A stretch of DNA of 64,000 nucleotides from positions 192,001 through 256,000 of the forward strand of contig CAVOID010000011.1 of the NCBI GenBank assembly GCA_963695875.1, in the 5' to 3' direction. A program made the position numbers and the translations under genes. Positions 1 to 64,000 of this stretch are shown here, piece by piece. The notes beneath the pieces were generated by a model that saw only the letters and a program-made list of their open reading frames with translations, searched no databases and had not been told where the DNA came from. This stretch comes from an uncultured delta proteobacterium (lineage in GTDB: Bacteria; Desulfobacterota; Syntrophia; Syntrophales; UBA2185). Numbering within the stretch: the first letter of the stretch is position 1; each line of letters opens with the position of its first letter.

Positions 1-9
1 CTGAGTTGA

Positions 10-1485
10 TCAGTCAATTCTTTTAAAATCTATGAATCCCTGCTCCACATCGGTGTCTATCAGCTGCACCCGAATCCTGTGGCCCACGTCCATGCCTTCG
101 AAGCCATGTACCAGTTTTCCTTCAACGGGAGGCTGGAGAATACGGACCCACGTGCCTTTAGGGGCGGCGCCGGTAACGACTGCATCGAAACTCTCACCGA
201 TCTTTGACTGCAAGAGCATTGCTGCTACGGATTTCCCGACTTGCCTCTCCACTTTGTTGGCAACATTTTCTTCTTCCGTGCAATGTGTGGCCAGGACTTC
301 CAACTCATTATTGCTGTACGGCAGGGCTCTTCCTTCTATGGCGGATTTCAATATTCGCTGCGTAATAAGGTCTGTATATCGGCGATTAGGCGCCGTGGTA
401 TGGGCATAGTCCCTGACAGCGAGACCGAAGTGTCCTGGTATGGCAGTGTCTCCCGGAAGTTCTGCAATGTATTCACCGGGGCCCAAAAGCTTGATGATAG
501 AAAGAGACAGGTCGGGGAACCTCAACGGATCGGCCTCTTTCTGCCTCATCAGGAATTCCTCCAGTTCTTTTGAGTCCGGTTCATAAGGGAGCTTGAACCC
601 GTGTTCAGAGGCAATCTCGACGATCCGGTCCCATCGCTTCGGAGTGCGGACGACACGGCGCAGGGAGGGCAATTTTCTTGACGAGAGATACCGGGCAGCC
701 ACACCGTTGGCCGCTACCATGAAGTTCTCAATAATGTCCTTTGCACGGTTCTTTTTTTCCACTACAAGATCACGGATTTCATCGCCTTCAAATACCGGCC
801 TCGCCTCAACACTTTCGAAACTTAGTGCGCCGTGGGCATGCCTGAAATTATTCATACGCTGCGCCGCCATGTCCTGTGTGCGCAGATTCTGATCAACGCC
901 CTCCACAGCAGCGACAGCTTCAGGCACACTTCCAGTTCCTTCCAGCCATGCCCCGACACTGTTATATGCAAGCTTCGCGCGATTGCGCACAAGCGCCCCG
1001 TAAATATCCGAGGTACGCAGGGAACCATCGATGCCAATTACCATTTCAACGACAATCGCATGTCGATCTTCATTGAAGTTCAGGGATGTGAGGTTGGTGG
1101 AAAGCTTTTCAGGAAGCATCGGGAATATAATAGCGGCCGTATACACGGAGGTGGTATTGTGGCGGGCATGTTCATCGATCGCGGTACCGCTCTTAACTAT
1201 CAGATCAACGTCAGCCACTGCAACAAGTATCTTTACTTCGTCTCCCGTCATTGCCCCGGCAACAGTCAGCTGATCCAGGTCACGCGTATCGTCATTGTCA
1301 ATGGAAGCCCACAGCAGATCCCGGAGGTCGCGAACGTGTTCACCGTCGATTGTCGATGGAGTCTGAATCCTGCCAAGTTCTGTAAGGGCTTCAGCGGAAA
1401 AGTCAGGGAGCATCCCTCTCTCAAGCATTGCCCTGCGGGCGATTTTCTGTAAAATAGCACGTTGCTGTTTACCATTCGTAGTCAT
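10..1485 (-). CDS. RNB-domain exoribonuclease (RNase II/R family)
   Basis: SIDNDDTRDLDQL catalytic motif, HFGLA and YAHTTAPNRRYTDL motifs, C-terminal S1-like segment. Confidence 0.92.
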   Translation of the reverse strand: MTTNGKQQRAILQKIARRAMLERGMLPDFSAEALTELGRIQTPSTIDGEHVRDLRDLLWASIDNDDTRDLDQLTVAGAMTGDEVKILVAVADVDLIVKSGTAIDEHARHNTTSVYTAAIIFPMLPEKLSTNLTSLNFNEDRHAIVVEMVIGIDGSLRTSDIYGALVRNRAKLAYNSVGAWLEGTGSVPEAVAAVEGVDQNLRTQDMAAQRMNNFRHAHGALSFESVEARPVFEGDEIRDLVVEKKNRAKDIIENFMVAANGVAARYLSSRKLPSLRRVVRTPKRWDRIVEIASEHGFKLPYEPDSKELEEFLMRQKEADPLRFPDLSLSIIKLLGPGEYIAELPGDTAIPGHFGLAVRDYAHTTAPNRRYTDLITQRILKSAIEGRALPYSNNELEVLATHCTEEENVANKVERQVGKSVAAMLLQSKIGESFDAVVTGAAPKGTWVRILQPPVEGKLVHGFEGMDVGHRIRVQLIDTDVEQGFIDFKRID

Positions 1486-1587
1486 AGCATGTATATCTCA
1501 CCTTTGTTTTGAAAATGACCGCTTCTCAGTACAATGTTTGTACAACATAACAAGATTAATATGACTCTACCATGATACAACTCTCAC

Positions 1588-1724
1588 CCACTTTTGTAAA
1601 GGGGGCCGGGGGATTTTCCTCCACCCTGAAATTGACACGCCTCACATTATTCATCACATTCTGAAAACAACGCAGCCACCGCCTTTTTGTCATTGCGAGC
1701 AAACTCAGTGTACGCGGCAATCTC
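1588..1724. repeat. Short palindromic repeat remnants (CCC..TT..AAAGGGGG..GGGGGATTT and GTCATTGCGAG..GCAATCT types)
   Basis: Same motifs recur at 38028-38113 and 60240-60345. Confidence 0.5.
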
Positions 1725-2012
1725 TATGACACATTCCCGCCTCCACATTGTCATTCACACGAATGCCCCCGGCGGTAGGAAACTTAATTACTGTACAAAG
1801 AATTCAAGCATTTTGGCTTCCGGTGTGATAGATAAGTGCACTGTCTACTGGACTCCCGCATACGAAGTTGTCAATGATACAGATGATTTTTTCAAAGACT
1901 CAGTCGCAGGGTTACATTTGGAGCTTCTTTTCAGAAGATCCGATTCAATTAACCGATTTTTTAAGATATGCATAAACAGCTAAATAATTTTATAATATGA
2001 TGGGAGAAGAAG

Positions 2013-3227
2013 ATGAGCCGTGCTCTGGAAGGTATCAGGGTCGTTGATCTCAGCCATGTTCTGGCGGCGCCGACGACAACCATGTTCCTGGCGGATCTCG
2101 GGGCCGAGGTCATCCACGTTGAGCCGCCGCAGGGAGATGATGCGAGGGAATTCGGGCCTTTTGCAGGCAAGCCCGGCAAAAATCGCAGTGGTTATTTCAT
2201 CAGCCTCAATCGCAATAAGAAGAGCATGGTTCTTGACTTGAGAAAAGAGGAGGGGAAAAATATCCTGCGGGAGTTGATCGGCGTATCAGATGTTCTTGTG
2301 GAAAACTACAGACCTACTACAATGAGAAAACTGGGTTTCAGTTGGGAAGAGATCAAAAAAATCAACCCGAGGATCATTTACGCCTCCATCTCCGGTTTCG
2401 GGCAACATTCCCTTCCCGGATATGATACAAGGCCGTCCTATGACATGGTAGCCCAGGGTTACAGCGGCCTCATGAGTATCACGGGGCCTGAAGGGGGGCC
2501 GCCCTGCCGGGTCGGGTCCTCTGTCGGTGACATATTTGCCGGTCACCAGGCGGCTATCGGAATCCTCGCGGCCCTTATCTATAGAGAAAGGACAGGGCGG
2601 GGACGGCACTACGACGGTGCGATGGTTGACGGGCTCTTCGCTGTGCTGGAAAACGCCGTCGTCCGGCACACCATCAGCGGGGAAATACCTTCCCCCCTGG
2701 GAAGCCGGCACCCCTCTATAACCCCTTTCCAGGGTTTTCAGACAAAAGACTCCTGGATCATCGCCGCCATCGGAAACGATGTACTCTGGGGCAGATTCTG
2801 TAAAGTGATTGAGCGGGAAGACCTGACGACAGATCCGAGGTTTAAGACCAACCCCCTCCGGACCGCAAATATAAAGGATATGATCCCCATCATTTCAGAA
2901 CAGATGCGGACGAAGACAACGGCAGAGTGGTCGGAACTTTTTGAGAAAGCCGATCTGCCATTTTCACCGATCAACACCATGAAGGATATCTGTGAAGACC
3001 CGCACATCAGGCACCGGAATATGCTGGTAGAGATCGATCAGCCTGAGGCCGGTAAAATGGAAATTGCCGGCTCCCCTATCCATCTTTCAGAGACGCCGGG
3101 AGCAGTATACGCACCCGCCCCTCTGCTGGGGCAGCACACAGATGAAATCCTGAAAAGCATCCTCAATTATTCCGAGGAGGACATCAAGGAACTAAAGAAA
3201 CAGGGCATCATAAACGAAGAAACATAG
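2013..3227 (+). CDS. Family III CoA-transferase (CaiB/BaiF)
   Basis: LEGIRVVDLS, LADLGAEVIHVE, NRNKKS, SYDMVAQG and PLLGQHT motifs. Confidence 0.95.
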   Translation: MSRALEGIRVVDLSHVLAAPTTTMFLADLGAEVIHVEPPQGDDAREFGPFAGKPGKNRSGYFISLNRNKKSMVLDLRKEEGKNILRELIGVSDVLVENYRPTTMRKLGFSWEEIKKINPRIIYASISGFGQHSLPGYDTRPSYDMVAQGYSGLMSITGPEGGPPCRVGSSVGDIFAGHQAAIGILAALIYRERTGRGRHYDGAMVDGLFAVLENAVVRHTISGEIPSPLGSRHPSITPFQGFQTKDSWIIAAIGNDVLWGRFCKVIEREDLTTDPRFKTNPLRTANIKDMIPIISEQMRTKTTAEWSELFEKADLPFSPINTMKDICEDPHIRHRNMLVEIDQPEAGKMEIAGSPIHLSETPGAVYAPAPLLGQHTDEILKSILNYSEEDIKELKKQGIINEET

Positions 3228-3375
3228 AAAAGTAAGCGGGCGAAAAAAGATATTTTCAATATTTTAAGATGTCACACATTCTCTTAAAGAATCCCCGATG
3301 AAGTAACAATTTCGAAGTCTGACTTTCCACTTCTTCTTTGCAAGTCATTTGTCAATCCCTTATGTCTATCATGTC

Positions 3376-3864
3376 TCAACTCTTATCCTCTGAATCAACC
3401 CCACGGACTTCCATAAATCTGTTATTGTCTTGTGAGATGTATTTTTTACCTGTTTCCTTTTCGATGATGAATTTCTTGTCCTTGGAAAGCACATATTTAC
3501 CCGTTTGTATCATGTCATAATATTCATATGGGATGCCTTTTTGATCAGCATCATAAGATTTCTGCCAATCATTCAGAGCCATTTCAAGGTCTGAGACAAG
3601 AAGTTCCTCCTCATATGGTTCACTTGATAATCTACCGCTATACTCGGAATTCTTGACAATTTCGTCAATTATATATGACATCGGAATTGAATAATTCATT
3701 TCCTTAATTCCCTTTTCCAAATCCTCAAGAAGCTCTAGAAGCGATTTCAGATTATTGTTTAGGTACAAAGAAATGCTTGTCTCAGCCCTATTCTCCTTAA
3801 ATATTGATACTAACCGATTATAAACATCTTCATCCACGGTGAACGATTTTATTTTCTTAGCCAT
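3376..3864 (-). CDS. Hypothetical protein with N-terminal ribbon-helix-helix-like segment
   Basis: MAKKIKSFTVDEDVYNRL strand-helix pattern; GGAGG RBS; AT-rich. Confidence 0.55.
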   Translation of the reverse strand: MAKKIKSFTVDEDVYNRLVSIFKENRAETSISLYLNNNLKSLLELLEDLEKGIKEMNYSIPMSYIIDEIVKNSEYSGRLSSEPYEEELLVSDLEMALNDWQKSYDADQKGIPYEYYDMIQTGKYVLSKDKKFIIEKETGKKYISQDNNRFMEVRGVDSEDKS

Positions 3865-4026
3865 ACAATTAGCCTCCTATGTATGATGATATATAGCATA
3901 TTATATACTTAGCGCCCTAGTCAACGATTTTTTTTATCCTCCAAAGAACAAAACCATCAGCATGCTCTTGTGAAACACTAAATAATAATAACTATTGAAA
4001 TAATATCTCTACGCGCCTTCTCTCTC

Positions 4027-4356
4027 TTGCTCACACCACAAGCAATTCCTGAACTAGTCATGGATTGCGTTCACAAGTGGCGGGATTTTTTCGCCACATT
4101 AAAAAGGCAATTCACGAACGCTGATTTTAAACTTGGACTATTCAAGGAGCCACCATATTTGGGGGCTTCATTTATTGACTGGGAACGTCCTGGTGGCAAG
4201 ATACACGTCAGTCCTTATGTGTGGAATGTGGCGGCACCAAATTGTCCTGGATATGATATCTATTGGGTCGGCAAGAAGCCCTGGGCTATTTATGAGACAT
4301 ATGTTGAGGGTCTTCAATATCTTTACCAAAGCACTGAAAACGAACTCACAAAATGA
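4027..4356 (+). pseudogene. Hypothetical protein, probably a 5'-truncated fragment
   Basis: Protein-like composition, TTG start without a clear RBS. Confidence 0.35.
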
Positions 4357-4432
4357 GCATTTCCTTCCATTGCCCATTTTCGCCTTTACGGGGGACTCGT
4401 AGGTGAACGAAACAAACGACCGCTGTTGCTAA

Positions 4433-4481
4433 CTTCCTGAAGTTTTGTTTTCCTAAGTCAACCCAGCCGTACAACATTTCA
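4433..4481 (+). repeat. Conserved 49-bp site, copy 1
   Basis: cttcc-tgaagttttg-N24-caacatttca. Confidence 0.85.
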
Positions 4482-4705
4482 TTTGAAAATAAACAAAAGT
4501 CGCACCATCAGTTTATACCCAAATTATTCACATAGGAATTTCACTGGTATACTGTCAGAAACCTCAGTCTATCCTTTGACCTTTATTGACTAAGGTATTT
4601 AGACTGCTGAAATCAGACTATGCCTGATGGATGGAACTAAGCAATAGATTCTATATATATTTATATTGCTCTTTCTGAATTTGAACAGAGTGGGGAGATG
4701 AATAT

Positions 4706-4999
4706 ATGATAAGAGTAATAATTGAAAGATACTGCAAGCCGGGTAAAGAAGCGCAACTCAGGGACTTGTTGAAAGAACTGAGAATGGCAGCAATGAGTCA
4801 ATACGGATACATCTCCGGCGAGACGCTTTGTGAATTAGATGATCCTTTACTCTTCATAGTCATTAGCACGTGGGCTACTCTTGAGGCTTGGAGAGAATGG
4901 CAGGTATCCAAGCGGCGCTTGCTAATAGAGCAAAGGATGGACTCTCTGATTACTACCGAGGAGAGGTTACGCATTTTGGCTTTTGATTATGAGATTTGA
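4706..4999 (+). CDS. Antibiotic biosynthesis monooxygenase (ABM) family protein
   Basis: KPGKE..L, QYGYISGETL, VISTWATLEAW pattern. Confidence 0.88.
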   Translation: MIRVIIERYCKPGKEAQLRDLLKELRMAAMSQYGYISGETLCELDDPLLFIVISTWATLEAWREWQVSKRRLLIEQRMDSLITTEERLRILAFDYEI

Positions 5000-5202
5000 T
5001 CTGGCACTTATAAGTGATGTTCTCAGCGCCATGTGCGGCAACGTAACGTAAGTATAATAAAAAAAGAGGATTACTATGCCAGTGTACAGAAAGGTGCGTA
5101 ACCGATCTATATTCATCTTATAAAATCTTACGGTATGGCGAAAGACATTTCATGTAGAGAAAAGAACAGTATGTCAACTTTTCAGAAAGGAGGCAACAAT
5201 TT

Positions 5203-5709
5203 ATGATTTCGGTAGATCTTTTAAAACAATACAAATTTTTCAAAGAGTTCAGTGAGGAACAGATCAAGAAACTGGCGGATATAGCTTCTGAAGAATCTTA
5301 TAGGGCTGGTTCTCAGTTATGGAAAAAGGGAGATCCGGCAAAAACCCTCTACCTGTTGGAAGGGGGAAAAGTTGTTCTGGTCATGGATGCTTACATGGGT
5401 ACTGCTAAACCCCCCATGCAGATCACTGTAGATATCGTCACAAAGGGAGACGCCATGGGATGGTCAACTGTCATTGAACCTTACGTGTACACTTTAGGAG
5501 CCCGATGTATTGATGATTCGAAAGTCATCGCCTTCGATGGAGCTAAACTCAGGGAGCTGCTAAGTAAAGACAGTACGTTAGGATATAATTTCATGCAAGC
5601 CACGGCAAAAGTAATAGCCACCCGTCTGACCCATACCGAAATTATTCTGGTTGGTGAGCGAGGACTCTCTATTTTGGATCGAATATTGAGTAAGAAGGAT
5701 AGATCATAA
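5203..5709 (+). CDS. Stand-alone cyclic-nucleotide-binding (CAP_ED) domain protein, no HTH
   Basis: FFKEFSEEQI..LA, KKGDPAKTLYLLEGGKV, GDAMGWS; AAGGAGG RBS. Confidence 0.88.
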   Translation: MISVDLLKQYKFFKEFSEEQIKKLADIASEESYRAGSQLWKKGDPAKTLYLLEGGKVVLVMDAYMGTAKPPMQITVDIVTKGDAMGWSTVIEPYVYTLGARCIDDSKVIAFDGAKLRELLSKDSTLGYNFMQATAKVIATRLTHTEIILVGERGLSILDRILSKKDRS

Positions 5710-5749
5710 AGGAGGTAGCCGCCATGTTTAAAGCTGCTACAAAAACGCA

Positions 5750-5935
5750 TCAACCGCAAATCTCGATGTCAACAAAAAACGATTATCCCCTAATAAAAAT
5801 AAAGGATGTAAATAAGAAGGTAAGGTTCAACCATATATTTTCATAAGAAAGAAATATTTTTAGGATTATTACCATTTTCTTAAAAATAATCCACATTTTA
5901 GGAAAAATATGAATTAACAAGTACACTCACTTATA
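5750..5935. repeat. Non-coding repeat B, copy 1 (direct repeat of 31815-32002)
   Basis: Shared blocks aaaaataaaggatgt.aataagaaggt, ttcaaccatatattttcataa, gattattaccatt. Confidence 0.85.
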
Positions 5936-6053
5936 CATACCCAAAAGGGATGGCGTGGAGGAAAGGCGTCTGAGACAGGCTTCCATATTGATGCCGGATC
6001 GTAAAACACCCTGCCAGATGTTCTGCGCTGTCTGCAGCGGGGAAGCCGTTTGC

Positions 6054-6605
6054 CTAGACCACTTCGCGATAGACGTCTGGATGGGGCCGAGAAATAACGA
6101 CAGAGTTTACCAGCAGGCCGCGTTCGGCGATCACGAGCTTGGCGGCCTGCGCGGCCGATTGAACTGCGGCGACATCACCGGTCATCGTGAAGTACGCCTT
6201 ACCACCAAGTGCCATTGCCAGGCGGATTTCCAACAGCGTCACATTTGCAGCCTTAGCTGCGGCGTCAGCCCCTTCCAGCAATGAGGCAACGCTGAATGAT
6301 TCTACAATTCCCAGTGCACCAACCAGTTCCGGCACTTGCGAACGGCCAAGAGCGGCGAAGACGTCGGCGTGAACGTTCGAAATGATGAATTTATCGATAA
6401 TACACCCGTTTGCCTCGATTACACCAGCCTCTACTGCGCGCTGCACGGCACCGACCGCGCCACCGATCAACACCATGTATTTGCCGGAGCAAATGCTGCG
6501 CGACAGGATGAGCTGGACGTTGGCCGCTTTCAGCATCACGTCGGCTACAGTAAAGCCGGCGGCGATGCTGGAGAGTTCAATTAAACCAATGGATTTCCCG
6601 TTCAT
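6054..6605 (-). CDS. pduT: BMC-T shell protein, PduT-like (Fe-S pore Cys)
   Basis: Tandem BMC domains; SICSGKYMVLIGG with conserved Cys; adjacent to pduS. Confidence 0.88.
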   Translation of the reverse strand: MNGKSIGLIELSSIAAGFTVADVMLKAANVQLILSRSICSGKYMVLIGGAVGAVQRAVEAGVIEANGCIIDKFIISNVHADVFAALGRSQVPELVGALGIVESFSVASLLEGADAAAKAANVTLLEIRLAMALGGKAYFTMTGDVAAVQSAAQAAKLVIAERGLLVNSVVISRPHPDVYREVV

Positions 6606-7921
6606 GCTTGCCTCGTCAAAATAATGAAGTTATCGTTTACCTCGGCGACGATCCCGGCAATCGGCGCATGGATGATCGCGCCCAGGTCCTTGTCGGAAAT
6701 CTGGCCCAACGGCTGCCCGATCGTGATCTCGTCGCCCTTTTTCACAATTGGCTTGTTCGGCACGCCTGCCGCTTGTTTCAGCGGCAGAATGAGTTGACGC
6801 GGTGTGACGGCGATGTCCTGCCACGGCGCGGGCACATCGTATTTCTCAAGGGCAAATTTTTTCATCAACATCTTGATCGGCACGCGCCGACCGTCGTGCA
6901 GCGGATGCGCTCTGGTCGGTGCTGGGCCGGTCCATCTGATGTTCGCGGCTCGCATTTCAGTTTTCGACGCATCACAAGCTTCCTTCGGGAAAAGTGATTC
7001 GGGGCAGGCATAGAGCGTACAAAGGCCGCACGCGCAGCAGTTTACTGCCATCTGATTCCAGTAACTCTTGTCGGTAGCGGTGAATGCCAGGCTGCGCATG
7101 ACCTGGTGCGGTTCGACTGCGTAGCCGAGCAGGTAACGCGGACATAACTCAGTGCAGTAACGGCATTGGTCGCAGGCTGACTTGCCGATACGCGATTTGA
7201 GCGGGTCGGGCTTGAGCTTGCGCTCAATGACAAAATGGCTGCGCGGCAGGATCACCGCACCGCTCGAGGTCTTGACGATGGGTGTGTCCAGGTCGTCGGT
7301 GGTCTGACCCATCATCAATCCGCCGACGCACAACACGGGGTCGCCGGTAGTCAGGCCGCCGGCGGATTCAATCGCCTCGCGGAACGTTGTGCCGATCGGC
7401 ACAGTGATCGTCACTGGATTTTTCACTGCCCCCGCCAGGGTGATAGTCTTCCGGGTAACCGGCATACCTTGGGCTGCGGCTGCGATGTTCGCCAGCGTCT
7501 CGACGTTGTTGACGACGATGCCGACCTGCAGAGGGATGCCCTGCGGCGGAATCAGCCGGCCAGTCACTGCGTTGACCAGCTCGTATTCGTCACCGGCGGG
7601 GTAGTAATCACCTAGCAGATGGATGCGGATGTGTGTGCCTTGACATGCGTCTCGGATGGTTTCGATGGCGCTCTTCTTCTTGGCCTTGATTCCAATGATG
7701 CCCTCGCTGGCGCCGACGGCGTCCATGACCAACTGCAAGCCTGCCACCACCTCCTCCGTTCTACGCTCTATGACGGCTGCATCCTTGTACAATAAGGGTT
7801 CACACTCGGCGCCGTTCGCAATAACGGTGTCGGCTTTGCCCGCCACCTTGACGTGTGCGGGGAATCCGCCACCGCCTGCGCCGACCACGCCGGCTTGCTT
7901 TACTTGTTCAACCAAACTCAT
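6602..7921 (-). CDS. pduS: Cobalamin reductase PduS (RnfC-like, SLBB, two 4Fe-4S)
   Basis: GVVGAGGGGFP, ANGAECEPLL, CDQCRYCTELCP and CCACGLCTLYACP. Confidence 0.92.
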   Translation of the reverse strand: MSLVEQVKQAGVVGAGGGGFPAHVKVAGKADTVIANGAECEPLLYKDAAVIERRTEEVVAGLQLVMDAVGASEGIIGIKAKKKSAIETIRDACQGTHIRIHLLGDYYPAGDEYELVNAVTGRLIPPQGIPLQVGIVVNNVETLANIAAAAQGMPVTRKTITLAGAVKNPVTITVPIGTTFREAIESAGGLTTGDPVLCVGGLMMGQTTDDLDTPIVKTSSGAVILPRSHFVIERKLKPDPLKSRIGKSACDQCRYCTELCPRYLLGYAVEPHQVMRSLAFTATDKSYWNQMAVNCCACGLCTLYACPESLFPKEACDASKTEMRAANIRWTGPAPTRAHPLHDGRRVPIKMLMKKFALEKYDVPAPWQDIAVTPRQLILPLKQAAGVPNKPIVKKGDEITIGQPLGQISDKDLGAIIHAPIAGIVAEVNDNFIILTRQA

Positions 7922-8080
7922 AGTACCGAATGCTTCCGTGAAACCCGCCGTATTTCAATGATGACCGGATCGTGGCAGTGAGATTTTGCGACCATAAAAC
8001 CGTTCTCAGCCGCCCATGCCCGACGCATCCTGCACGACAGAAAGGCGGAGATTTGCCGCCGAAAACGACGCCGTCGCGAC

Positions 8081-8485
8081 TTATTTTTCCAAGATCGCAG
8101 TGGCGGCTGTGGCGCAGATCATATCCTGTTCGACTGTGCCTCCACTGACCCCAATTCCTCCGATAATCGCATCGTTGTGCTTCAGTGGAAAACCTCCACC
8201 GAAAACAACAACCCGACCCCTGTCAGCATTGCTAATCCCAAAAAGGGGTCCACCTGGCTGGGCTAAAGGTGCTAATTCGTGCGTTGGCAGTTTCACAGCC
8301 ACTGCCGTGTAAGCCTTGTTAAGCGAGATATCGATGCTCACCAGGAGGGCGTCATCCATGCGGTGCTGAGCCACTAAATTGCCACCCGCATCTACTACAG
8401 CGATCACCATGGGAACACCAATCTCCTTAGCCTTTTCCTGGGCTGCCGCAATGAGTTCTAAAGCGAAATCGAGGGTTAGTCGCAT
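8081..8485 (-). CDS. GlcG/HbpS heme-binding protein (PduO C-terminal domain-like)
   Basis: IAVVDAGGNL, NKAYTA, FGGGFPL, GGIGVSGG..EQD; start taken at MRLTL after GAGGAG. Confidence 0.9.
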   Translation of the reverse strand: MRLTLDFALELIAAAQEKAKEIGVPMVIAVVDAGGNLVAQHRMDDALLVSIDISLNKAYTAVAVKLPTHELAPLAQPGGPLFGISNADRGRVVVFGGGFPLKHNDAIIGGIGVSGGTVEQDMICATAATAILEK

Positions 8486-8664
8486 AATCTCCTCCTCAAG
8501 CAAACTCGCTACTCAGCTTATACTGGCTGTTAATAGCGAATGGAAATCTCAGGTATTATCAGCTACGCATCCACAGCTTTTAACCGGACCACAAGGTATG
8601 ATGACATCTTACTTGATTTTGACGCTCAAGTCTGGTGCTCCTCTGGGGACTTCCAACCTTGCAA

Positions 8665-10062
8665 CTAGATAATGCGAAAAGCGTCGACCAACGTACACCG
8701 CCGGATCCGGGTGAAAGTTCTGGCCGAAGTCAATCCTTCTCCCGTTGGCCCTGCAATTGTAAAAGATGTATGCCCTTCCCCTCCTAGACCGATGCCTGCA
8801 TAGGAAGGTCCATTTTTTACAAAAATGGTTGTTTGCACCGCCCGTGCAAATGCGGTCATATATTCTACATGATTCGAGTGCATAATGGCTGTATGACGAT
8901 TCCCCTGTTCCACCTGTACGGCAAAATCAATCCCCTCACTGACGTCTCTGACGCGTACGATTGGCATAACAGGCATCATTTGTTCCAACCAAACGAGTGG
9001 GTGATCTTTATCGGCTTCAAAAATGGCCAATCGGCATTCTTCTCCCACGTTAATCCCGATTTCCTTTAAGATCACCTGTACGTTCTTGCCAATGTAGGCC
9101 GTGTTGATTTTCCTCTCCGGCGTTACGATAAGCTTGATTACCTGCTCAGCCTGCGCCGGTGTCAACAGATATGCCTTTCCCGTCTCCAACATAAAGCTGA
9201 TCAGTGCATCAGCAACCGCGTTTACCACAATCACTTCTTTTTCACAGGTACAAAAGATGTTGTTGTTGATGCTCGCGCCGTCAATGATGGAAGCGGCAGC
9301 TCTACGGATGTTGGCGGTATCATCCACCAGTGCCGGAGGATTTCCGGCGCCGGCTCCGATGGCCTTCTTGCCTGAACGAAGGACGACATCGACTACGGGC
9401 CGACCGCCTGTAGCCACCAACATGTTGATTTTGGGATGTTCGATGAGTTGTTTGGCTGTAGTAAGATCGGGCTTCGGCACGGATGATATCAAACCCGGAG
9501 GACCTCCCGCGCGAACAATGGCTTCGTGAAGGATTCGAATGGTCTGAATACTGGTTTCGCGTGCAGTTGGGTGAGGGTTAAAAACCACAGCGTTGCCGGC
9601 CGCCACCATGCTGATGGCGTTATTGATTACTGTACCGGTGGGGTTGGTAATAGGAGTCAATGACCCGATAACCCCACGAGGAGCATATTCGACCAGGGTC
9701 AGACCGTTATCTCCGCTGTAAGCGCGAGGTTCGATGTCTTCAGTGCCCGGGGTTTTGGTGGCGCATAGGATATTTTCCCGGAGCTTGTCCTCATAGCGAC
9801 CAAGTCCTGATTCTTTCACCGCTAAAGCAGAAATCGTTTCATTATGATCCAAAGCGGCATGCCGGATGGCAGCGATTATTTTATCCCGATGGTGCAAAGT
9901 CAGCGCTAACAGTCTCTTTTGCGCTGCGACGGCATTTTCCACCGCTTGATCAACAGTCTCAAAAATACCCGTGGGACCTTCGGTCTGGACGATCTTCTCC
10001 TCGATCATTTCCGACAATACTTTTTTGACCGCAGTTAAGATGAGTTCCTGGTTGGTTTCCAC
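8665..10062 (-). CDS. pduP: CoA-acylating aldehyde dehydrogenase PduP/EutE with N-terminal encapsulation peptide
   Basis: TPITNPT, ATGG, GAGAGNPP, CTCEKE, EQMMP, FTIAGPTGEG; N-terminal ELILTAVKKVLSEM. Confidence 0.93.
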   Translation of the reverse strand: METNQELILTAVKKVLSEMIEEKIVQTEGPTGIFETVDQAVENAVAAQKRLLALTLHHRDKIIAAIRHAALDHNETISALAVKESGLGRYEDKLRENILCATKTPGTEDIEPRAYSGDNGLTLVEYAPRGVIGSLTPITNPTGTVINNAISMVAAGNAVVFNPHPTARETSIQTIRILHEAIVRAGGPPGLISSVPKPDLTTAKQLIEHPKINMLVATGGRPVVDVVLRSGKKAIGAGAGNPPALVDDTANIRRAAASIIDGASINNNIFCTCEKEVIVVNAVADALISFMLETGKAYLLTPAQAEQVIKLIVTPERKINTAYIGKNVQVILKEIGINVGEECRLAIFEADKDHPLVWLEQMMPVMPIVRVRDVSEGIDFAVQVEQGNRHTAIMHSNHVEYMTAFARAVQTTIFVKNGPSYAGIGLGGEGHTSFTIAGPTGEGLTSARTFTRIRRCTLVDAFRII

Positions 10063-10190
10063 TGCCGTTCCTCCTTTCACACAACTTTAAAGCCACTGAC
10101 CGATAGGGCCTTTATCCGCAAAGAGCTTTTCTTTCCCCCCTCTAGCCTCATCATTGTCCATTCCCAATGCGAACTGTCGACAGACATCAA

Positions 10191-10772
10191 CTAATTGTCA
10201 TCAGAAGCTATGATAAAAGCCCCAGCAAGAATGGAAATAAATTCATGAGTGATAAAACAACCTTCTTTGAGAAAAGCCTCCTCCAGACATCTTTCAAGGT
10301 AGGACATCCAGTTTGTCCCCTGAGGTTTCCCTCGAAGAAGGGGTTTGATCGATTCCGCAAGACATTCCACTTCACCAAGGGTATCCAGTACTGCACATGC
10401 TACCCGCTCATCTTCTTCGACGCTTCCACCGCTGATTCCAATCCCACCCGCCACTTGTCCTCGCAACTTCAGGGGAAAGCCACCACCAAAGAGGACAATC
10501 TTTCCGGCATTAGTATGTTGAATCCCGTAAAGTGGATTACCTGGGAGCGCCATTTGTCCCACTTCGCGGGTCGACATGCGCAAAGCTGCCGCTGTATAAG
10601 CTTTGGAAATGGCGATGTCCGTGCTTGCCGGCAAGGCGCCCTCCATGCGCGCAAAGTACTGCAGGAGGCCTTCGTGGTCCACGATGGCTATGGCCATGGC
10701 AAGTCCCATATCTGCGGCGGCGTTTTCTGCAAGGGAAGCCAATATGCGCGATAAAGGAAAGGGAAGCTTCAC
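10191..10772 (-). CDS. Second GlcG/HbpS heme-binding protein with C-terminal extension
   Basis: AIAIVDHEG, SKAYTAA, FGGGFPL, GGIGISGG. Confidence 0.85.
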   Translation of the reverse strand: MKLPFPLSRILASLAENAAADMGLAMAIAIVDHEGLLQYFARMEGALPASTDIAISKAYTAAALRMSTREVGQMALPGNPLYGIQHTNAGKIVLFGGGFPLKLRGQVAGGIGISGGSVEEDERVACAVLDTLGEVECLAESIKPLLRGKPQGTNWMSYLERCLEEAFLKEGCFITHEFISILAGAFIIASDDN

Positions 10773-10775
10773 GGG

Positions 10776-11370
10776 TCAATGCCTTCCTTTGGCTGGCGAT
10801 CTCGAAACAGCCATCAACTCATCCAAAACTTTTTTAATGGCACCTGCGACTGCCGCTGACCATGCCAGAACGAAGAGCAGGTCACTTAATCGATTGATAT
10901 AAACGATCAATTCCTCGTATGTTCCGGTGCTGCGATTGAGGCTTACGATCAGACGCTCAACCCGGCGGCACACGGAGCGAGCCAGATGGAGCGCAGCACT
11001 TTCCGGACAATCACCCGGAATTACAAAACCGCCGGGCATGCCGAACAAGTCAGTCATCTGATCAATCCAGTCCTCCAGCTTGTTTCACATCCTTTATGGT
11101 GATTCGATTTCCAAGTTGAGAAATCCGCTCTGCCGTCGAAGCCAACTCCGCACCAGCCACAAATAGATCTTTTTGAATAGCTCGAAGGATAGATCGCACA
11201 GATTCTTCCTGAATAAGGCTTCGAGCCATTCCGAGGTGAGATTGGAGTTCATCGAGCGCCCCATACGTGTTAACATGGAGGTCGTCCTTTTCGACAGTCT
11301 CTCCGCTCAAGAGTTTCGTCTGCCCTCGGTCGCCGAAACGAGTGTAGATTTTTCGCAAGACTTCAGCCAT
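10776..11370 (-). CDS. pduO: ATP:cob(I)alamin adenosyltransferase PduO, split by a +1 frameshift near 11085
   Basis: KIYTRFGDRGQT and YGALDEL in the first ORF; FVIPG, HLARSVCRRVER and YINRLSDLLF in the second. Confidence 0.9.
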
Positions 11371-11388
11371 CAGTAGTCAGCTTCACCG

Positions 11389-11667
11389 TCAGTTGCCTTC
11401 TTCAATGTCAATGCGATCAATGATGCCAATGATCGTAGCATCTACTGGACACTGATCGTCATTTACAGCTCTACGGGCGCCACTTCCCCTTACCAAGATG
11501 ACGCGCTCGCCGACGCCAGCCCCAACAGCATCCACGGCCACGAAAGGATCACCCTTTGGGACCAACCCTTCCTGATCCAGAGGCTGAACAATTTGTATCT
11601 TGCTTCCCACGAGGTTTTCGTGTTTGCGTGTGGCGACGAGAGTCCCGATCACTTTAGCAATTAGCAT
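11389..11667 (-). CDS. pduN: BMC-P pentamer (EutN/CcmL/PduN)
   Basis: AKVIGTLVATRKHENL, VAVDAVGAGVGE, PVDATIIGIID. Confidence 0.95.
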   Translation of the reverse strand: MLIAKVIGTLVATRKHENLVGSKIQIVQPLDQEGLVPKGDPFVAVDAVGAGVGERVILVRGSGARRAVNDDQCPVDATIIGIIDRIDIEEGN

Positions 11668-11687
11668 TATAAGTACCCTTTCTTATG

Positions 11688-12506
11688 TTAGCAAGCTCCG
11701 TCATTATCTGTCGTGAGGACAACCCCATACCGTTTGGCCAAGTCCTGAGCCAAGGGAGTCATTCCGGATGCATATCCGACGTTCAGATTCGCTCCCATTC
11801 GCCACGCATGAAGCACGTCAGCGGCGGTTACGAACCGTTTAGAAATGCTAAGAGTTGGCACAGGAGAGGCAGATGTGATCTCCCGTTGTTTAACGTCTGG
11901 GGCGTCTTCACTAATCAGCATAAATTTCACGGTGTTTCTAAGTTGTCGTATATCGGTTAAGGTACAGCCATAGTCCCCTACCGTTTGCAGACGCTGCGCT
12001 ATGGCCTGCTTCAGTGCCACTTTTCCTTTATGGAACCCGAGTTCCTCCCTTCCCTTATCACCGGGATCTGCACCATTTCTGGCCACGACCACGGGTTTCC
12101 CCATGAGGAGCGCATGCAGGATGATATTCGTAGCCGTGTTATCCGCGATCAACATGGATAACTTTGAAAGCGTGTTGAGGCTAAGCAACGGTACCACAAC
12201 AGCACGGGCGTCCTTCAAGAAAGCGAGCCATGTCGGAGGTTCAACCATGCTCACATGGGGAAAACCATCCAATTGCTGCTTAATTCCCGAGGAGATGAGG
12301 TGCTCCGCCGCCGGAGAAAAAGCCAATCGGACATGAAATCCATCCAAAATGAGATCGCGGACTTGCTGGACGGCCTCGCGAAACCCCACCGTGGCGGCAG
12401 TAAAGACAACCATAAGCTCGCCTTTGTCACCGAGCGCACCCAGGCGCTGGGCCAGTCTGTGAATGACCTTCACGATGATATCCTGGATCTGTTCTTCTTG
12501 GATCAT
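11688..12506 (-). CDS. BMC-associated flavoprotein-family protein with encapsulation-peptide-like N-terminus
   Basis: Starts MIQEEQIQDIIVKVIHRL; VVPLLSLNTLSKL..ALLMGKPVVVA; C-terminal FVTAADV..MTPLAQDLA. Confidence 0.75.
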   Translation of the reverse strand: MIQEEQIQDIIVKVIHRLAQRLGALGDKGELMVVFTAATVGFREAVQQVRDLILDGFHVRLAFSPAAEHLISSGIKQQLDGFPHVSMVEPPTWLAFLKDARAVVVPLLSLNTLSKLSMLIADNTATNIILHALLMGKPVVVARNGADPGDKGREELGFHKGKVALKQAIAQRLQTVGDYGCTLTDIRQLRNTVKFMLISEDAPDVKQREITSASPVPTLSISKRFVTAADVLHAWRMGANLNVGYASGMTPLAQDLAKRYGVVLTTDNDGAC

Positions 12507-13366
12507 CGGGTTTTTCCCATCCGGCCTGATTCTTTCCTCTCGGTTTTCAGGCAACTCAACGCAATGCCCAAAGGAGTGACCAGCAGAGGGGTTAACCGGT
12601 CTCTCCACAGAGAGGCCTGTCTCCATTTCCATCACCTCTTCGATTCCCGGGAAACAACTCGTACCACCGACCAGATAAAGAGAGTCCACCGGGTGTTGCT
12701 GCAAATGATGGCGCACGATGCTGGCCATTTTTTGGAACACGGGTCGTACCAGGGGAAAGATGGTTGATTGCTGCTGGGGATCAGTTTTTATTCTTTCCGC
12801 CTCATCGGTGCTAATTTTGTAGTGTCCGGCGATCACCAGGTCAACGTGGATCCCGCCGGTGGCTTCATCAGCCGTGTAAACCACCTCTCCATTCTTGAAT
12901 CACGGAAATACCTGTGGTGCCGCCGCCAATATCCACCACCGCTCCATCCGCAATCTCCAGTACGAGAGAAGCCGCAGTCGGTTCGTCAATCAGTCCGGAT
13001 ACCTGTAAACCGGCAGCCTGCCAGCACGTTGGCAAACGTCTGAGCGTTTCGTCCTATGGTGCCAGGAGGATAAGCCGCTGCTGCAGATTTAATGTGGAAG
13101 CCGGCTTCGCGGAGCAGTTTTACCTGTTGACGAACAATGCTAATGGCGCTTACGTAATCTAAGACCAACCCATCTCTTATGCTGGATCGGCTCCGAGTCA
13201 ATGCCCCCGCAACGGGTGCACCGGTGGCATCGACAACTGCAGTGACGGTATAGGCTGTCCCCAGGTCCACACCGGCAAACAAAGGTTCGCTGCGATGTCC
13301 GTTCCCGTTGAGTACCAGAGAAGACTCAAAGGCTAATAAGAGTTGATTGGCTGAATCTTTGATCAT
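12503..13366 (-). CDS. eutJ: EutJ-family chaperone-like protein, three +1 frameshifts (~13020, ~12898, ~12588)
   Basis: GVDLGTA, IRDGLVLDY, DEPTAA, VVDIGGGTTG, TADEATGG, YLVGGTSCFPG and (shifted) NPLLVTPLGIALSC. Confidence 0.85.
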
Positions 13367-13390
13367 CAAATTATCTCCATTCCGCTCAAA

Positions 13391-14017
13391 TCAAGACGCT
13401 TTTCCCGAGAGATTGAGAATAGATGTTTCCGCGGCTTTCGCGGCACGGGCAACATCGGATTCCTTACCGCCGATGTACAGCCGACCCACGGCGCCATATG
13501 TTCTGCAGTCAACCAGGGTGATCAGGGCGTTTTTCTCTGCTTCGTTGGCAGCAAGGGTTATGTACCCGGCAGGTACGACCTCGAGAATATATAGATCCTG
13601 TCCCGGCAGGAGCATGGAACACAGACGAGAGACGTTCACCATTTGAGCATGATAGTCGTTGACTTTATGAATGATTTGAGAACTGAGAATCTGTGGTTTG
13701 ACTCGGTCCTCCACCGTCATCCCAAGGGACGTGAGTACTGCATGGCCCGCTTGTTTGACGTCTGCTTGCGCCTTGGAGTGAAACTCGAGTACTCCGAAAT
13801 GACGTTCCACCACCATGAGTCCGGGGCGAACGTTGGCGGCTTTGAGAGCTGCATCCGTCAATTGGTTGATGATCACTCCCGGAGCAATTTCCACGAGAAT
13901 GGAGGCCATGCCGACCACGGGGATATAACCCCGCGCATTGGCCCCAAGGTAAGCAGCGAACTGAGGTTGTAGTCGATCTAAATAGACATACGCACGGAGC
14001 TCAACCATAACAGACAT
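13391..14017 (-). CDS. BMC-T double-stacking trimer (CcmP/CsoS1D-type)
   Basis: ELRAYVYLDRLQPQFAA, VEIAPG, VVERHFGVLE, LAANEAEK, YGAVGRLY. Confidence 0.88.
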   Translation of the reverse strand: MSVMVELRAYVYLDRLQPQFAAYLGANARGYIPVVGMASILVEIAPGVIINQLTDAALKAANVRPGLMVVERHFGVLEFHSKAQADVKQAGHAVLTSLGMTVEDRVKPQILSSQIIHKVNDYHAQMVNVSRLCSMLLPGQDLYILEVVPAGYITLAANEAEKNALITLVDCRTYGAVGRLYIGGKESDVARAAKAAETSILNLSGKAS

Positions 14018-14114
14018 CCTTTTCTGTGCTCATCTACTAAACTGACCTTATATACCAAAAGCGCCTGTCATCGTGAGGGAGTGAAACCTCCCCGGGTCAT
14101 TAATCTCTCATAAC

Positions 14115-14636
14115 TCAGGAGATTTGGGGTTTGCTTTTTCCCCGTCCTTTGGGCTTGTATTTATGAGGCGTTGCGTGTTTCCGAGCTTTTGGGCTTCTCC
14201 CGTCTTGCTTTTCGGGACCTCTATGGTCGGGCAATTCTGTCGGCCGGACAGGAACCCGAGAAGTTCCTCCATCTTCAATGATCTTGGGCGGTTCTGCCAA
14301 GCTTTTTTCCAGGGGTGGCGGAGCAGAAGGTGGCGCTGTCTCCTTCGTTTTCTCGGGACCTTTGGGACCAGGCTGGCTGATCCGCAGTTGGCGATCTGGT
14401 CTCGGAATCACATGCACAGATATCACCTTGCCGACCTTTTCTGCCGCTGCTGCCCCTGCTGAAACCGCCGCTTGGACTGCAGCCACATCACCGACCACTT
14501 TTATTGTAACCAGACCTGCTCTTGCCAGGTCATAACCAAGCAGAGAAACCAAGGCAGCCTTGCTCGCTGCGTCTGCAGCAACGATCGCTGGCACAAATCC
14601 CCAGGTTTCGATCAATCCGAGGCTATTGTTTTTCAT
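14115..14636 (-). CDS. BMC-H shell protein with Pro-rich/basic C-terminal extension (PduK-like)
   Basis: SLGLIETWG..AADAASKAA..GDVAAV..HVIPRP followed by a low-complexity tail. Confidence 0.88.
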   Translation of the reverse strand: MKNNSLGLIETWGFVPAIVAADAASKAALVSLLGYDLARAGLVTIKVVGDVAAVQAAVSAGAAAAEKVGKVISVHVIPRPDRQLRISQPGPKGPEKTKETAPPSAPPPLEKSLAEPPKIIEDGGTSRVPVRPTELPDHRGPEKQDGRSPKARKHATPHKYKPKGRGKSKPQIS

Positions 14637-14786
14637 CGTTTATCCCCTCTTTCCGCAACCGCGGATCTTATAACTCCCCACTCTGACATTTTCGGATCGC
14701 ACAATCGTCGTTCGATAAAATGGGGCCATTTATTATTCACTATATCGGTTTCAGGGTTTGCGGATCCATGCCGGTCAATTTTCAGA

Positions 14787-15242
14787 CTATTCAGCATAAC
14801 ACTTTAGTATTTCATCAAGTATCAGATTGATCAGCTCCTCCGATTCATCTTGAGGATTCCTTAGAGAATCATCAACGCCAGCAAGAGAGGCCCCGTTACT
14901 GCGAAAGACGAGGGGTTGCCCCTTGACCAAGCGGGCGGCATTGATTCCCAGGCGACGCAAACTGACGGGCTGCCAGGGTTTGGTTGTAAGAGAAAACAAT
15001 GGAGTCTCGGTCGGTAAATCATGGTGATGAAGAATAACCTCACCACTTCTACCTATACCGATACCTACATTGAGAGGCGAACCATCGGCAGCCTGCTTAG
15101 CAAGATCTACAATCGGCCCGTTGCTCACTTCGCGGATTTCGAACGGGATTCCTTCTTCTTCCAGACCCCAGAGTACAGGTTGAAAGGAATCGGTCAAAAC
15201 AGAGCGGGCCTTAAATATCCATATTGCGGGATGCTGGTTCAT
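14787..15242 (-). CDS. pduH: Diol dehydratase reactivase small subunit
   Basis: VLWGLEEEGIPF, SPLNVGIG, LGINAARLVKGQP. Confidence 0.9.
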   Translation of the reverse strand: MNQHPAIWIFKARSVLTDSFQPVLWGLEEEGIPFEIREVSNGPIVDLAKQAADGSPLNVGIGIGRSGEVILHHHDLPTETPLFSLTTKPWQPVSLRRLGINAARLVKGQPLVFRSNGASLAGVDDSLRNPQDESEELINLILDEILKCYAE

Positions 15243-17083
15243 GCTGCTCCCTTTTCCTCATGGGCAAGGATGAGACCCGTGGCCACGGCGTTACGCGGGC
15301 CTTCTATGCCTCGAACATTCGCTCTGCCAGTTACAACCCCGTATTCGCTGAGTGCATCCGAAATCATTTTGGGTATTTCAAAATCTAATGCTGAACCTCC
15401 CACCAGAACCACGAAGTGTATCAGCCGGATGTTTCCTGCTGGGGCCACTCTTTTTAATGCGCGGAGGGCATTGCTGACAAAAACCTTGCGTTTAGCCTGC
15501 TGGCGAACGGCGATAAACTGTTCCAGCGTTGCCTTGGCGTCGAGAGGTATGAGCCCGGTATCGGTTACGATGGCCAGCCGCCCGAAGAATTTTGGGTCCA
15601 GCACCTTTTCAAAGAATTGCACGGAACCGTCTTCATGTCGTATGTGTAAAAGGCTGTCCACTCTTGCCAGAGGGTAGCGCTTGATGTCTTCTGCGAGTTC
15701 TTTGTCTTCAAGACCCAATTCCGTGTCTATGAGCAAGGTTACCATCTCGCCCGCGCCAGCCAGATGAATGCTTTGAATCATCCCATCTTCCGAGATAAAC
15801 GCGGCATCCGTGGACCCTCCCCCAAGATCCAGGATGGCCAAGGGGGGGCTGGTTCCTGGAGTGGTTAAAGCTCCACGGACAGCCATCTCTGCTTCAACTC
15901 CGCCGACGGCACAAGAAACAAGGGTCTCATCCTCAATCTTTCTCGCCAGGCGCTGCATGGGGAGCCTGTGCGTTTCCACCATGGCGGCTAGCCCGACCGC
16001 ATTTCCCAAAGTGTATTCACCTGCCAAGGCCCCCAGAACCCTCTGGGGTTTAAAAGTGCCCACCGCAAGGATATCGCGTACCGTGATCTGTTGGACCGGC
16101 TGATCCGTCAGCTCAGCCATGACCTTTCTTACCTGTTCAAACATTCCCCCCACATTAGTGCCCGGTTCCGCCTGGATTTCCACAAGAGGGGAAATCTCTT
16201 CCGTGCGTGCCATGATGGCCTCGGCCCCCTCCTCAACCTGCACCTGGGCCTTCTGGTTCTTGCCAATGAGGATAAGCTTTCCTGCGGGAATCCGTCGCTC
16301 CTGAATATCTCCCTTTGGGGTCTTAATGACGACGGCGCTACGGATGCCCGTAAGGGCTCGCGCTACGGGAACAATCCGACGGGTTTCTTCGGAGTCCAGA
16401 TTGAATATGGTGGCAATGTCATAGGGATTGGAGAGCTTTTCGATAGTTCTCCCGGGAGGCGCTACCTCCACCGCCGCCAGCATTCCCAATGGGACACGAT
16501 CAATGTGTTCCACCTCGTCAACGATGGGGATGGGGCGGAGTAAGCGATTGTGAATGAGCACGCCGTCATCATTCCGGATAATTGCTCCGACAATCTCTTT
16601 GCCTTGCGCAACGAATTCATTGATGCGGGCTGCCGCTTCCCGAAAATCCACTGTTTCGGGCATGACGAGTATCCATTTCTGACCGGGGACTGCCGATGCC
16701 AAAGAATCTAAGGCGATGGTCGTTCCCACTCCTAAACCTTCGCCGCCAGGAGTTGAAGGGTTATGACCGATCATGGCCGATTCGGTGATGATTGTTTCGG
16801 TGATCGTCTCCATAGCCACATCACCGATGACCGGGGTAGCTTCATTGAGAAGAATCAGGGAAAGATTTTTGCGCTGCAAGGCCAAGGGTTTGAGAGCCGT
16901 ATCGAGGGCAAAGATTACCCCCATGGCATTTTGAATGGTACCTTTGATGCCCACTGTCCGTACAATTGCACTCGAAAGAAAGCTGACCTTTCCCTGTTGG
17001 TTTACCTCCGCTATGGCGACCTCGGTTGTATTGTTACCAACATCAACGCCCGCAATGTAGGCCATGATGGTCTGCTCCATCAA
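15239..17083 (-). CDS. pduG: Diol dehydratase reactivase large subunit
   Basis: AGVDVGNNTTE, TITETIITESAMIGHNP, DLGGGSTDA, GPRNAVATGL. Confidence 0.95.
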   Translation of the reverse strand: MMEQTIMAYIAGVDVGNNTTEVAIAEVNQQGKVSFLSSAIVRTVGIKGTIQNAMGVIFALDTALKPLALQRKNLSLILLNEATPVIGDVAMETITETIITESAMIGHNPSTPGGEGLGVGTTIALDSLASAVPGQKWILVMPETVDFREAAARINEFVAQGKEIVGAIIRNDDGVLIHNRLLRPIPIVDEVEHIDRVPLGMLAAVEVAPPGRTIEKLSNPYDIATIFNLDSEETRRIVPVARALTGIRSAVVIKTPKGDIQERRIPAGKLILIGKNQKAQVQVEEGAEAIMARTEEISPLVEIQAEPGTNVGGMFEQVRKVMAELTDQPVQQITVRDILAVGTFKPQRVLGALAGEYTLGNAVGLAAMVETHRLPMQRLARKIEDETLVSCAVGGVEAEMAVRGALTTPGTSPPLAILDLGGGSTDAAFISEDGMIQSIHLAGAGEMVTLLIDTELGLEDKELAEDIKRYPLARVDSLLHIRHEDGSVQFFEKVLDPKFFGRLAIVTDTGLIPLDAKATLEQFIAVRQQAKRKVFVSNALRALKRVAPAGNIRLIHFVVLVGGSALDFEIPKMISDALSEYGVVTGRANVRGIEGPRNAVATGLILAHEEKGAA

Positions 17084-17325
17084 ATCTTGCTCAAAGAATC
17101 TCTACCCAACAATTCACCAAACAGTTACCCAAAACATTCGAGGTGAGACGTTTGGTTGAGCAAGCTCCTCTGTTGGCGCTCATCACATTCCCATCGGGAA
17201 ACTCACCCCGATTACTTGATCGGGTGAGAATGGACCATGCCTCTACCGCTTTTTCAATATCACCCGCAGGGGGACCGGCCTATACCCACAGTTCAATCTC
17301 TTGGGCTTTCTCGACGGAAACGCTG

Positions 17326-17889
17326 TTATTCTCGACGCAACCGACCCCGCTTTTCATAGACCTCTGCCGCTTCCCGCACCAGAGCGGCACAGATGCGAGC
17401 CTGGTATTTTGATTCCAGTTCAGTGGCAATATCAAGCATCTCTTTTTTGGTGGAGCGATAGGGTCTCAAGGATTCATAAACCTCCAGGACACGCTGGTCT
17501 GAAAGGCGCGTCAACTCCGCAGCCCGCCGGATATTGTTGGCCAGTTGCGGCCTCCCACAGGCTTCAGCGATTTGCGCCTGATATTCCAGAGTCTCCGGGC
17601 GTATTTTCATGTCCTCAAAAGCGATTTTCCCACTCGCCACCTTGTCCAGGGTTATATCGGCAAGGCTAAGACCGGTGGACGTTTTCACCAAATCGGGTCG
17701 TTTTTGGGCTAAAGGATAATCTCTCTTCGGGTCAAGTCCCTTGTTTGCAGGCGTCTGGCCGCCCATGGAACTCTCACTCAGGACCGTCACGACTCTCTTC
17801 ACCGCTTCCTTGATAAGCTCGGGAGAGACATTAACTCCTTTGGTCTGGGCCATGCGTTCTATCATTTTCGATAATTGTTCATCGCTCAT
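17326..17889 (-). CDS. pduE: Diol dehydratase small subunit
   Basis: DYPLAQKRP, RRAAELT, LRPYRSTK, EAAEVYEKRG. Confidence 0.95.
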   Translation of the reverse strand: MSDEQLSKMIERMAQTKGVNVSPELIKEAVKRVVTVLSESSMGGQTPANKGLDPKRDYPLAQKRPDLVKTSTGLSLADITLDKVASGKIAFEDMKIRPETLEYQAQIAEACGRPQLANNIRRAAELTRLSDQRVLEVYESLRPYRSTKKEMLDIATELESKYQARICAALVREAAEVYEKRGRLRRE

Positions 17890-17952
17890 CGTCGACTATT
17901 CCTCCCACAAGTTGTGTGCCTTTCACTGCCCGAGGCGAAGTCAGAGGCCATG

Positions 17953-18597
17953 CTAAAGTTGAATCGTGACTTCCTGGGCCTGTTTATCCGGCTTCACGTA
18001 CTGGGTCTCTTTGTTGTGAAGCAGCGCTGCAAGTCCCTGGTACCGAGGCCGAGCCATGGGATCGTTACGCACCCGCAGAGGGCGGGGACTTTCCCCTTTC
18101 GCATATTTCGCGGCATTGCGCCCAATTGCGCGAAACATTTCCAAATCCACAAGAGGGGATTGCGAGAACAATTCCAGATTCTGAAGGGGTTTGAGATCTT
18201 TCTGATGGATGACGGTAGTGCCCCGGGAAAGGATGCCGATCCCGATTCCTGAACCACTGAGTTTCGCGGCTTCGTGAGCTATTTGCGCAACGTCCGCCGT
18301 CCGATAGATTCTGACCAGACGTGCCTTGAGGCCTTCCTCCTCGATGCCGGCGATGATCTCTCTCAAGACCTGCTGGTGGGGAATGCCGATGATGGTTTTG
18401 TTCATCACCGTACCGAATGCGGGGGGCACCGCAATGACTACCTCATTCTTGGTAACGCCGGTCCTGGCAACGCCGATTTCTTTGATTGCCAGCGGGGTTC
18501 CGCCCTCCTTGAAAGATCCGGCAGGTTGTTTTCCCGCCTCCATTTCCCGCAAAACTTCTAGGATAATTTCCCTGACTATATCTTCGGTAATGTTCAT
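17953..18597 (-). CDS. pduD: Diol dehydratase medium subunit
   Basis: EVVIAVPPAFG, AGIEEEG, LSGSGIGIGI, NLELFSQ; N-terminal encapsulation peptide. Confidence 0.95.
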   Translation of the reverse strand: MNITEDIVREIILEVLREMEAGKQPAGSFKEGGTPLAIKEIGVARTGVTKNEVVIAVPPAFGTVMNKTIIGIPHQQVLREIIAGIEEEGLKARLVRIYRTADVAQIAHEAAKLSGSGIGIGILSRGTTVIHQKDLKPLQNLELFSQSPLVDLEMFRAIGRNAAKYAKGESPRPLRVRNDPMARPRYQGLAALLHNKETQYVKPDKQAQEVTIQL

Positions 18598-18620
18598 TTT
18601 TCTGCCTCCCTCACTCATGC

Positions 18621-20288
18621 CTAAACATCTTCAGGACTGATGGCTTGCGGGATGTCCTTCAAGATTTCCCACCTTTTACCTTCGAGACGATATCCGGTAC
18701 CGGGTCCCTGGTAATCGTTGAGGTCGTTAACCGCGCTCAATACATCGAAATTGGGTTCCAGAATGGCTGAGGTATGGAGATAATCGCCGGAAATTTTTTG
18801 CTTGAGAATGCCCAGCACCGCTTCCGCCACGTCACGGAATCCATGTTTTACTAATGCGCGCACCGCGTCGACTCCGTTGCCGCCACGCTTCATGAAATCT
18901 TCAATGGCGCGGAGATCTTCTGTCACATTACGGTCAGGCACGTCCTTGCTGCCATGCGCATATGTGACGGCTTCAACCTCTTCGTCCGTTATCGGCGGAA
19001 GCCCCACTTCCTTAAACACGGCCTGCAAGGCGCGGGCGCCCTTGTTGCGGATCGCGATGACGTCAGCTTCTTTTACCGGGTGCAGGCCACCGTCAATCTG
19101 AAGGTCGCGCTGCAAAACCAGCCAGTCGTCATAATCGTCACAGTCATGTGTGGAGCCGGCAAACATGTTGTCATAATTGGGCACCGAACTGTAGCCCGAA
19201 ACGATCAGGTCCGTACCGGGGAGAAACTGCATGAGCATGCGAGCCGTATTGCGAATGGGCGAATGGGTGAATGTCTGGTCGTTGCCCGAGGCCACTTCGA
19301 GGTCCAGCAGGACCGTGGCGACGTTTTCCGCGAGCACCGCGCGAATGCCGGAGGGAACGGATCCGGGAACACCGATGCAACTGATGGAACCATTTTGCAC
19401 GCCCTGGACGCCTACTCCCTTGGCGAGCATCACACAGCGAATCTCCAGGTATAGCATGGACTTGCCATCGGCATAGCCCATCTGCACCTCCGAACCGGTC
19501 CCTGAAGTGTACCGCATCTTGAGACCTCGCGAGGCATAGGCGGAAGCGAGATACGCTTTTGACCAGGGAGTATCATCTCCGTCCACGAATACCTGCTCGG
19601 TACCGTACACAGACACCGTTTCCGCATAGGCCGTGAGTCCGCGCATACCCATGCTGAGTTCGAGCGCTTCCTCCACGGCGCACTGGTTGATGACACCGGG
19701 GCGGCCCGTCTGGGCGCCCACCAATAAGGAAAGAGCATTCATGGGAGCATAGCGCCCCACCCCCACGGTGGTTTCCTCTTCCGTAAAGCCACGAAAGGCC
19801 GCTTCCGCGGCATCCGCCGCCAAGAGGGCAGGATGATCTTTCAGATTGGTCACGTGGGCCTGATTGGAAGGCGTGCGGCGGGGCCGCATCTTCTGCATGG
19901 CCATCATCAGCTCAACCACATTCATCTTCTTGAAGACATCCAATATTTTGGCCGGCGTCAGTCCTACGGAAAGGCGCACAATTTCCGCGCGAGGCACATT
20001 GATGTCCACGAGCATCCGGGCAAACTGGGTCGAATCAATGGCCATGGCCTTCTCAGCTATCGAGGTGTCGATAGAATGGTCGGCAATCCATAAATCAATC
20101 ATGTCAAACTTCTCACGGGGTTTCCCGTCAAGTTCGACAATCTTACCGTTTTGGATCTTGATTCCAGGTGCTGGATCATTTGGGCTGTCCATCGCAACAA
20201 GGCCCACTTCCATCCACTCCTTGATAAAGCCGTCCTTGTTGACTGGACGCTGGGCCAGCACCTCAAAGCGCTTTTGTCTCTTACTCAT
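18621..20288 (-). CDS. pduC: B12-dependent diol/glycerol dehydratase large subunit
   Basis: KRFEVLAQRPVNKDG, EEETTVGV, AETVSVYGTE, DGDDTPWSKA, GNDQTF, YDNMFAGS. Confidence 0.97.
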   Translation of the reverse strand: MSKRQKRFEVLAQRPVNKDGFIKEWMEVGLVAMDSPNDPAPGIKIQNGKIVELDGKPREKFDMIDLWIADHSIDTSIAEKAMAIDSTQFARMLVDINVPRAEIVRLSVGLTPAKILDVFKKMNVVELMMAMQKMRPRRTPSNQAHVTNLKDHPALLAADAAEAAFRGFTEEETTVGVGRYAPMNALSLLVGAQTGRPGVINQCAVEEALELSMGMRGLTAYAETVSVYGTEQVFVDGDDTPWSKAYLASAYASRGLKMRYTSGTGSEVQMGYADGKSMLYLEIRCVMLAKGVGVQGVQNGSISCIGVPGSVPSGIRAVLAENVATVLLDLEVASGNDQTFTHSPIRNTARMLMQFLPGTDLIVSGYSSVPNYDNMFAGSTHDCDDYDDWLVLQRDLQIDGGLHPVKEADVIAIRNKGARALQAVFKEVGLPPITDEEVEAVTYAHGSKDVPDRNVTEDLRAIEDFMKRGGNGVDAVRALVKHGFRDVAEAVLGILKQKISGDYLHTSAILEPNFDVLSAVNDLNDYQGPGTGYRLEGKRWEILKDIPQAISPEDV

Positions 20289-20305
20289 AGGTTGCCCCTT
20301 CTCTA

Positions 20306-21124
20306 TCAAATGTATGGTTGAGTTACAGACTTGGGTTCCTGACCCCATGCACCAAGCAGCTTGATTCCTATTTCACGGCTGGCCGTCACAGCCTGGCGCA
20401 CTGCACCCGAGTCTCCGGTTACCCATATCATGACTTCATTGGTGAGGCTCGTTCCTTTTGCGGGAGAAGCATAACCCACCACTTGGACATCCGCCGCCTT
20501 GACTGCCGTATCGATCATCAATACGCCGATCACTGCGGGCGCCCCAAGAATCAACCCGAAAGCTTTCCCTTCGGGAGATTTGAATACGTAATTCAAGCAA
20601 CGGCTGGCGCGGGCGGTGTATTGTAGTTCAAGATGCCCCTGGTCGTTGGCATAGACATCCCCAAAATATTTTGGTAAGACTTCCAGCGTCACTTCCACCG
20701 CGCGCCGGGCATCAGATACATCCTCTGCGCCGAATATGATCAAATTTCCGTGACCGGCTCCACCCTTTGTATCTCGGGGCATTTCGACGGCAAGTATTTC
20801 GGTGTTGGTGGCCTTCACGGCTTCATCTGCTGCCATGATTTGAGGGCCTGCCCCAACACGGCCGCCGATCACTCCGACTGCACGATACTTTTCGGGGATT
20901 CCCATTAAAGTGTGAATGGCAGGGTCAAGGTTGGCAATGACAATCCCCTGTGTGTCTCCCAAGCCTAGTCCAACAAACTCCGTTACCTGAACCAGGTCGG
21001 GGTTGGGAAGCACCGTCTTGGGGCCACCTCCCTCAGATTCTTTCGGATTCGCTTTCCCGGAGGACGCAGAACCCACCCTTTTCATCACCTCTTGCATGAC
21101 TCTGTTAATCAGTTCCTCTTGCAT
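20306..21124 (-). CDS. pduB: BMC-T shell protein PduB
   Basis: TEFVGLGLGDTQG, PRDTKGGAGHG, GHLELQYTARAS, GDSGAVRQA. Confidence 0.95.
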   Translation of the reverse strand: MQEELINRVMQEVMKRVGSASSGKANPKESEGGGPKTVLPNPDLVQVTEFVGLGLGDTQGIVIANLDPAIHTLMGIPEKYRAVGVIGGRVGAGPQIMAADEAVKATNTEILAVEMPRDTKGGAGHGNLIIFGAEDVSDARRAVEVTLEVLPKYFGDVYANDQGHLELQYTARASRCLNYVFKSPEGKAFGLILGAPAVIGVLMIDTAVKAADVQVVGYASPAKGTSLTNEVMIWVTGDSGAVRQAVTASREIGIKLLGAWGQEPKSVTQPYI

Positions 21125-21175
21125 CGGATATCACCTCCCGGTTCTCTACAATTATGGATATGTTCCTATTTCCAG

Positions 21176-21463
21176 CTATTCGTTAATAGGGAGTTGCGGC
21201 AAGATCTTTTCAACATCCTGGTGTGGCCTGGGTATCACGTGTACCGAAACAACTTCTCCCACTTTTTGTGCAGCGGCCGCACCTGCGTCGGTGGCTGCTT
21301 TCACCGCTCCCACGTCGCCTCTCACCATGGTGGTCACCAGACCTGACCCGATCTTCACATACCCGACCAACTGGACGTTGGCAGCTTTAACCATGGCATC
21401 CGATGCTTCGATCATGGCGACCAGCCCCTTTGTTTCAATCAATCCCAATGCTTCTTTTACCAT
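21176..21463 (-). CDS. pduA: BMC-H major shell protein PduA/EutM
   Basis: [44 protein letters not shown]. Confidence 0.95.
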
Positions 21464-21554
21464 TTTCAATCCTCCAAGTTTTGATGTGAACACTGCCAAC
21501 GGATCGTGGGCAGTCACGTATGGCTGCCCAGGCACCGTCTTTTAAAGTCCTGTC

Positions 21555-22034
21555 TCAGGCGGCCTCTTTTTTCACGAATATACCGGGGAGCTTCGCGGAA
21601 AGAAGTCCGGCGCAATTCCCGATCAACATGCACACGAAGGTACTCAAGAGAGTTTCGACGATGTCTCCTTTGTGCCCCCCGAGATTTCCGAAGAATACGG
21701 CCCCCCCTACAAACTGCCCCGGGATGGCACTAAGAATCGGAATATTGCCCTCAATAGTCATAATGAAGCAGTAAACCCCGACGATTGCTGAGAGCAAAAG
21801 CATACTGCCAGCGCCAAAGGTTACCCACAGCCAAAAGAAAAGCGCCCCTTGCACCATTCCCGCCACGTTGGCGGCTATGGATTTGGGGAGGGCAGCCTGA
21901 TCGCCGCCGGCATAATAGAAGCTGGCCCAGGCCGCATAACCTACCCAAGCGACGAGCCAGGGTACCAAGACCGTGACGTGAAACCAAATCCCGCAAAGAA
22001 CGCCGATACTGATGGAGACAGGTAATAAAGCCAT
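21555..22034 (-). CDS. Small multi-pass membrane protein, DUF1097-like
   Basis: Several hydrophobic helices; WVGYAAWASFYYAGG and LSAIPGQFVG motifs. Confidence 0.7.
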   Translation of the reverse strand: MALLPVSISIGVLCGIWFHVTVLVPWLVAWVGYAAWASFYYAGGDQAALPKSIAANVAGMVQGALFFWLWVTFGAGSMLLLSAIVGVYCFIMTIEGNIPILSAIPGQFVGGAVFFGNLGGHKGDIVETLLSTFVCMLIGNCAGLLSAKLPGIFVKKEAA

Positions 22035-22036
22035 AA

Positions 22037-23143
22037 TTAAACCTCCTTCTTGTAATCTTTGGCCAATGCGTCAGCCGTCCAGATTGCTGCCTCAACCTTA
22101 TCGGCAGTAACTTCGAACCAGGTGGCATGGATGGTTTCACCCGGCGCCGTTGTGGCTTCAGCCACTTTGCGGATTTCTTCCCGTGTCGGATTGTGAATCC
22201 CCAAATCATCCAAACAAACGGGCAGCCCTACGGTGCAACAGAAATCCAGTACCTCATAAATTTCAGCTGATGAGCGGCCTTCCAACACCAACTGGGTAAG
22301 GGTTCCGAAGGCCACTTTCTGGCCGTGGAGCTTGTGATGGGAGCTTTCCAGGACGGTAAATCCGTTGTGGACTGAGTGAGCGCCGGCAAGGCCACCGCTT
22401 TCGAAGCCCAACCCGCTCAAAAGGGTGTTGGCTTCCACGATGGCTTCAACGGCCGGTGTCACGCAATGATTCTCAACCGCCAGCTTCGCCTGGAGGCCGT
22501 ATTCCAGTAAGGTGTCATAGCACAGGCGGGCGAGGGCCATCGCGGAACGGGTAGGTGGATATCCGCCTGTCAGTACGTTGGGTTTACAACTCTTGTTGCA
22601 CGTATCGGCCTCCCAGAAGGTGGCGAGAGCATCCCCCATACCGGATACCAGGGTTTCAACAGGGGCATCGGCTACGATACGGGTATCGACCAGGACACAA
22701 TCCGGATTGTGAGGCAATACCAGGTATCGTGCAAAAACGCCCGCATCCGTATAAACCACCGACAAGGCAGAACAGGGAGCGTCCGTTGCGGCGATGGTCG
22801 GTACCACAATCACCGGCACTTTCATAAAGTGGGCTGTCGCTTTTCCCGTGTCAATGGCCTTACCTCCCCCTGCTGCGATGATGAAATCAGCCCCTTCTTT
22901 CTTAGCGAGGCTCACCAGGCGTTTGATTTCATTGTCCGAACATTCACCGTTAAATAACTCCTGATAACAACCGATCTTTTTCTCTTTGAGGCTGGTTTGA
23001 ATCGCCTTACCGCAGACGCCTAAGGACCGCTTGCCCCCTGTAAGCAGGGCCTTGGTACCAAGCTTTTCTGCGTGCATGCCTATTTCCTTGATGGCGCCCT
23101 CTCCTTGAACATAACGACTTGGTGCAAGTAACATCCGGCTCAT
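22037..23143 (-). CDS. gldA: Glycerol/1,2-propanediol dehydrogenase, GldA family
   Basis: PSRYVQG, GGGKAIDTGK, PTIAATDAPCSALSV, GMGDALAT, GFESGGLAGAHSVHNG, HGQKVAFG. Confidence 0.93.
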   Translation of the reverse strand: MSRMLLAPSRYVQGEGAIKEIGMHAEKLGTKALLTGGKRSLGVCGKAIQTSLKEKKIGCYQELFNGECSDNEIKRLVSLAKKEGADFIIAAGGGKAIDTGKATAHFMKVPVIVVPTIAATDAPCSALSVVYTDAGVFARYLVLPHNPDCVLVDTRIVADAPVETLVSGMGDALATFWEADTCNKSCKPNVLTGGYPPTRSAMALARLCYDTLLEYGLQAKLAVENHCVTPAVEAIVEANTLLSGLGFESGGLAGAHSVHNGFTVLESSHHKLHGQKVAFGTLTQLVLEGRSSAEIYEVLDFCCTVGLPVCLDDLGIHNPTREEIRKVAEATTAPGETIHATWFEVTADKVEAAIWTADALAKDYKKEV

Positions 23144-23357
23144 AGCATTCCCTCCCGTTTATCAAATGATTCATCATGCTTTATACGCCGACAGCGAGAC
23201 GCTCAGTTCCATAAGATTACGTCTGGCTGGGCGCACTATCACGCATTTGGATAGATCCATAAGGGGTGGCTGCGAGAGAGCGAAGGTCAGGATTAGAGAA
23301 TTTGGCCTGAGAGTCGGAACACGAAGCGTGCTAATATGGAGTGCCCCTTTATGAATC

Positions 23358-23426
23358 ATGATAAACGTAAACAATTGCCAAAGTAAATCCCTCGTAAGGG
23401 TGAAATTAACTCCCTCGTTTGGGTGA
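23358..23426 (-). promoter_or_regulatory. Putative pdu operon promoter with two tandem 16-bp regulator boxes
   Basis: tccctcgtaagggtga (23388-23403) and tccctcgtttgggtga (23411-23426) directly upstream of TTTACT-N18-TATCAT on the minus strand. Confidence 0.65.
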
Positions 23427-23454
23427 TTTTTGGGGGAATGTCAATTTAGAGGAT

Positions 23455-24084
23455 TTATGAAAGGATATTCTGCTTTATGGCGACTGTCACTGCTTCCACA
23501 CGACTCTTTACTTGTAGTTTATGGTAGATGCTCTTGATATGACTCTTAACTGTTTCGACGCTGACATATAAAGTTTGAGAAATTTCCTTATTGCTCTGAC
23601 CCTCGATGATGGACTGGAGAATTTCCTTTTCACGGTGAGTCAAAACGGGATATTCACCGGTCGTACTTATAGTCGCCCTGAAGTCCAAGGACAGGTTCAC
23701 CAGATAGGGGGAGACTACCTGATGTCCCTCAAAAAAAGACTTCATGATTCGAACCAGTTCAGCAACCTCAACACATTTAAGCACGTAGCCGTCGGCACCC
23801 GCCTGCATGGCGGCATGGATGCAGGTCTTGTCATCGTAAGTGGAAAGTACAACAATTTTCATTTGAGGGTGTGCTTTGCGGAGCATACGAATGACCCGAA
23901 TGCCTGATATCCCTGGCATGTCCACATCGATGAGAGAAACATCGGGTGGGTCGACCCGGATTTTTTCGACCGCACTGAAGCCATCACTGGCTTCTCCAAT
24001 AAGTTGGATGTCCGTTTCCTGATCCAAGGCAATTCTCAGGCCGATACGGAACAAAGGATGATCATCTGCCAGGAAAACTCTCAT
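23455..24084 (-). CDS. NarL/LuxR-family response regulator
   Basis: FLADDHPLFR, DVDMPG, LTHREKEIL..SNKEIS..TVKSH. Confidence 0.95.
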   Translation of the reverse strand: MRVFLADDHPLFRIGLRIALDQETDIQLIGEASDGFSAVEKIRVDPPDVSLIDVDMPGISGIRVIRMLRKAHPQMKIVVLSTYDDKTCIHAAMQAGADGYVLKCVEVAELVRIMKSFFEGHQVVSPYLVNLSLDFRATISTTGEYPVLTHREKEILQSIIEGQSNKEISQTLYVSVETVKSHIKSIYHKLQVKSRVEAVTVAIKQNILS

Positions 24085-24161
24085 AGCTTCTATAGATCCT
24101 TGCCATCATTCACTTTATGTTTTGTTGAATCCATTTTTCTAAGAGATTTTGACCACAGTTC

Positions 24162-25862
24162 TCAAGATGTCGATTCCACGAAATTGACTGGCAATGTCAC
24201 ATAAAAGCAACAGCCTCGTCGATGGCCTGCTGCGTCGATCAGGACTGGCGACTCAACCCATATGTTTCCACCATGAGCTTCAATAACCTGCTTGCAAAAA
24301 GCCAAACCCAACCCGATCCCCTCCCTCCGTCTTTCACTATCCGATTTAATGGTAAAATATTTATCAAAAATGCACTGATGGTATTCGGCGGGGATGCCGA
24401 TACCATGATCCGTGAACGTAAGCATAAGACAATCCTGTTCTGCTTTCACCGAAGCCAGATCTGGCGAGATGGTTTCGAACTTTCCCGATTGTTCCCAACC
24501 CCTATCCCGCATTTCCATCTCAACCTGGACAACACCGTCCTCCGGGCTGTACTTGATAGCGTTCTCCAGTAAATTGACAAGAGCTCGCCTCAGGCGCTTT
24601 TGATCTCCCAGTAATTTCAGTGGAAGTAATGGTGGTTGAAATTGCATGGATATCCGCTTTTCCTTTGCAAAAAGATCAAGCTGGCTGAAACTCTCTAAAA
24701 TAATTTGATCGATGAACACAGGGGTCCAGTGTAGTGCAAACTTTCCACTTTCAATTCGGTAAATGTCCAATATATCACTCACCATGCCAGAGAGTTGATG
24801 ACACGTAGCCAGAGCAAATTCCATAACGTTCCTCTGCTTCAGATTGAGGTCTCCGACGGTTCCATTGACGATAAGCTGTAAAACATTTTGCAGGGAAATT
24901 ATTGGGTTTCTCATATCGTGAGTGATCATGTTAACCACGTCTTCTTTCATCCGCTCCAACCTTTTCTCTTCCGAGATGTCCCTAATAACCCATACATAAC
25001 CGTTGTTTTGTTGGCCAGCATCGTCGATTGTAGAGAAGGACACTTGTACCGGAAAAGTCTGCCCCTCCGAAGAGATAGCTGTTAGCTCGCCGCGCCGGTT
25101 AAAGCTCAACCTCGAATCTAGATTCTTCCGCTGCGGAATTTTTGAATCATCCTCCGTAAAAAGCTTTCTAATGGACTCGCCGATAAGTTCTTCGGTTTCA
25201 TAGCCAAACATTTTAACGCCTGCCTGATTAAGAATGGTGATTCTACCATCGGCATTCGTTGATAGAATGCAATCGGAAACGCTGTTGATCAGCCTGCTGA
25301 GATAATGCTGAGAATGTTTGTGTAATAGGTCTTTCTGCCAAGCCAATTCGCTGATTGTATGAGTGATCTCGGACATAAGGTTCACAACAGACAGCAACCG
25401 CTCGCGTGTCATCAAAGGTACCTTTTCCAGTGCCTGCAAATAATCTTCTACATCTGTTATCCCGATTGCTTTGGCCTGTTCAATCGCTGCTTCAGCAGCA
25501 ATGGGTTCCTCCAAGACCTGGCCTGCCAAAATTGTAGCCAGATGATAACCCTCCACGATGACTGGAGCCGCGCAATCAATGAGTCCGGCGTTCAAACAAT
25601 TATAAATGTAGGGTTCTCTGGATCGGGCAGATTCCAGACCTCCATGGCGGTCGCTTTCGTGACATTTACTCTTGCCCCTATCAGTGGAACGGCAAAAATT
25701 GAGACAGAAAGGCGTGAAATTATGCGGCTCAGTAATGGGGCGTCCATCAATATCGGCAATGATTGACGCCACCCCAGTTACCTCGGTGAAGACTCCAAGG
25801 ATTCTCTCCAATTTCTTTTTGTTGACCAAGTCCAAGAGCTTAAGCTGAGTCGGAGAACTCAT
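24162..25862 (-). CDS. Cytoplasmic histidine kinase, PocR-PAS-HisKA-HATPase
   Basis: PocR C..SD..YNCLNAGLIDCAAP; PAS; THDMRNP; NLLENAIKY; GLGLAFC; no transmembrane segment. Confidence 0.92.
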   Translation of the reverse strand: MSSPTQLKLLDLVNKKKLERILGVFTEVTGVASIIADIDGRPITEPHNFTPFCLNFCRSTDRGKSKCHESDRHGGLESARSREPYIYNCLNAGLIDCAAPVIVEGYHLATILAGQVLEEPIAAEAAIEQAKAIGITDVEDYLQALEKVPLMTRERLLSVVNLMSEITHTISELAWQKDLLHKHSQHYLSRLINSVSDCILSTNADGRITILNQAGVKMFGYETEELIGESIRKLFTEDDSKIPQRKNLDSRLSFNRRGELTAISSEGQTFPVQVSFSTIDDAGQQNNGYVWVIRDISEEKRLERMKEDVVNMITHDMRNPIISLQNVLQLIVNGTVGDLNLKQRNVMEFALATCHQLSGMVSDILDIYRIESGKFALHWTPVFIDQIILESFSQLDLFAKEKRISMQFQPPLLPLKLLGDQKRLRRALVNLLENAIKYSPEDGVVQVEMEMRDRGWEQSGKFETISPDLASVKAEQDCLMLTFTDHGIGIPAEYHQCIFDKYFTIKSDSERRREGIGLGLAFCKQVIEAHGGNIWVESPVLIDAAGHRRGCCFYVTLPVNFVESTS

Positions 25863-26223
25863 AACCTTATTGCTCCTTCCGTTCCTTATACTCTAATCTA
25901 TTTAGGGGGAAGTGTTTCGTTTATATTAGCACAGAGGGCTATTAATTACAATCTTAAAAGGCAATATTAATCAAATGGTGGTACTCTATCGGTCAGTTAA
26001 TTTATTGGCATTTTTAAGAAATCGTCAATTATCTTAAAAATATTTGGCAAATAAACTATCAGTTTGAATGTTGATCGTAAACACAGAAGCAGTAGGCACC
26101 ATCAAAGACAGCATTTCTAAGTTACAAATCGTCAGTTCCAATTACCGGACCAGATCATTGATAACGGGTAGAAACATGCAAAGGTGGGACAGTTCATTTT
26201 CTGTTCATATAGAATCCGGCTTC

Positions 26224-26272
26224 CTTCCTGTACTGTTGTTTTTGGAATTTTCCTTCTGAATGCAACATTTCA
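26224..26272 (+). repeat. Conserved 49-bp site, copy 2
   Basis: cttcc-tgtactgttg-N24-caacatttca. Confidence 0.85.
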
Positions 26273-26369
26273 AACGCCAATCTTCAATTTAGGATTGAAA
26301 AATCAAGGCTATTTCCAGAGGCAAATTTTCCCTTGACTACCCTTGATGTAAGGAGTATTTTTCAACCAA

Positions 26370-26451
26370 TTGACACTCCTACTGTAGCTCATTAAACTAA
26401 TTATTATTCCTCCCGTAGCTCAGTAAACTAACCGCAGTTCAGTAAACCCAA
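26370..26451 (+). promoter_or_regulatory. Sigma70 promoter overlapped by three operator-like repeats
   Basis: TTGACA-17-TAAACT at 26370-26398; repeats gtagctcattaaactaa, gtagctcagtaaactaa, gcagttcagtaaacccaa. Confidence 0.65.
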
Positions 26452-26506
26452 TAACCTAACCCCTAACCTCAAGGGAATCCTTCATTTCGGAAAGGAGGTT
26501 GTCCAA

Positions 26507-27001
26507 ATGTCTGATCAAGTTTCCCGTGAAGAAATCCTGTCCCAACTTGACAAAAAAGTGAATAACTATTTCCTTCAATCCTTCAACTGCGCCCAATCTT
26601 GCTTTGCTGCCCTCCAGGAACAGTTCGGCCTCGATGGCGGCCCCATCCTCAAAGCCCTCACCCCGTTTCCCGGCATTGCCCTGCAAGGGGAGACTTGTGG
26701 CGCTGTGTCCGGCTCCATGATGGCCCTGGGGCTGGTCTTTGGGCGCGACAGGCTGGACGACTTACCGGGCATGCGTGCGGCGTTCGTTCCAGCGATGACC
26801 TTCTGCAAGCATTTTATGCAAGAGGTTGGCAGCACCCGCTGCGGCGACATCCTCGAAACGCAGTTTGGCAAGCGCTTCAACCTGACCGATCCGGCCCAGG
26901 TAGCCGAGTATCGTGCTGCTGGCGCGATTGAGAAATGCGGTGCAGTGACCCGTAAGGGCGTGCGCATCGCTGCCGAAATCTTGTTAGCACGGCCTGTGTA
27001 G
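26507..27001 (+). CDS. C-GCAxxG-C-C family putative redox protein
   Basis: NCAQS, TCGAVSG, GSTRC..I and terminal C. Confidence 0.88.
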   Translation: MSDQVSREEILSQLDKKVNNYFLQSFNCAQSCFAALQEQFGLDGGPILKALTPFPGIALQGETCGAVSGSMMALGLVFGRDRLDDLPGMRAAFVPAMTFCKHFMQEVGSTRCGDILETQFGKRFNLTDPAQVAEYRAAGAIEKCGAVTRKGVRIAAEILLARPV

Positions 27002-27178
27002 CCTTAATTAACCTAACAACCGAACATCTAACCTTTTGGAGTGTAGTATGAAAACGAGCTTCCGAAAGGTACCGATATGAAGCCTCCAAGGGGACAGCAA
27101 CGTCCCTTTGGGGGCCATTCCCGTGCGATCACAATACCTAAAGTTTTTATCAACAACAAGAAAAAGGAGGGTGACACG

Positions 27179-27472
27179 ATGCCGACCTATATTGGGTTAT
27201 ATAAATTGACAGAGCAGGGGATCAAGACTATCAAGGATGCACCTGCTCGGCTTGAAGCAGCCCTTAAGGGTGCTGAAAAAATGGGTGGTAAATCACTTGG
27301 CTTATACGTGGTGATGGGGGAATACGATTACGTGGCTATTGGTGAATTTCCCAGTGATGAGGTTGCTACAACCTTCGCCTTGGGGATTAGCTCGTTGGGA
27401 AATGTCAGGACGACGACGCTGAGGGCATTCACGAAGGAAGAGTTTGCAGCGATAGTGAAGAAATTGCCTTAG
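27179..27472 (+). CDS. GYD domain protein
   Basis: MPTYIGLYKLTEQG..MGEYDYVAI..GNVRTTTLRAF; AAGGAGG RBS. Confidence 0.88.
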   Translation: MPTYIGLYKLTEQGIKTIKDAPARLEAALKGAEKMGGKSLGLYVVMGEYDYVAIGEFPSDEVATTFALGISSLGNVRTTTLRAFTKEEFAAIVKKLP

Positions 27473-27533
27473 AGGTGTTAGGAAGGGATGACCATCCTAC
27501 ACTTAGTAGTATGATTATATGCTAGTGAGCCTT

Positions 27534-27614
27534 TGACCTGCCCCCCTAAAAAAACGGTACAGTTTTATATTAGAATTTCTGCTAATGTCGGATCGTGATC
27601 AAGGGGGCGGGTCA
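27534..27614. mobile_element. 81-bp MITE with IS3-type inverted repeats and 3-bp CTT duplication
   Basis: TGACCTGCCCCC...GGGGGCGGGTCA flanked by CTT on both sides. Confidence 0.7.
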
Positions 27615-27621
27615 CTTTGTT

Positions 27622-27670
27622 CTTCCTGTACTGTTGTTTTTTTAATTCGGCCACTCAATACGATATTTCA
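27622..27670 (+). repeat. Conserved 49-bp site, copy 3
   Basis: cttcc-tgtactgttg-N24-cgatatttca. Confidence 0.8.
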
Positions 27671-27798
27671 ATCAGTAATATTCTAAAAGACTGTAGAGCT
27701 CTATTTCAAAATGTGGTACAAGTTGTGGGGGCAGGTCCTTTAATTAAAATATAAATCAAAAATAGCAATATAAATAATCCTAATGTTGAGGTGAAAGC

Positions 27799-27963
27799 AT
27801 GCCAACGTATGAGTATCTTTGCGAAGCCTGCAAAAAAGAGTTTTCATTGATACAGAGTTTCAGCGAACATGATATAGGCAAAGCCACATGGCCGAAATGC
27901 AAAAGCAAGAAGGTGAAACAGCAGATATCCCTGTTTACGTCCAAGACCAGCAGGAAAAGTTGA
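27799..27963 (+). CDS. FmdB-family zinc ribbon protein (not in the ORF track)
   Basis: MPTYEYLCEACKKEF..WPKCKSKKV; third Cys replaced by Trp. Confidence 0.8.
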   Translation: MPTYEYLCEACKKEFSLIQSFSEHDIGKATWPKCKSKKVKQQISLFTSKTSRKS

Positions 27964-28002
27964 TTCGTATATTAATTGTTAGACTGAACATGGAGGCAAT
28001 CT

Positions 28003-28188
28003 ATGGACGGAAACGTGACTAGCACAAAAGAGAAAGAAATTATCGTTTTTTGCGAGAAACAAATCGCAAGGAAACTTTATAATAGAATAGACCTTTTGGA
28101 AAAATTAGTTTTTACTCTAAACGAAAAAGTTGAAAAATTAGAAGAATTAATAAAGATTAAAAATAAATTTACAGATTGGAAAGCTTGA
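28003..28188 (+). CDS. Small hypothetical coiled-coil protein
   Basis: GGAGG RBS, 61 aa. Confidence 0.5.
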   Translation: MDGNVTSTKEKEIIVFCEKQIARKLYNRIDLLEKLVFTLNEKVEKLEELIKIKNKFTDWKA

Positions 28189-28329
28189 CAATCTCGGTTT
28201 CACCCTTTGTAGGCGAAAGCAACTTTTTTAAATCGCCATCTTTCGGTTTGCTGGCTGCCCTACCGCCCCTTGTGCGGACCGGTGTTTCATTTCAGTTTTC
28301 TGCTAGGGCATATAGTAAAGCCTTGACCT

Positions 28330-28378
28330 CTTCCTGCAATGTTGATTTCCCAATTTTGCTCGTCCATTAAACCTTTCA
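28330..28378 (+). repeat. Conserved 49-bp site, copy 4
   Basis: cttcc-tgcaatgttg-N24-aaacctttca. Confidence 0.8.
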
Positions 28379-28488
28379 ATCATTAATCATTAAATTCGAT
28401 TTACAATAGAGCAGAACCACAAATGAAAATGTGATATAGAATATAAGAAGAGGTCAGTAAGAATAAAACCGGATAAAAATTAACCCTT

Positions 28489-29109
28489 ATGGGCTACACC
28501 ATTTTTGATATTCCAATTTTGAGAAGTCTCCTGCAGGGACTTTCCATTTGTATTTTAAGAAGCTGTGGATGGCGCATAGAAGGCCGACCGCCCGATATCC
28601 CCAAATTTGTCATAATTGCAGCACCTCATACCTCAAACTGGGATTTCCCCATCGGAATGGCCTTCCTGCTGGCCTTTAAACTAAAATTCAGTTTATTAGG
28701 AAAGGATTCTATTTTCCGTTGGCCTTTTGGAGGTTTTCTTAAATGGATGGGTCTTATTCCCATCAATCGCTCGAAATCCTGTGATGTAGTTGCACAATCG
28801 ATCCAAGTCTTCAAAGACAATAGAAAAATGGTAATGGTAGTCACTCCGGAGGGAACAAGAAAAAAAGATATTTACTGGAAAACAGGATTTTATCACATTG
28901 CTAGAGGCGCGAATGTTCCAATTGTCATGGGTTTTCTTGATTATGTAAGAAAAGCGGGAGGGATCGGACCCACGCTAATGCCGACCGGAGACATTGAATT
29001 CGATATGGAGAAGATTCGTCGCTTCTATGATAAAATATCAGGCAAAATTCCTGAAAAATCTACCCCGGCAATAATTGCACCCCGGAGTGGAGAAAATCTC
29101 AAAATGTGA
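28489..29109 (+). CDS. PlsC-family acyltransferase
   Basis: HTSNWD, PINR, TPEGTR motifs. Confidence 0.92.
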   Translation: MGYTIFDIPILRSLLQGLSICILRSCGWRIEGRPPDIPKFVIIAAPHTSNWDFPIGMAFLLAFKLKFSLLGKDSIFRWPFGGFLKWMGLIPINRSKSCDVVAQSIQVFKDNRKMVMVVTPEGTRKKDIYWKTGFYHIARGANVPIVMGFLDYVRKAGGIGPTLMPTGDIEFDMEKIRRFYDKISGKIPEKSTPAIIAPRSGENLKM

Positions 29110-29182
29110 TATGCTGAAGATTCCTTAATACCATATTCATTGACCCATATCCCATACCCCGGTCCATATTTTGTGAGAATAG

Positions 29183-29231
29183 CTTCCTGAAACTGTGTTT
29201 TTCTAATTCTGACAATACATACAATATATCA
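29183..29231 (+). repeat. Conserved 49-bp site, copy 5
   Basis: cttcc-tgaaactgtg-N24-caatatatca. Confidence 0.8.
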
Positions 29232-29465
29232 ATCGGTAATAAACAAAAGACCTTACACCTGAAGCAAACATCTCTTTAGCAACATCCTTTCTATTTACCA
29301 TTATCAATCAGCATTTTCGAAGTCTGTGGTAAGTATTCTCGAAGCCATGAATAAGGTTATTCCCGATTGTGGATAATTGTATGTTTATGTAGTCTTTATA
29401 TATTCAATCTATAAATTATGGTGGCAATTTAACAGGAGCTTTAGACATCAATAAGGAGGCTATTA

Positions 29466-29984
29466 ATGAAAGACCGACTGAATGCACTGAAGGTGGCACT
29501 AAACAACGAAATGAGGGAACATGAATTTTATCTCAAAAATGCGGAGAGAACCAAGAATCCAGTCGGCAAGACTATGTTTCAGCAAATAGCCGGTGAAGAG
29601 CTGGAACACTACGAAAGACTTAAGCAACTCCACGAGAATTGGCAGAAGGACAAGAAATGGCCTGAAACCGTTCCCCTCAAGGTGAAGGGCACAATTGTCA
29701 GAACCCTCGTGAAGGAGGCAGCAAAAAATGCCCCTGCAAAAGCAAAGGGAGATGCAGATGATCTGAAGGCCATTCAGACGGCCATCGAATTTGAGGCCAA
29801 GGGCACGGATTATTATGCAAAGCTTCGTGATGAAGTTGCCGACCCGAAAGAAAGGGCATTTTTCGGTCTTCTTGCCAATATTGAACACGAACACTACGTA
29901 TCTCTCAAAGACACAGAGCAATATATGATTGATCCTGCGACTTGGTTTAGAGAAAAAGAAGAAGGTGGTCTGGATGGTGGCTGA
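29466..29984 (+). CDS. Ferritin-like/rubrerythrin family protein
   Basis: Two E..FY...ExxH diiron repeats. Confidence 0.88.
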   Translation: MKDRLNALKVALNNEMREHEFYLKNAERTKNPVGKTMFQQIAGEELEHYERLKQLHENWQKDKKWPETVPLKVKGTIVRTLVKEAAKNAPAKAKGDADDLKAIQTAIEFEAKGTDYYAKLRDEVADPKERAFFGLLANIEHEHYVSLKDTEQYMIDPATWFREKEEGGLDGG

Positions 29985-30049
29985 AAAAAACCAGAAAAAG
30001 GAGATTGTATACGTTAAGGACCCTATTACAGGCGAGAAAAGGAGGGAAT

Positions 30050-30472
30050 ATGGCTGATTTGAAAGAAATGATTTACGATATAATTAAAGGCTACCAGATT
30101 GTTTCTTTAGCAACACTTACGGAAGACGGCAAACCGTGGGTCCGTCATGTGCTGATGGTTGGAGAAAAGGACTTCACCATGAAATTCACTACATCGATGA
30201 AGTCCCGCAAGGTTAATCACATAAAGAACAACGGGGAAGTCCATATATTATGCGGTGTATCAAGCCTGGAAACAGCAAAACAGTATCTGCAGATACAGGG
30301 GAAGGCGATAATCTCCAGCGATGCTGCACTTCGAAAAGAGATGTGGAAGGACTTTATGACAAAGTATTTCAGCGGTCCCGATGATCCGGACTATGTTGTT
30401 GGCATTGTTAAACCTTACCACATTGAGCTATTTACGTTGCCCAGCCGAAAGCCTGAAATTTGGGAAGGGTAA
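30050..30472 (+). CDS. Pyridoxamine 5'-phosphate oxidase-like / general stress protein 26
   Basis: SLATLTEDGKPWVR, SRKV..I..N, YFSGPDDPDY. Confidence 0.85.
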   Translation: MADLKEMIYDIIKGYQIVSLATLTEDGKPWVRHVLMVGEKDFTMKFTTSMKSRKVNHIKNNGEVHILCGVSSLETAKQYLQIQGKAIISSDAALRKEMWKDFMTKYFSGPDDPDYVVGIVKPYHIELFTLPSRKPEIWEG

Positions 30473-30479
30473 GAAAATG

Positions 30480-30662
30480 TATCTTGTATTCGACGATCGG
30501 CATCAGGATGATGATCCCCGGTCCCTTTGTGTCGATGATCCTCCCCAGACAAAAGATAACGGCCCGTTGATACTCGTTGAGGATCCGGATGGCCGACGAT
30601 AGGAACAAGACAACCAGAACAACCACTACGATTACTGGGATTACTGGATATATATCCGACAT
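30480..30662 (-). pseudogene. Truncated SPFH/band-7 (slipin) N-terminus
   Basis: TM helix then SAIRILNEYQRAVIFCLGR..KGPGIIILMPIV, after which similarity ends. Confidence 0.75.
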
Positions 30663-30726
30663 GACTGACCTCCTGTCATTTTTCGGGGGGTTTTGCAAAG
30701 TGATATTTTCAAGGTTTACTATCTCA

Positions 30727-30844
30727 AACGAAGGAGGGATTGCCTTATAAAATGGCGGTACTGGCCACCGCGCATAAATTGATCCGTGTCATCTATGTTA
30801 TGCTGACAGGACGGACAACTTTTTGTCCTCAGATGAATTCGTGA
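30727..30844 (+). mobile_element. IS110 transposase C-terminal remnant
   Basis: KEGLPYKMAVLATAHKLIRVIYVML. Confidence 0.65.
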
Positions 30845-30997
30845 TAGTTGACTGTAACAGAGTATCCAACAATTCTAAGGAAACTCTACTCTTTCCGACG
30901 GTAATCATCAGACTTCAAACTTACTAGGCCTTAAGATGTAATACCTCCAACTACGTGTATATCACATTTAGAACCCATACAAAACTACGAGATGTCA

Positions 30998-31444
30998 TTA
31001 AATATCAAGTGCTTGCATGCGCATAAAGTTCAGGCGTTCCACCGCGGCTTCGGCGATGCGACGGAACAAGAGGTAACCCAGCCGATTATCTTGATCGCAC
31101 AATAAGCGTAGCGACGAGGCATCAATTTTGAGAACGTGGCAAGGCGTTATGGCACGTACCGCGTGCATGAGAATGTGCGGGGGAATCAACGCCGAGATTG
31201 CAAATGGCTCGCCAGGGCCGAGTTCGCCAATCAACAACTCCTGGCTGGTTTCGCTGAGAGAGCTAAAATACAAACCTACACTCCCCTCGAGCAGGAGATA
31301 CAGTGCGTCCGCCGGTTTGCCTGCCTCGAAAAAAGTCGTCCCGGCTTTGCAGCGGATTTCTTTGGTAATTTGCGCGAGCGCTATTCGCTGGTTTTCATCT
31401 AATGAGGCAAAGAACGGACACAGCAGTAATTCTTGTGAGACCAT
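30998..31444 (-). CDS. Stand-alone cNMP-binding domain protein
   Basis: PFFASLDENQ, EAGKPADALYLLLEGSV; no HTH. Confidence 0.85.
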   Translation of the reverse strand: MVSQELLLCPFFASLDENQRIALAQITKEIRCKAGTTFFEAGKPADALYLLLEGSVGLYFSSLSETSQELLIGELGPGEPFAISALIPPHILMHAVRAITPCHVLKIDASSLRLLCDQDNRLGYLLFRRIAEAAVERLNFMRMQALDI

Positions 31445-31574
31445 ACGCCATTCCTCCTGTTTTTTCAGTTGAGTGCCCCAGTTTCTCCCAATTTACTCAC
31501 ACACTGCAATTCCATTATAGAAGCATCATAATGATTGTCAACATATTAGTGAACTTTGTCAGGAGCAAGTAATA

Positions 31575-31665
31575 TGTCCGCTATTGTAACACGTAAACTG
31601 TCCGGTTTAAGATGTCACCAGGAGGTGACGGATGCAACGGACAGAGATGCTACAGGAGGTAAATA
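31575..31665 (+). mobile_element. Left-end remnant of an ISNCY/IS481-like element
   Basis: End-like sequence, AGGAGG RBS and MQRTEMLQEV transposase-like start, then truncated. Confidence 0.45.
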
Positions 31666-31814
31666 AATTAACTTATGATGCTTTTAAGCCGTAATCGTCA
31701 ACTTCTTTTGCAATTTGTTTCGAGGACTTGTAGGTGGAGACAATAACCGGCATATTTCATTTTTTCTTTTATCACTGCTGCGCATTACGGGATGAAAGCT
31801 TCTATACAAACTCA

Positions 31815-32002
31815 TCAACCGTAAATCTCGCTTTCAAAAAAACAATTAACCCGTAAAAATAAAGGATGTGAATAAGAAGGTGTAAAATTCAACCATATAT
31901 TTTCATAAAAAAGAAATATTTTTAAGATTATTACCATTATCTTAAAGATAATCGGTATTCGTGAAAGAATTCTTGCAACACTTGTTAACACCTACACTTA
32001 TA
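31815..32002. repeat. Non-coding repeat B, copy 2
   Basis: Direct repeat of 5750-5935. Confidence 0.85.
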
Positions 32003-32019
32003 AGGCCTCCAGATGTCAA

Positions 32020-32543
32020 TAGATAAATTTATCCATCAACGAAATTTTTTTCTTCCGCTCTTTCAAATAACGAACCATCTGGCTATTGGCAGCAATTCTG
32101 ACTTTGTTTCAACATAGGCGTCGGGAGAATGATCCCGCACCATACACTTATAGAGGTTCAACTACCTATTCAATCTGCCCAGGGGAAAAGAGAGAGTCCG
32201 CCGGGCATCAGGCAGCTGCAAGGCGAAATCATCACCTTGCGACCTGGAAAATATACCGTACCCTCATGCCGTCCTAATCAAATAACGGGGTATGGGAATC
32301 ATCCCCAGTAAGTAGCAGGTTCGGTTGAGGAGCAGAACCTTTCCAACGAGCCAAAGAGCACGTTATGGAAAATTGTAGGAGCGGAACGGACCTCCAATCA
32401 AGTCAAGGGAATATCGGGTTTATTCGTCATATCATCGAATATGCGTTCATGGACGCAAGGGTTTTCTTCTCCCTCGATGCGGACACATGCTCGTACCCAT
32501 AGTTGTTCCATTAGGTGCTCGGGCTGATCCGTTCCCTCCATAA
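32020..32543 (-). ncRNA. Candidate bridge/seek RNA region of the IS110 element
   Basis: ~520-nt non-coding segment inside the IRs, downstream of the transposase. Confidence 0.55.
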
Positions 32544-33587
32544 TCATAGGCTTAACAATTTGTCTTGGTCGAAAGCCTCCTTGTTCTTGAGCATGAAATA
32601 TACGGCCCGTCCCAATTTATGGGCAAGGATAGACAGGGCTTTTGCTTTGCCGTGTTTCCTGGTAAGCCTGTCTACATATTTCTTTGCCGGATCATTGCTT
32701 TTGAGAAAGAAGACGGCGGCCTCGGAGAAGGCCCACTTGAGGTGAACGTTTCCTATTTTACTGCCGCCGGAGCCGCATTTTTTCCCATTGGATTCTTTGG
32801 CGCATTTTACGAGGCGGCTGTATGAGGCAAAGTCCTGCACACTGGCGAAGCGGCGGATATTTTCTATTTCGTACAGCATGATCAGGGCGATGATTTTTCC
32901 AACTCCCGGGATGGTCTGGAGTAAGGCATAGGAAACCGGGTCGTGGTTATTGGCCAGTTTAATGATGGATTTTTCGAGTTGCGATAAGATGCCATCATAG
33001 GTCCTGATCATTTCAATATCCACGGCAATGCTTTTCTGCACGGAAGGATGTTCAAATTGCTCGGCAATGCCGTTCCTGTTCTGATGTCTTGCGATGGGGC
33101 CAAAGGAATCAGGCAGGTTGTACTGGCTGTTGGTGTTCTGGATATGAGCGTAGAGTTCGGAGCGTTTTCTCATCAGGTGATTCCGGCGTCTCATGAGGTC
33201 ACGCGTGGCTCTCATCTTTGCTGGATATACATAGGCCATGGGGATCATGCCTCCTCTGAGGAGTGCGGCGATCTTTTGGGAGTCGATCTTGTCGTTTTTT
33301 GCTTTGCCGCCATGGATTGCCTTCATGTAGAGGGCATGTCCGAGGACAAAGGGAATGCCTTCGTTGTGGCAAAGATCGGCTACCCAGTACCAGGTGAAGA
33401 TGCATTCTACGGCAACGACGATATCCTCACGAAAGGGAGCGATGGCTTTGAGAAAGGCATCACGGTCGGTTTTCAGGTTGCGATGTTCCCTGATTTCTCC
33501 TTTTTCATCGAGGATGCAGATATACATTTTTCTTGTGTGTAGATCGATTCCGCAGTAATACTTGTGCTGATTAGTGTAAAATCTCAT
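32544..33587 (-). CDS. IS110 DEDD transposase/recombinase
   Basis: GIDLH, VAVE, KNDKIDS, TIPGVG, ESNGK, AHKLGRAVY. Confidence 0.95.
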   Translation of the reverse strand: MRFYTNQHKYYCGIDLHTRKMYICILDEKGEIREHRNLKTDRDAFLKAIAPFREDIVVAVECIFTWYWVADLCHNEGIPFVLGHALYMKAIHGGKAKNDKIDSQKIAALLRGGMIPMAYVYPAKMRATRDLMRRRNHLMRKRSELYAHIQNTNSQYNLPDSFGPIARHQNRNGIAEQFEHPSVQKSIAVDIEMIRTYDGILSQLEKSIIKLANNHDPVSYALLQTIPGVGKIIALIMLYEIENIRRFASVQDFASYSRLVKCAKESNGKKCGSGGSKIGNVHLKWAFSEAAVFFLKSNDPAKKYVDRLTRKHGKAKALSILAHKLGRAVYFMLKNKEAFDQDKLLSL

Positions 33588-33849
33588 GGGGCTTCCTCCT
33601 TCTTCTGGTATTATTTGGCCCTACTCAATTCCAAATATACCATGCTTTGGGGGAGGCCTTAAATAGTATCAAGTCTTTGCTCTGAGGTATCTTTCTTTTT
33701 TAATGATTACGGAAAGAAAGGGTGAAGACAAATATGCAATAATGGAATAAGGATTACAAGAAGAAACGGGTTAGAAAAGTGGTTATTTCTTCCGCTTACT
33801 AATGTTGACAGCCTTTATGTGATAAGCTGGCAAAATTCTGGGGTGACAT

Positions 33850-34080
33850 GGAATAACATAGAATCCAGAGTCCAGATGTTTCAGGATATCTCTGATTGCG
33901 TCCTCATTTTTAATAACACTTATGAAATGCACGGTTTCCTGATACTTTAGACAGACCTACGTATTGAACTCTTAAATGTCTGATAGACTGCGGAAACAAT
34001 TTTTATTATTGCGCCTTTCCATCATCCCCTCAGCATGAGCATTAGGCTACAGATGAACTGGTGATTCCTGTCGCCGTTAG
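33850..34080 (-). pseudogene. Degraded IS91-like transposase C-terminus
   Basis: HFISVIKNEDAIRDILKHL resembles the IS91 terminal motif; stops present. Confidence 0.4.
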
Positions 34081-34119
34081 CCTATCGAACGGCTATTGAC
34101 AGAAACTGCGCATTCAGGC

Positions 34120-34602
34120 CTACCATTCATAGTCGTTCCGCATATCCAACGCGGCATCCTTGCTCAGCCTCCTTCCGTATTCCGTCAGCCTGGAGCTGAC
34201 AAGAGCTGCCAGATTCTTCATGAATACATAGCCTATATGCGGAACCTGATCGAAAAGCTTAAACAGATCCGCCCTTCTCAGGTAGATATCCTCCGTATTT
34301 TCCGCGCAGATCGCCGTTGCCGTATATTGGTAGGGTTCCACTAGGGCGGACCATCCTAAGGCTTCTCCCCCCACGGCGGTATGGATCTTTACATGTATAG
34401 TCGGGGCCTCGAAGTGCTTGACAACAATGTCCACTTTACCATTCCGGCAAAGATGCAACTCGCTCGCCGGAGTTCCCTGCAGAAAGCAGACGGCTCCTTT
34501 CTTCAGGCTTCGCTCCTGGCACAGTGGTACAATCCTGTTCAACTCGTCATCATTCAAGCCATGGAATAGATTGAATGCTTTCAACTCCTGAATTGCCGTC
34601 AT
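34120..34602 (-). CDS. Stand-alone cNMP-binding domain protein
   Basis: LFHGLNDDEL, GEALGWSALVEPYQYTATA. Confidence 0.87.
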   Translation of the reverse strand: MTAIQELKAFNLFHGLNDDELNRIVPLCQERSLKKGAVCFLQGTPASELHLCRNGKVDIVVKHFEAPTIHVKIHTAVGGEALGWSALVEPYQYTATAICAENTEDIYLRRADLFKLFDQVPHIGYVFMKNLAALVSSRLTEYGRRLSKDAALDMRNDYEW

Positions 34603-34669
34603 ATTTTCCTCCTTTCCTTGGGGTGCATTAATTGGCTGCCGTTTGAAACTTTAAAGATGGAACGGCTGT

Positions 34670-35089
34670 TCAGATGACCTCCTTGTAACTCTTAATAAGC
34701 CGTGTAGCGATGACCCCTGCCAGACGCTTCATGATCGTCAGACCCTCGGCAGGATGCTTTTGAAACACGCGCATCAGGCGATCTGCGTCAATTTTTATCA
34801 CCCTGCTTTCCTTTACACATTCCGCTTTAGCCGTGTACAGATTCGGCTCTACAAGTGATGACCAACCAAATACAGAACCTGTCTTATCTACTGAAAAGGA
34901 GAGTTGTTTATCCCTCTTAACGGTAAGATCAAGATCTCCTTCTTCAAGAATATAAAGATAATCTGCAAAATCGCCTTCTCGAAACAATACATGTCCTGCC
35001 GGGTGACTTTCCTGAGTGACGAGTTCTGCAATTTCGTCAATGATATGTGAGGGAATCCCTTTGAAAAGCTCTACTTCTTGTATGAACAT
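34670..35089 (-). CDS. Stand-alone cNMP-binding domain protein
   Basis: LFREGDFADYLYILEEG, GSVFGWSSLVEP. Confidence 0.87.
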   Translation of the reverse strand: MFIQEVELFKGIPSHIIDEIAELVTQESHPAGHVLFREGDFADYLYILEEGDLDLTVKRDKQLSFSVDKTGSVFGWSSLVEPNLYTAKAECVKESRVIKIDADRLMRVFQKHPAEGLTIMKRLAGVIATRLIKSYKEVI

Positions 35090-35127
35090 CGTAGTTACCT
35101 CCTTTATGATCTATCCTTCATCACGTC

Positions 35128-35607
35128 TCATTCAAGGGTAGACAGTCCCCTCTCACCAACCAATATGATCTGGGTGTGGGTCAGACGGGCGGCTATTACC
35201 CGCGCCGTGGCCTGCATAAAATTAAGTCCTAAAGCACCGTCTTGAATTAGTAGTTCCCTGAGTTTCTCTGCATCAAAAGCAATGGCCTTTGAATTGTCAA
35301 TGCACAGGGCCCCTAAGGTATAAGCGTAAGGTTCAACAACAGCGGACCATCCCATGGCATCGCCCTTTGTGACGATATCCACGGTCACCTGCATGGGGGG
35401 TTTAGCGGTGCCCATGTAACTCTCCATGAGCATGACAAATTTTCCCTCTTCCACGAGATAGAGTTTTTTTGCCGGATCACCTTTCTTGTAAACCTGGGCA
35501 CCTGCTTTAAACGATTCTTCAGAAGCGAAACCTGACAGTTTCTTTAAATCACCCTCATCAAAACCTTTAAAAAACGCGAATTGTTTTAAGAGATCTGCGG
35601 AAACCAT
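35128..35607 (-). CDS. Stand-alone cNMP-binding domain protein, close paralog of 5203-5709
   Basis: Shares YMGTAKPPMQ.TVDIVTKGDAMGWS and IILVGERGLS. Confidence 0.88.
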   Translation of the reverse strand: MVSADLLKQFAFFKGFDEGDLKKLSGFASEESFKAGAQVYKKGDPAKKLYLVEEGKFVMLMESYMGTAKPPMQVTVDIVTKGDAMGWSAVVEPYAYTLGALCIDNSKAIAFDAEKLRELLIQDGALGLNFMQATARVIAARLTHTQIILVGERGLSTLE

Positions 35608-35714
35608 GTGTGTTACCTCCTTTCAGAAAAAGTGAGATAATTTTTTGGCTCTGTTGCTTTTTACCGGTTTCTTAATGTCGCAGAGTACGCCGTCTTAATG
35701 TAAACATAATCTGC

Positions 35715-35924
35715 TCAGGCACGTGCATGATACTTGAATGAGATATTGAGCCTTACCCTGAAGGATGTTATTTTTCCATTATCAACAGTAACATCCTGTT
35801 TTACAACCTCCGCTATTCTAAGATCTTCGAGAGTCTTGGAAGCAGTTGCCAGGGCGCTTTGGGCAGCATCTTCCCACGATGTCGGGCTGGTCCCCACGAT
35901 GTCAATAATACTGTACACTGACAT
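35715..35924 (-). CDS. Dodecin family protein
   Basis: MSVYSIIDIVGTSPTSWEDAA..FRVRLNISFKY. Confidence 0.9.
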   Translation of the reverse strand: MSVYSIIDIVGTSPTSWEDAAQSALATASKTLEDLRIAEVVKQDVTVDNGKITSFRVRLNISFKYHARA

Positions 35925-36230
35925 AATAATCCCTCCTTTTTTCTCAATTGTTCTATTTCCTGGAAATTTATTAGAGATCACCACAAAACCGGCTTACTGA
36001 TTTCCTACTGTACTAAGGTAATAATTCTTTATCCTTTGCCTGATAAGAACTCGCTTTTTTGAAACATATTTATCTGTCCTATAAAAATATCTTATAATAT
36101 TCGCATTGTGAATATTACCAATCTAAACGCCTTATTTGCTATTATATTAACTGCCTACTTTTCATGGTTCTTGGGATAGTGTCGGCGTGTGCAATCCATG
36201 GTTTTTACTTATAAACATCAGTACAAATGA

Positions 36231-36665
36231 TCAGCTCTCCGGCCTTGTAGGTTGAGAGATAAAGGTTTGCGGATCCACCTCGTATACGCCACTGCAAATG
36301 ATCAAGTTATCTACTTTCTTAAAATACACAGTCTTAGGCAGAACTTCTTTTGTTGTCGGGTGGTGCCATTTGTATTTTACCCAGCCGCTACCTTCTTTAT
36401 TGGCAGTGTCGAGGATTTCTTTGATAAACCTCTTGCCGTCAATATCTTTGAGGTCAGCGAAGTCATGCCCCACAAACCTTTCATTAACTCCGTGTGCAAG
36501 CATAATCCCTTTGCTGTCCAATACAAAAATATACAATTCGCCTTGGACAAAATGTCCGGTTGGATTCGAATATTCAGCCAAAGCGATTTTTTTACCGGAA
36601 TTTTTATAAAAGACTACAGCCTTATCTACCCATTCCTCGGCATTTTCTTTGAATTGTTTAAGCAT
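36231..36665 (-). CDS. Stand-alone single Cache_2 domain protein
   Basis: LYIFVLD..GIMLAHG..DLKDIDGK..GSGWVKYKW..K..Y..ICSGVY. Confidence 0.88.
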   Translation of the reverse strand: MLKQFKENAEEWVDKAVVFYKNSGKKIALAEYSNPTGHFVQGELYIFVLDSKGIMLAHGVNERFVGHDFADLKDIDGKRFIKEILDTANKEGSGWVKYKWHHPTTKEVLPKTVYFKKVDNLIICSGVYEVDPQTFISQPTRPES

Positions 36666-36757
36666 ATTGCACCTCCTTTTTTATTTTAAAAGGATAAGCA
36701 AACTTGGTTACTCATTAATTACCTCTTCATTTACACTACCGACATTATCCCACAGTA

Positions 36758-36844
36758 TTATTCTATATCCGCCAGTTTCTTGATCTGTTCCTCACTGAAC
36801 CCTTTGAAAAAAGTGTATTGCCTTAAGAGATCTACCGAAACCAT
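36758..36844 (-). pseudogene. Truncated cNMP-domain paralog of 5203
   Basis: MVSVDLLRQYTFFKGFSEEQIKKLADIE then stop. Confidence 0.8.
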
Positions 36845-36882
36845 GAATCGTTACCTCCTTTCTGAAAAGGTGATATACTTGT

Positions 36883-36980
36883 AGTACTCAGAGAGTCCAT
36901 CCTTTCCTCTATTAGCAAGCGCCGCTGGGACACTTGCCATGTTCTCTAAGCTTCAAGAGTAGCCCATGTGCTGATGACTT
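36883..36980 (-). pseudogene. ABM remnant, paralog of 4706-4999
   Basis: Reverse complement matches 4858-4955 (gggctactcttga..gcggcgcttgctaatagag..aaggatggactctctga). Confidence 0.8.
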
Positions 36981-37032
36981 TATGTTTGTTTATCTTACCG
37001 TCCTTTCCTGCCTATATTCGGAGAACCCACTA

Positions 37033-37455
37033 TTAAACACAGCTGAACTTTAAGGGGTGAACAACATGCTTATAGACGCCGCTGCAGATAATTAGGTCAT
37101 CGACCTTCTCAAAATACACAGTTTTTGGTAGCACCTCTTTGGTTACCGGGTTGGACCATTTATATTCCACCCACCCACTACCTTTAGTGTTGGCGGTGTC
37201 GAGCATCTCTTTGATAAAACTCTTTCCATCAGAATCCTTGAGGTTACTGAAATCCTCTCCTACAAATCTTTCATTGACGCCGTGTGCAAGCATGGTCCCC
37301 TTGGGATTCAACACAAAAAGATACAGCTCGTCTTGGACAAACCGTCCATTAGGATTTGTGTATTCTGCCAAAGCGATTCTTTTACCGGAAGCTCGGTAAA
37401 AAGCTATGGCATCTTTCACCCAGCGCTTTGCATCTTCTTTATCTTGTTTACCCAT
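37033..37455 (-). CDS. Stand-alone single Cache_2 domain protein, paralog of 36231
   Basis: Same motifs; no signal peptide or TM. Confidence 0.88.
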   Translation of the reverse strand: MGKQDKEDAKRWVKDAIAFYRASGKRIALAEYTNPNGRFVQDELYLFVLNPKGTMLAHGVNERFVGEDFSNLKDSDGKSFIKEMLDTANTKGSGWVEYKWSNPVTKEVLPKTVYFEKVDDLIICSGVYKHVVHPLKFSCV

Positions 37456-37479
37456 ATTGCACCCCTTTATAAATGGATT

Positions 37480-37617
37480 GCTTATGGACTCCTGACCAGC
37501 CTCTCTATAGTTTTATACCTTATTTTAAAGTTTATGCTTGTTAAGTGCTTCAAGCATGAACTCGATGTCATATTTTTCAGCGTCTACGATTAAGATATCC
37601 GGTGCATCTTCAATCAT
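37480..37617 (-). pseudogene. Response-regulator receiver remnant
   Basis: MIEDAPDILIVDAEKYDIEFMLEALNKHKL then stops. Confidence 0.55.
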
Positions 37618-37655
37618 ATATGCTTTCTTTTGAATGATTCTCCCCTTATAGTTTA

Positions 37656-37880
37656 ATATAGAATCTACTGCCAAGTGTCGTCCATCAGGCATAATCTTAT
37701 TTCAGCGGTCTAAATGCCTTAGTCAATAGAAGTTAGAGGATAGACTGAGAGTTCTGACAAGATACCTATGAAAATCCTATACGAATAATCGTGGGTATAA
37801 ACTGACGGTGTGACTTTTGTTTATTTTCACATGAAATGTTGTATGGATGGGCGGATTTATAAAAACAAGATTTCAGGAAG
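37656..37880 (-). repeat. Inverted paralog of 4433-4655, including 49-bp site copy 6 (37832-37880)
   Basis: Colinear ~225-bp match (gaaaataaacaaaagtc, cagtttataccc, ctcagtctatcct, tattgactaagg, tatgcctgatgga). Confidence 0.88.
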
Positions 37881-37997
37881 GAAGAGATAACTTTTTTGAA
37901 ACGTCTTTACTTAGAATGAATAATAAAACTGGGCTCCGGCGGATACCTTTTTGATTCTTTTTCCCCAGATTACCATCTTTCTTCCAACTTTTATGAA

Positions 37998-38145
37998 ATG
38001 ATGGACTTGTAAAAAGTCAAAAAAGACGTCATTGCGAAGGGAGTGAAACAATCTTATGACACATGACTATACGTATTTATTAGATTGCCGCGTCGCTTCG
38101 CACCTCACAATGACTGGCTGAATATCTTTTTTACAAAGTCGTCAA
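37998..38145. mobile_element. Nested palindromic MITE-like element
   Basis: tgatggacttgtaaaaag..ctttttacaaagtcgtca ends enclosing GTCATTGCGA..CAATC..GATTGC..CAATGAC. Confidence 0.6.
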
Positions 38146-38245
38146 CTTTTGTTCTTTTTGAAAAGTGTTTTTTGGTTTCCCTGTTTCTGGAGCATCCTAA
38201 GGGCATTGTGCTGGAAGAACAGGAGGAAGAGAATTTCTTACACGC

Positions 38246-38725
38246 TCAGTCGGCCTTCCCTTTTTCCCTGCCTTCCCGCTTCTGCGGCGACTCCGGGAAG
38301 AGATCAAAGATCGACTTGAAGGGACTGATGGTCGGAATCGATCTCTTCGCCTGATCGACAAGGCTTGTACTGAGGTCAAGCCACTTTTTGAACTGTTCGT
38401 CTACCGACGACTTATGGGCCAGATAATTCCGGATGATCTGCTGCAGGTATTTCTCAAAAAATTCGCTGAGAACCGTCTCTCCGAACTGGATCATCAGGTG
38501 GAGCAGGGGAACGGGCAAAAGGAAGTTTTTCTTCTTTGCCTCTTCCAGGATAATCTGGGTCAGGATGAACGCCGTCACATCCTCCCTGGTCTTTGCATCG
38601 ATGACTTCGACCTGCCGGCCCTGCTTGATCATAGCAGAAACCTGGCTCAAGGTTACATAGGTGTTGTTTTCCGTATCGTACAACCGCCTGTTATTATATT
38701 TCTTGATGATCAGTACATCGCGCAT
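38246..38725 (-). CDS. phaR: PHA synthesis regulator PhaR-like
   Basis: IKKYNNRRLYDTE..YVTL, DAKTREDVT..LTQII. Confidence 0.9.
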   Translation of the reverse strand: MRDVLIIKKYNNRRLYDTENNTYVTLSQVSAMIKQGRQVEVIDAKTREDVTAFILTQIILEEAKKKNFLLPVPLLHLMIQFGETVLSEFFEKYLQQIIRNYLAHKSSVDEQFKKWLDLSTSLVDQAKRSIPTISPFKSIFDLFPESPQKREGREKGKAD

Positions 38726-38761
38726 ATCCCGTCCCCTTAATTCACCTTGATAGCCCAAATT

Positions 38762-38933
38762 ATGTTACAAAGCAACAAAAAATATTCTCCCCAGTACGTT
38801 GCGGAGTCATTGATAAAATTCAATTAATATTAATATATTACAATATTGCCACTTTTCATCATATCAAACGATCAAAAAATTATTGCTGCAATGCAACATT
38901 TTTCTTGACAAGCGAAAAATCAACGTGTATTTT
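38762..38933 (+). promoter_or_regulatory. Divergent phaR/phasin promoter with PhaR-type boxes
   Basis: ttgctgcaatgcaaca (38883-38898), tgttacaaagcaaca (~38763), TTGACA-17-TATTTT (38905-38933). Confidence 0.65.
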
Positions 38934-38983
38934 AGATAAAAAGATTTACAATGCATAAAAAATTTAAGCAGGAGGCTATTAGC

Positions 38984-39265
38984 ATGGATCCCAAGAGAAT
39001 TGCAAAGCAAACATTTGATTTTTACAAGTCTACATTTAACAACACTTTCAATGCCATGACAATGCTACAGGAACAGACCCAAAAAGTGATGGACATGTAC
39101 CTGGAGCAGATATCCGGATTCCCGGAAGAGGGGAAAAAAGCGATCAGTGAGTGGATTAATGCCTACAAAAAAGGCAGCCAGGACTTCAAAAAAGCAGTTG
39201 ACGAAAGCTTCAAGAAGGTTGAGGACTTTTTCTCCGAGGCCGGCAAACCAGCAAAAAAAGAATAA
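38984..39265 (+). CDS. Phasin-like granule-associated protein
   Basis: Amphipathic helical protein in the pha locus; paralog of the next gene. Confidence 0.7.
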   Translation: MDPKRIAKQTFDFYKSTFNNTFNAMTMLQEQTQKVMDMYLEQISGFPEEGKKAISEWINAYKKGSQDFKKAVDESFKKVEDFFSEAGKPAKKE

Positions 39266-39299
39266 ATAAAATTCAAAAAGGTGTAAGGAGGGTTCGATT

Positions 39300-39569
39300 A
39301 TGATGATGCAACCAAAACAGATGCTGAAACAGATGATTGATTTTAACAAAGCCGCCTTTGACAATGCTTTCAATAATATGGCAATGCTCCAGGGGCAGAT
39401 GGAAAGTATCATCAATACCTTTGTTGATCAGTCAACGGGAACGACGGAGGAAGGGAAAAAGGCTACCAAAGAATGGGCTGCGATTTATAAAAAAGGATTT
39501 GAAGACTTCAAGCGGTCCGTTGACGATAATTTTAAAAAAGTTGATTCTTTTTTCCTGCAGGGCAAATAA
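39300..39569 (+). CDS. Phasin-like granule-associated protein
   Basis: KQMIDFNKAAFDNAF..EEGKKA..EW..YKKG..FK..VD..FKKV shared with the previous gene. Confidence 0.7.
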   Translation: MMMQPKQMLKQMIDFNKAAFDNAFNNMAMLQGQMESIINTFVDQSTGTTEEGKKATKEWAAIYKKGFEDFKRSVDDNFKKVDSFFLQGK

Positions 39570-39738
39570 GCGAAGCGTTCCGCCCCAGGGGTTATGACAT
39601 TGCACGCCATCGCACCGCTTATCAAGCGGGACTTGGCGATGAATCCGGTGGCGAGCGTAAACACCTTCGCTTGCTGCGGGGTAAGCGAGCGAAGCGGAGA
39701 ACTTCAATTATTTCATAGATAAATATATAGATAAATAT

Positions 39739-41328
39739 ATGGAAGAACGAAACATGAAAGAGCTGCCCATGTCCAGTGCATTCCTGGATCTGTGTAATGC
39801 AGTGACATCTCTCCCCTACAGGTTGATGGACATGAACATAAAAACGATCATGTCCTCGGCAGAACTAATGAAGGCAACCCAAGCATACGCGAATGGCCTT
39901 TACAGCTACTACTTCAACTTCATGGCTCCTTACTGGGTCGCGTTAAACTCCTTTCAAGCCATGGAGAAAGTAAAGCTCATCAATCATGGGCCTGATGAAA
40001 CAGCCAGGGATTATCTTGAGCTTTTCCGATTCAACCTCGAGATTGCAAAAAAGGGGTTACTCAGCACGCTGCGGACGGTGAATCATTTTCATGCCCGGGA
40101 ACTGGAAAGAACCATTTCGGCATGGATAAATACGGTCCTCGACCGAAAAGGAGAAGATATATCATCATACACGCAACGACTGTCCAGGCTCATGGAAATG
40201 CTGACCTATCATTACCCGGAAGTAATTCGCGACATCGAACCAGAATTCGGTTTCCATTTTGACGATGGCGGATATCTCAAGGTGGCTGAGACGGATCGCT
40301 TTTATCTCTATCAGGTTTTACCCTGGAAGAATAAGACGCGGGTGAGGCAGAAAAGCAAACCGATCCTCATTATTCCCCCCTATGTATTGGGCGCATCCAT
40401 TGTTGGCTTCTTGCCGGGCGAGGATAAAAGCTATACCCACTGCTTCGCGAACCAGGGCATTCCAACGTATATCCGGATTATGAAGGATATCAATACCACC
40501 CCGGCGGTGCAAATCACGACAGGAGAGGACGACTGCCTCGACACCCGACATTTCTGTGAAATCATTAAGGCAAGACATGGAAAACAGGTGACCCTGAACG
40601 GTTTCTGCCAGGGCGGTTTTGTTGCATTGCTAAGCTTGCTCTCCGGGAAACTGGACGGCCTGGTTGATGCCTTTATTACCTGTGTGGCGCCGATTGACGG
40701 CACACGCAGCACGGCACTCGTGGAGTACCTCGAACACATCCCGGACCGATTTAGGGATCTGGGGTATGCTTTGAAAGCCATGCCCAGCGGGAATCAGGTT
40801 GTTGATGGGAAGGTCATGAGCTGGGTTTACAAGCTGAAAAGCATGGAGCGAGAGGCGCCCATTTTTACGTTCTACCGTGATCTCAAGATGTTTGATGCAC
40901 CAAACGTCGATGAGGTGAAAATCAGCAAGACAGCTGCAGCTCTTAATTACTGGCTTACTTATGAACGCAATGATCTTCCCCGCGACATTTGCCAGTTGAG
41001 CTTTGACTCTTTTACAAAACCGATCACCAGTGATGGAACCCTGCCTGTTAAGCTCTTCGGGCAGGAACTGAACTTCAAGCGATTAAAAGAAATGAATATG
41101 AAGTGGCTCCTCTGCTATGCGGAGGAGGATGACCTCGTGGATAAAGAAGCTGCTCTGGCACCGCTGGATTATGTTGATGTGGAGGTTACGGTATTTCCCA
41201 AGGGTCACGGCGCCATTGCGACATCCTGGTCTCTCCCGACATCTGAATGCGCGCTCCATACATGTTTCCGAGGTGGATACCGTGGTCCAGTGCGCTACCA
41301 GTTAGACCTCGATAAGGGAACCGCGTGA
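39739..41328 (+). CDS. PhaC-like alpha/beta hydrolase (divergent PHA synthase or depolymerase)
   Basis: PILIIPPY, GFCQGG lipase-box Cys, EEDDLV Asp, KGHGAI His. Confidence 0.7.
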   Translation: MEERNMKELPMSSAFLDLCNAVTSLPYRLMDMNIKTIMSSAELMKATQAYANGLYSYYFNFMAPYWVALNSFQAMEKVKLINHGPDETARDYLELFRFNLEIAKKGLLSTLRTVNHFHARELERTISAWINTVLDRKGEDISSYTQRLSRLMEMLTYHYPEVIRDIEPEFGFHFDDGGYLKVAETDRFYLYQVLPWKNKTRVRQKSKPILIIPPYVLGASIVGFLPGEDKSYTHCFANQGIPTYIRIMKDINTTPAVQITTGEDDCLDTRHFCEIIKARHGKQVTLNGFCQGGFVALLSLLSGKLDGLVDAFITCVAPIDGTRSTALVEYLEHIPDRFRDLGYALKAMPSGNQVVDGKVMSWVYKLKSMEREAPIFTFYRDLKMFDAPNVDEVKISKTAAALNYWLTYERNDLPRDICQLSFDSFTKPITSDGTLPVKLFGQELNFKRLKEMNMKWLLCYAEEDDLVDKEAALAPLDYVDVEVTVFPKGHGAIATSWSLPTSECALHTCFRGGYRGPVRYQLDLDKGTA

Positions 41329-41428
41329 TTGAACCTGTGACGGTTTACCTGAGGGCCCCGGTTCCATTGCGTTGCCGGGCTTGGTTTATCCAGGAACGGA
41401 ACATGCCTGGCATTTTTGAACAGGAGAA

Positions 41429-41932
41429 ATGGTGATGGACAAAAAATTCCTTGAATTCTGGGGGACTTTCCTGCTGAATGCAGCCAAGGGACAGGAGCAT
41501 CTGGAGAACATGACCCAATGGTTCAGCGAGGGTTTCAAAGGCTTTGAGCAGCAAATGAGTCTTTTCCGGAAGTGCTATGGCCTCGACCGTGAACCCGAAT
41601 CGTCTCCCAATTACATGAAGATGTGGTCAAAGGCAACATCTGATTTTCAGAATTCCTATAAGGAATTACTGGGCCTTATGGGATTGGTTCCAAAAGAGGA
41701 ATATCTTACCCTGGCAGAAAAATATGAAGCATTGAAGGAAAAGCTCGCTTCCCAGGATGAAACGATCCGTCATCTGAAGATGAAGAGCACTGCAGGGGAC
41801 ATCGATCAGGGCGAGGTCGTAAAGGGATTCGAGGTGCTTATGAAAAACCAGGCCGAGCAGTTCCAGGAAGTGATGAAGTCCTTTGGTCAACTCTATAAGG
41901 AACCCCAGAAGAAAAAGAACACGAAAAAATAA
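41429..41932 (+). CDS. Hypothetical coiled-coil protein in the pha locus (PhaE-like features)
   Basis: LMGLVPKEEY..L..KYEALK resembles the PhaE C-terminal motif. Confidence 0.6.
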   Translation: MVMDKKFLEFWGTFLLNAAKGQEHLENMTQWFSEGFKGFEQQMSLFRKCYGLDREPESSPNYMKMWSKATSDFQNSYKELLGLMGLVPKEEYLTLAEKYEALKEKLASQDETIRHLKMKSTAGDIDQGEVVKGFEVLMKNQAEQFQEVMKSFGQLYKEPQKKKNTKK

Positions 41933-42312
41933 TTTAATGTTTCACCCGGAAATGCCATAAGAATTATGAATCAAAGAACAAGACACCGGGTGCAGAGTAA
42001 GGATTCGGGTACTGATCCGGACTTCCAATTTCTGAATATATACTTTACGCCGCCGGCGTGTTTCCCAGGAAGAAAGAAACATGATTCGGTGGGTGCTCCA
42101 CATCTTCCTCCATCTCAAAGTGCGTAACTGCGGACGTCGCTCCAGCTACTATGAAATTCAATCGAATCTGTCAACGCCAACCCTGAACATTCGAATTCGG
42201 ATATTGATCATTCTTCAAGATTAACGTTTCTCAAAAACGCAGCCGTTCAGAAGAGTCTGTATTTCTGATATGTACTACAAAATAAACATCTCATTAAAAA
42301 AAGAGGGGAAAC

Positions 42313-43218
42313 ATGAATAAGGAAGAAAAAGAAAAGAGTATGCCACAAGACGCCCTCCTTGAATCCTGGATCAAGACTTCCACGGATTTATGGAAATCTA
42401 CAGCATCCATGTGGCCCGCCCCCTTTGGGGGGATTTCACCGGTACCTGGCGAAGCAGGGAAAGAAGGGGGGGATAAAAGCACCGAGGATTCATGGAACAT
42501 GCTTTCTGAAATATGGCAGGTGCTTTTCAACCTCATCAACAAACCCGTGACGGGCGAATTTCACCCTTTAAACTCTCTCCCCGAATGGATGCTGAAGGCC
42601 TCCCAGCCCCTGTGGTCCGGATATCTTCTGTTCCAGAAACAGTGGATGGAGGGGGAGGAAAAAGTCTCCGCGGGGGAGCTTGAAGGCTTTGCAAACATGG
42701 CCCAGAAAATGAAGAAGGCGTGGCTTGAAATGTACGAAAAGGAGTTCGGGCAAATCCTGAAAATGCCTCAGCTGGGACTGACACGTTTCTACCAGGAGAG
42801 GATGAACCAAACTATTGAAAAATTTACCCAGTTTCAGGGAGCGTTGACCGAATTCATGCAGATTTTATTAATTCCTATGGAGAAAGCCTATAATGAGGTG
42901 GGGACGGAAATTAAAAATTTAGAGAAACAGGGAAAAGAGGCTCTCAAGGATTCCAAGGCATATTATCAATTCTGGATTAAAAAAATGGAAGAGAACTATA
43001 TGGTTCTCCTAAAGTCTCCCGAATATACCGAAACACTGGGGAATACCGTAAAAGCCCTGCACGATTTCCGTATAGTGAGATCGCATCTTTTCATGGATAT
43101 CTTGCAGGACTTACCCATCCCGACAAACAAGGACATGGATGAACTTTACAAGGATCTGTACCTTTTGAAAAAACGGGTCAAAGAACTCGAGAAGAAGGTG
43201 AAGAGCTATGAAAGATGA
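42313..43218 (+). CDS. phaE: Class III PHA synthase subunit PhaE
   Basis: MPQLGLTRFYQE, YQFWI..EE.Y, LPIPTNKDMDELYKDLY.LKK. Confidence 0.92.
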   Translation: MNKEEKEKSMPQDALLESWIKTSTDLWKSTASMWPAPFGGISPVPGEAGKEGGDKSTEDSWNMLSEIWQVLFNLINKPVTGEFHPLNSLPEWMLKASQPLWSGYLLFQKQWMEGEEKVSAGELEGFANMAQKMKKAWLEMYEKEFGQILKMPQLGLTRFYQERMNQTIEKFTQFQGALTEFMQILLIPMEKAYNEVGTEIKNLEKQGKEALKDSKAYYQFWIKKMEENYMVLLKSPEYTETLGNTVKALHDFRIVRSHLFMDILQDLPIPTNKDMDELYKDLYLLKKRVKELEKKVKSYER

Positions 43219-44407
43219 AAAGCAAGTCAATCTAAGCGATATGATGGGTCCTTTCAAAATGGCCGGCGATCTTATTTTTGCGGGGCTGGCAGGGGATACG
43301 GCCAAGCTCTACAATTATTTAAGAGATGCCCGGAATGTGCTGCTCAGTCCGATGAAAACGGACATCGCCACGACCCCTTACGAAGTGGTTTACGAGGAAG
43401 ACCGGGTAAAGTTGAAATACTACAAGCCTGACACGGAAACCCGGCTCAAGCATCCCTTCCTCATTGTTTATGCCCAGGTAAATCGAGAGACCATGCTGGA
43501 TCTCCAGCCGGGAAGAAGCGTTGTGGAGACATTCCTCAGGGCGGGGCTCGATTTTTACATGATTGACTGGGGGTACCCGACCCGGAAGGACCGGTACCTT
43601 ACCCTTGATGATCATATCAACGGATATATTGACAATATCGTGGATTTTATTCTCGAGAAGCACAATATTTCCAGCCTTCACCTGATGGGCATCTGTCAGG
43701 GAGGAACTTTCTGTGTCATCTATGCAGCTTTGCACCCAGAGAAGATTAAGAACTTCGTAACCACCGTGACGCCAACCAACTTTGACACGGACGCAAGCCT
43801 CTTAAATATCTGGGCAAGGTCCCTCAATCCGGATGAACTGGTGGAGGCTTATGGAAATATCCCAGGAGACATCATGAATCTCGGATTTCTCCTCCTCAAT
43901 CCGGCCCGCCTGATGATTGACAAATATGTAGGCTTTCTCGAGAATGTGAATAACTTTGATTTCGTGGAGAACTTTGTCCGCATGGAGAGATGGATCTTCG
44001 ACAGTCCCGACTTACCGGCGGAGACATTCCGGGAATTCATCACGAATTTCTATAAAAAGAACCTTCTGATAAAAAACGAGTTGGAAGTTGGCGGCAAGAA
44101 GGTGGATCTCAAGAAGATCACCATGCCTGTGTTAAACATCTATGGGAAGTACGATCACCTTGTCCCGCCCGCCGCGTGCGATCAGTTCATCGGTAAAATT
44201 GGAAGCAAAGACAAGGAAGATCTCTGCCTCGACACGGGGCACATCGGCATCTATGTCAGTTCGAAAACTCAGAAAGAGTTTGGACCGAAGATTATCCGCT
44301 GGCTGCTGGAAAGGGACGGTGTGGTAGAAAAGGCACCGCAAAAGCCGGTGGCCAAGAAGCCTGTTGCGAAGAAGAGTCAGGCCAAGGCGAAGGCGCCAGG
44401 CAAATAG
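43208..44407 (+). CDS. phaC: Class III PHA synthase PhaC
   Basis: TPYEVVY, LDLQP, IDWGYP, GICQGG, MERWIFDSPD, YDHLVP, TGHIG. Confidence 0.95.
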   Translation: MKDEKQVNLSDMMGPFKMAGDLIFAGLAGDTAKLYNYLRDARNVLLSPMKTDIATTPYEVVYEEDRVKLKYYKPDTETRLKHPFLIVYAQVNRETMLDLQPGRSVVETFLRAGLDFYMIDWGYPTRKDRYLTLDDHINGYIDNIVDFILEKHNISSLHLMGICQGGTFCVIYAALHPEKIKNFVTTVTPTNFDTDASLLNIWARSLNPDELVEAYGNIPGDIMNLGFLLLNPARLMIDKYVGFLENVNNFDFVENFVRMERWIFDSPDLPAETFREFITNFYKKNLLIKNELEVGGKKVDLKKITMPVLNIYGKYDHLVPPAACDQFIGKIGSKDKEDLCLDTGHIGIYVSSKTQKEFGPKIIRWLLERDGVVEKAPQKPVAKKPVAKKSQAKAKAPGK

Positions 44408-44441
44408 AAATTCCAAAAAGTGAGGAGAAGGGGAGAACCAT

Positions 44442-45488
44442 ATGGCTGAAAAAAATGACTATTTCAAAGCGATGAGTAAAATTTGTAAGGCTTTCGGACT
44501 GACGGGGGACAGGGATGAACTCCTCAATCTCGTTGTTCTGAGTGCCGTGGAAACGATTAAAGCCAAGGCAGCATGCCTCTATATGAAAGGCAAGGAGAAA
44601 AATAAATATGTAGTCGTTGCTCAGACAGGACTTTCCAAGAACTACCTTCAGGCGGCACAGAAGCGTGTCGGGCACGTCATGAAGCTTCTAAAAGAAAAGG
44701 ACTATATTCATTATCGTGACGCGAAGACAGATCTCAGGCTCCCGAACCATGAATCTATCATCTCTGAGGGAATCGGTTCCATTTTAATTGTTCCGGTCAT
44801 GGTAAAGGGGCAGATGATTGGTAGCCTCGCCCTTTACACATCCGACATCAAAGACTTTTCCAAAAAGGAGATTGAATTTCTCTCCATCCTTGCCGAACAG
44901 GGAGGCACAGCCATTGAAAATACTAGCTTGATAGAAAAAATGAGAGAACAGACGAGAATTTTCCTCGAACTTGCCGCGAGTATTATGGAGAGTCAGGATA
45001 TAAAGAAGATTTTGCATACGTTGACTGCTGATGTTGCAAAGGCTATCGGAGTAAAAGCAGCCTCCATTCGCCTCCTGGATGATGCTAAGGTCACATTGAA
45101 ACTCGCTGCGAGCTTTGGTCTTTCCGAAAAGTATATCAACAAGGGACCCATATCAGCGGAAAAAAGTATCGCAGAGGCACTCAAGGGGAAGCCGGTTGTC
45201 GTCAAAGACGCTGCGAAAGACGGTGGTGTCCAGTACAGGGAAGAAAAGAAAGAAGAGGGGATTGTTTCCATTCTCTGTGTTCCCATCAAGTCGAAGGAGG
45301 AAGTATTCGGTGTCCTTCGGCTGTACACTGAAACGGAGCGGGAGTTCACGGATGATGAAATCCAGTTCGTGACGGCGCTTGCCTATCTGGGAGGTGTGGC
45401 CATTCAGAACGTAAACCTCTATTCGATGTTGAAGAGCGACATCAAAGATCTGAGAGACGATTTCTGGATATTCAAGTCTTGGTTTTAA
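44442..45488 (+). CDS. Tandem GAF-GAF protein with no output domain
   Basis: Two GAF repeats (SILIVP..GSLALY..FS..EIEFL; SILCVP..GVLRLY..FT..EIQF). Confidence 0.85.
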   Translation: MAEKNDYFKAMSKICKAFGLTGDRDELLNLVVLSAVETIKAKAACLYMKGKEKNKYVVVAQTGLSKNYLQAAQKRVGHVMKLLKEKDYIHYRDAKTDLRLPNHESIISEGIGSILIVPVMVKGQMIGSLALYTSDIKDFSKKEIEFLSILAEQGGTAIENTSLIEKMREQTRIFLELAASIMESQDIKKILHTLTADVAKAIGVKAASIRLLDDAKVTLKLAASFGLSEKYINKGPISAEKSIAEALKGKPVVVKDAAKDGGVQYREEKKEEGIVSILCVPIKSKEEVFGVLRLYTETEREFTDDEIQFVTALAYLGGVAIQNVNLYSMLKSDIKDLRDDFWIFKSWF

Positions 45489-45517
45489 TGCAGAGATCAG
45501 ATAAAAGGAGGGTACTT

Positions 45518-45946
45518 ATGATCGGAAAAACAATGAACGAGCTGAACGTCGGAGACGCGGCTGAATTTTCCAAGACCGTCTCCGAAGCCGACGTTTACCT
45601 CTTCGCCGGCGTAACCGGCGACCTGAACCCGGCCCATATCAATGAGGCATACGCGCAGAAGACCTTCTTCAAGACGCGGATTGCTCATGGCATGCTTTCG
45701 GCAGGTTTTATATCGGCCGTCCTCGGCAACCAACTTCCGGGACCCGGCACCATATACATTCGACAGGAACTCAATTTCCTGGCACCGGTGCGGATCAGGG
45801 ACACCGTCACGGCCCGGGTCGAGGTCATAGAAAAGATCACAGAAAAAAACCGTGTCAGGTTCCGGACGACATGCGTAAACCAGGAGGGTACAATGATCAC
45901 GGATGGGGAAGCCCTCGTAAGTCCTCCAAAGGATCTAAAATCCTGA
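45518..45946 (+). CDS. phaJ: (R)-specific enoyl-CoA hydratase (MaoC)
   Basis: TGDLNPAH, RIAHGML, LPGPGTIY, FLAPV. Confidence 0.9.
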   Translation: MIGKTMNELNVGDAAEFSKTVSEADVYLFAGVTGDLNPAHINEAYAQKTFFKTRIAHGMLSAGFISAVLGNQLPGPGTIYIRQELNFLAPVRIRDTVTARVEVIEKITEKNRVRFRTTCVNQEGTMITDGEALVSPPKDLKS

Positions 45947-46157
45947 TATGATATCCTGTTTCATTTGAGTCGAGTAGGCCGGTTTCTCCCGATACTGCAG
46001 GTTAAGGTTTGTTTTCTCCGTTTGCCGCCTGGTTTCCCGGCGGTGCCACAATATTTCAACCATATATCCGTTGGCCCCAGCCCCTCATAAAACGGTTATC
46101 CAAATTTCCATCATGCATATCATAGTGATCGAGGAATTAACATCAATGATTTCAGGT

Positions 46158-47419
46158 TGATCTTTACCCAAAAAAGTGGACACCCAGTTAAGCTTCACAT
46201 GCTTTCTTTTCGAACTCAACAGGAGAACAATAATTAAGCGAGGAGTGTCTTCTGACCCGGTTATAAAATACTTCGATGTATTCAAAAACACTTCCGTGAG
46301 CCTCCCGTCTCGTCCGATATTTCTCAAAGTAAATGAGCTCCGTTTTCAACGTATGAAAGAACGATTCCATTATGGCATTGTCGTAACAATTACCCGACGA
46401 ACTCATGCTCTGTAAAAAACCGCATCGATCCATCAGATCCCGAAAGGCATAACTGGCATACTGAGTCCCCCGATCGGAATGGAATATCAGACCAGCATCG
46501 GGTTTCCTCTCCCTGAGCGCCTTGTGCAGGGCATCAGCAAGAATTCCATGATTTAACCTGTCACTCATCGACCATCCAACAATCTGCCGGTTGAAGGCAT
46601 CAAGGATCGCTGCCAGATACATCCAGCCTTCCTTTGTCCAGATAAAGGTAATGTCAGAGAACCAGACCTCGTTGGCAGCATCTGTCGAAAACTTCCGCTT
46701 CAGAAGATTCTCAGCCACCAGCAGATCGTGACGGGATTTCGTCGTTGCCTGTGAACCTGCGTTTTGTTTTTGCCTTTATCCCATTCTCTTTCATCAGCCG
46801 GGCAATGCGATTCTTCCCGCACTGAATCCCGTTATCCCTGAGTTCCGCTGTGATCCGGGGACTTCCATAGGTCCCACGACCCCTTATGTAAGCCTGCTGA
46901 ATATACAACAGCAACCGCTCATTCTCCTTCTGGCGGAAACTTGTGTTATGCTTTGCCCATGAATAATAACCGCTCCTGGATACATCCAACACCTGGCACA
47001 TCTTCTTCACCGCAAATTCGGAACGGTGTTTGTCAATGAACTGATATCTTACCTTGGGTGCTTTGAGAAGATGGCCAAGGCTTTTTTTAAGATCTCCTTC
47101 TCCTCCTTTAAATCTTCATTCTCCCGCTGTAACCGTCGTATCTCTTCCTCCGGGGACTTCATATGACCCTTCCCAGGAAAGGCATGCTCCATATCCGCTC
47201 GATATTTGCGCCTCCACTGATGAAGTACATTCGGATGAATATCCAAATCCTTGGCTATGTCTCTCACAGAACGCTTACCCTCATCCATCAAGCGAATAGT
47301 CTCATACTTGAACTCCCGATCAAAATACCTCTTGTCCTTACTCGCAACCATGACACACCCCCATCTTCTCTTTAATAACTGAAACTCTTCGGTGTGTCCA
47401 CTAAATCGGGGGAAGACCA
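46158..47419 (-). mobile_element. IS3-family element (orfA 47049-47351; orfB ~46188-47040 with an extra frameshift near 46755)
   Basis: IRs TGATCTTTACCCAAAAAAGTGGACAC and TGGTCTTCCCCCGATTTAGTGGACAC; WFSDITF, HSDRGTQY, DNAIMESFF. Confidence 0.93.
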
Positions 47420-47749
47420 GCTTGTAACCCTCAAAACATCTTTTCTAGCCATAATTAGCTCTATAGTTTCCCAAAAATTCCTTGACAATCCTGCGAATAA
47501 GCTTAAACTACTAGATATTATAGATATTTTCAGTTAATTCGTTAAAATTTCAAACCAACCACCTGGATAGATCTGACTACAGCACGTGCTCTCTTTCTCT
47601 GAAGCACGAGAAAGCCAGTGAGTGCATCTCCCATGCAATTGAGGACTTTGAAAAGTGCGAGGCGGATGTCTTCCTGAAACAAGCAAAGGAAACATTGGCG
47701 GATTTGGGTTAAACTATCATTCCGCTATTCCAATATGAAGGAGGAAATC

Positions 47750-48142
47750 ATGAACCGAAAATCATATTACAAATGGTTATTCATTATTGGTGCCCTATGG
47801 AACTGGGGAGCAGCCGTATTATTTTCATTTTGGCATGATCCAATTTTTGCCCGGTTCGGTTTGAAGGCTCTAAATTATCCCGCCGTCATGCAACTGGCTA
47901 TGGCGTTGGTGTTTGCTTTCGGTATCGGGTATTACTGGGTTTCAAAAGACCTCTCTACGAATCATGACATCGTAAAGTTGGGAATCATCGCCAAGACACT
48001 CGTGTTTGTAGTGCTGTTTTACCATTACCTTGTCGGGAACATTCCTCTGGCACTGGCTTCATGTGGTGTGGTTGACCTTATTTTTGCGATTCTTTTCATG
48101 GAATTTTTAAAGAGTGTAGCTAGTGTTAAGGTATGTTCATAG
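47750..48142 (+). CDS. Hypothetical four-TM membrane protein
   Basis: Four hydrophobic segments; AGGAGG RBS. Confidence 0.75.
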   Translation: MNRKSYYKWLFIIGALWNWGAAVLFSFWHDPIFARFGLKALNYPAVMQLAMALVFAFGIGYYWVSKDLSTNHDIVKLGIIAKTLVFVVLFYHYLVGNIPLALASCGVVDLIFAILFMEFLKSVASVKVCS

Positions 48143-48376
48143 GTGTAATAGTTGCCAGTAAAAAAGTGGAATGGCCCCTGTATGTTTCTGGTACACATAT
48201 TCCCTGTGTAAAAGTACAAGCAAATAAAAAAGGAGGACACGAACGTGAAGAAAAATAATTTACTGCTCATTGCGATTGCGTCATTTCTTTTACTGCCGGT
48301 GATTGGTCAGGCGAGGGCGATTTTAGGGTATCTGGTTTATCGTAACAAAAAACGTAAAGAAAAAGATCACGGGGAG

Positions 48377-48495
48377 TGACCTGCCCACCAAATATGTACC
48401 TACCACATTAAAAGTTAGAATTCTCTGTTTTTCAATTGTTTCTATTTGAAATAGTGCATATGGAAGGAAATATCATTTTCATTGATAACAGGAAG
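48377..48495 (-). repeat. 49-bp site copy 7 (48447-48495) followed by an IS3-type end (48377-~48420)
   Basis: cttcc-tg-N32-cactatttca; same site plus IS-end arrangement as 27622-27738. Confidence 0.7.
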
Positions 48496-48684
48496 AACGA
48501 GATAAAAAGGAAGTTGTTGAGTTCACCTACGAGTCCTTGAACCCGGCTTAACGATAAAAGTGAAGATTACCGATACAAAGCTCGTATTCTCGACTTGATT
48601 GTTATATTCGATTTGCAATCACCCATTTTCATACATTTTTCTTGATATAACGATAGGTCAGTGTATTATAATTGCAGGCATCGA

Positions 48685-48828
48685 ATGAACCGTCCGTATC
48701 GACCTGCTTTGGGAATCGATGCAGCATTAGATGAGATTGCCAAGAACAAGAGTATACTCTATGACCCTGAAGTAGTGGATGCATGCTTGCAGATTTTCAA
48801 TGAGAAGGGCTATAAGCTGGTAGATTGA
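48685..48828 (+). pseudogene. HD-GYP phosphodiesterase C-terminal remnant
   Basis: RPYRPALGIDAALDEI..LYDPEVVDACL. Confidence 0.75.
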
Positions 48829-48987
48829 CGATTACCATCGGAGAGAGAGCAGCTGTTTCAAAATCTTGGGATTCTCCATTTCAGGAAGGTCGTGAATAAG
48901 ATACAATCAATCGGATTTACTGATATTATTTGTCAACCATGTGGCGTCCCAAAAATGAGTATCACGTTGGATTAGAAAGGAGTCGAT

Positions 48988-49185
48988 ATGCATAATAGCA
49001 TCATAAGGGTAACAGGGATAGTATTGCTGTGCGTAATGGCGCTGTTATGTCAGTCATGCGCAACTTTAAAATGCGAAACAGAAAGACAATCATGTAAATG
49101 GGATTGTCCACAGACAGTGGTAATAAAGCAAGCTTGCGAACAAGCGTGTAACATTTCATATGACATTTGCAGAAGCAAAGAATGA
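48988..49185 (+). CDS. Small Cys-rich lipoprotein
   Basis: Signal peptide ending LCQS-C; C-x6-C-x3-C and C-x3-C-x6-C. Confidence 0.65.
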   Translation: MHNSIIRVTGIVLLCVMALLCQSCATLKCETERQSCKWDCPQTVVIKQACEQACNISYDICRSKE

Positions 49186-49809
49186 AAGAGGAATTGGGTC
49201 GCATTGGAACAACCCGACATTTGAGATGCGCACACTTTTTTACCGTAAGGCAGGATTAATGGATCTCAGCGTAGGGTAAGGTGAGCATCTGAACACCGGT
49301 AATTAAACATGATCACTTAATCTCTGCCATGCCCGTGTTCGCTGCATACTTAGGTTGTGCTTTGCCATATTTGGTAGCCGGTGTAATAACTCTGCGTTAC
49401 AGACGGAAAGAAAGCAATTCTGCAAATCACTTGGCGGATCTCTGTTGATTTGGCCCTTTTCGGCATATTTCAGACATGCCTCACCGGCAAATTTCGAAGG
49501 CGTCATGCCTGGATATAGTCATCCCAAAAATATTCTGGATCCCGATAGAGGTGATCGTCGTTCATTTCGAATTGAAACGGAACATGAGCGAACTGATTGG
49601 GAGAAACAACACTAACAGGAAGGAAGCGGTAAATAGGGTAGCGTTGAGTTGACCTACAACTAAATGATTTTAGAAAGCTGCTACTCCGGATTTCTATTTG
49701 AAAGTTACAATGCTCGTAGAAGACGGTGGTGTGGGTGGTTGAAGAAAAAATGGAGATACTGAGAAATAAAACAATGGTTGAGGTTAGAATTGATTTCCTC
49801 ATGGGAAGT

Positions 49810-50067
49810 TCATCTATTGGCGTCTCGAATATTCCTTTCTCTTAAATCTGGGTGAACACACTTATTCCAGTCGTAAATCGTATTGACCCCATTTCTTTTG
49901 CCGACACCGCATTCCATGTTGTGATCGCAATCTATATCTACGATAGCTCTTCCATCTACTTTATCTGTTAAAGCGTTTCTATGAAGGAAAACTTGACGAG
50001 TAATCGTCACTTCAGCACCTATTTTTGAACACTCAAATTCTTCAAATTCGATATCGCTTTCTGGCAT
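49810..50067 (-). CDS. Hypothetical Cys-containing protein
   Basis: 85 aa, four Cys. Confidence 0.55.
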   Translation of the reverse strand: MPESDIEFEEFECSKIGAEVTITRQVFLHRNALTDKVDGRAIVDIDCDHNMECGVGKRNGVNTIYDWNKCVHPDLRERNIRDANR

Positions 50068-50409
50068 TTTTTATACTTTCGCTTCTTTCAACACCAAGAC
50101 GTTTCCAATCTCATCTCGGAACACTTCATCTGTTAAGGTTGTGACCCTTTACTGCGTTCCTTGCAAGAATTACCCTTTTTTCTGTTTGGATCTTATAAGT
50201 CTTTATTGCATCTCCAATCTTTAAAGCCGAAGATTCAACACCATCCGCCAAATTCAATTCATCATATTCAAAATAAATTAATTCTTTAATATCGAACTTC
50301 CAAGATTCTTACATGCCTTTAACCACTACTTATAAAAGTATTTCTCCACAAATCGTTCATTTTCTGCCACTTCCAATTTGGGGTTGGATTGTTGGCTGTC
50401 TGAGGAGGG

Positions 50410-50925
50410 TCATTTATTTGGCCAGTCAGAAAATGCTGGTGACGCAATAATTGTAACTTGCGGAGGTGTGGCTACTTGAAGTTCGTGACCTGGGGGCAGT
50501 GCGGCACCGAATAAGAATTCCTTGCCGTCTTGTGATTGATAAAGGGGTTTCACATATTGTTGGCCTATGGGGAAATTGAAAACTGAAGTGGTAGTGGGAT
50601 GTGTAGATGATGCGGAAATGATGACGTAGTTGGGATGTTCGGTGTCAGTATTGCGAGCTTCGAGAGTGTTCTGGTTCTTGCCGAGGAGTCTATCTGATAG
50701 AGAAGGCGTTTTTAAATCAACCTCAAACCATGCAACTTTTGCATGAAGGTGTGAGCCAGGATTCGCTAAAGAAGCGGTCAAAAGGGCAAAAAAGACGCAG
50801 GCAACGAAAGTGAAGGTAAGAATCAGGGGGGGTGATTTTTTATAAACGGCTGAGGCAAGGCATATGAATGATACGATAAAACATAGAGAAAAGAGCACGG
50901 TGATGGCAGACAACGATGGCATCAA
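50410..50925 (-). CDS. Hypothetical two-TM membrane protein
   Basis: Two N-terminal TM helices; AAGGAG RBS. Confidence 0.6.
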   Translation of the reverse strand: MMPSLSAITVLFSLCFIVSFICLASAVYKKSPPLILTFTFVACVFFALLTASLANPGSHLHAKVAWFEVDLKTPSLSDRLLGKNQNTLEARNTDTEHPNYVIISASSTHPTTTSVFNFPIGQQYVKPLYQSQDGKEFLFGAALPPGHELQVATPPQVTIIASPAFSDWPNK

Positions 50926-51076
50926 ATCTCCTTTGATGTTGCAAGGTGAGATTGTGAAACATCACGTTTTTACGTAAGCATGCTCTAACTATGCATGGCA
51001 TCTGATGCATAGTTTAATTCGTCAGAAATATTCTGACTACTTCTGCACGCGTTTTTTCATTATCACGATTTCAAAA

Positions 51077-51125
51077 AGAAATCTATTATGAAAAAGGAAA
51101 TCAAACGATTACAGCTTTCAGGAAG
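51077..51125 (-). repeat. Conserved 49-bp site, copy 8 (degenerate)
   Basis: cttcc-tgaaagctgt-N24-atagatttct; adjacent 51135-51176 matches 28237-28279 upstream of copy 4. Confidence 0.55.
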
Positions 51126-51266
51126 AAGCAAAGTGTCGGCACAAGGGGCGGTAGGGTAGCCAACAACCGAAAGATGCAATTGATAAAGAAATATTATGGT
51201 AGGTGGTCAGATTGAAATTATGAAAAAATATTTAAACATTTACAAAAATAGTGATATACGGAAAAC

Positions 51267-52019
51267 ATGTGGTATTCATTCTGCAATTTACTATCTCGTG
51301 TTTGGAATAATTTGATTTATGCTCTTGGAACCACAACGCTTTCTATTTGTCTTTTCTCTTTTATAATTCCAATATTCATCTTTATCATCACACTTGTTTT
51401 TAATTACCGTGAGCATAGGAAAAAGGGAATTGAGATGGCGCAATTAATTAAAGATTCCCTATTATCATGGAAAACCATTATTCCCTCCCTCATTTATATC
51501 ATAGTATGGATATCGTTATTTGTTTGGGGTCTTACAAGCACCATCTATAACGATCACAAGTCGTTAATTGACAGGATTAATCAATTAAGCAAGCAAATCG
51601 AAAGCAATGAAAGAATCATTTTAGATAAGGATGTAGAGATTAAAAGCCTTAAAGAAAAACTGACTGATATAAAGTTCGCCGACGATGATCATGACAAAAA
51701 AGCACAGAAAAAGAGGCAAATTATGGATAAACTCGCAGCTTTTCTCAGTAGTGCAACAGTTCTTCAAAATCAATGTGCCGGGATTGGACCACCACTTCCT
51801 CCGGGGAAAAGTGCTTACCAGGTGTATGAAGATTTCCAAAAAGAGTTATACGATTACGTTAATAAAGAAATAGGTCATTCATATGCGCAACAGATGGTTG
51901 ATAGTCTTTCAATACGAGTTCCTCGACCAGATGGTTTATCGGAAATCAATGCAAATACTTGGATGTTGACAGAGCAAACAAAGAAACGCATCAGAGAACT
52001 TCTTGGAAAGTTTGAGTGA
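51267..52019 (+). CDS. Hypothetical two-TM coiled-coil protein
   Basis: AT-rich 250-aa ORF. Confidence 0.65.
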   Translation: MWYSFCNLLSRVWNNLIYALGTTTLSICLFSFIIPIFIFIITLVFNYREHRKKGIEMAQLIKDSLLSWKTIIPSLIYIIVWISLFVWGLTSTIYNDHKSLIDRINQLSKQIESNERIILDKDVEIKSLKEKLTDIKFADDDHDKKAQKKRQIMDKLAAFLSSATVLQNQCAGIGPPLPPGKSAYQVYEDFQKELYDYVNKEIGHSYAQQMVDSLSIRVPRPDGLSEINANTWMLTEQTKKRIRELLGKFE

Positions 52020-52173
52020 TACATTATTTAGTTAATTCTATAATTTCTTCCAACAACCATACATGATCAGTAATCCCTGCTTCCATTGCTGCTGTTATTC
52101 TCAGTGACCACTCATAATGAACCAGGACAATACATTTTAAAGAGATACGATAAGATTATTTAAGGAGGGCAAA

Positions 52174-52542
52174 ATGAAAAAATTATTATTGGTGGCGATT
52201 GCCGTCATAGTTGTTTTGCCAATTCCGTCATTATGCATTGCACAAAAATTTTTGCCAAAATGTTATGAGATAACACAGAATGTATTTATATTTGCATCAC
52301 CTTACGATGCACATCGGTGGGCTACTATTGGTGACAAAGAAATAGCTTGGAATTTTTTAAGGAGTTTGGAAGAAAGCAAAAAAGCCATTTTTGGAGGAAA
52401 GGGTTTTAAGGTCTATAAGGTTAAAGAAAAACTTTTTTCTTATGGTTTCTCTATGTATGCTCTTGCCGATTTCAGCACGAAGAAGTCTATTGGTTGGATT
52501 TCAATGTTGGATGTTAAAGAGCATCTAAAGCCATGTAAGTAA
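52174..52542 (+). CDS. Hypothetical secreted protein
   Basis: MKKLLLVAIAVIVVLP signal peptide; AAGGAGG RBS. Confidence 0.7.
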   Translation: MKKLLLVAIAVIVVLPIPSLCIAQKFLPKCYEITQNVFIFASPYDAHRWATIGDKEIAWNFLRSLEESKKAIFGGKGFKVYKVKEKLFSYGFSMYALADFSTKKSIGWISMLDVKEHLKPCK

Positions 52543-52858
52543 GGTAGTCTAACAATTAAATTGCATGAGGGCAAAATGGATAAACGGAAATTCTTATCAA
52601 AGCTCTATATCGTATTACTCACCTCTTTACTAATATTACCCTGTTCAAAGGATGTGAACGGTGCGGACTGGATATGGTTCGATACAGGATTAAATAATTC
52701 ATCATTTTTTTATGACGCAGATATCTTGTCGTTGCCGACTTCTTAAAGGGTTTGTGAAAGCTCAATTGGATATTGATTGAAATCGCTATAACCATGGCTT
52801 ACAATGAAAGACAAAGCCTGATTCAGGTTGGATAATTATCCGGGGGGAGACTGAGGCT

Positions 52859-53833
52859 ATGAAAGTGTTCATCACTGGGGGCACTGGGTTTGTCGGCAGC
52901 AGTTTGACAAGGGAACTTGCTCATAAAGGGCACAAAGTAACGGTACTCGACCGGACCATTAAGGCTGAAAAAGAATTCCCGTCGACAGTCTCATTTATAG
53001 AAGCTGATAGCAGTGTAAAGGGTCAGTGGCAGGACAGAGCCGCCGAGCATGAAATCTTCATCAATTTGGCCGGCGCCTCAATCTTCAGTCGCTGGAATGA
53101 AAAGACCAAGCGGGCAATCCGTGAAAGCCGCATGCTGACGACAAGTAACCTTGTCGAGGCTATATTCTGGAGTAAGAATGAAGGGGTTCGCCTTTTCAGC
53201 GCGTCGGCCGTCGGTTATTACGGCTTTCATGAAGATGAAGAGCTGACGGAAGAAGCGCCATCGGGCAATGACTTTCTTGCCTCCCTGGCGAGGGATTGGG
53301 AGGCTGCTGCCAACCGGGCCAATGCTTTCCATGCGAAAGTTATCATCTGCCGCTTCGGCATTGTACTGGGCAGGCGAGGTGGTGCGTTGCAGCAGATGAT
53401 TCCAATCTACAAGGCTTATCTGGGGTCTCCCTTGGGCAGCGGCAGGCAGTGGTTTTCCTGGGTCCATGAGCAGGATCTCGTCAATATCTTTCTATTCCTT
53501 ATTGATCAGAAGGATATCGAGGGGCCAATCAATTGCACCGCTCCGCAACCGGTGCGCAACTCCGAAATGACCAAAGCCATAGGTGAAGCATTGGGTATAC
53601 CGACATGGCCTTTTGGTGTTCCCGCTTTTATGATGAACCTCATCCTGGGAGAATTCGGGAGTGTCCTTTTAAAAGGTCAGAGGGTTATTCCTGGGAGACT
53701 TAAAAAATTAGGCTTTCAGTTCAAGTTTCCAACAATTCGTGAAGCATTGAATGATCTTTTGAAAAATAAACCTGTCTCGTACTCGATGCGGGAAAGGCAT
53801 GGAGGGACTGTCAATTGCATCTGCAAAGGCTGA
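52859..53833 (+). CDS. TIGR01777-family NAD-dependent epimerase/oxidoreductase
   Basis: TGGTGFVG, INLAGASI, SASAVGYYG, GSGRQWFSWVH. Confidence 0.93.
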   Translation: MKVFITGGTGFVGSSLTRELAHKGHKVTVLDRTIKAEKEFPSTVSFIEADSSVKGQWQDRAAEHEIFINLAGASIFSRWNEKTKRAIRESRMLTTSNLVEAIFWSKNEGVRLFSASAVGYYGFHEDEELTEEAPSGNDFLASLARDWEAAANRANAFHAKVIICRFGIVLGRRGGALQQMIPIYKAYLGSPLGSGRQWFSWVHEQDLVNIFLFLIDQKDIEGPINCTAPQPVRNSEMTKAIGEALGIPTWPFGVPAFMMNLILGEFGSVLLKGQRVIPGRLKKLGFQFKFPTIREALNDLLKNKPVSYSMRERHGGTVNCICKG

Positions 53834-53853
53834 AAGTATTTGGAGGTTGACTC

Positions 53854-54802
53854 ATGGGAAAGATCCGTATCGGCATAAGCACCTGTCTTCTGGGGGAGAA
53901 TGTCCGCTACAACGGCGGGCATGCGCTGGACCGCTTCCTGCGGGATACCCTGGGTAAGTATGTCGATTATGTGCCTGTGTGCCCGGAGGTGGAATGCGGT
54001 TTTGGTATTCCGCGAGAAACGTTCCGCCTGATGGGTGACCCGAAACAACCGCGCCTGGTGACGAGCCTCACGGGCGTAGATCATACGGACCGGATGGAGG
54101 CCTGGGCCAGGAAGCGTGTGGACGAGCTCGAGAATGAGGACCTCTGTGGGTTCATTTTTAAAAGCGACTCTCCATCGAGCGGGATGGAGCGTGTGAAGGT
54201 ATACGACGACAAGGGGGTGCCCCGAAAAATCGGTGTGGGAGTCTTCGCCCGGATCTTCATGGAGCACTTTCCACTGATACCCGTCGAAGAGGACGGCCGG
54301 CTCCACGACCCGATCCTGCGGGAGAACTTCATTGATCGCATCTTTACCTACAGGCGCTACCGTGAAATCATGGAGAAAAAGAAACGTATCCGGAGTCTCG
54401 TGGATTTTCACACCAGGAACAAACTTCTTCTCATGGCGCACAGCCCAAAGCATCTTAAGCAGATGGGATACCTTGTGGCACATGTCAGGGAACTCTCACC
54501 AAAGTGAACTGATCAGTCAGTATGAGAAACTCCTTATGGAGGCAATGGCGCTCAAGCCTTCAACAGCGAAGCATGCCAACGTCTTGCACCACGTGATGGG
54601 CTACTTTAAGAAAAACCTCTCCACTGATGAGAAACAGGAGCTCCTGGATGTCATTGACGAATACCGTCAGGGACTCATTCCTCTGATTGTGCCGTTGACT
54701 CTCATGAACCACTATGTAAGAAAATACGATGAGTCCTATCTGAAAGAGCAGACCTATCTCAATCCCCACCCGCTGGAGCTGCAACTTCGCAACCACGTGT
54801 AG
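53854..54802 (+). CDS. DUF523 (TudS-like) plus DUF1722 (YbgA) protein, +1 frameshift near 54500
   Basis: ISTCLLGENVRYNGGH, CPEVECG, SPSSG; second frame HANVLHHVMGYFK, YLNPHP. Confidence 0.88.
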
Positions 54803-54926
54803 GGTAAGGGGTTTAAAATAGCTTATCGGAAGCTTTTGAGATTACCTGGCTGACCTTCACGCTTCACTCGAGGTTTCAGTTCATCGTAATGACAGAAACT
54901 AATTGTGCAGAGGTTTTTCTCCATCT

Positions 54927-55268
54927 TTAAGGATTCAATCCTCTTCTATTCAGTTCCATACGGACATCGATTCTTCGCTGCCTCAAATCATCGGCTGTGT
55001 ACTCTGTGGCGCCCGTGCTCGCGCCGATACCGACTCCGGTCCTATGACCAAAAGTGCCAATTCCGAAACCGATTTCGGGTCCCTGCGGTTTTTCCTGACG
55101 TTCGATTTCGTCGTTCAACTGATAGAAATAGCGAAGGAGTTCTTCATTACTCATTTTATTATAATCCTGGGCCAGCAGCATTTTCGATCTCTCCGCGCAT
55201 CCCAAAACGAAAAGCACGACTGCGATACCGAGAATCAACACAGTAATCTTTTGATCGGTTCTCATCAT
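54927..55268 (-). CDS. Hypothetical lipoprotein
   Basis: VLG-C lipobox; Gly-rich GFGIGTFG..GVGIG. Confidence 0.7.
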   Translation of the reverse strand: MMRTDQKITVLILGIAVVLFVLGCAERSKMLLAQDYNKMSNEELLRYFYQLNDEIERQEKPQGPEIGFGIGTFGHRTGVGIGASTGATEYTADDLRQRRIDVRMELNRRGLNP

Positions 55269-55514
55269 ACATTCCCCATTTTGTATGCCTCTTTTGTTAT
55301 CATAGTCTGCATTGGAAATCTAATGCAAGGCAAAATATTAGGATTAACAACATGTCATCTGCACTTTTCAACACATATGCGTGGTAAGGACTTGTACAAA
55401 GGAATCCTGTTGCAAACTCCAATAGAATAGTTTATCTCTCGCTGAAAAGAATTAAGAAAAGTTCCGGTCTGTACGCACAAAGAACAATTCAGGCAAAGCA
55501 ATGAGTCGTTGGAA

Positions 55515-57882
55515 ATGAAAACCTTTATACTCTCTCTCCTGGCCTGGCTTTTTATTGTACCATCTGTGCTGGCAGGTGACAATTTATCTCCGTCTTCCTT
55601 ACTCAATGAAAACAAACTGGCATCGATAACCGGGATTGTCGAAAAAGCAATCAGCGACGGCAAGACACCGGGAGCGGTCGTACTGATCGGGAATGGCGGT
55701 CAGGTCGTTTATCGCAAGGCCTTTGGCTACAGCTCGATCGAGCCAAAAAAGATCGCCATGACCGAAGACACCATCTTTGATATAGCCTCTCTGACAAAGG
55801 TGGTTGCGACGACCACCGCCGTGATGCAGTTGTTAGAAGACGGGAAACTCCGTCTTGATGCCCCCGCGGCAAAATACTGGCCTGCATTTAAGAAGAAAGG
55901 CAAGGCCCGAATAACAATACGGCATCTCCTCACACACTATTCGGGGCTGCGGCCTGAACTCCGCATGAATCCTAAATCGCGCGGATACAAAATAGCCATG
56001 AACAAAATAATTGCGGAAAGGCCGATTTATCTTCCCGGGCGCAGTTTTACGTATAGTGACATAAATTTCGAAGTCCTCGGTGAAATCGTCCGCCGTGTAA
56101 CAGGACAGCCGCTCGACAAGTATTGCAATCAGCACATCTTCAAACCGCTGGGAATGAAAGACACTGTCTTCAATCCGTCAGCCGCTTTAAAGTCACGCAT
56201 CGCAGCTACCGAGTATCGCGGCAGTAAGATGCTGTGCGGCGAGGTTCATGACCCTTCGTGTTATAACATGGGCGGGATAGCCGGTCATGCCGGCCTCTTT
56301 TCCACCGCCGACGATCTCTCCATTTTTGCCCGGATGATGCTTAATGCGGGCAGTATGGGAAGTGTGAAGATATTAAAACCCGAGACGGTCGATCAGATGA
56401 CAATTCCACAGTCTCCGCCGGGTACAAACAGACTGCGCGGGCTTGGCTGGGACCTCGATGCCCCTTTTGCCTCTAACACGGAAGAAATTTTTCCCGTCGG
56501 TTCTTACGGCCACCTCGGCTATACAGGCACAGCACTGTGGATCGACCCTGTGACGGAAACATACATAATAGTCTTAACAAACCGGGTGCATCCTGCCGGT
56601 GGCGGGGACGTAAAGGCGCTCCGGGCTGAAATAAAGAAGGCGGTTTCAGATGCGCTCGGGCCCCTCTCAAACAATCAGATACTCAGTAGACGGCCGTCAC
56701 TGGCTGCCGGTTTTGTGAAAAAGGAACCCTGCACTTCAGACAGCAACGGCACAGGCAGATTATGCACCGGAATTGATGTCCTTTATAGTGAACGATTCTC
56801 GGCGCTGGCCGGCATGCGCGTAGGGCTTGTAACCAACCACACAGGCATCGATGCAGCAGGACGGCGCACTGTGGATCTTCTTTATCATGCCCCCGGCGTC
56901 AAGTTAAAGGCCATCTTCAGTCCGGAGCACGGGCTGGATGGAAAGGCCGACAGAAAAATACCTTCTTCCAGAGACAGCATTACAGGATTACCCGTGTATA
57001 GCCTATATGGTAAAAGCAAAAGGCCGGCGGACTCGGATGCTCAAAGGACTTGATGTGCTGGTATTCGATATACAGGATGCCGGTGTCCGCTTCTACACTT
57101 ACATCACGACAATGGGTTATATGATGGAGGCGGCAGCGAAGAAGGGCATCAAGTTCTATGTACTTGACAGGCCCAATCTCATCACCGCGTCCTTTGTTCA
57201 GGGGCCGGTGATGGATAAGGATCTGAAATCATTCACCGGATATTTCCCTTTACCTGTCAGGTACGGAATGACGGCAGGTGAGCTTGCAGGGATGTTCAAT
57301 GCCGAGTATGGGATAGGTGCGAAACTCACTGTAATCAGGATGTCCGGCTACAAGCGGACGCAATGGTATGATGAAACGGGCCTGGTCTGGGTAAATCCCT
57401 CGCCGAACCTCCGTAGCCTCACTGAAGCGACACTATATCCGGGAGTGGCGATGGTGGAAGGCGCAAATGTGAGTGTCGGTCGCGGGACGGCGGAACCTTT
57501 TGAGGTCTTAGGTGCGCCGTGGATAGAAGCGGAGAGCCTGTCAGCATACCTCAACAACCGCAACATTCCCGGCGTACAGTTCATGCCGGTGGATTTTACA
57601 CCCAAGAGCAGCAGCTTTGAGAATCGCTTATGTCACGGAGTCAGGATTGTCCTTACAGACCGCCAGGTGCTTGATCCCACATTCCTTGGGGTGGAGATCG
57701 CCTCTGCACTTTATCGGCTGTATCCGAAGGACTTCAAACTCGACGATACCGTCGATATTATAGGTGCATGGTGGGTTCTCGCCGCGATAAGGAAGGGGGA
57801 AGACCCGAGCGCTATCGCACTCAAATGGCAGAAGCCGCTTGATCGGTTTCTCGATCTAAGGGCCAAATATCTTCTCTATTAG
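55515..57882 (+). CDS. Serine hydrolase (AmiE-like beta-lactamase fold) fused to DUF1343 exo-N-acetylmuramidase (NamZ-like), +1 frameshift near 57035
   Basis: ASLTK, YSD, GHAGLFS, HLGYTG; then GLVTNHTG, FSPEHG, FDIQDAGVRFYTY, LDRPN, PSPNL. Confidence 0.88.
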
Positions 57883-57983
57883 TTCTGAAATCGCCCTCGC
57901 CCCGGAGCGGTGATGATTTGGAACCGCCTGCCGCTAACTACCTTTCTGACGGATTCATAGTGTTCTTATCGGCATGATTGCTT

Positions 57984-60149
57984 TTAACGGGCAGACGTGC
58001 CTTTAATATTCAACATAATGTCCAGATTTCTTTTTGCCTCCTCGTAATCCGGTTGTATCTGCAACGCTTTCCGCAGATGGTCGATAGCTTCATCCGTTCT
58101 GCCTTTTTGCGCCAGGGCTACAGCAAGGCTGTTGTGTGCTTTCGCAAATTTTGGATTGATCCGGAGCGCCTTTTCAAAATGGGTAATGGCCTCATCAATC
58201 TGTCCCTTATGCGTCAGGGCCACGCCAAGGCTATTGTGAGCTTCCGGAAGGTCAGGTTTGATCCGGAGTGCAGTGCGAAAATGATCGATTGCTCGATCGA
58301 GGTCGCGCTTCCGTGCCATGATCAAACCTAATGAAATGTGGGCTGCCGCAAGGTTCGGGTTTAGCCGCAGTGCTTCTTTAAATTCAGGGATGGCCTCATC
58401 AAACCGGCCCTTCTGAAAGAGAGACAATCCTGCTTGCATCCGGCCTTCGGCACTTTTCGGGTCTGCCGGCTGCTTAACTGCTATTTCGGGAATTTTCTGT
58501 TTTGGTTTCACCTGCCTGTTAAGTGCTATTTTCAGGTTCGATTCCGCGTCATGAAAATCCGGTTTTAATCTCAGTGACTCACGAAACCGGATAATTGCCT
58601 CATCCGTTCTTCCCAACTGAGACAATGCAATACCCATATTGTTATAGACTGCCGCAGCACCGGGTTGAATCCGCAAGGCTTCGGCATACTGAGAAAGCGA
58701 CTCTTCTATTTTCCCCTGCCTAGCTAGCGCATTGGCAAGGTTGTAGCGGGCTTCAAAATCATCAGGCTTAATTCGCAATGCCTCCGCATAATGAAGAACG
58801 GCATCGTCATATTTGCCCTGCTCCGCCAATGAAGCCCCCAAATTGCTGTGCATCACATAATTATTTTTTGTAACGCTGATGGCATGTTCAAAGAGGGTAA
58901 CGCTGTCATGCCAATGGCGGACCTGAAACATCGATACGGTCATTAAAACCCCGATAACGCATGCTGCCGACAAAGCGAGGGCAACACGGCGGTAGCGCCA
59001 TCTGGCCAGGAAATCCGGCATCGCCCAGGCGATTATCATGAATAGACCTATCAGAGGTATATAGGTGTACCGGTCAGCCATGGACTGATTTCCGACCTGC
59101 ACCAATCCGATGACCGGAACAAGGGTTCCCAGGTACCATAACCATCCGGTCATCACGTAGGGATAGCGCCGCACCGAGCGTATAGCAATTAATGTAATCA
59201 GAATCAGCAGCAGAATGGAGCCGCCGACCTGCCATATGGGCATTATGTCCGGATAGGGATAAAAAACTGCCAGACTTTCCGGCCAGACCATCTTTGCCAT
59301 GTAGGAAGTATAGGAGACAAGGGCATTACTGATCCTGGTTCCGAATGGCAGGGATTGGATAGGGGCAATACCGGTCCATTGCGCATATAGAGTGATGCCG
59401 ATAGATGCGGCTGCGATGATCAAGAGGGGGATCTTTTCAATAATCAGTCCGACGTTTGATTTTATTTCATCCCACTTCGCGGCGGTTTGCATACTGGTTT
59501 CGCTTATATTCAAAATTGACTTTCTAAACTGCAAACGGCCAAGAGGCCAGAAATCCAGGAGGAGCAGGACAAACGGGAGGGTTACCAGCATAGGTTTAGA
59601 CATGAGGCCGAAGGCAAAAAATAAAATAATCGGCAAATATCTATAAATTCCCGGACATTCTACATAACGGACATAAGCCGATAATGATAACATAAAAAAC
59701 AGGGTGCTCAGCACATCTTTGCGCTCCGCCACCCAGACCACAGATTCAATGTGAAGGGGGTGTATGGCAAAAAGTGCGGCCACAAAGGCACTCTGCCAGA
59801 TAAAGCCTGTCATCCGCTTTAAAATAAAGAAGAGTAAAAGCGTATTTACAATATGAAGAAACAGGCTGGTCAGATGATGACCGGCTGGATTTGAACCGTA
59901 GAGTTGATAGTCGAGCATATGAGAAAGCCAGGTCAGCGGATGCCAGTTGCTCACGTCTACGGAAGTGAATGCCCAGACAATGCCATCCTTCGTCAGCCCT
60001 GACTGTACATGATGATTCTCGGTGACATATTTGTCATCATCATAACGAACGAAGTCAAAATTATGCACCTGCCAGAAGACGGCAAGGGTAATCAAAGCAA
60101 GAAAAAAGGAAATAATAAAATTGCGGCCTTTGAAATTTAGTTTATGCAT
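57984..60149 (-). CDS. TMTC-like membrane glycosyltransferase domain plus TPR repeats
   Basis: YDDDKYV, WHPLT, HPLHIESVVWVAERKD, ADRYTYIP, multiple TPRs. Confidence 0.9.
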   Translation of the reverse strand: MHKLNFKGRNFIISFFLALITLAVFWQVHNFDFVRYDDDKYVTENHHVQSGLTKDGIVWAFTSVDVSNWHPLTWLSHMLDYQLYGSNPAGHHLTSLFLHIVNTLLLFFILKRMTGFIWQSAFVAALFAIHPLHIESVVWVAERKDVLSTLFFMLSLSAYVRYVECPGIYRYLPIILFFAFGLMSKPMLVTLPFVLLLLDFWPLGRLQFRKSILNISETSMQTAAKWDEIKSNVGLIIEKIPLLIIAAASIGITLYAQWTGIAPIQSLPFGTRISNALVSYTSYMAKMVWPESLAVFYPYPDIMPIWQVGGSILLLILITLIAIRSVRRYPYVMTGWLWYLGTLVPVIGLVQVGNQSMADRYTYIPLIGLFMIIAWAMPDFLARWRYRRVALALSAACVIGVLMTVSMFQVRHWHDSVTLFEHAISVTKNNYVMHSNLGASLAEQGKYDDAVLHYAEALRIKPDDFEARYNLANALARQGKIEESLSQYAEALRIQPGAAAVYNNMGIALSQLGRTDEAIIRFRESLRLKPDFHDAESNLKIALNRQVKPKQKIPEIAVKQPADPKSAEGRMQAGLSLFQKGRFDEAIPEFKEALRLNPNLAAAHISLGLIMARKRDLDRAIDHFRTALRIKPDLPEAHNSLGVALTHKGQIDEAITHFEKALRINPKFAKAHNSLAVALAQKGRTDEAIDHLRKALQIQPDYEEAKRNLDIMLNIKGTSAR

Positions 60150-60239
60150 AATCGTCTTGAGTTATATACAAGTTTCTTTGCAACTGTCTCTTCTTTAAAA
60201 ACTCTATTTCATCTTTTAATATGAAAATAGAATTTACTC

Positions 60240-60345
60240 ACCCCCTTTTTTAAAGGGGGCAGGGGGCTGTCCCCCGCTGGCGGGGGTTGGGGGTGGTCCT
60301 ATATCATCAAAATCCCTCTAAATCTCCCTTTATAAAAGGGAGACT
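60240..60345. repeat. CCCCCTT..AAGGGGG palindromic repeat cluster
   Basis: Several GC-clamped hairpins. Confidence 0.6.
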
Positions 60346-60455
60346 TAATAGTTCTTTCGCGGTTCGCCGCTTCCACGGGGACAAGCTTCATGCCTTCGTG
60401 GTGCCCCCACGGGGCATGGCGATTAGTAAGAATTAAATAATGGCTGGTTTGAGAT

Positions 60456-61627
60456 TCACTTCGGCAGCATCATCTCCACCAGGGTCGCCCAGTAGCTGGC
60501 GCCTATGGGCAGGATCCGGTCGTTGAAATCATACAGGGCCTGGTGCAGAAGGCCGTTTATCCCTTGGCTTCCCGGCGCCGATCCCCATGTACGCCCCGGG
60601 TCGTTCCTTCAGCAAGAAGGCAAAATCCTCTGACGTCATGACCGGCGTAATGTCGGTGATGACCCGATTACTTCCCACGACCGCGGTTGCGGCACGGACT
60701 GCCGCGTCTGTCTCCTTATCCGTATTGACCAGCGTGGGATAGCGCCGCTCGTAGGACACGTCGACGGCAACATCAAAGGATTTGGAAAGACCGGCGCATA
60801 TCTCCCGCATGCGAGATTCCACCCGGTCCTGCGCTGAGGAGAGGAAATGGCGCGTTGTTCCCCGTAGCCTGACTGTATCGGGGATTATATTGTAGGAGGT
60901 GCCGCCATGGATCTCCGTGACACTGACTACTGCCGCCTGCGTGGGATTTACGTCGCGGCTCACGATGCTCTGGAGAAGATTGACTAAATAGGCCGATGCC
61001 AGAATGGGATCCTTCACATTCTGGGGAGTAGCGGCATGACCGCCCTTGCCGGTAATCTGAATGTCAAAGACATCGTATGCTGCCATCATGGGGCCCTTGC
61101 AGATGGCGAAAGTCCCTTCCGGCAGGACGGGAAAGTTGTGCAGGGCGAAGACAGATTGAACCGGAAAAAGGTCGAATAGCCCTTCCCGAACCATTCTTCC
61201 CCCTCCTCCCTCGTTTTCCTCGGCAGGCTGGAAGATGAAGTGAACCGTCCCGCGGAACGTATCATTCCCGGCAAGATACTTCGCCGCCCCTAAAAGCATA
61301 ACCATGTGGCCGTCATGGCCGCAGGCATGCATCTTTCCCTTGTTAAGGGAAGCGTAAGGAAGACCGGTGGCCTCTGTAATATCGAGGGCATCCATATCAG
61401 CCCGGAGGCCTATGGCCGGGGACTTGCCTTCTTCCCCTTTGTATGGTTGCCACGATGCCGGTGCCCGCAAGGCCCCGATGGATATCAAGACCGAAGGAGG
61501 TCAGCTTTTCGGCTATGTAGGCTGATGTCCAATATTCGGAAAAGGCTGTTTCCGGTCGGGCGTGAAGCTCATGACGCCACCGGGTCATTTCCTCGATCAT
61601 TGCCCCGATCTTTTCATGAACCGCCAT
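60456..61627 (-). CDS. M20D amidohydrolase (hippurate hydrolase-like), two +1 frameshifts (~61440, ~60558)
   Basis: RHELHARPE, LRADMDAL, MHACGHDGH, FQPAEE, SEDFA and shifted LHQALYDFND. Confidence 0.9.
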
Positions 61628-62041
61628 CGTCAAGTTCCTCCCTGATTAATGAATGTTTGACACGGACCAAAAAATAAAAATGGATATAAAATTTTAAAGT
61701 GGCACACGATAAACAAATACACTAATGATGTCAAAGGGAAAGTGATAATTTTTGTACTATTTTTTACTTAGAATTTCTATACAGTTGCAGCGGTTAAGCC
61801 TGTAATAATGTTGGAAACTGTTTGGATCTGCCGTCAGTTTTCCTTGCTCAAAATATCCAACCTTAAAAATCATTGACATAATCAGCCCGGATAACTTATA
61901 TTATTTTTACTTTTAGAGCCGGTTTTGGCCATATCCGTATGTCCCCAGAGCTTGGGAAAGGTTGCTGGGGATTTCTTTTGTACCTGATAAAAGCTGATTT
62001 CATAAGAGGCATGGGCCATTGCGGGCGAAGGCAGGTGACGT

Positions 62042-62206
62042 ATGGCAAGGCAAAGTCAAAATAAGTTTATCAAGCGGCAAAAGGAGCTTGAGCGCATGCG
62101 AAAGGCGAAGGAGAAAATGTCGAGGCGACAGGGCAAGAAGGATAAGATGGTTGAGTCCGATGAACCCCTGACATCGGATCAGTCCCCGGAGACCTCAAAT
62201 AATTGA
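62042..62206 (+). CDS. Small basic hypothetical protein (not in the ORF track)
   Basis: MARQSQNKFIKRQKELERMRKAKEKMSRRQ; TTGACA..TATATT promoter at ~61872. Confidence 0.65.
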   Translation: MARQSQNKFIKRQKELERMRKAKEKMSRRQGKKDKMVESDEPLTSDQSPETSNN

Positions 62207-62507
62207 ACACTGAAAATCAATTACTGTTATGAGAAAGAAGGGTCGGAGTTATGACCGGCCCATATATAGAAAAAATACCGGAAAAGCCACTGATGCGATA
62301 TGGTCTCATTTACTCGCTGCTGGTTCAAACTGCTTCAGGGCTCAGGATGGAATCGCGATATCTTTAAAAGATAGCGTCTATCTTCAGTTAATCTCGATTC
62401 AAATCACAAAGGTCCGGCAGTATTTTTTGATCTTCAATATAAGAAATAAATTGTACAAACTAAGAAAAAATCTGGTATAGTACCAAAAATTTAATGAAGG
62501 AGAGGTT

Positions 62508-62807
62508 ATGAACATCTACGTAGGCAATTTGTCTTACACCGTCACGGAAGAAGATTTACGTCAGGCTTTTGAGGCTTTTGGGCAGGTGGCGTCCGCGTCC
62601 ATCATTAAGGACCAGCACAGCGGTCAGTCCAAGGGATTTGGGTTCATCGAGATGCCTGTGGCAGAAGAGGCTCAGGCGGCGATCAGCGGGATGAACGGCA
62701 AGGAGATCAAAGGACGGAAGATGAATGTGAATGAGGCTAGACCCCGCTCCGATGATCGCCGGGGTGGTGGCGGCGGTAGGCGGCCCGGAGGCAGACCGCG
62801 TTATTAG
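62508..62807 (+). CDS. RRM RNA-binding protein with Gly/Arg tail
   Basis: IYVGNL (RNP2), KGFGFIEM (RNP1), VNEARPR. Confidence 0.95.
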   Translation: MNIYVGNLSYTVTEEDLRQAFEAFGQVASASIIKDQHSGQSKGFGFIEMPVAEEAQAAISGMNGKEIKGRKMNVNEARPRSDDRRGGGGGRRPGGRPRY

Positions 62808-62883
62808 CAGGCGGTTGTGCTTATAAAGAAGTGCTGTACCCATAAACGCAGTTAATTTTTATAGCTTGATATATGAAGATACT

Positions 62884-62922
62884 GAGACGGTTCTGATTCC
62901 TCAGAAGAATATAGAACCGTCT
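62884..62922 (+). terminator. Hairpin downstream of the RRM gene
   Basis: gagacggttct..agaaccgtctt stem; weak U tract. Confidence 0.4.
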
Positions 62923-62950
62923 TAGTCATCACCCCAGATTACCTGATGCC

Positions 62951-63409
62951 ATGAATAAGCACCGACATTTATTTATTTTCATTTTACCGGTCATTTTTAT
63001 AACCAGTCTATTTCTGATTTCCTGTATGGAAGGAGGGCAAGTAATTTCCAAGCCCGATGAATTCACACGCGTCTATGAGGCCAGCGAGGATATAATCCTC
63101 AAGGCTTTAGCACAGGTCTTTAAAGAGAAGGGTTTTGGAAATGCATCGATAAATTACGAAAAGAAGCAGGTGGAATCCGATTATCTCATCCAGGATGATT
63201 GGAGAAGCAAAAGCCTCGCACGGGTAAAAAAGATCAACTGGAAAGAATGTGAAGTCGCCCTTTCCGTCAATACGGAAAAAAAGACCTCATCAGGCTGGGA
63301 AATGCGAAGGCTCCTCGAAAAAGAACAGTACGACAAGTTGTTTCTTGCCATTGAGCTTCAGATTTATCAGGAACAATATAAACTCAAAGAAGACAGGAAC
63401 AATCGTTAA
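62951..63409 (+). CDS. Hypothetical lipoprotein
   Basis: LIS-C lipobox. Confidence 0.75.
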   Translation: MNKHRHLFIFILPVIFITSLFLISCMEGGQVISKPDEFTRVYEASEDIILKALAQVFKEKGFGNASINYEKKQVESDYLIQDDWRSKSLARVKKINWKECEVALSVNTEKKTSSGWEMRRLLEKEQYDKLFLAIELQIYQEQYKLKEDRNNR

Positions 63410-63425
63410 CTTTTCTGTATCAAAC

Positions 63426-64000
63426 TCATCTATCACCACACCGTGTTTTGAGTGCGGCAATGTCAGCCGGGGCAAGTTCGATTGAATCTGATTGGTTCAG
63501 CCGGTACATAATCGCCTCGCGGTTATTGTTGTGGATCAGTCCCAGTGCGTGGCCGAATTCGTGAGCGAGTACCCGCACGAGTCTCCCGCCATTATCAAAC
63601 TGATAGATTGTTATCGTCTGCCTGCCGTCCTTGCTGGTATAATTCCCCTCGCAGAACTCAGTACCCAGCCTGGCGCCCTCATCCCGGTAATTAACCACCT
63701 CAAAGTTATAGTTGGATGCAATCTCATTTATAACGACCACCATGCTGTTGATTGTATCAGCCATCCTTTTCATTCCTACCTGTCGCTCTTGTAGATTTTG
63801 GTGAATGGAATTTAATTCATCCTTTTCCTCCATCAGCCGCTTGTAGCTGTGTTCGGAAACTCCGCCCCGTTGATGCCCGGATTGGATGCCGGCATTAAAG
63901 GCACTCACCCGTGCATTGTAGGCGTTAAACTCACTCGCAAGTGCCGCATTTTTTTGTTCATACTCTGATTTCAGATTCTCAAAGTGGAACTTTAAGTCGT
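63426..64000 (-). CDS. Matrixin-family zinc metalloprotease (5' end outside the window)
   Basis: HEFGHALGLIH and AIMY Met-turn. Confidence 0.88.
   Translation of the reverse strand, partial: DLKFHFENLKSEYEQKNAALASEFNAYNARVSAFNAGIQSGHQRGGVSEHSYKRLMEEKDELNSIHQNLQERQVGMKRMADTINSMVVVINEIASNYNFEVVNYRDEGARLGTEFCEGNYTSKDGRQTITIYQFDNGGRLVRVLAHEFGHALGLIHNNNREAIMYRLNQSDSIELAPADIAALKTRCGDR

Follow-up and report, generated by a model that had tools for sequence, protein, structure and literature searches.

A site of 49 bp recurs in a 64,000-nt stretch of DNA from an uncultured sediment bacterium of the order Syntrophales (hereafter, the window), and the sequences that flank it appear to be shuffled between its copies. 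This raises the question of what the site is and of whether, as the original prediction had it, such a mosaic was left by strand exchange at or near it. The sequence comparisons described below suggest a promoter-bearing module that would join other DNA at one 7-base word, CTTCCTG, which would be a way of moving not previously known.

The repeat core and its copies

What was described as a 49-bp site belongs to a family of modular repeats, dispersed in intergenic DNA across the order Syntrophales, of which it forms the core. This core, of about 60-65 bp, is composed of the invariant word CTTCCTG, a spacer with a constant length of 37 nt and the sequence TTTCAA-N3-GTAATC, so that the spacing between its two conserved boxes does not change. 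It is T-rich, unstructured double-stranded DNA with phased T-tracts, and its positions 8-18 differ between classes. Upstream of the heptamer the DNA is unconserved in most copies, positions -20 to -1 carrying little information; a weak A/T pattern is observed between -11 and -7. In addition to the eight copies originally described, the window holds others at 48888 and 49622 and a degenerate one at 33768, all on the minus strand (Table 1). An element of the IS110 family (31982-33675) is inserted 29 nt past the GTAATC box of the degenerate copy.

Table 1. Cores, optional boxes and modules of the repeat family in the window
Feature	Position	Strand	Evidence
Copy 1 core (CTTCCTG, 37 nt, TTTCA, box)	4433..4497	+	nhmmer E 3.6e-09
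YAGGTG box, optional left box 5′ of copy 1, common to copy 7	4393..4408	+	exact 16-mer twice in window
Copy 1 right module	4433..4656	+	homologues at copy 6, C5:109794, C7:8803
Copy 2 core	26224..26288	+	nhmmer E 5.9e-11
Copy 2 right module (leader)	26224..26469	+	84.1% identity (246 nt) to C7:27027-26786
Copy 3 core	27622..27686	+	nhmmer E 3.2e-09
Right box TGTGGTA..GGGCAGGT 3′ of copy 3 (originally "IS3-type end")	27712..27738	+	
Zinc-ribbon module, repeated, holds small gene	27739..28329	+	contains block 28237-28279
Copy 4 core, 5′ of acyltransferase gene	28330..28394	+	nhmmer E 1.4e-09
Copy 5 core, 5′ of rubrerythrin gene	29183..29247	+	nhmmer E 4.4e-08
Degenerate copy	33700..33768	-	nhmmer E 0.44
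Copy 6 core	37816..37880	-	nhmmer E 2.5e-11
Right box TGTGGTA..GGGCAGGT 3′ of copy 7	48378..48407	-	
Copy 7 core	48431..48495	-	nhmmer E 5.1e-07
Left box L1 (GTAGGTGAAC..CCTTTTTATCTCGTT) 5′ of copy 7	48496..48536	-	
Extra copy, absent from original prediction	48824..48888	-	nhmmer E 0.0064
Extra copy, 51-nt spacing variant, L1-type left box	49557..49622	-	nhmmer E 0.0019
Copy 8 core	51061..51125	-	nhmmer E 1e-04
Zinc-ribbon module 3′-end fragment, 5′ of copy 8	51135..51176	-	90.7% identity to 28279-28237

No hairpin was predicted for the core when nine window copies were folded as single-stranded DNA (z from -2.16 to +1.45), and no inverted core was found, dyad pairing being observed in 219 of 384 cells (57%) against 196.5 (51%) in shuffles. 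Some subclasses are palindrome-like (TGAAATGTTGT..ACAACATTTCA), but the idea of a hairpin was rejected, as pairing barely exceeds that of shuffled sequences and the folds are unstable.

These results also weigh on the possibility, which we consider improbable, that the core is an RNA element, that is, the conserved 5′ part of mRNA leaders (e.g., with an anti-Shine-Dalgarno CUUCCU stretch) or of a small-RNA family, in which case modules would begin at the transcription start. The orientation of the site along with downstream genes, the sharp start of homology at one base and the A/T pattern at -11 to -7 would be consistent with such an element. However, in addition to the lack of predicted structure and of dyad pairing, Rfam gave no match in the window at gathering scores, nor at E ≤0.1 in 20 site-bearing loci of genome G007; TANNNT hexamers 5′ of the heptamer number 14, when 9.3 are expected; and the good matches to promoters are located 3′ of the core.

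Mosaic arms and the junction at CTTCCTG

The independence of the two sides of the site was analysed with the 61 full copies of genome G000, among which 37 pairs present collinear homology. With a minimum length of 20 nt (for right arms, counted beyond the site), 10 pairs have the left arm in common and 14 the right arm, while none has both. Right-arm homology has its limit at -13, -5, -4, 0 (five pairs), 13 (two), 40 (two), 70 and 181, and left-arm homology at -97, -17, -5, 0, 1, 1, 6, 6, 10 and 13; most switch points are thus within 13 nt of the heptamer. The arms are not congruent, nor do switch points scatter far from the site, and the mosaic originally proposed is in this respect confirmed. 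The 3′ box, which is equally conserved, is seldom a switch point.

The same arm pattern is observed in G007, which belongs to a different genus. One non-coding right arm (0 to 241) is 97.5% identical between genera, starting exactly at the C of CTTCCTG, and one left arm, reaching from -380 to +10, is 91% identical. Likewise, the homology of the leader of copy 2 begins exactly at the heptamer, and metagenome contigs from other samples stop matching the window exactly at 26222-26224. Many times over, the sequences on either side of these first seven bases have been brought together independently, and CTTCCTG is therefore considered a preferred joining point.

Several particular similarities had been reported between flanks in the window. 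The 16-mer GGACTCGTAGGTGAAC, noted upstream of copies 1 and 7, is indeed present exactly twice (4393-4408, plus strand; 48521-48536, minus strand), with a chance expectation of 0.03 and two matches in none of 100 shuffles. Its end is separated by 24 nt from the CTTCCTG of copy 1, at 4433, and by 25 nt from that of copy 7, at 48495 on the minus strand. The left block of copies 4 and 8 (28237-28279 and 51176-51135) is 90.7% identical over 43 nt, although not in the same register, since about 50 nt separate its end from copy 4 and about 10 nt from copy 8. Downstream, the approximately 175 bp attributed to copies 1 and 6, together with the site itself, correspond to 4433-4656 and 37880-37656, with 83.6% identity over 225 nt, and the homology of the copy 1 module with C5 reaches 89.3% over 4420-4726. 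Copies 3 and 7 do share a downstream block (about 38 nt, +88 to +117), but its description as an IS3-type end had to be abandoned: the block reads AATGT..GGTACA..GGGCAGGTC, which differs from the inverted ends of IS3 (AGTGGACAC / GTGTCCACT), and the sole IS3 copy (about 46165-47400) is about 1 kb from copy 7, not adjoining the common block.

Part of these flanks are optional boxes of the repeat family itself, namely the YAGGTG box, observed at -66 to -21 in 14 of the 61 G000 copies, and the TGTGGTA..GGCAGGTC box; the right box TGTGGTA..GGGCAGGT has an equal offset in G051 copies. Another of them is the 3′ end of a repeated module with a small gene, which we take, from its motif, to be of the FmdB zinc-ribbon type. 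This module is 92.7% and 95.0% identical to two copies in C7, its 3′ end abuts the heptamer in the four copies examined (including copy 4), and as a left arm it is joined to four different right sides. Similarly, the 40-nt L1 block precedes about 10 copies whose right arms differ. In some copies the left box accompanies the core, as one cross-genus pair spans -41 to +143 and several G051 copies have -135 to +75 in common. No L1 block without a core, which would be "attR-like", was found, since all of them precede a full core, with a possible exception at C7:343xx. Target-site duplications were not found either, and none of the metagenome contigs of four runs, which drop rare variants, joins one site directly to the next.

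The proposal of strand exchange at or near the site is partly supported. Although switch points cluster at the heptamer, the involvement of a site-specific enzyme is unsupported because there is no hairpin or inverted core and conservation is mostly lacking upstream of the heptamer, because none of the recombinase families searched tracks the distribution of the site, because some of the flanks are optional boxes of the same family, and because breakpoints are also observed inside the leaders, at +40, +70, +92 and the ribosome-binding site.

Expression modules or regulatory sites

Copies of the repeat border, on the 5′ side, the leaders of single accessory genes that are unrelated to one another, and a co-oriented open reading frame starts 40-700 nt downstream in 46 of the 61 copies (a divergent one is present in 21). 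The window, C7 and G051 all contain co-oriented runs of copies. The leaders are not coding DNA, as they contain stops in all frames, and the short reverse-strand reading frames that cross the left box are, when read by eye, inconsistent between copies. TATACT is present in 11 leaders and in 1 upstream flank, ATAACT in 10 leaders and no flank, and matches to TTGACA-17-TATACT are found at +87 to +230. Promoter scores, for which the means alone were compared, average 14.3 downstream and 13.5 upstream. These sequence features weakly suggest that sigma-70-like promoters are located inside the modules, downstream of the core. Module homology stops at the ribosome-binding site.

The reading that we prefer, with an about even chance of being correct, is that of a modular Syntrophales repeat in which CTTCCTG would be a preferred joining point of mobile expression modules, in a family that multiplies and moves within and between genomes. 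Each copy would form the 5′ boundary of an expression module complete in itself. In those examples that were studied, such a module contains the core, a sigma-70-like promoter that follows it after 90-230 nt, a 5′ leader and a ribosome-binding site. Each module would precede one accessory gene, often in co-oriented arrays, and would be attached at CTTCCTG to unrelated upstream DNA. The comparisons show the composite build of the repeat, its junction, its proliferation and its near-identity between genera; that the joining is a sequence-specific reaction on double-stranded DNA, either recombination or one-ended transposition, is inferred. The core may double as an upstream promoter element or as an insulator.

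The exact pattern of the repeat is found 23 times in G000, against once for the reversed control, and is present in all 18 genomes of the family. A strict 58-nt pattern, whose control has no match in any of the 151 genomes of the order, is detected in 47 of them; many families of the order are devoid of sites. Within one genus, genomes at least 98% complete have 85, 23, 6 and 2 copies, so that the range is from near zero (2) to 85. The position of the site is not maintained: it is missing upstream of the orthologues, in 8 relatives, of the acyltransferase gene of copy 4, the homology of G002 extending no more than about 40 nt upstream of the ATG, and from all but one of 87 related loci that were scanned.

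A serious, if less likely, rival is a purely regulatory site, whose core, in front of the promoters of accessory genes, would bind a lineage-specific protein (e.g., an insulator, an upstream activator or a nucleoid-associated protein). The mosaic would then have arisen in fast-evolving intergenic DNA by ordinary duplication and by illegitimate or short-homology recombination, the heptamer being the best microhomology on offer. The fixed orientation relative to the downstream gene (46/61), the constant spacing of the two boxes, the phased T-tracts and the downstream sigma-70-like promoters all agree with this proposal, as do the breakpoints elsewhere in the leaders and the lack of a recombinase among the families searched. 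Additionally, the GTAATC box is found without the rest of the core in about 19 intergenic places, including after terminators, as expected of a protein-binding motif. None of the sigma-54, sigma-28, sigma-32, ECF, Bacteroidota-type, CRP/FNR, Fur or LexA-type motifs, compared by eye as consensus sequences, fits the core in both sequence and spacing. By contrast, a stable regulon would not be expected to vary from 2 to 85 copies within one genus, and the absence of the site 5′ of orthologous genes, the near-identity between genera of a non-coding arm that starts precisely with the heptamer, and the rarity of switches at the 3′ box argue against a purely regulatory role. Even if it were only the binding site of a regulator, the core would represent a new regulatory motif across the order Syntrophales.

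Candidate enzymes and known systems

None of the recombinase families searched (integron integrase, Y1, small tyrosine, IS91, serine and IS110) tracks the distribution of the site. Integron integrase (NCBIfam TIGR02249) has no match over the cut-off in G000; among 31 relatives it exceeds the cut-off in 9 and is absent from the site-rich G007, G013, G014, G016, G017 and G029, and no site is located near intI in G001 or G002. Y1 homologues, present in 22 of the 31, are unrelated to site counts, and the Y1 transposase is missing from the same six site-rich genomes. IS91 and serine recombinases were discarded, as their distributions do not follow the sites, and so were IS110, which G122 lacks despite its 59 sites and G110 possesses despite having none, and a 230-aa tyrosine recombinase adjoining the site at C5:2408, with close homologues in only 5 of the 31 genomes.

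Given these distributions, the lack of a predicted hairpin and the location of the site 5′ of genes, not 3′, a single-stranded hairpin site of the integron attC or REP/IS200 type, served by IntI or Y1 (RAYT), is very improbable, although the cassette-like arrays of small unrelated genes and the true integron integrases of G001 and G002, in the same genus, would be in its favour. REP/REPIN sequences with RAYT and IS200/IS605 ends were rejected for the lack of a hairpin and the behaviour of Y1, and a TIR-type MITE (e.g., Correia) because right-arm ends vary from +48 to +293, with no inverted core there. Integron arrays (attC/IntI) do resemble those described here in that a repeated site separates co-oriented, single, unrelated accessory genes and homology switches at a set point of the site, but here each unit seems to have its own promoter, with the site at its 5′ side, no hairpin and no link to IntI.

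In Acinetobacter plasmids, short dif-like sites bound gene modules that are reshuffled by host recombinases in an Xer-dependent manner. By analogy, the heptamer region could be the crossover spacer of the host XerC/XerD pair, with exchange of the DNA on either side, and it agrees with this that two Xer-like proteins are the only tyrosine recombinases found in G007, a complete genome with 33 sites (one IS110 completes its recombinases among the families searched), and that the switch occurs inside an invariant 7-bp word, as in an overlap region. We nevertheless see little chance of such a system, as neither flank of the heptamer is conserved like the binding arms of Xer (two 11-bp arms around a 6-8 bp spacer) or of dif-like modules, Xer proteins are universal while many families of the order lack sites, and a dif-type consensus pattern matches no more than the control. 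It is also unlikely that the repeat represents a new type of gene-cassette system of Syntrophales, in which a site-specific reaction on double-stranded DNA at CTTCCTG would insert, exchange and stack complete transcription units. Such cassettes would consist of the 60-bp core, their own promoter, one accessory gene and sometimes a terminator, and the reaction would depend on the host Xer pair or on a recombinase of unrecognised kind, independently of integron integrases.

BIME/REP, ERIC and Correia sequences are dispersed intergenic elements made of a few short boxes in variable combinations, and some of these mosaic repeats carry promoters or IHF-like sites. Unlike them, the repeat described here has no terminal inverted repeats, stable palindrome or associated Y1, and its orientation follows the downstream gene. 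Searches of the literature on Syntrophales and repeats brought up no description of such an element, and the available parts of a comparative paper on Smithellaceae contain no passage on promoters, integrases or cassettes.

Putative mobile promoters (PMPs), catalogued by Nijveen, Matus-Garcia and van Passel (2012), are similar non-coding upstream regions located before unrelated genes, within a genome and between genera, and their way of moving was stated to be unknown (PMC3575422). The same authors mention Correia, ERIC and REPIN as promoter carriers and define PMPs by an identity of 80% or more along 50 nt or more of DNA 5′ of non-paralogous genes (PMC3575422). Two pairs studied here are above these values: C11:135773, located 5′ of an alpha/beta-hydrolase gene, has 90% identity along 241 nt to C7:13382, located 5′ of a 3-dmu-9_3-mt-family gene, and the leader of copy 2 is 84% identical to C7:27027 over 246 nt. 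As in PMPs, highly similar non-coding DNA is thus found upstream of unrelated genes, but here many leader families have in common one 60-bp 5′ core and an exact junction word, and they form a repetitive family of up to 85 copies in co-oriented arrays. One terminal core and one joining word are common to dozens of different promoter/leader modules, and one module is near-identical in two genera. With the cis sequence defined to the base, and close relatives with and without the repeat, the movement of mobile promoters becomes testable. Finally, the arrays contain single genes of stress, sensing and defence type, a content that suggests a route by which uncultured syntrophs could gain and rewire accessory genes.

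Sequence arms on either side of the heptamer

The site, a repeat of ~60-65 bp that opens with the heptamer CTTCCTG (whose first C is taken as position 0), was compared across 61 copies of the source genome with 400 nt on either side. Collinear homology was found in 37 pairs of copies, 13 of which have only the core in common. When left arms (5′ of the heptamer) and right arms (the core and downstream DNA) were considered separately, as the original prediction had proposed, 10 pairs were observed to have a common left arm of at least 20 nt, 14 a common right arm reaching at least 20 nt beyond the core, and none both. Right-arm homology has its 5′ limits at -13, -5, -4, 0 (five pairs), 13 (two), 40 (two), 70 and 181, and left-arm homology its 3′ limits at -97, -17, -5, 0, 1, 1, 6, 6, 10 and 13. 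For instance, a putative zinc-ribbon gene module (27739-28329 in the window, with two more on contig C7 of the same genome) abuts the heptamer in each case with a different right side every time, and ~10 copies with differing right arms have in common a 40-nt left box (GTAGGTG..CCTTTTTATCTCGTT) upstream.

Among the eight numbered copies of the window, all of the flank sharing that had been claimed was recovered. The 16-mer upstream of copies 1 and 7 is found exactly twice (chance expectation 0.03), and its end lies 24 nt and 25 nt, respectively, from CTTCCTG. The block upstream of copies 4 and 8 is 90.7% identical over 43 nt and out of register, being ~50 nt before the former and ~10 nt before the latter, and the downstream DNA of copies 1 and 6 is 83.6% identical over 225 nt. 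Copies 3 and 7 do have a common block of ~38 nt at +88 to +117, but its description as an IS3-type end was wrong, as the sole IS3 copy has other inverted ends and lies 1 kb off copy 7.

The same arm behaviour was observed at 33 sites of G007, a complete genome from another genus. Across the two genera, identity reaches 97.5% in one right arm (0 to 241) and 91% in one left arm (-380 to +10), and one pair crosses the junction (-41 to +143, at 76%). Additionally, the match of other samples' contigs to the copy-2 module breaks off at 26222-26224. In G051 and G122 (two further site-bearing genomes), a composite left region, in which the GTAGGTG box and, optionally, a 35-nt segment accompany a second GTAATC box (at ~-130), is at least partially present on 8 of 13 aligned copies, five of these eight having it in full (-135 to +75), and the TGTGGTA..GGGCAGGTC box recurs there, too, at a constant right-hand offset. 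Consequently, some of the presumed flanks are optional boxes of the same family. Left states are freely combined with two right classes, even within G051.

The data fit a proliferating modular element with the heptamer as its true joining point. Among described concepts, the nearest is the "putative mobile promoter", for which the mode of movement was stated to be unknown (PMC3575422). Literature searches that combined Syntrophales names with terms for repeats yielded no such element, and passages of a paper on Smithellaceae contained nothing relevant.

Distribution, gene context and turnover

The consensus of the aligned copies is CTTCCTG.AAt..tGttTt....a.Ttt.c...t..AT.CAa.aTTTCAa..ggTAATcatta, with a distance from CTTCCTG to TTTCA that is fixed at 37 nt in most of them. 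A profile built on 26 copies gave 116 matches in the 2.86-Mb source genome at E<=10, 61 of them full-length at E<=0.05; the exact pattern was found there 23 times, versus once for the reversed control, and the GTAATC box occurs without the core at ~19 intergenic places. Outside this genome, the exact pattern is present in all 18 sampled genomes of the family (5-41 copies apiece) and 73 times in G029, from another family, while a stricter 58-nt pattern was detected in 47 of 151 genomes of the order, the control being 0 in each genome. Copies are very unevenly distributed among members of one genus, in which four genomes at least 98% complete have 85 (G051), 23 (G134), 6 (G032, where the control gave 2) and 2 (G110, neither resembling family members) exact matches.

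A co-oriented ORF starts 40-700 nt downstream of 46 of the 61 copies and a divergent one at only 21, and 12 copies fall inside an ORF, with ORFs crudely called. No common theme was observed among the downstream genes, which include those for an ABM monooxygenase, a GCAxxG protein, an acyltransferase, rubrerythrin and Cache domain proteins, as well as PIN_8, AIPR, AhpC, patatin, TetR, GNAT, FBPase and PAS kinases, among others, the latter set containing no transposases.

The site was absent upstream of the copy-4 acyltransferase orthologues in 8 of 8 relatives; in G002, of the same genus, homology at this locus begins ~40 nt upstream of the ATG and is preceded by another gene. A scan of 87 related loci gave a single weak match.

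In contigs from three other samples, the copy-2 leader is joined straight to the GYD-domain gene (window segments compared: 26428-26469 and 27018-27048), without the GCAxxG gene, which in the window lies between direct repeats; thus, a leader has either gained or lost a single ORF. The copy-1 leader is separated from a cNMP-binding gene by the ABM monooxygenase gene; at a paralogous C7 locus, a leader of the copy-1 type is directly fused to the cNMP-binding gene. Small paralogues of stand-alone cNMP-binding (four copies) and single-Cache (two copies) domains form a cluster having rearranged duplicate segments in common with 4858-5728.

Mechanisms and candidate enzymes

Mobile expression modules would, in the mechanism proposed here, be joined by a sequence-specific reaction on double-stranded DNA, and we give such joining about an even chance. 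Words resembling a -10 box are commoner in right-hand modules than in upstream flanks (TATACT, 11 versus 1; ATAACT, 10 versus 0), and the modules hold, for instance, TTGACA-17-TATACT matches at +87 to +230; the overall difference in promoter score between both regions is small. In one module present in four copies, homology begins at the heptamer and ends at the ribosome-binding site. Alternatively, the site could be purely regulatory and the mosaic a product of ordinary recombination, which we consider less likely but still a serious rival.

Smaller weights are given to hairpin-site and RNA-leader models. No stable fold of the core was found in nine copies (z-scores from -2.16 to +1.45), its partial dyad has 57% of cells paired versus 51% in shuffles, and no Rfam match was obtained in the window or in the G007 loci with sites. 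A Xer-mediated process is likewise given a smaller weight; the only two tyrosine recombinases of G007 are both Xer-like.

Regarding an enzyme for sequence-specific joining, the integron integrase was rejected: 9 of 31 relatives have a match above the cut-off, among them both genomes of the same genus (G001 and G002), where no sites are near intI, and none was detected in the source genome (82.6% complete) or in the site-rich G007, G013, G014, G016, G017 and G029. Y1 transposases, a small tyrosine recombinase adjoining one site, IS91, serine recombinases and IS110 were also discarded, as their distribution does not track the site.

Neighboring elements and other features

Coordinates of the features discussed (window positions unless a genome is named)
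Feature	Position	Strand	Remark
Co-oriented run	26224, 27622, 28330, 29183	+	
Co-oriented run	48495 to 51125	-	
Co-oriented runs	C7 of source genome		eight (-), then five (+) copies; profile matches
Co-oriented runs	G051		five to seven copies per run
Further copy	48888	-	outside the predicted eight
Further copy	49622	-	outside the predicted eight
Degenerate copy	33768	-	outside the predicted eight
16-mer GGACTCGTAGGTGAAC, copy 1	4393-4408	+	
16-mer GGACTCGTAGGTGAAC, copy 7	48521-48536	-	
Upstream block, copies 4 and 8	28237-28279; 51176-51135		
Downstream DNA, copies 1 and 6	4433-4656; 37880-37656		
IS3 copy	~46165-47400		
GCAxxG gene	26507-27001		
Direct AACCTAAC repeats	26453; 27011		
Segment with ABM monooxygenase gene	4633-5138		
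Paralogous leader fusion	G000:C7 8616-8573		source genome
cNMP-binding/Cache paralogues	34120-37455; 5203-5709		
Integron integrase	G001:C462:37947-38900		full; 372 bits (cut-off 265)
Integron integrase	G002:C182:36185-37135		full; 364 bits (cut-off 265)
IS110 case	31982-33675; 33700-33768		
IS110 case	G000:C6 (L181) ~2423-2521		source genome
IS110 case	G007 (L182) ~2420-2517		
Recombinase trio	G000:C11 ~107900-109900 (L005)		source genome
Cobalamin adenosyltransferase gene	10776-11370		
GC-rich repeat	39640-39712		~73 nt
Beta-lactamase-fold/NamZ ORFs	55509-57882		

All 3 cases looked at, from two genera and with two different IS110 subfamilies, have an IS110-family element whose end lies 29-34 nt beyond a GTAATC box of the repeat, which suggests that these elements preferentially insert beside it. 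By eye, the 322-aa transposases of the C6 and G007 cases look ~92% identical; at the DNA level, identity is 91%. On C11, three tandem tyrosine recombinase genes, the first apparently split, form an element of the recombinase-in-trio type that is flanked by two cores and two solitary GTAATC boxes.

The GC-rich repeat is unrelated to the CTTCCTG site; the genome contains at least 17 more copies of it (81-90% identity), and its sequence can form a hairpin (-27.3 kcal/mol, z -1.4). In a propanediol-type microcompartment operon, the cobalamin adenosyltransferase gene consists of two adjacent ORFs (102 and 93 aa), each covering one half of the Pfam domain, possibly as a consequence of a frameshift or an assembly error. 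Finally, a beta-lactamase-fold ORF contains the first part of NamZ and the overlapping next ORF the remainder, so that the pair looks like a frameshifted fusion gene.

Follow-up and report, generated by a model that had tools for sequence, protein, structure and literature searches.

ERIC, REP/BIME-REPIN, Correia and BOX sequences are palindromic or carry inverted repeats at their ends. For several of them a transposase is known or suspected, some contain promoters, and some are built as mosaics of sub-modules. The pdif modules of Acinetobacter plasmids are Xer-dependent and have 28-bp dif-like sites in inverted pairs. Putative mobile promoters (PMPs) lie ahead of non-paralogous genes and are at least 80% identical over 50 nt or more (Matus-Garcia, Nijveen and van Passel 2012, per PMC3575422). 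ERIC, REP/BIME-REPIN, Correia and BOX are the dispersed intergenic repeats named in PMC3575422. We compare these systems, and integron cassette arrays, with an element found in a 64,000-nt window, which is the whole stretch of DNA that was analysed.

The window belongs to a Syntrophales MAG. The first-pass annotation had reported eight copies of a 49-bp palindromic site in it. A sequence-only covariance model was seeded with 45 copies from the genome, including the six strong copies of the window, and run over the window with filters off. There are 11 matches at E <= 0.001. These are the six strong copies (53.6-61.9 bits) and five weak ones (17.0-31.0 bits), none of which is in the seed. The eight reported copies all begin with the invariant 7-mer at the positions given for them, six of them being strong and two weak, but three further weak copies had been missed. 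The housekeeping flanks were said to have no copies, and indeed nothing in the window matches outside 4430-51128 at E <= 0.1. The copies and the features around them are as follows.

4430-4501, + strand, first base 4433: strong copy (54.2 bits), head of a ~290-bp repeat common to the copies at 37880 (-), C5:109794 (+) and C7:8813 (-)
4706-4999: ABM-domain gene, then a cNMP-binding gene, downstream of copy 4433
26221-26294, + strand, first base 26224: strong copy (56.4 bits), opens a same-direction array
26507-27001: C_GCAxxG_C_C gene, the next gene after copy 26224
27619-27690, + strand, first base 27622: strong copy (54.5 bits)
28328-28400, + strand, first base 28330: strong copy (53.6 bits) with two junctions inside
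28340-29191, + strand: gene unit of 852 bp, made of the body and leader of copy 28330, an acyltransferase gene (28489-29109), a 3' tail and the first 9 bases of copy 29183
29180-29254, + strand, first base 29183: strong copy (58.1 bits)
31982-33675: IS110-family insertion, its left end 18 bp from the end of the weak copy at 33693-33766
33693-33766, - strand: weak copy (23.9 bits), overlooked earlier
37813-37884, - strand, first base 37880: strongest copy (61.9 bits), with a long leader of the same family as copy 4433
48428-48499, - strand: weak copy (19.7 bits), first reported at 48447
48821-48891, - strand: weak copy (18.3 bits), overlooked earlier
49559-49625, - strand: intermediate copy (31.0 bits), overlooked earlier
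51054-51128, - strand: weak copy (17.0 bits), first reported at 51077

The conserved unit is gap-free and about 65-70 bp long. It runs to about position 64-70, so the length of 49 bp was an underestimate. Its 5' edge is sharp, at an invariant CTTCCTG. There are five rigidly spaced conserved blocks, and the same pattern is found in 45 copies of the window's genome and in the 31 top copies of 16 other genomes, which span several genera and families. Since the conservation is block-wise with rigid spacing and the flanking DNA has none, it points to selection acting on putative binding sites and not to decaying recent insertions. Two 10-bp arms lie at positions 6-15 and 40-49. They are internal and 24 bp apart, and the two ends of the element are unlike each other. 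The arms were described as an imperfect inverted repeat. They are complementary at the consensus level (70.4% of cells pair, against 36-46% with one arm slid), but their covariation does not exceed that of shuffles, of which 63 in 500 score at least as high, and RNAalifold, run on the 45 copies, gives 0 pairs. The proposed arm-N24-arm pattern, with at most 3 mismatches, occurs in half of the eight copies first reported (4438, 26229, 28335 and 37832), where 0.02 would be expected and 0 of 100 shuffles reached 4.

The element is a lineage-specific, oriented, non-coding, dispersed intergenic repeat of the Syntrophales, found in the window's family and a few others. The window's genome, which is only 82.6% complete, has 76 matches at E <= 0.01 on 13 of its 16 contigs. 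It is a family-wide dispersed repeat instead of a set of sites that partition the accessory region of the window. All 21 other genomes of the family have matches, from 2 to 108 each. Outside the family the distribution is patchy, with 114, 12 and 4 matches in three families and zero in ten. A likeness to serine-recombinase att sites had been suggested, but tens to more than 100 copies per genome (76 here) do not suit an attP/attB pair, of which each element has one, together with a cognate serine integrase. The copy number and chromosomal dispersal also speak against a MOBP-type oriT nic, a kind of site expected once per mobile element and with a relaxase gene. Copies are also found singly, adjoining housekeeping genes.

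Orientation was counted for the 61 best of the 76 matches, the 15 weakest having been omitted beforehand, relative to the next ORF of 90 aa or more. Co-oriented copies number 46 and opposed ones 11, and 4 are inside ORFs. The upstream neighbour is also mostly on the element's strand (43 versus 14). For most copies the first base is followed by a start codon after 64-440 bp. Among the six strong ones this distance is 273, 283, 177, 159, 283 and 188 bp, so three of them, and not four copies as first counted, are about 260-285 bp upstream of a start. Eleven of 57 copies are followed by a convergent gene, whose end they face. Across three genomes 47 adjacent pairs within 5 kb have the same direction and 7 have opposite directions. 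Copies in same-direction arrays are 0.4-4.7 kb apart. The array of units that was described at 26-30 kb holds up as one of these, and its genes are on different contigs in relatives. One family of copies abuts the terminator of PEP-CTERM genes.

Whether synteny breaks at the site was a check set in advance, and homology breakpoints do fall inside it. Those from related genomes and from paralogous copies coincide with conserved blocks. They cluster in the 5' core at positions 1-10 (junctions at 6-11), at 46-48 and at the 3' edge around 70-74, and positions 1-10 are not further resolvable since match ends are drawn towards conserved blocks. Two of the places where junctions gather lie at the inverted arms. 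The 852-bp unit has 90% identity in two metagenome contigs (L115 and L116) and spans position 11 of one copy to position 9 of the next. There is no homology beyond either end, and its neighbours in L115 and L116 differ and have their own element bodies. At the right-hand junction the overlap is just 8 bases, too little to come from an assembly artefact and short for ordinary homologous recombination. Core junctions like those of this unit recur in four further comparisons. A 606-bp block (27737-28340) with 92% identity to C7 stops at position 10 of copy 28330. The rhodanese block of C7 stops at position 10 in both G000 and G041, and the bodies after the junction differ. Two 90-bp tails stop at positions 6 and 10. 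Among in-register paralogous matches, 17 of 26 begin between -6 and +2.

Further breaks are seen against G041, the closest relative. The GYD-gene block upstream of copy 27622 is 93% identical up to position 48, and the downstream Zn-ribbon block picks up again at position 74 on another contig. Copy 29183 has 86.5% homology to G041/L052 from position 46-47, through the rubrerythrin-like gene, to 29990. There is no site at 29990. The Zn-ribbon block in G041 also has ends off the element, running from about 115 bp past copy 27622 to 51 bp short of copy 28330. In L045/L046 the first 65 bases hold 8 of the 14 mismatches, and identity over the following 370 bases is 98%. Other repeat families abut the element on both sides, which makes the intergenic regions mosaics. 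Within the genome it is the element plus a 115-300 bp leader, ending before the start codon, that has been copied ahead of genes of different families. Paralogous copies carry leaders and not genes, so the capture of whole cassettes that was first proposed is not what this copying reflects.

PMPs are highly similar stretches of non-coding DNA upstream of non-paralogous genes, both inside single genomes and between genera and families, and the majority lack an Rfam match (PMC3575422). The element is alike in this. Positions 1-246 of copy 26224 have 84% identity to C7:27027 (-), which precedes a different gene, and copies 4433 and 37880 are 83.6% identical over 225 bp. Both pairs exceed the PMP thresholds (PMC3575422), and the downstream genes belong to different Pfam families or to none. 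However, PMPs are mostly BLAST pairs (PMC3575422), whereas this is one family of tens to more than 100 copies. Further differences are its fixed head of 65-70 bp, the sharp 5' core, the arrays of one direction and the internal homology breaks. Integron cassette arrays and CALINs are similar in that small gene units of the same direction are parted by a conserved site (attC), their boundaries are in a short invariant core, and neighbours are reassorted between genomes. However, attC is 3' of the gene and the element is 5'. The element also lacks a folded-hairpin signature and an integrase over the cut-off, has arrays at many loci and several break positions, and occurs as single copies by housekeeping genes. 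An attC site is an imperfect palindrome that folds in single-stranded form by pairing its inner and outer boxes, and the integrase gene is usually beside the array. The box order of the attC consensus is the reverse of the order in the element. Like ERIC, REP, Correia and BOX, the element is short, gene-less and only intergenic, with a copy number that varies between related species and positions that are not conserved. Unlike them it is asymmetric and oriented with genes, and the sole Y1 transposase tested does not co-occur with it. In pdif modules too short recombination sites bound gene modules with no recombinase gene adjoining. A dif/Xer site (28 bp, with two 11-bp arms and a 6-bp centre) was rejected, as the element is by eye unlike the Syntrophus aciditrophicus dif given in PMC2731167.

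A linked enzyme was another check on the first-pass annotation, and neither an integron integrase nor a recombinase that goes with the element was found. The best hit to the NCBIfam integron-integrase model over the 82.6% complete genome reaches 82.3 bits, where the cut-off is 265. The genome has a single Y1 gene (C4:140133-140843), which no copies flank, and no homologue of it was found in G007, G013, G014 and G032, which have 37-114 element matches. A REP/RAYT (REPIN) system was rejected on these grounds. A small tyrosine recombinase adjoins one copy, but it is present in just 5 of 41 genomes and is not regularly beside a copy. Both recombinases examined fail to track the distribution of the element.

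We argue, at close to an even chance, that the element is a portable upstream control module, a repeat of the PMP type, that is reassorted by recombination between its copies. Its rigidly spaced blocks would be promoter- or operator-like protein-binding sites recognised by a conserved host factor, and the module would head transcription units and be re-used ahead of unrelated genes. Because the copies share long conserved blocks they would recombine with each other. This would rejoin DNA left and right of the element, giving shuffled gene units and same-direction arrays. We infer that the element is bound by a host protein and affects transcription, and that its recombination is driven by homology rather than catalysed at the site. 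The breaks are in several conserved blocks and not at one point, and the L045/L046 mismatches are concentrated in the first 65 bases, a distribution of the kind that homology-guided recombination would produce. No canonical sigma-70-type hexamer pair (16-18 bp apart) was found at a constant place in the element, by scan or by reading of the consensus, which counts against a control module. The sigma-70 consensus scan covered 25800-30600, with promoters of other sigma factors outside it, and gave 12 sites where 10.5 would be expected. None of them keeps a constant offset from the four copies in that stretch. No sigma-54 box or other second motif is enriched downstream either. The copies that face convergent gene ends also argue against it, as does the tendency of both neighbours, and not just the downstream gene, to be on the element's strand. 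One can imagine a scenario where a plain regulon operator or alternative-sigma promoter sits at fixed places upstream of a conserved gene set. Orientation and start-codon distance fit this, and many of the genes that follow copies seem to have to do with stress or the envelope (AhpC, rubrerythrin-like, Usp, BON, OmpA/glycine-zipper and TPR lipoproteins). However, in other genomes the element precedes none of 23 AhpC homologues, and of 13 rubrerythrin-like loci just one keeps partial remains of it. This largely refutes a plain activator operator, the alternative first considered, and being absent ahead of orthologues is unusual for a regulon even under the control module we favour. The downstream genes are also very diverse within and between genomes, and none of those identified is a regulator or sigma gene. 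We consider a plain regulon very unlikely. A structured RNA, either a leader or a small RNA, would fit the long leaders and the co-orientation with genes, but it is the least credible of all. The arms give no covariation or predicted pairs, and the window and 84 kb of other copy-rich loci have no Rfam match at gathering score except three tRNAs.

The crossover sites of a cassette system that were first proposed deserve more weight. In this scenario a dedicated site-specific recombination system would have an att-like site at the 5' end of each gene cassette. An enzyme would cut in the core, and perhaps also near position 46, where the arm hexamer recurs in inverted form, and excised cassettes would re-insert at other copies to give arrays at many loci. 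The 852-bp unit runs from core to core, which is more in keeping with a cassette. The 8-base junction, the other core junctions, the match starts near position 1 and the hot spots at the inverted arms agree with it. So do the patchy distribution outside the family and a back-to-back pair of copies (C13:66435-66571) joined at the core. The tight arrays of one direction also resemble cassette arrays more than a regulon. However, there are at least three break positions and not one fixed crossover, other block ends ignore the element, no examined enzyme follows it, there is no hairpin covariation, and within-genome copies have leaders instead of genes. A cassette system is possible but doubtful. 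Its fuller form is somewhat more doubtful still. This would be an undescribed, integron-independent system in the Syntrophales with an oriented 65-70 bp att-like site 5' of each cassette, strand exchange at the 5' core and possibly at the arm near position 46, a putative enzyme encoded elsewhere, and reshuffled same-direction arrays at many chromosomal loci, each cassette having its own expression head. It is improbable that the element is instead a small mobile element of some 70 bp, non-autonomous and MITE-like or REP/ERIC-like, or a two-part mosaic (sub-modules 1-46 and 47-70), inserted at a preferred target by an enzyme in trans with gene shuffling as a side effect. It is a discrete unit with breaks at both edges (1 and 70-74) and in the middle, its positions are not conserved between species, related genomes have 2-114 matches, and the abutting repeat families are in line with this too. 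However, the 45 aligned copies have no terminal inverted repeats at the edges and no target-site duplication, the latter being a weak test as no empty-site pair was found. A MITE was rejected on its internal arms, unlike ends and lack of duplication. The gene-orientation bias and the position-specific conservation across families are unexpected of decaying insertions, the Y1 (RAYT-type) transposase does not co-occur, and the complete genome G007 has no replichore-wide strand bias of copies of the kind that single-strand transposition would give.

If the element is a portable control head, promoters are re-used at the scale of a whole bacterial family. This would explain how newly acquired small genes are wired into a common expression programme in these syntrophs. 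If it is a true recombination site, there would be a second cassette-capture system, unrelated to integrons, in environmental anaerobes with few genetic tools. The putative binding protein would lend itself, as a well-defined target, to DNA pull-down or DAP-seq. Under either reading the element can serve as a practical marker for genome plasticity and for breaks in the assembly of Syntrophales MAGs. Two contigs of G041 start exactly at the first base of a 124-bp copy that is 94% identical to the copy at 51054-51128.

The repeat is an element of some 65-70 bp at the level of DNA sequence. The first-pass annotation had described eight 49-bp palindromic sites, and all eight stretches do open with the invariant 7-mer CTTCCTG. 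Over 59 copies, information content rises abruptly at the 5' end with the first base of this 7-mer, which we count as position 1. The blocks that are conserved span positions 1-11, 14-20, 24-27, 37-50 and 56-58, and conservation is absent before position 1 and beyond about position 65. Just one of 45 aligned copies requires a one-base gap. The proposed pattern of two arms around N24, searched with up to 3 mismatches, recovers half of the copies (4/8 against 0.02 expected), and none of 100 shuffles reaches four. The 10-bp arms are complementary at the level of the consensus, with 70.4% of cells pairing versus 36-46% when one arm is slid, but their covariation does not exceed that of shuffles. 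RNAalifold predicts no pair in the consensus structure of the aligned copies. Rfam at the gathering score has no match in the window, and in 84 kb of other copy-rich loci it finds three tRNAs and nothing else. The lack of covariation above shuffles, of predicted pairs and of an Rfam match therefore argues for an element defined by its DNA sequence. It is not a 49-bp hairpin.

Copies were detected in two ways. A position matrix trained on the six good copies and iterated across G000, the window's own genome, gives 59 matches of at least 23 bits. This matrix is self-trained, so its result was not relied on alone. A sequence-only covariance model was also built from 45 aligned G000 copies. Its seed includes the six strong window copies (first bases 4433, 26224, 27622, 28330 and 29183 on the forward strand and 37880 on the reverse). 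With filters off, this model has 11 matches in the window at E <= 0.001. The six strong copies score 53.6-61.9 bits, all six being in the seed. Two copies that had been called degenerate are weak but detected, and three further weak copies are new.

Weak copies of the element in the window (covariance model, E <= 0.001, outside the seed)
33693-33766, reverse strand, weak copy, new
48428-48499, reverse strand, weak copy, previously called degenerate
48821-48891, reverse strand, weak copy, new
49559-49625, reverse strand, weak copy, new
51054-51128, reverse strand, weak copy, previously called degenerate

The flanks are indeed free of copies, as there are no covariance-model matches in the window at E <= 0.1 outside 4430-51128. 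The further claim that the sites partition the accessory region fails. G000 is a 2.86-Mb MAG in 16 contigs that is 82.6% complete, and its 76 matches at E <= 0.01 are spread over 13 contigs. The covariance model was used to scan 40 relatives at E <= 0.001, 21 from the same family and 19 from other families of the order. Every genome of the same family carries matches, from 2 to 108 each. Of the 19 genomes from other families, ten are without a match at this threshold and were used as negative controls. The remaining nine comprise six genomes with 1-2 matches and three with 4, 12 and 114. The same columns are conserved in the best copies from 16 other genomes. Since matches occur genome-wide and family-wide, the element is not peculiar to the accessory region.

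The gene context was counted for the 61 best G000 matches, leaving out the 15 weakest and considering ORFs of at least 90 aa. Four of the 61 fall inside such an ORF. The next ORF is co-oriented in 46 cases and opposed in 11. Upstream, 43 neighbours share the strand of the element and 14 diverge from it. Start codons are mostly 64-440 bp past the element's first base. The genes downstream are highly diverse: AhpC, rubrerythrin-like, Usp, BON, OmpA/glycine-zipper, TPR lipoprotein, cNMP-binding, zinc-ribbon, GNAT, PIN and AIPR proteins, and histidine kinases. In other genomes the set is different again. Copies are clustered, and adjacent pairs within 5 kb (spaced 0.05-4.7 kb) mostly point the same way: 17/22 in G000, 14/14 in G007 and 16/18 in G019. 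There is no replichore strand bias in the complete genome G007, where the 37 matches follow local clusters and not the two halves. The 260 bp on either side of 45 copies hold no strong shared second box, as enrichment of 6- and 7-mers shows sub-family repeats alone. Nor is there a sign of an upstream terminator. The best 40-nt hairpin in the 120 bp before these copies averages -9.2 kcal/mol, no different from the -9.7 kcal/mol of 150 intergenic stretches taken at random (p = 0.37). A consensus scan of 25800-30600 in the window gives 12 sigma-70-type sites against 10.5 expected, none of them at a fixed distance from the four copies in that stretch, and none of the four sigma-70-family genes in G000 is downstream of a copy.

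What is copied within the genome is the element plus leader. Paralogous matches run from the first base onward for 115-300 bp and end short of the start codon, and the genes behind them are mutually unrelated. Sub-families have longer tails in common, and one of them is listed here.

Sub-family with a longer tail of about 290 bp (first bases)
4433, forward strand, window
37880, reverse strand, window
C5:109794, G000
C7:8813, G000

The long intergenic regions are mosaics, since the element is bordered on either side by repeats of other families. A second repeat family is found directly upstream of some copies (28228-28300 and about 51130-51165 on the reverse strand). It also occurs in genomes G002, G004 and G005, beside the element or alone, at 80-92% identity over positions 2429-2557 of the query.

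The main positive result is that homology breaks inside the element, in several copies at the 5' core (positions 1-10). This was the test that the first-pass annotation had itself put forward. Two metagenome contigs, L115 and L116, match the stretch 28340-29191 (the acyltransferase unit) at 90% identity. The shared block begins at position 11 of copy 28330 and stops at position 9 of copy 29183, with zero homology to these contigs beyond either end. They continue with another element body and other genes, a GYD-domain gene and then an unrelated 401-aa ORF, and L116 has an IS110-family element upstream of the block. An assembly chimera is unlikely because just eight bases are common across the right-hand junction. 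Within G000, a block of 606 bp (27737-28340) recurs on contig C7 at 92% identity. At both loci its end is position 10 of a copy, and the bodies that follow are unlike each other. In G000 and in its closest relative, G041, the rhodanese block of C7 runs up to position 10 of the copy that follows, and again the bodies differ. Positions 6 and 10 are also where two 90-bp tails stop. Copies of G000 give 26 in-register matches to one another: 17 begin between -6 and +2 (9 exactly at 1), four begin upstream (-593, -39, -36 and -35), three at 11-13 and two at 41.

Breaks are also found further into the element. In copy 27622, the GYD block of G041 keeps 93% identity as far as position 48, and homology returns at position 74 with the Zn-ribbon block, on another contig. 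The rubrerythrin block of G041 and the extracted locus L052 begins at position 46-47 of copy 29183, a block of G041:C6 at position 46 of copy C7:42936, and a block of genome G042 at position 70 of copy C7:46264. Two pairs of extracted loci, L045/L046 (97% identity) and L040/L044 (90%), match from the element's first base on and not upstream. In L045/L046, 8 of the 14 mismatches are inside the first 65 bases, so the true break is probably near the 3' edge. Several ends argue against a strict link of breaks to the element: the Zn-ribbon block begins about 115 bp past copy 27622 and stops, in G041, 51 bp short of copy 28330, the end of the rubrerythrin block at 29990 has no site, and one block begins at position 85 of a copy. 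It must be noted that match ends are drawn to conserved blocks, so breaks anywhere in positions 1-10, or in 44-50, are indistinguishable.

At G000:C13:66435-66571 two back-to-back copies have one common core. The first bases of the left-hand copy, in reverse complement, run straight into the right-hand copy, which begins at about position 8. The pair may be the product of inversion or of breakage at the core. In contigs G041:C8 and G041:C69 the first 124 bases are a copy of the 51077 element at 94% identity, and each contig opens precisely with base 1 of that copy. The repeat is breaking MAG assemblies here.

A recombinase beside a copy was another check on the cassette proposal, and none of the candidates fits. 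No match in G000 reaches the family cut-off for an integron integrase. There are six tyrosine-recombinase matches and one Y1 transposase. A homologue of the Y1 transposase was not found in four genomes that have 37-114 matches to the element. A 230-aa tyrosine recombinase is 335 bp from copy C5:2406, but it is present in just 5 of 41 genomes and not regularly beside a copy in the 10 loci examined. IS110 elements occur near some copies without targeting them. The one at 31982-33675 (transposase 32544-33587, reverse strand) is 18 bp from a weak copy, and its 98.5% identical twin at C7:29993-31686 has no adjoining copy. Members of a different IS110 family occur at C6:20438-21406, at C11:111428-111943 and, in L116, upstream of the acyltransferase unit.

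We tentatively argue for a re-used upstream control module with recombination guided by shared sequence, a reading to which we give not quite an even chance. The element would be bound by a protein and re-used before unrelated genes. Its block-wise conservation across families, its gene-ward orientation and the copying of head and leader before unrelated genes all suggest such a module, and we infer protein binding or an effect on transcription from them. Recombination guided by the shared sequence would leave breaks scattered over the conserved blocks, and the scatter of breakpoints points this way. One can imagine instead a gene cassette recombination system that uses the element as its site. 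In its favor are a unit that runs from core to core, a junction with very few shared bases, the arrays, and positions that are no longer conserved. The layout of copies is like an integron array. However, there are several break positions and no enzyme, and the paralogous copies are gene-less, so we consider cassettes unlikely but worth keeping in mind. The element also lacks tested features that define integrons, namely the integrase and the paired fold.

The other explanations fare worse. A MITE-like mobile repeat is improbable, as the element lacks the defining features of MITEs that were tested, and the same is true for REP/RAYT systems. Compared by eye with the dif of Syntrophus aciditrophicus (PMC2731167), it shows no likeness. 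A plain regulon is very improbable, since the element is not a conserved regulon site. Relatives of the rubrerythrin-like gene (29466-29984) occur in 13 other genomes, and only the closest of them, L052 (86%), retains remains of the element upstream. The AhpC gene behind copy C11:103960 has homologues at 23 loci of other genomes and one paralogue in G000, and no match lies within 1.5 kb of any of these 24 loci. The genes of the 26-30 kb array are on separate contigs in same-genus and closer genomes. An RNA element is scarcely credible, as no Rfam family matches. Among known systems, putative mobile promoters and dispersed intergenic repeats come closest to how the element behaves. Copying of element and leader before unrelated genes fits the definition given for putative mobile promoters in PMC3575422. 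Literature searches on Syntrophus/Smithella intergenic repeats, putative mobile promoters and promoter propagation turned up no description of this element.

Some neighbors of the element deserve mention. One sub-family (C7:45650-45830, about 5650-5830 in extracted locus L082; C7:42936; C7:65462) has a two-way terminator-like hairpin after the element. Beyond the hairpin is the C-terminal sorting tail of a convergent gene, which we take to be PEP-CTERM-like. Because the hairpin and this tail come next, these copies face a gene end and not a gene start. The 3' end of a tRNA-like sequence is about 75 bp upstream of one copy (G000:C5:109690-109794). The PHA gene cluster at 38246-45946 (PhaR-like, PhaE, PhaC class III, GAF protein, MaoC dehydratase) has no DNA matches at E <= 1e-15 in G041. 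Five small proteins of 139-168 aa (5203-5709, 30998-31444, 34120-34602, 34670-35089 and 35128-35607) consist of a cyclic-nucleotide-binding domain alone, with zero DNA-binding domain matches. Three of them are in tandem, and further proteins of this kind adjoin copies on C7. In the pdu microcompartment operon, the cobalamin adenosyltransferase (10776-11370, reverse strand) is divided into two ORFs of 102 and 93 aa, which correspond to the N- and C-terminal portions of the Pfam profile. A frameshift or an error of sequencing could account for this split.
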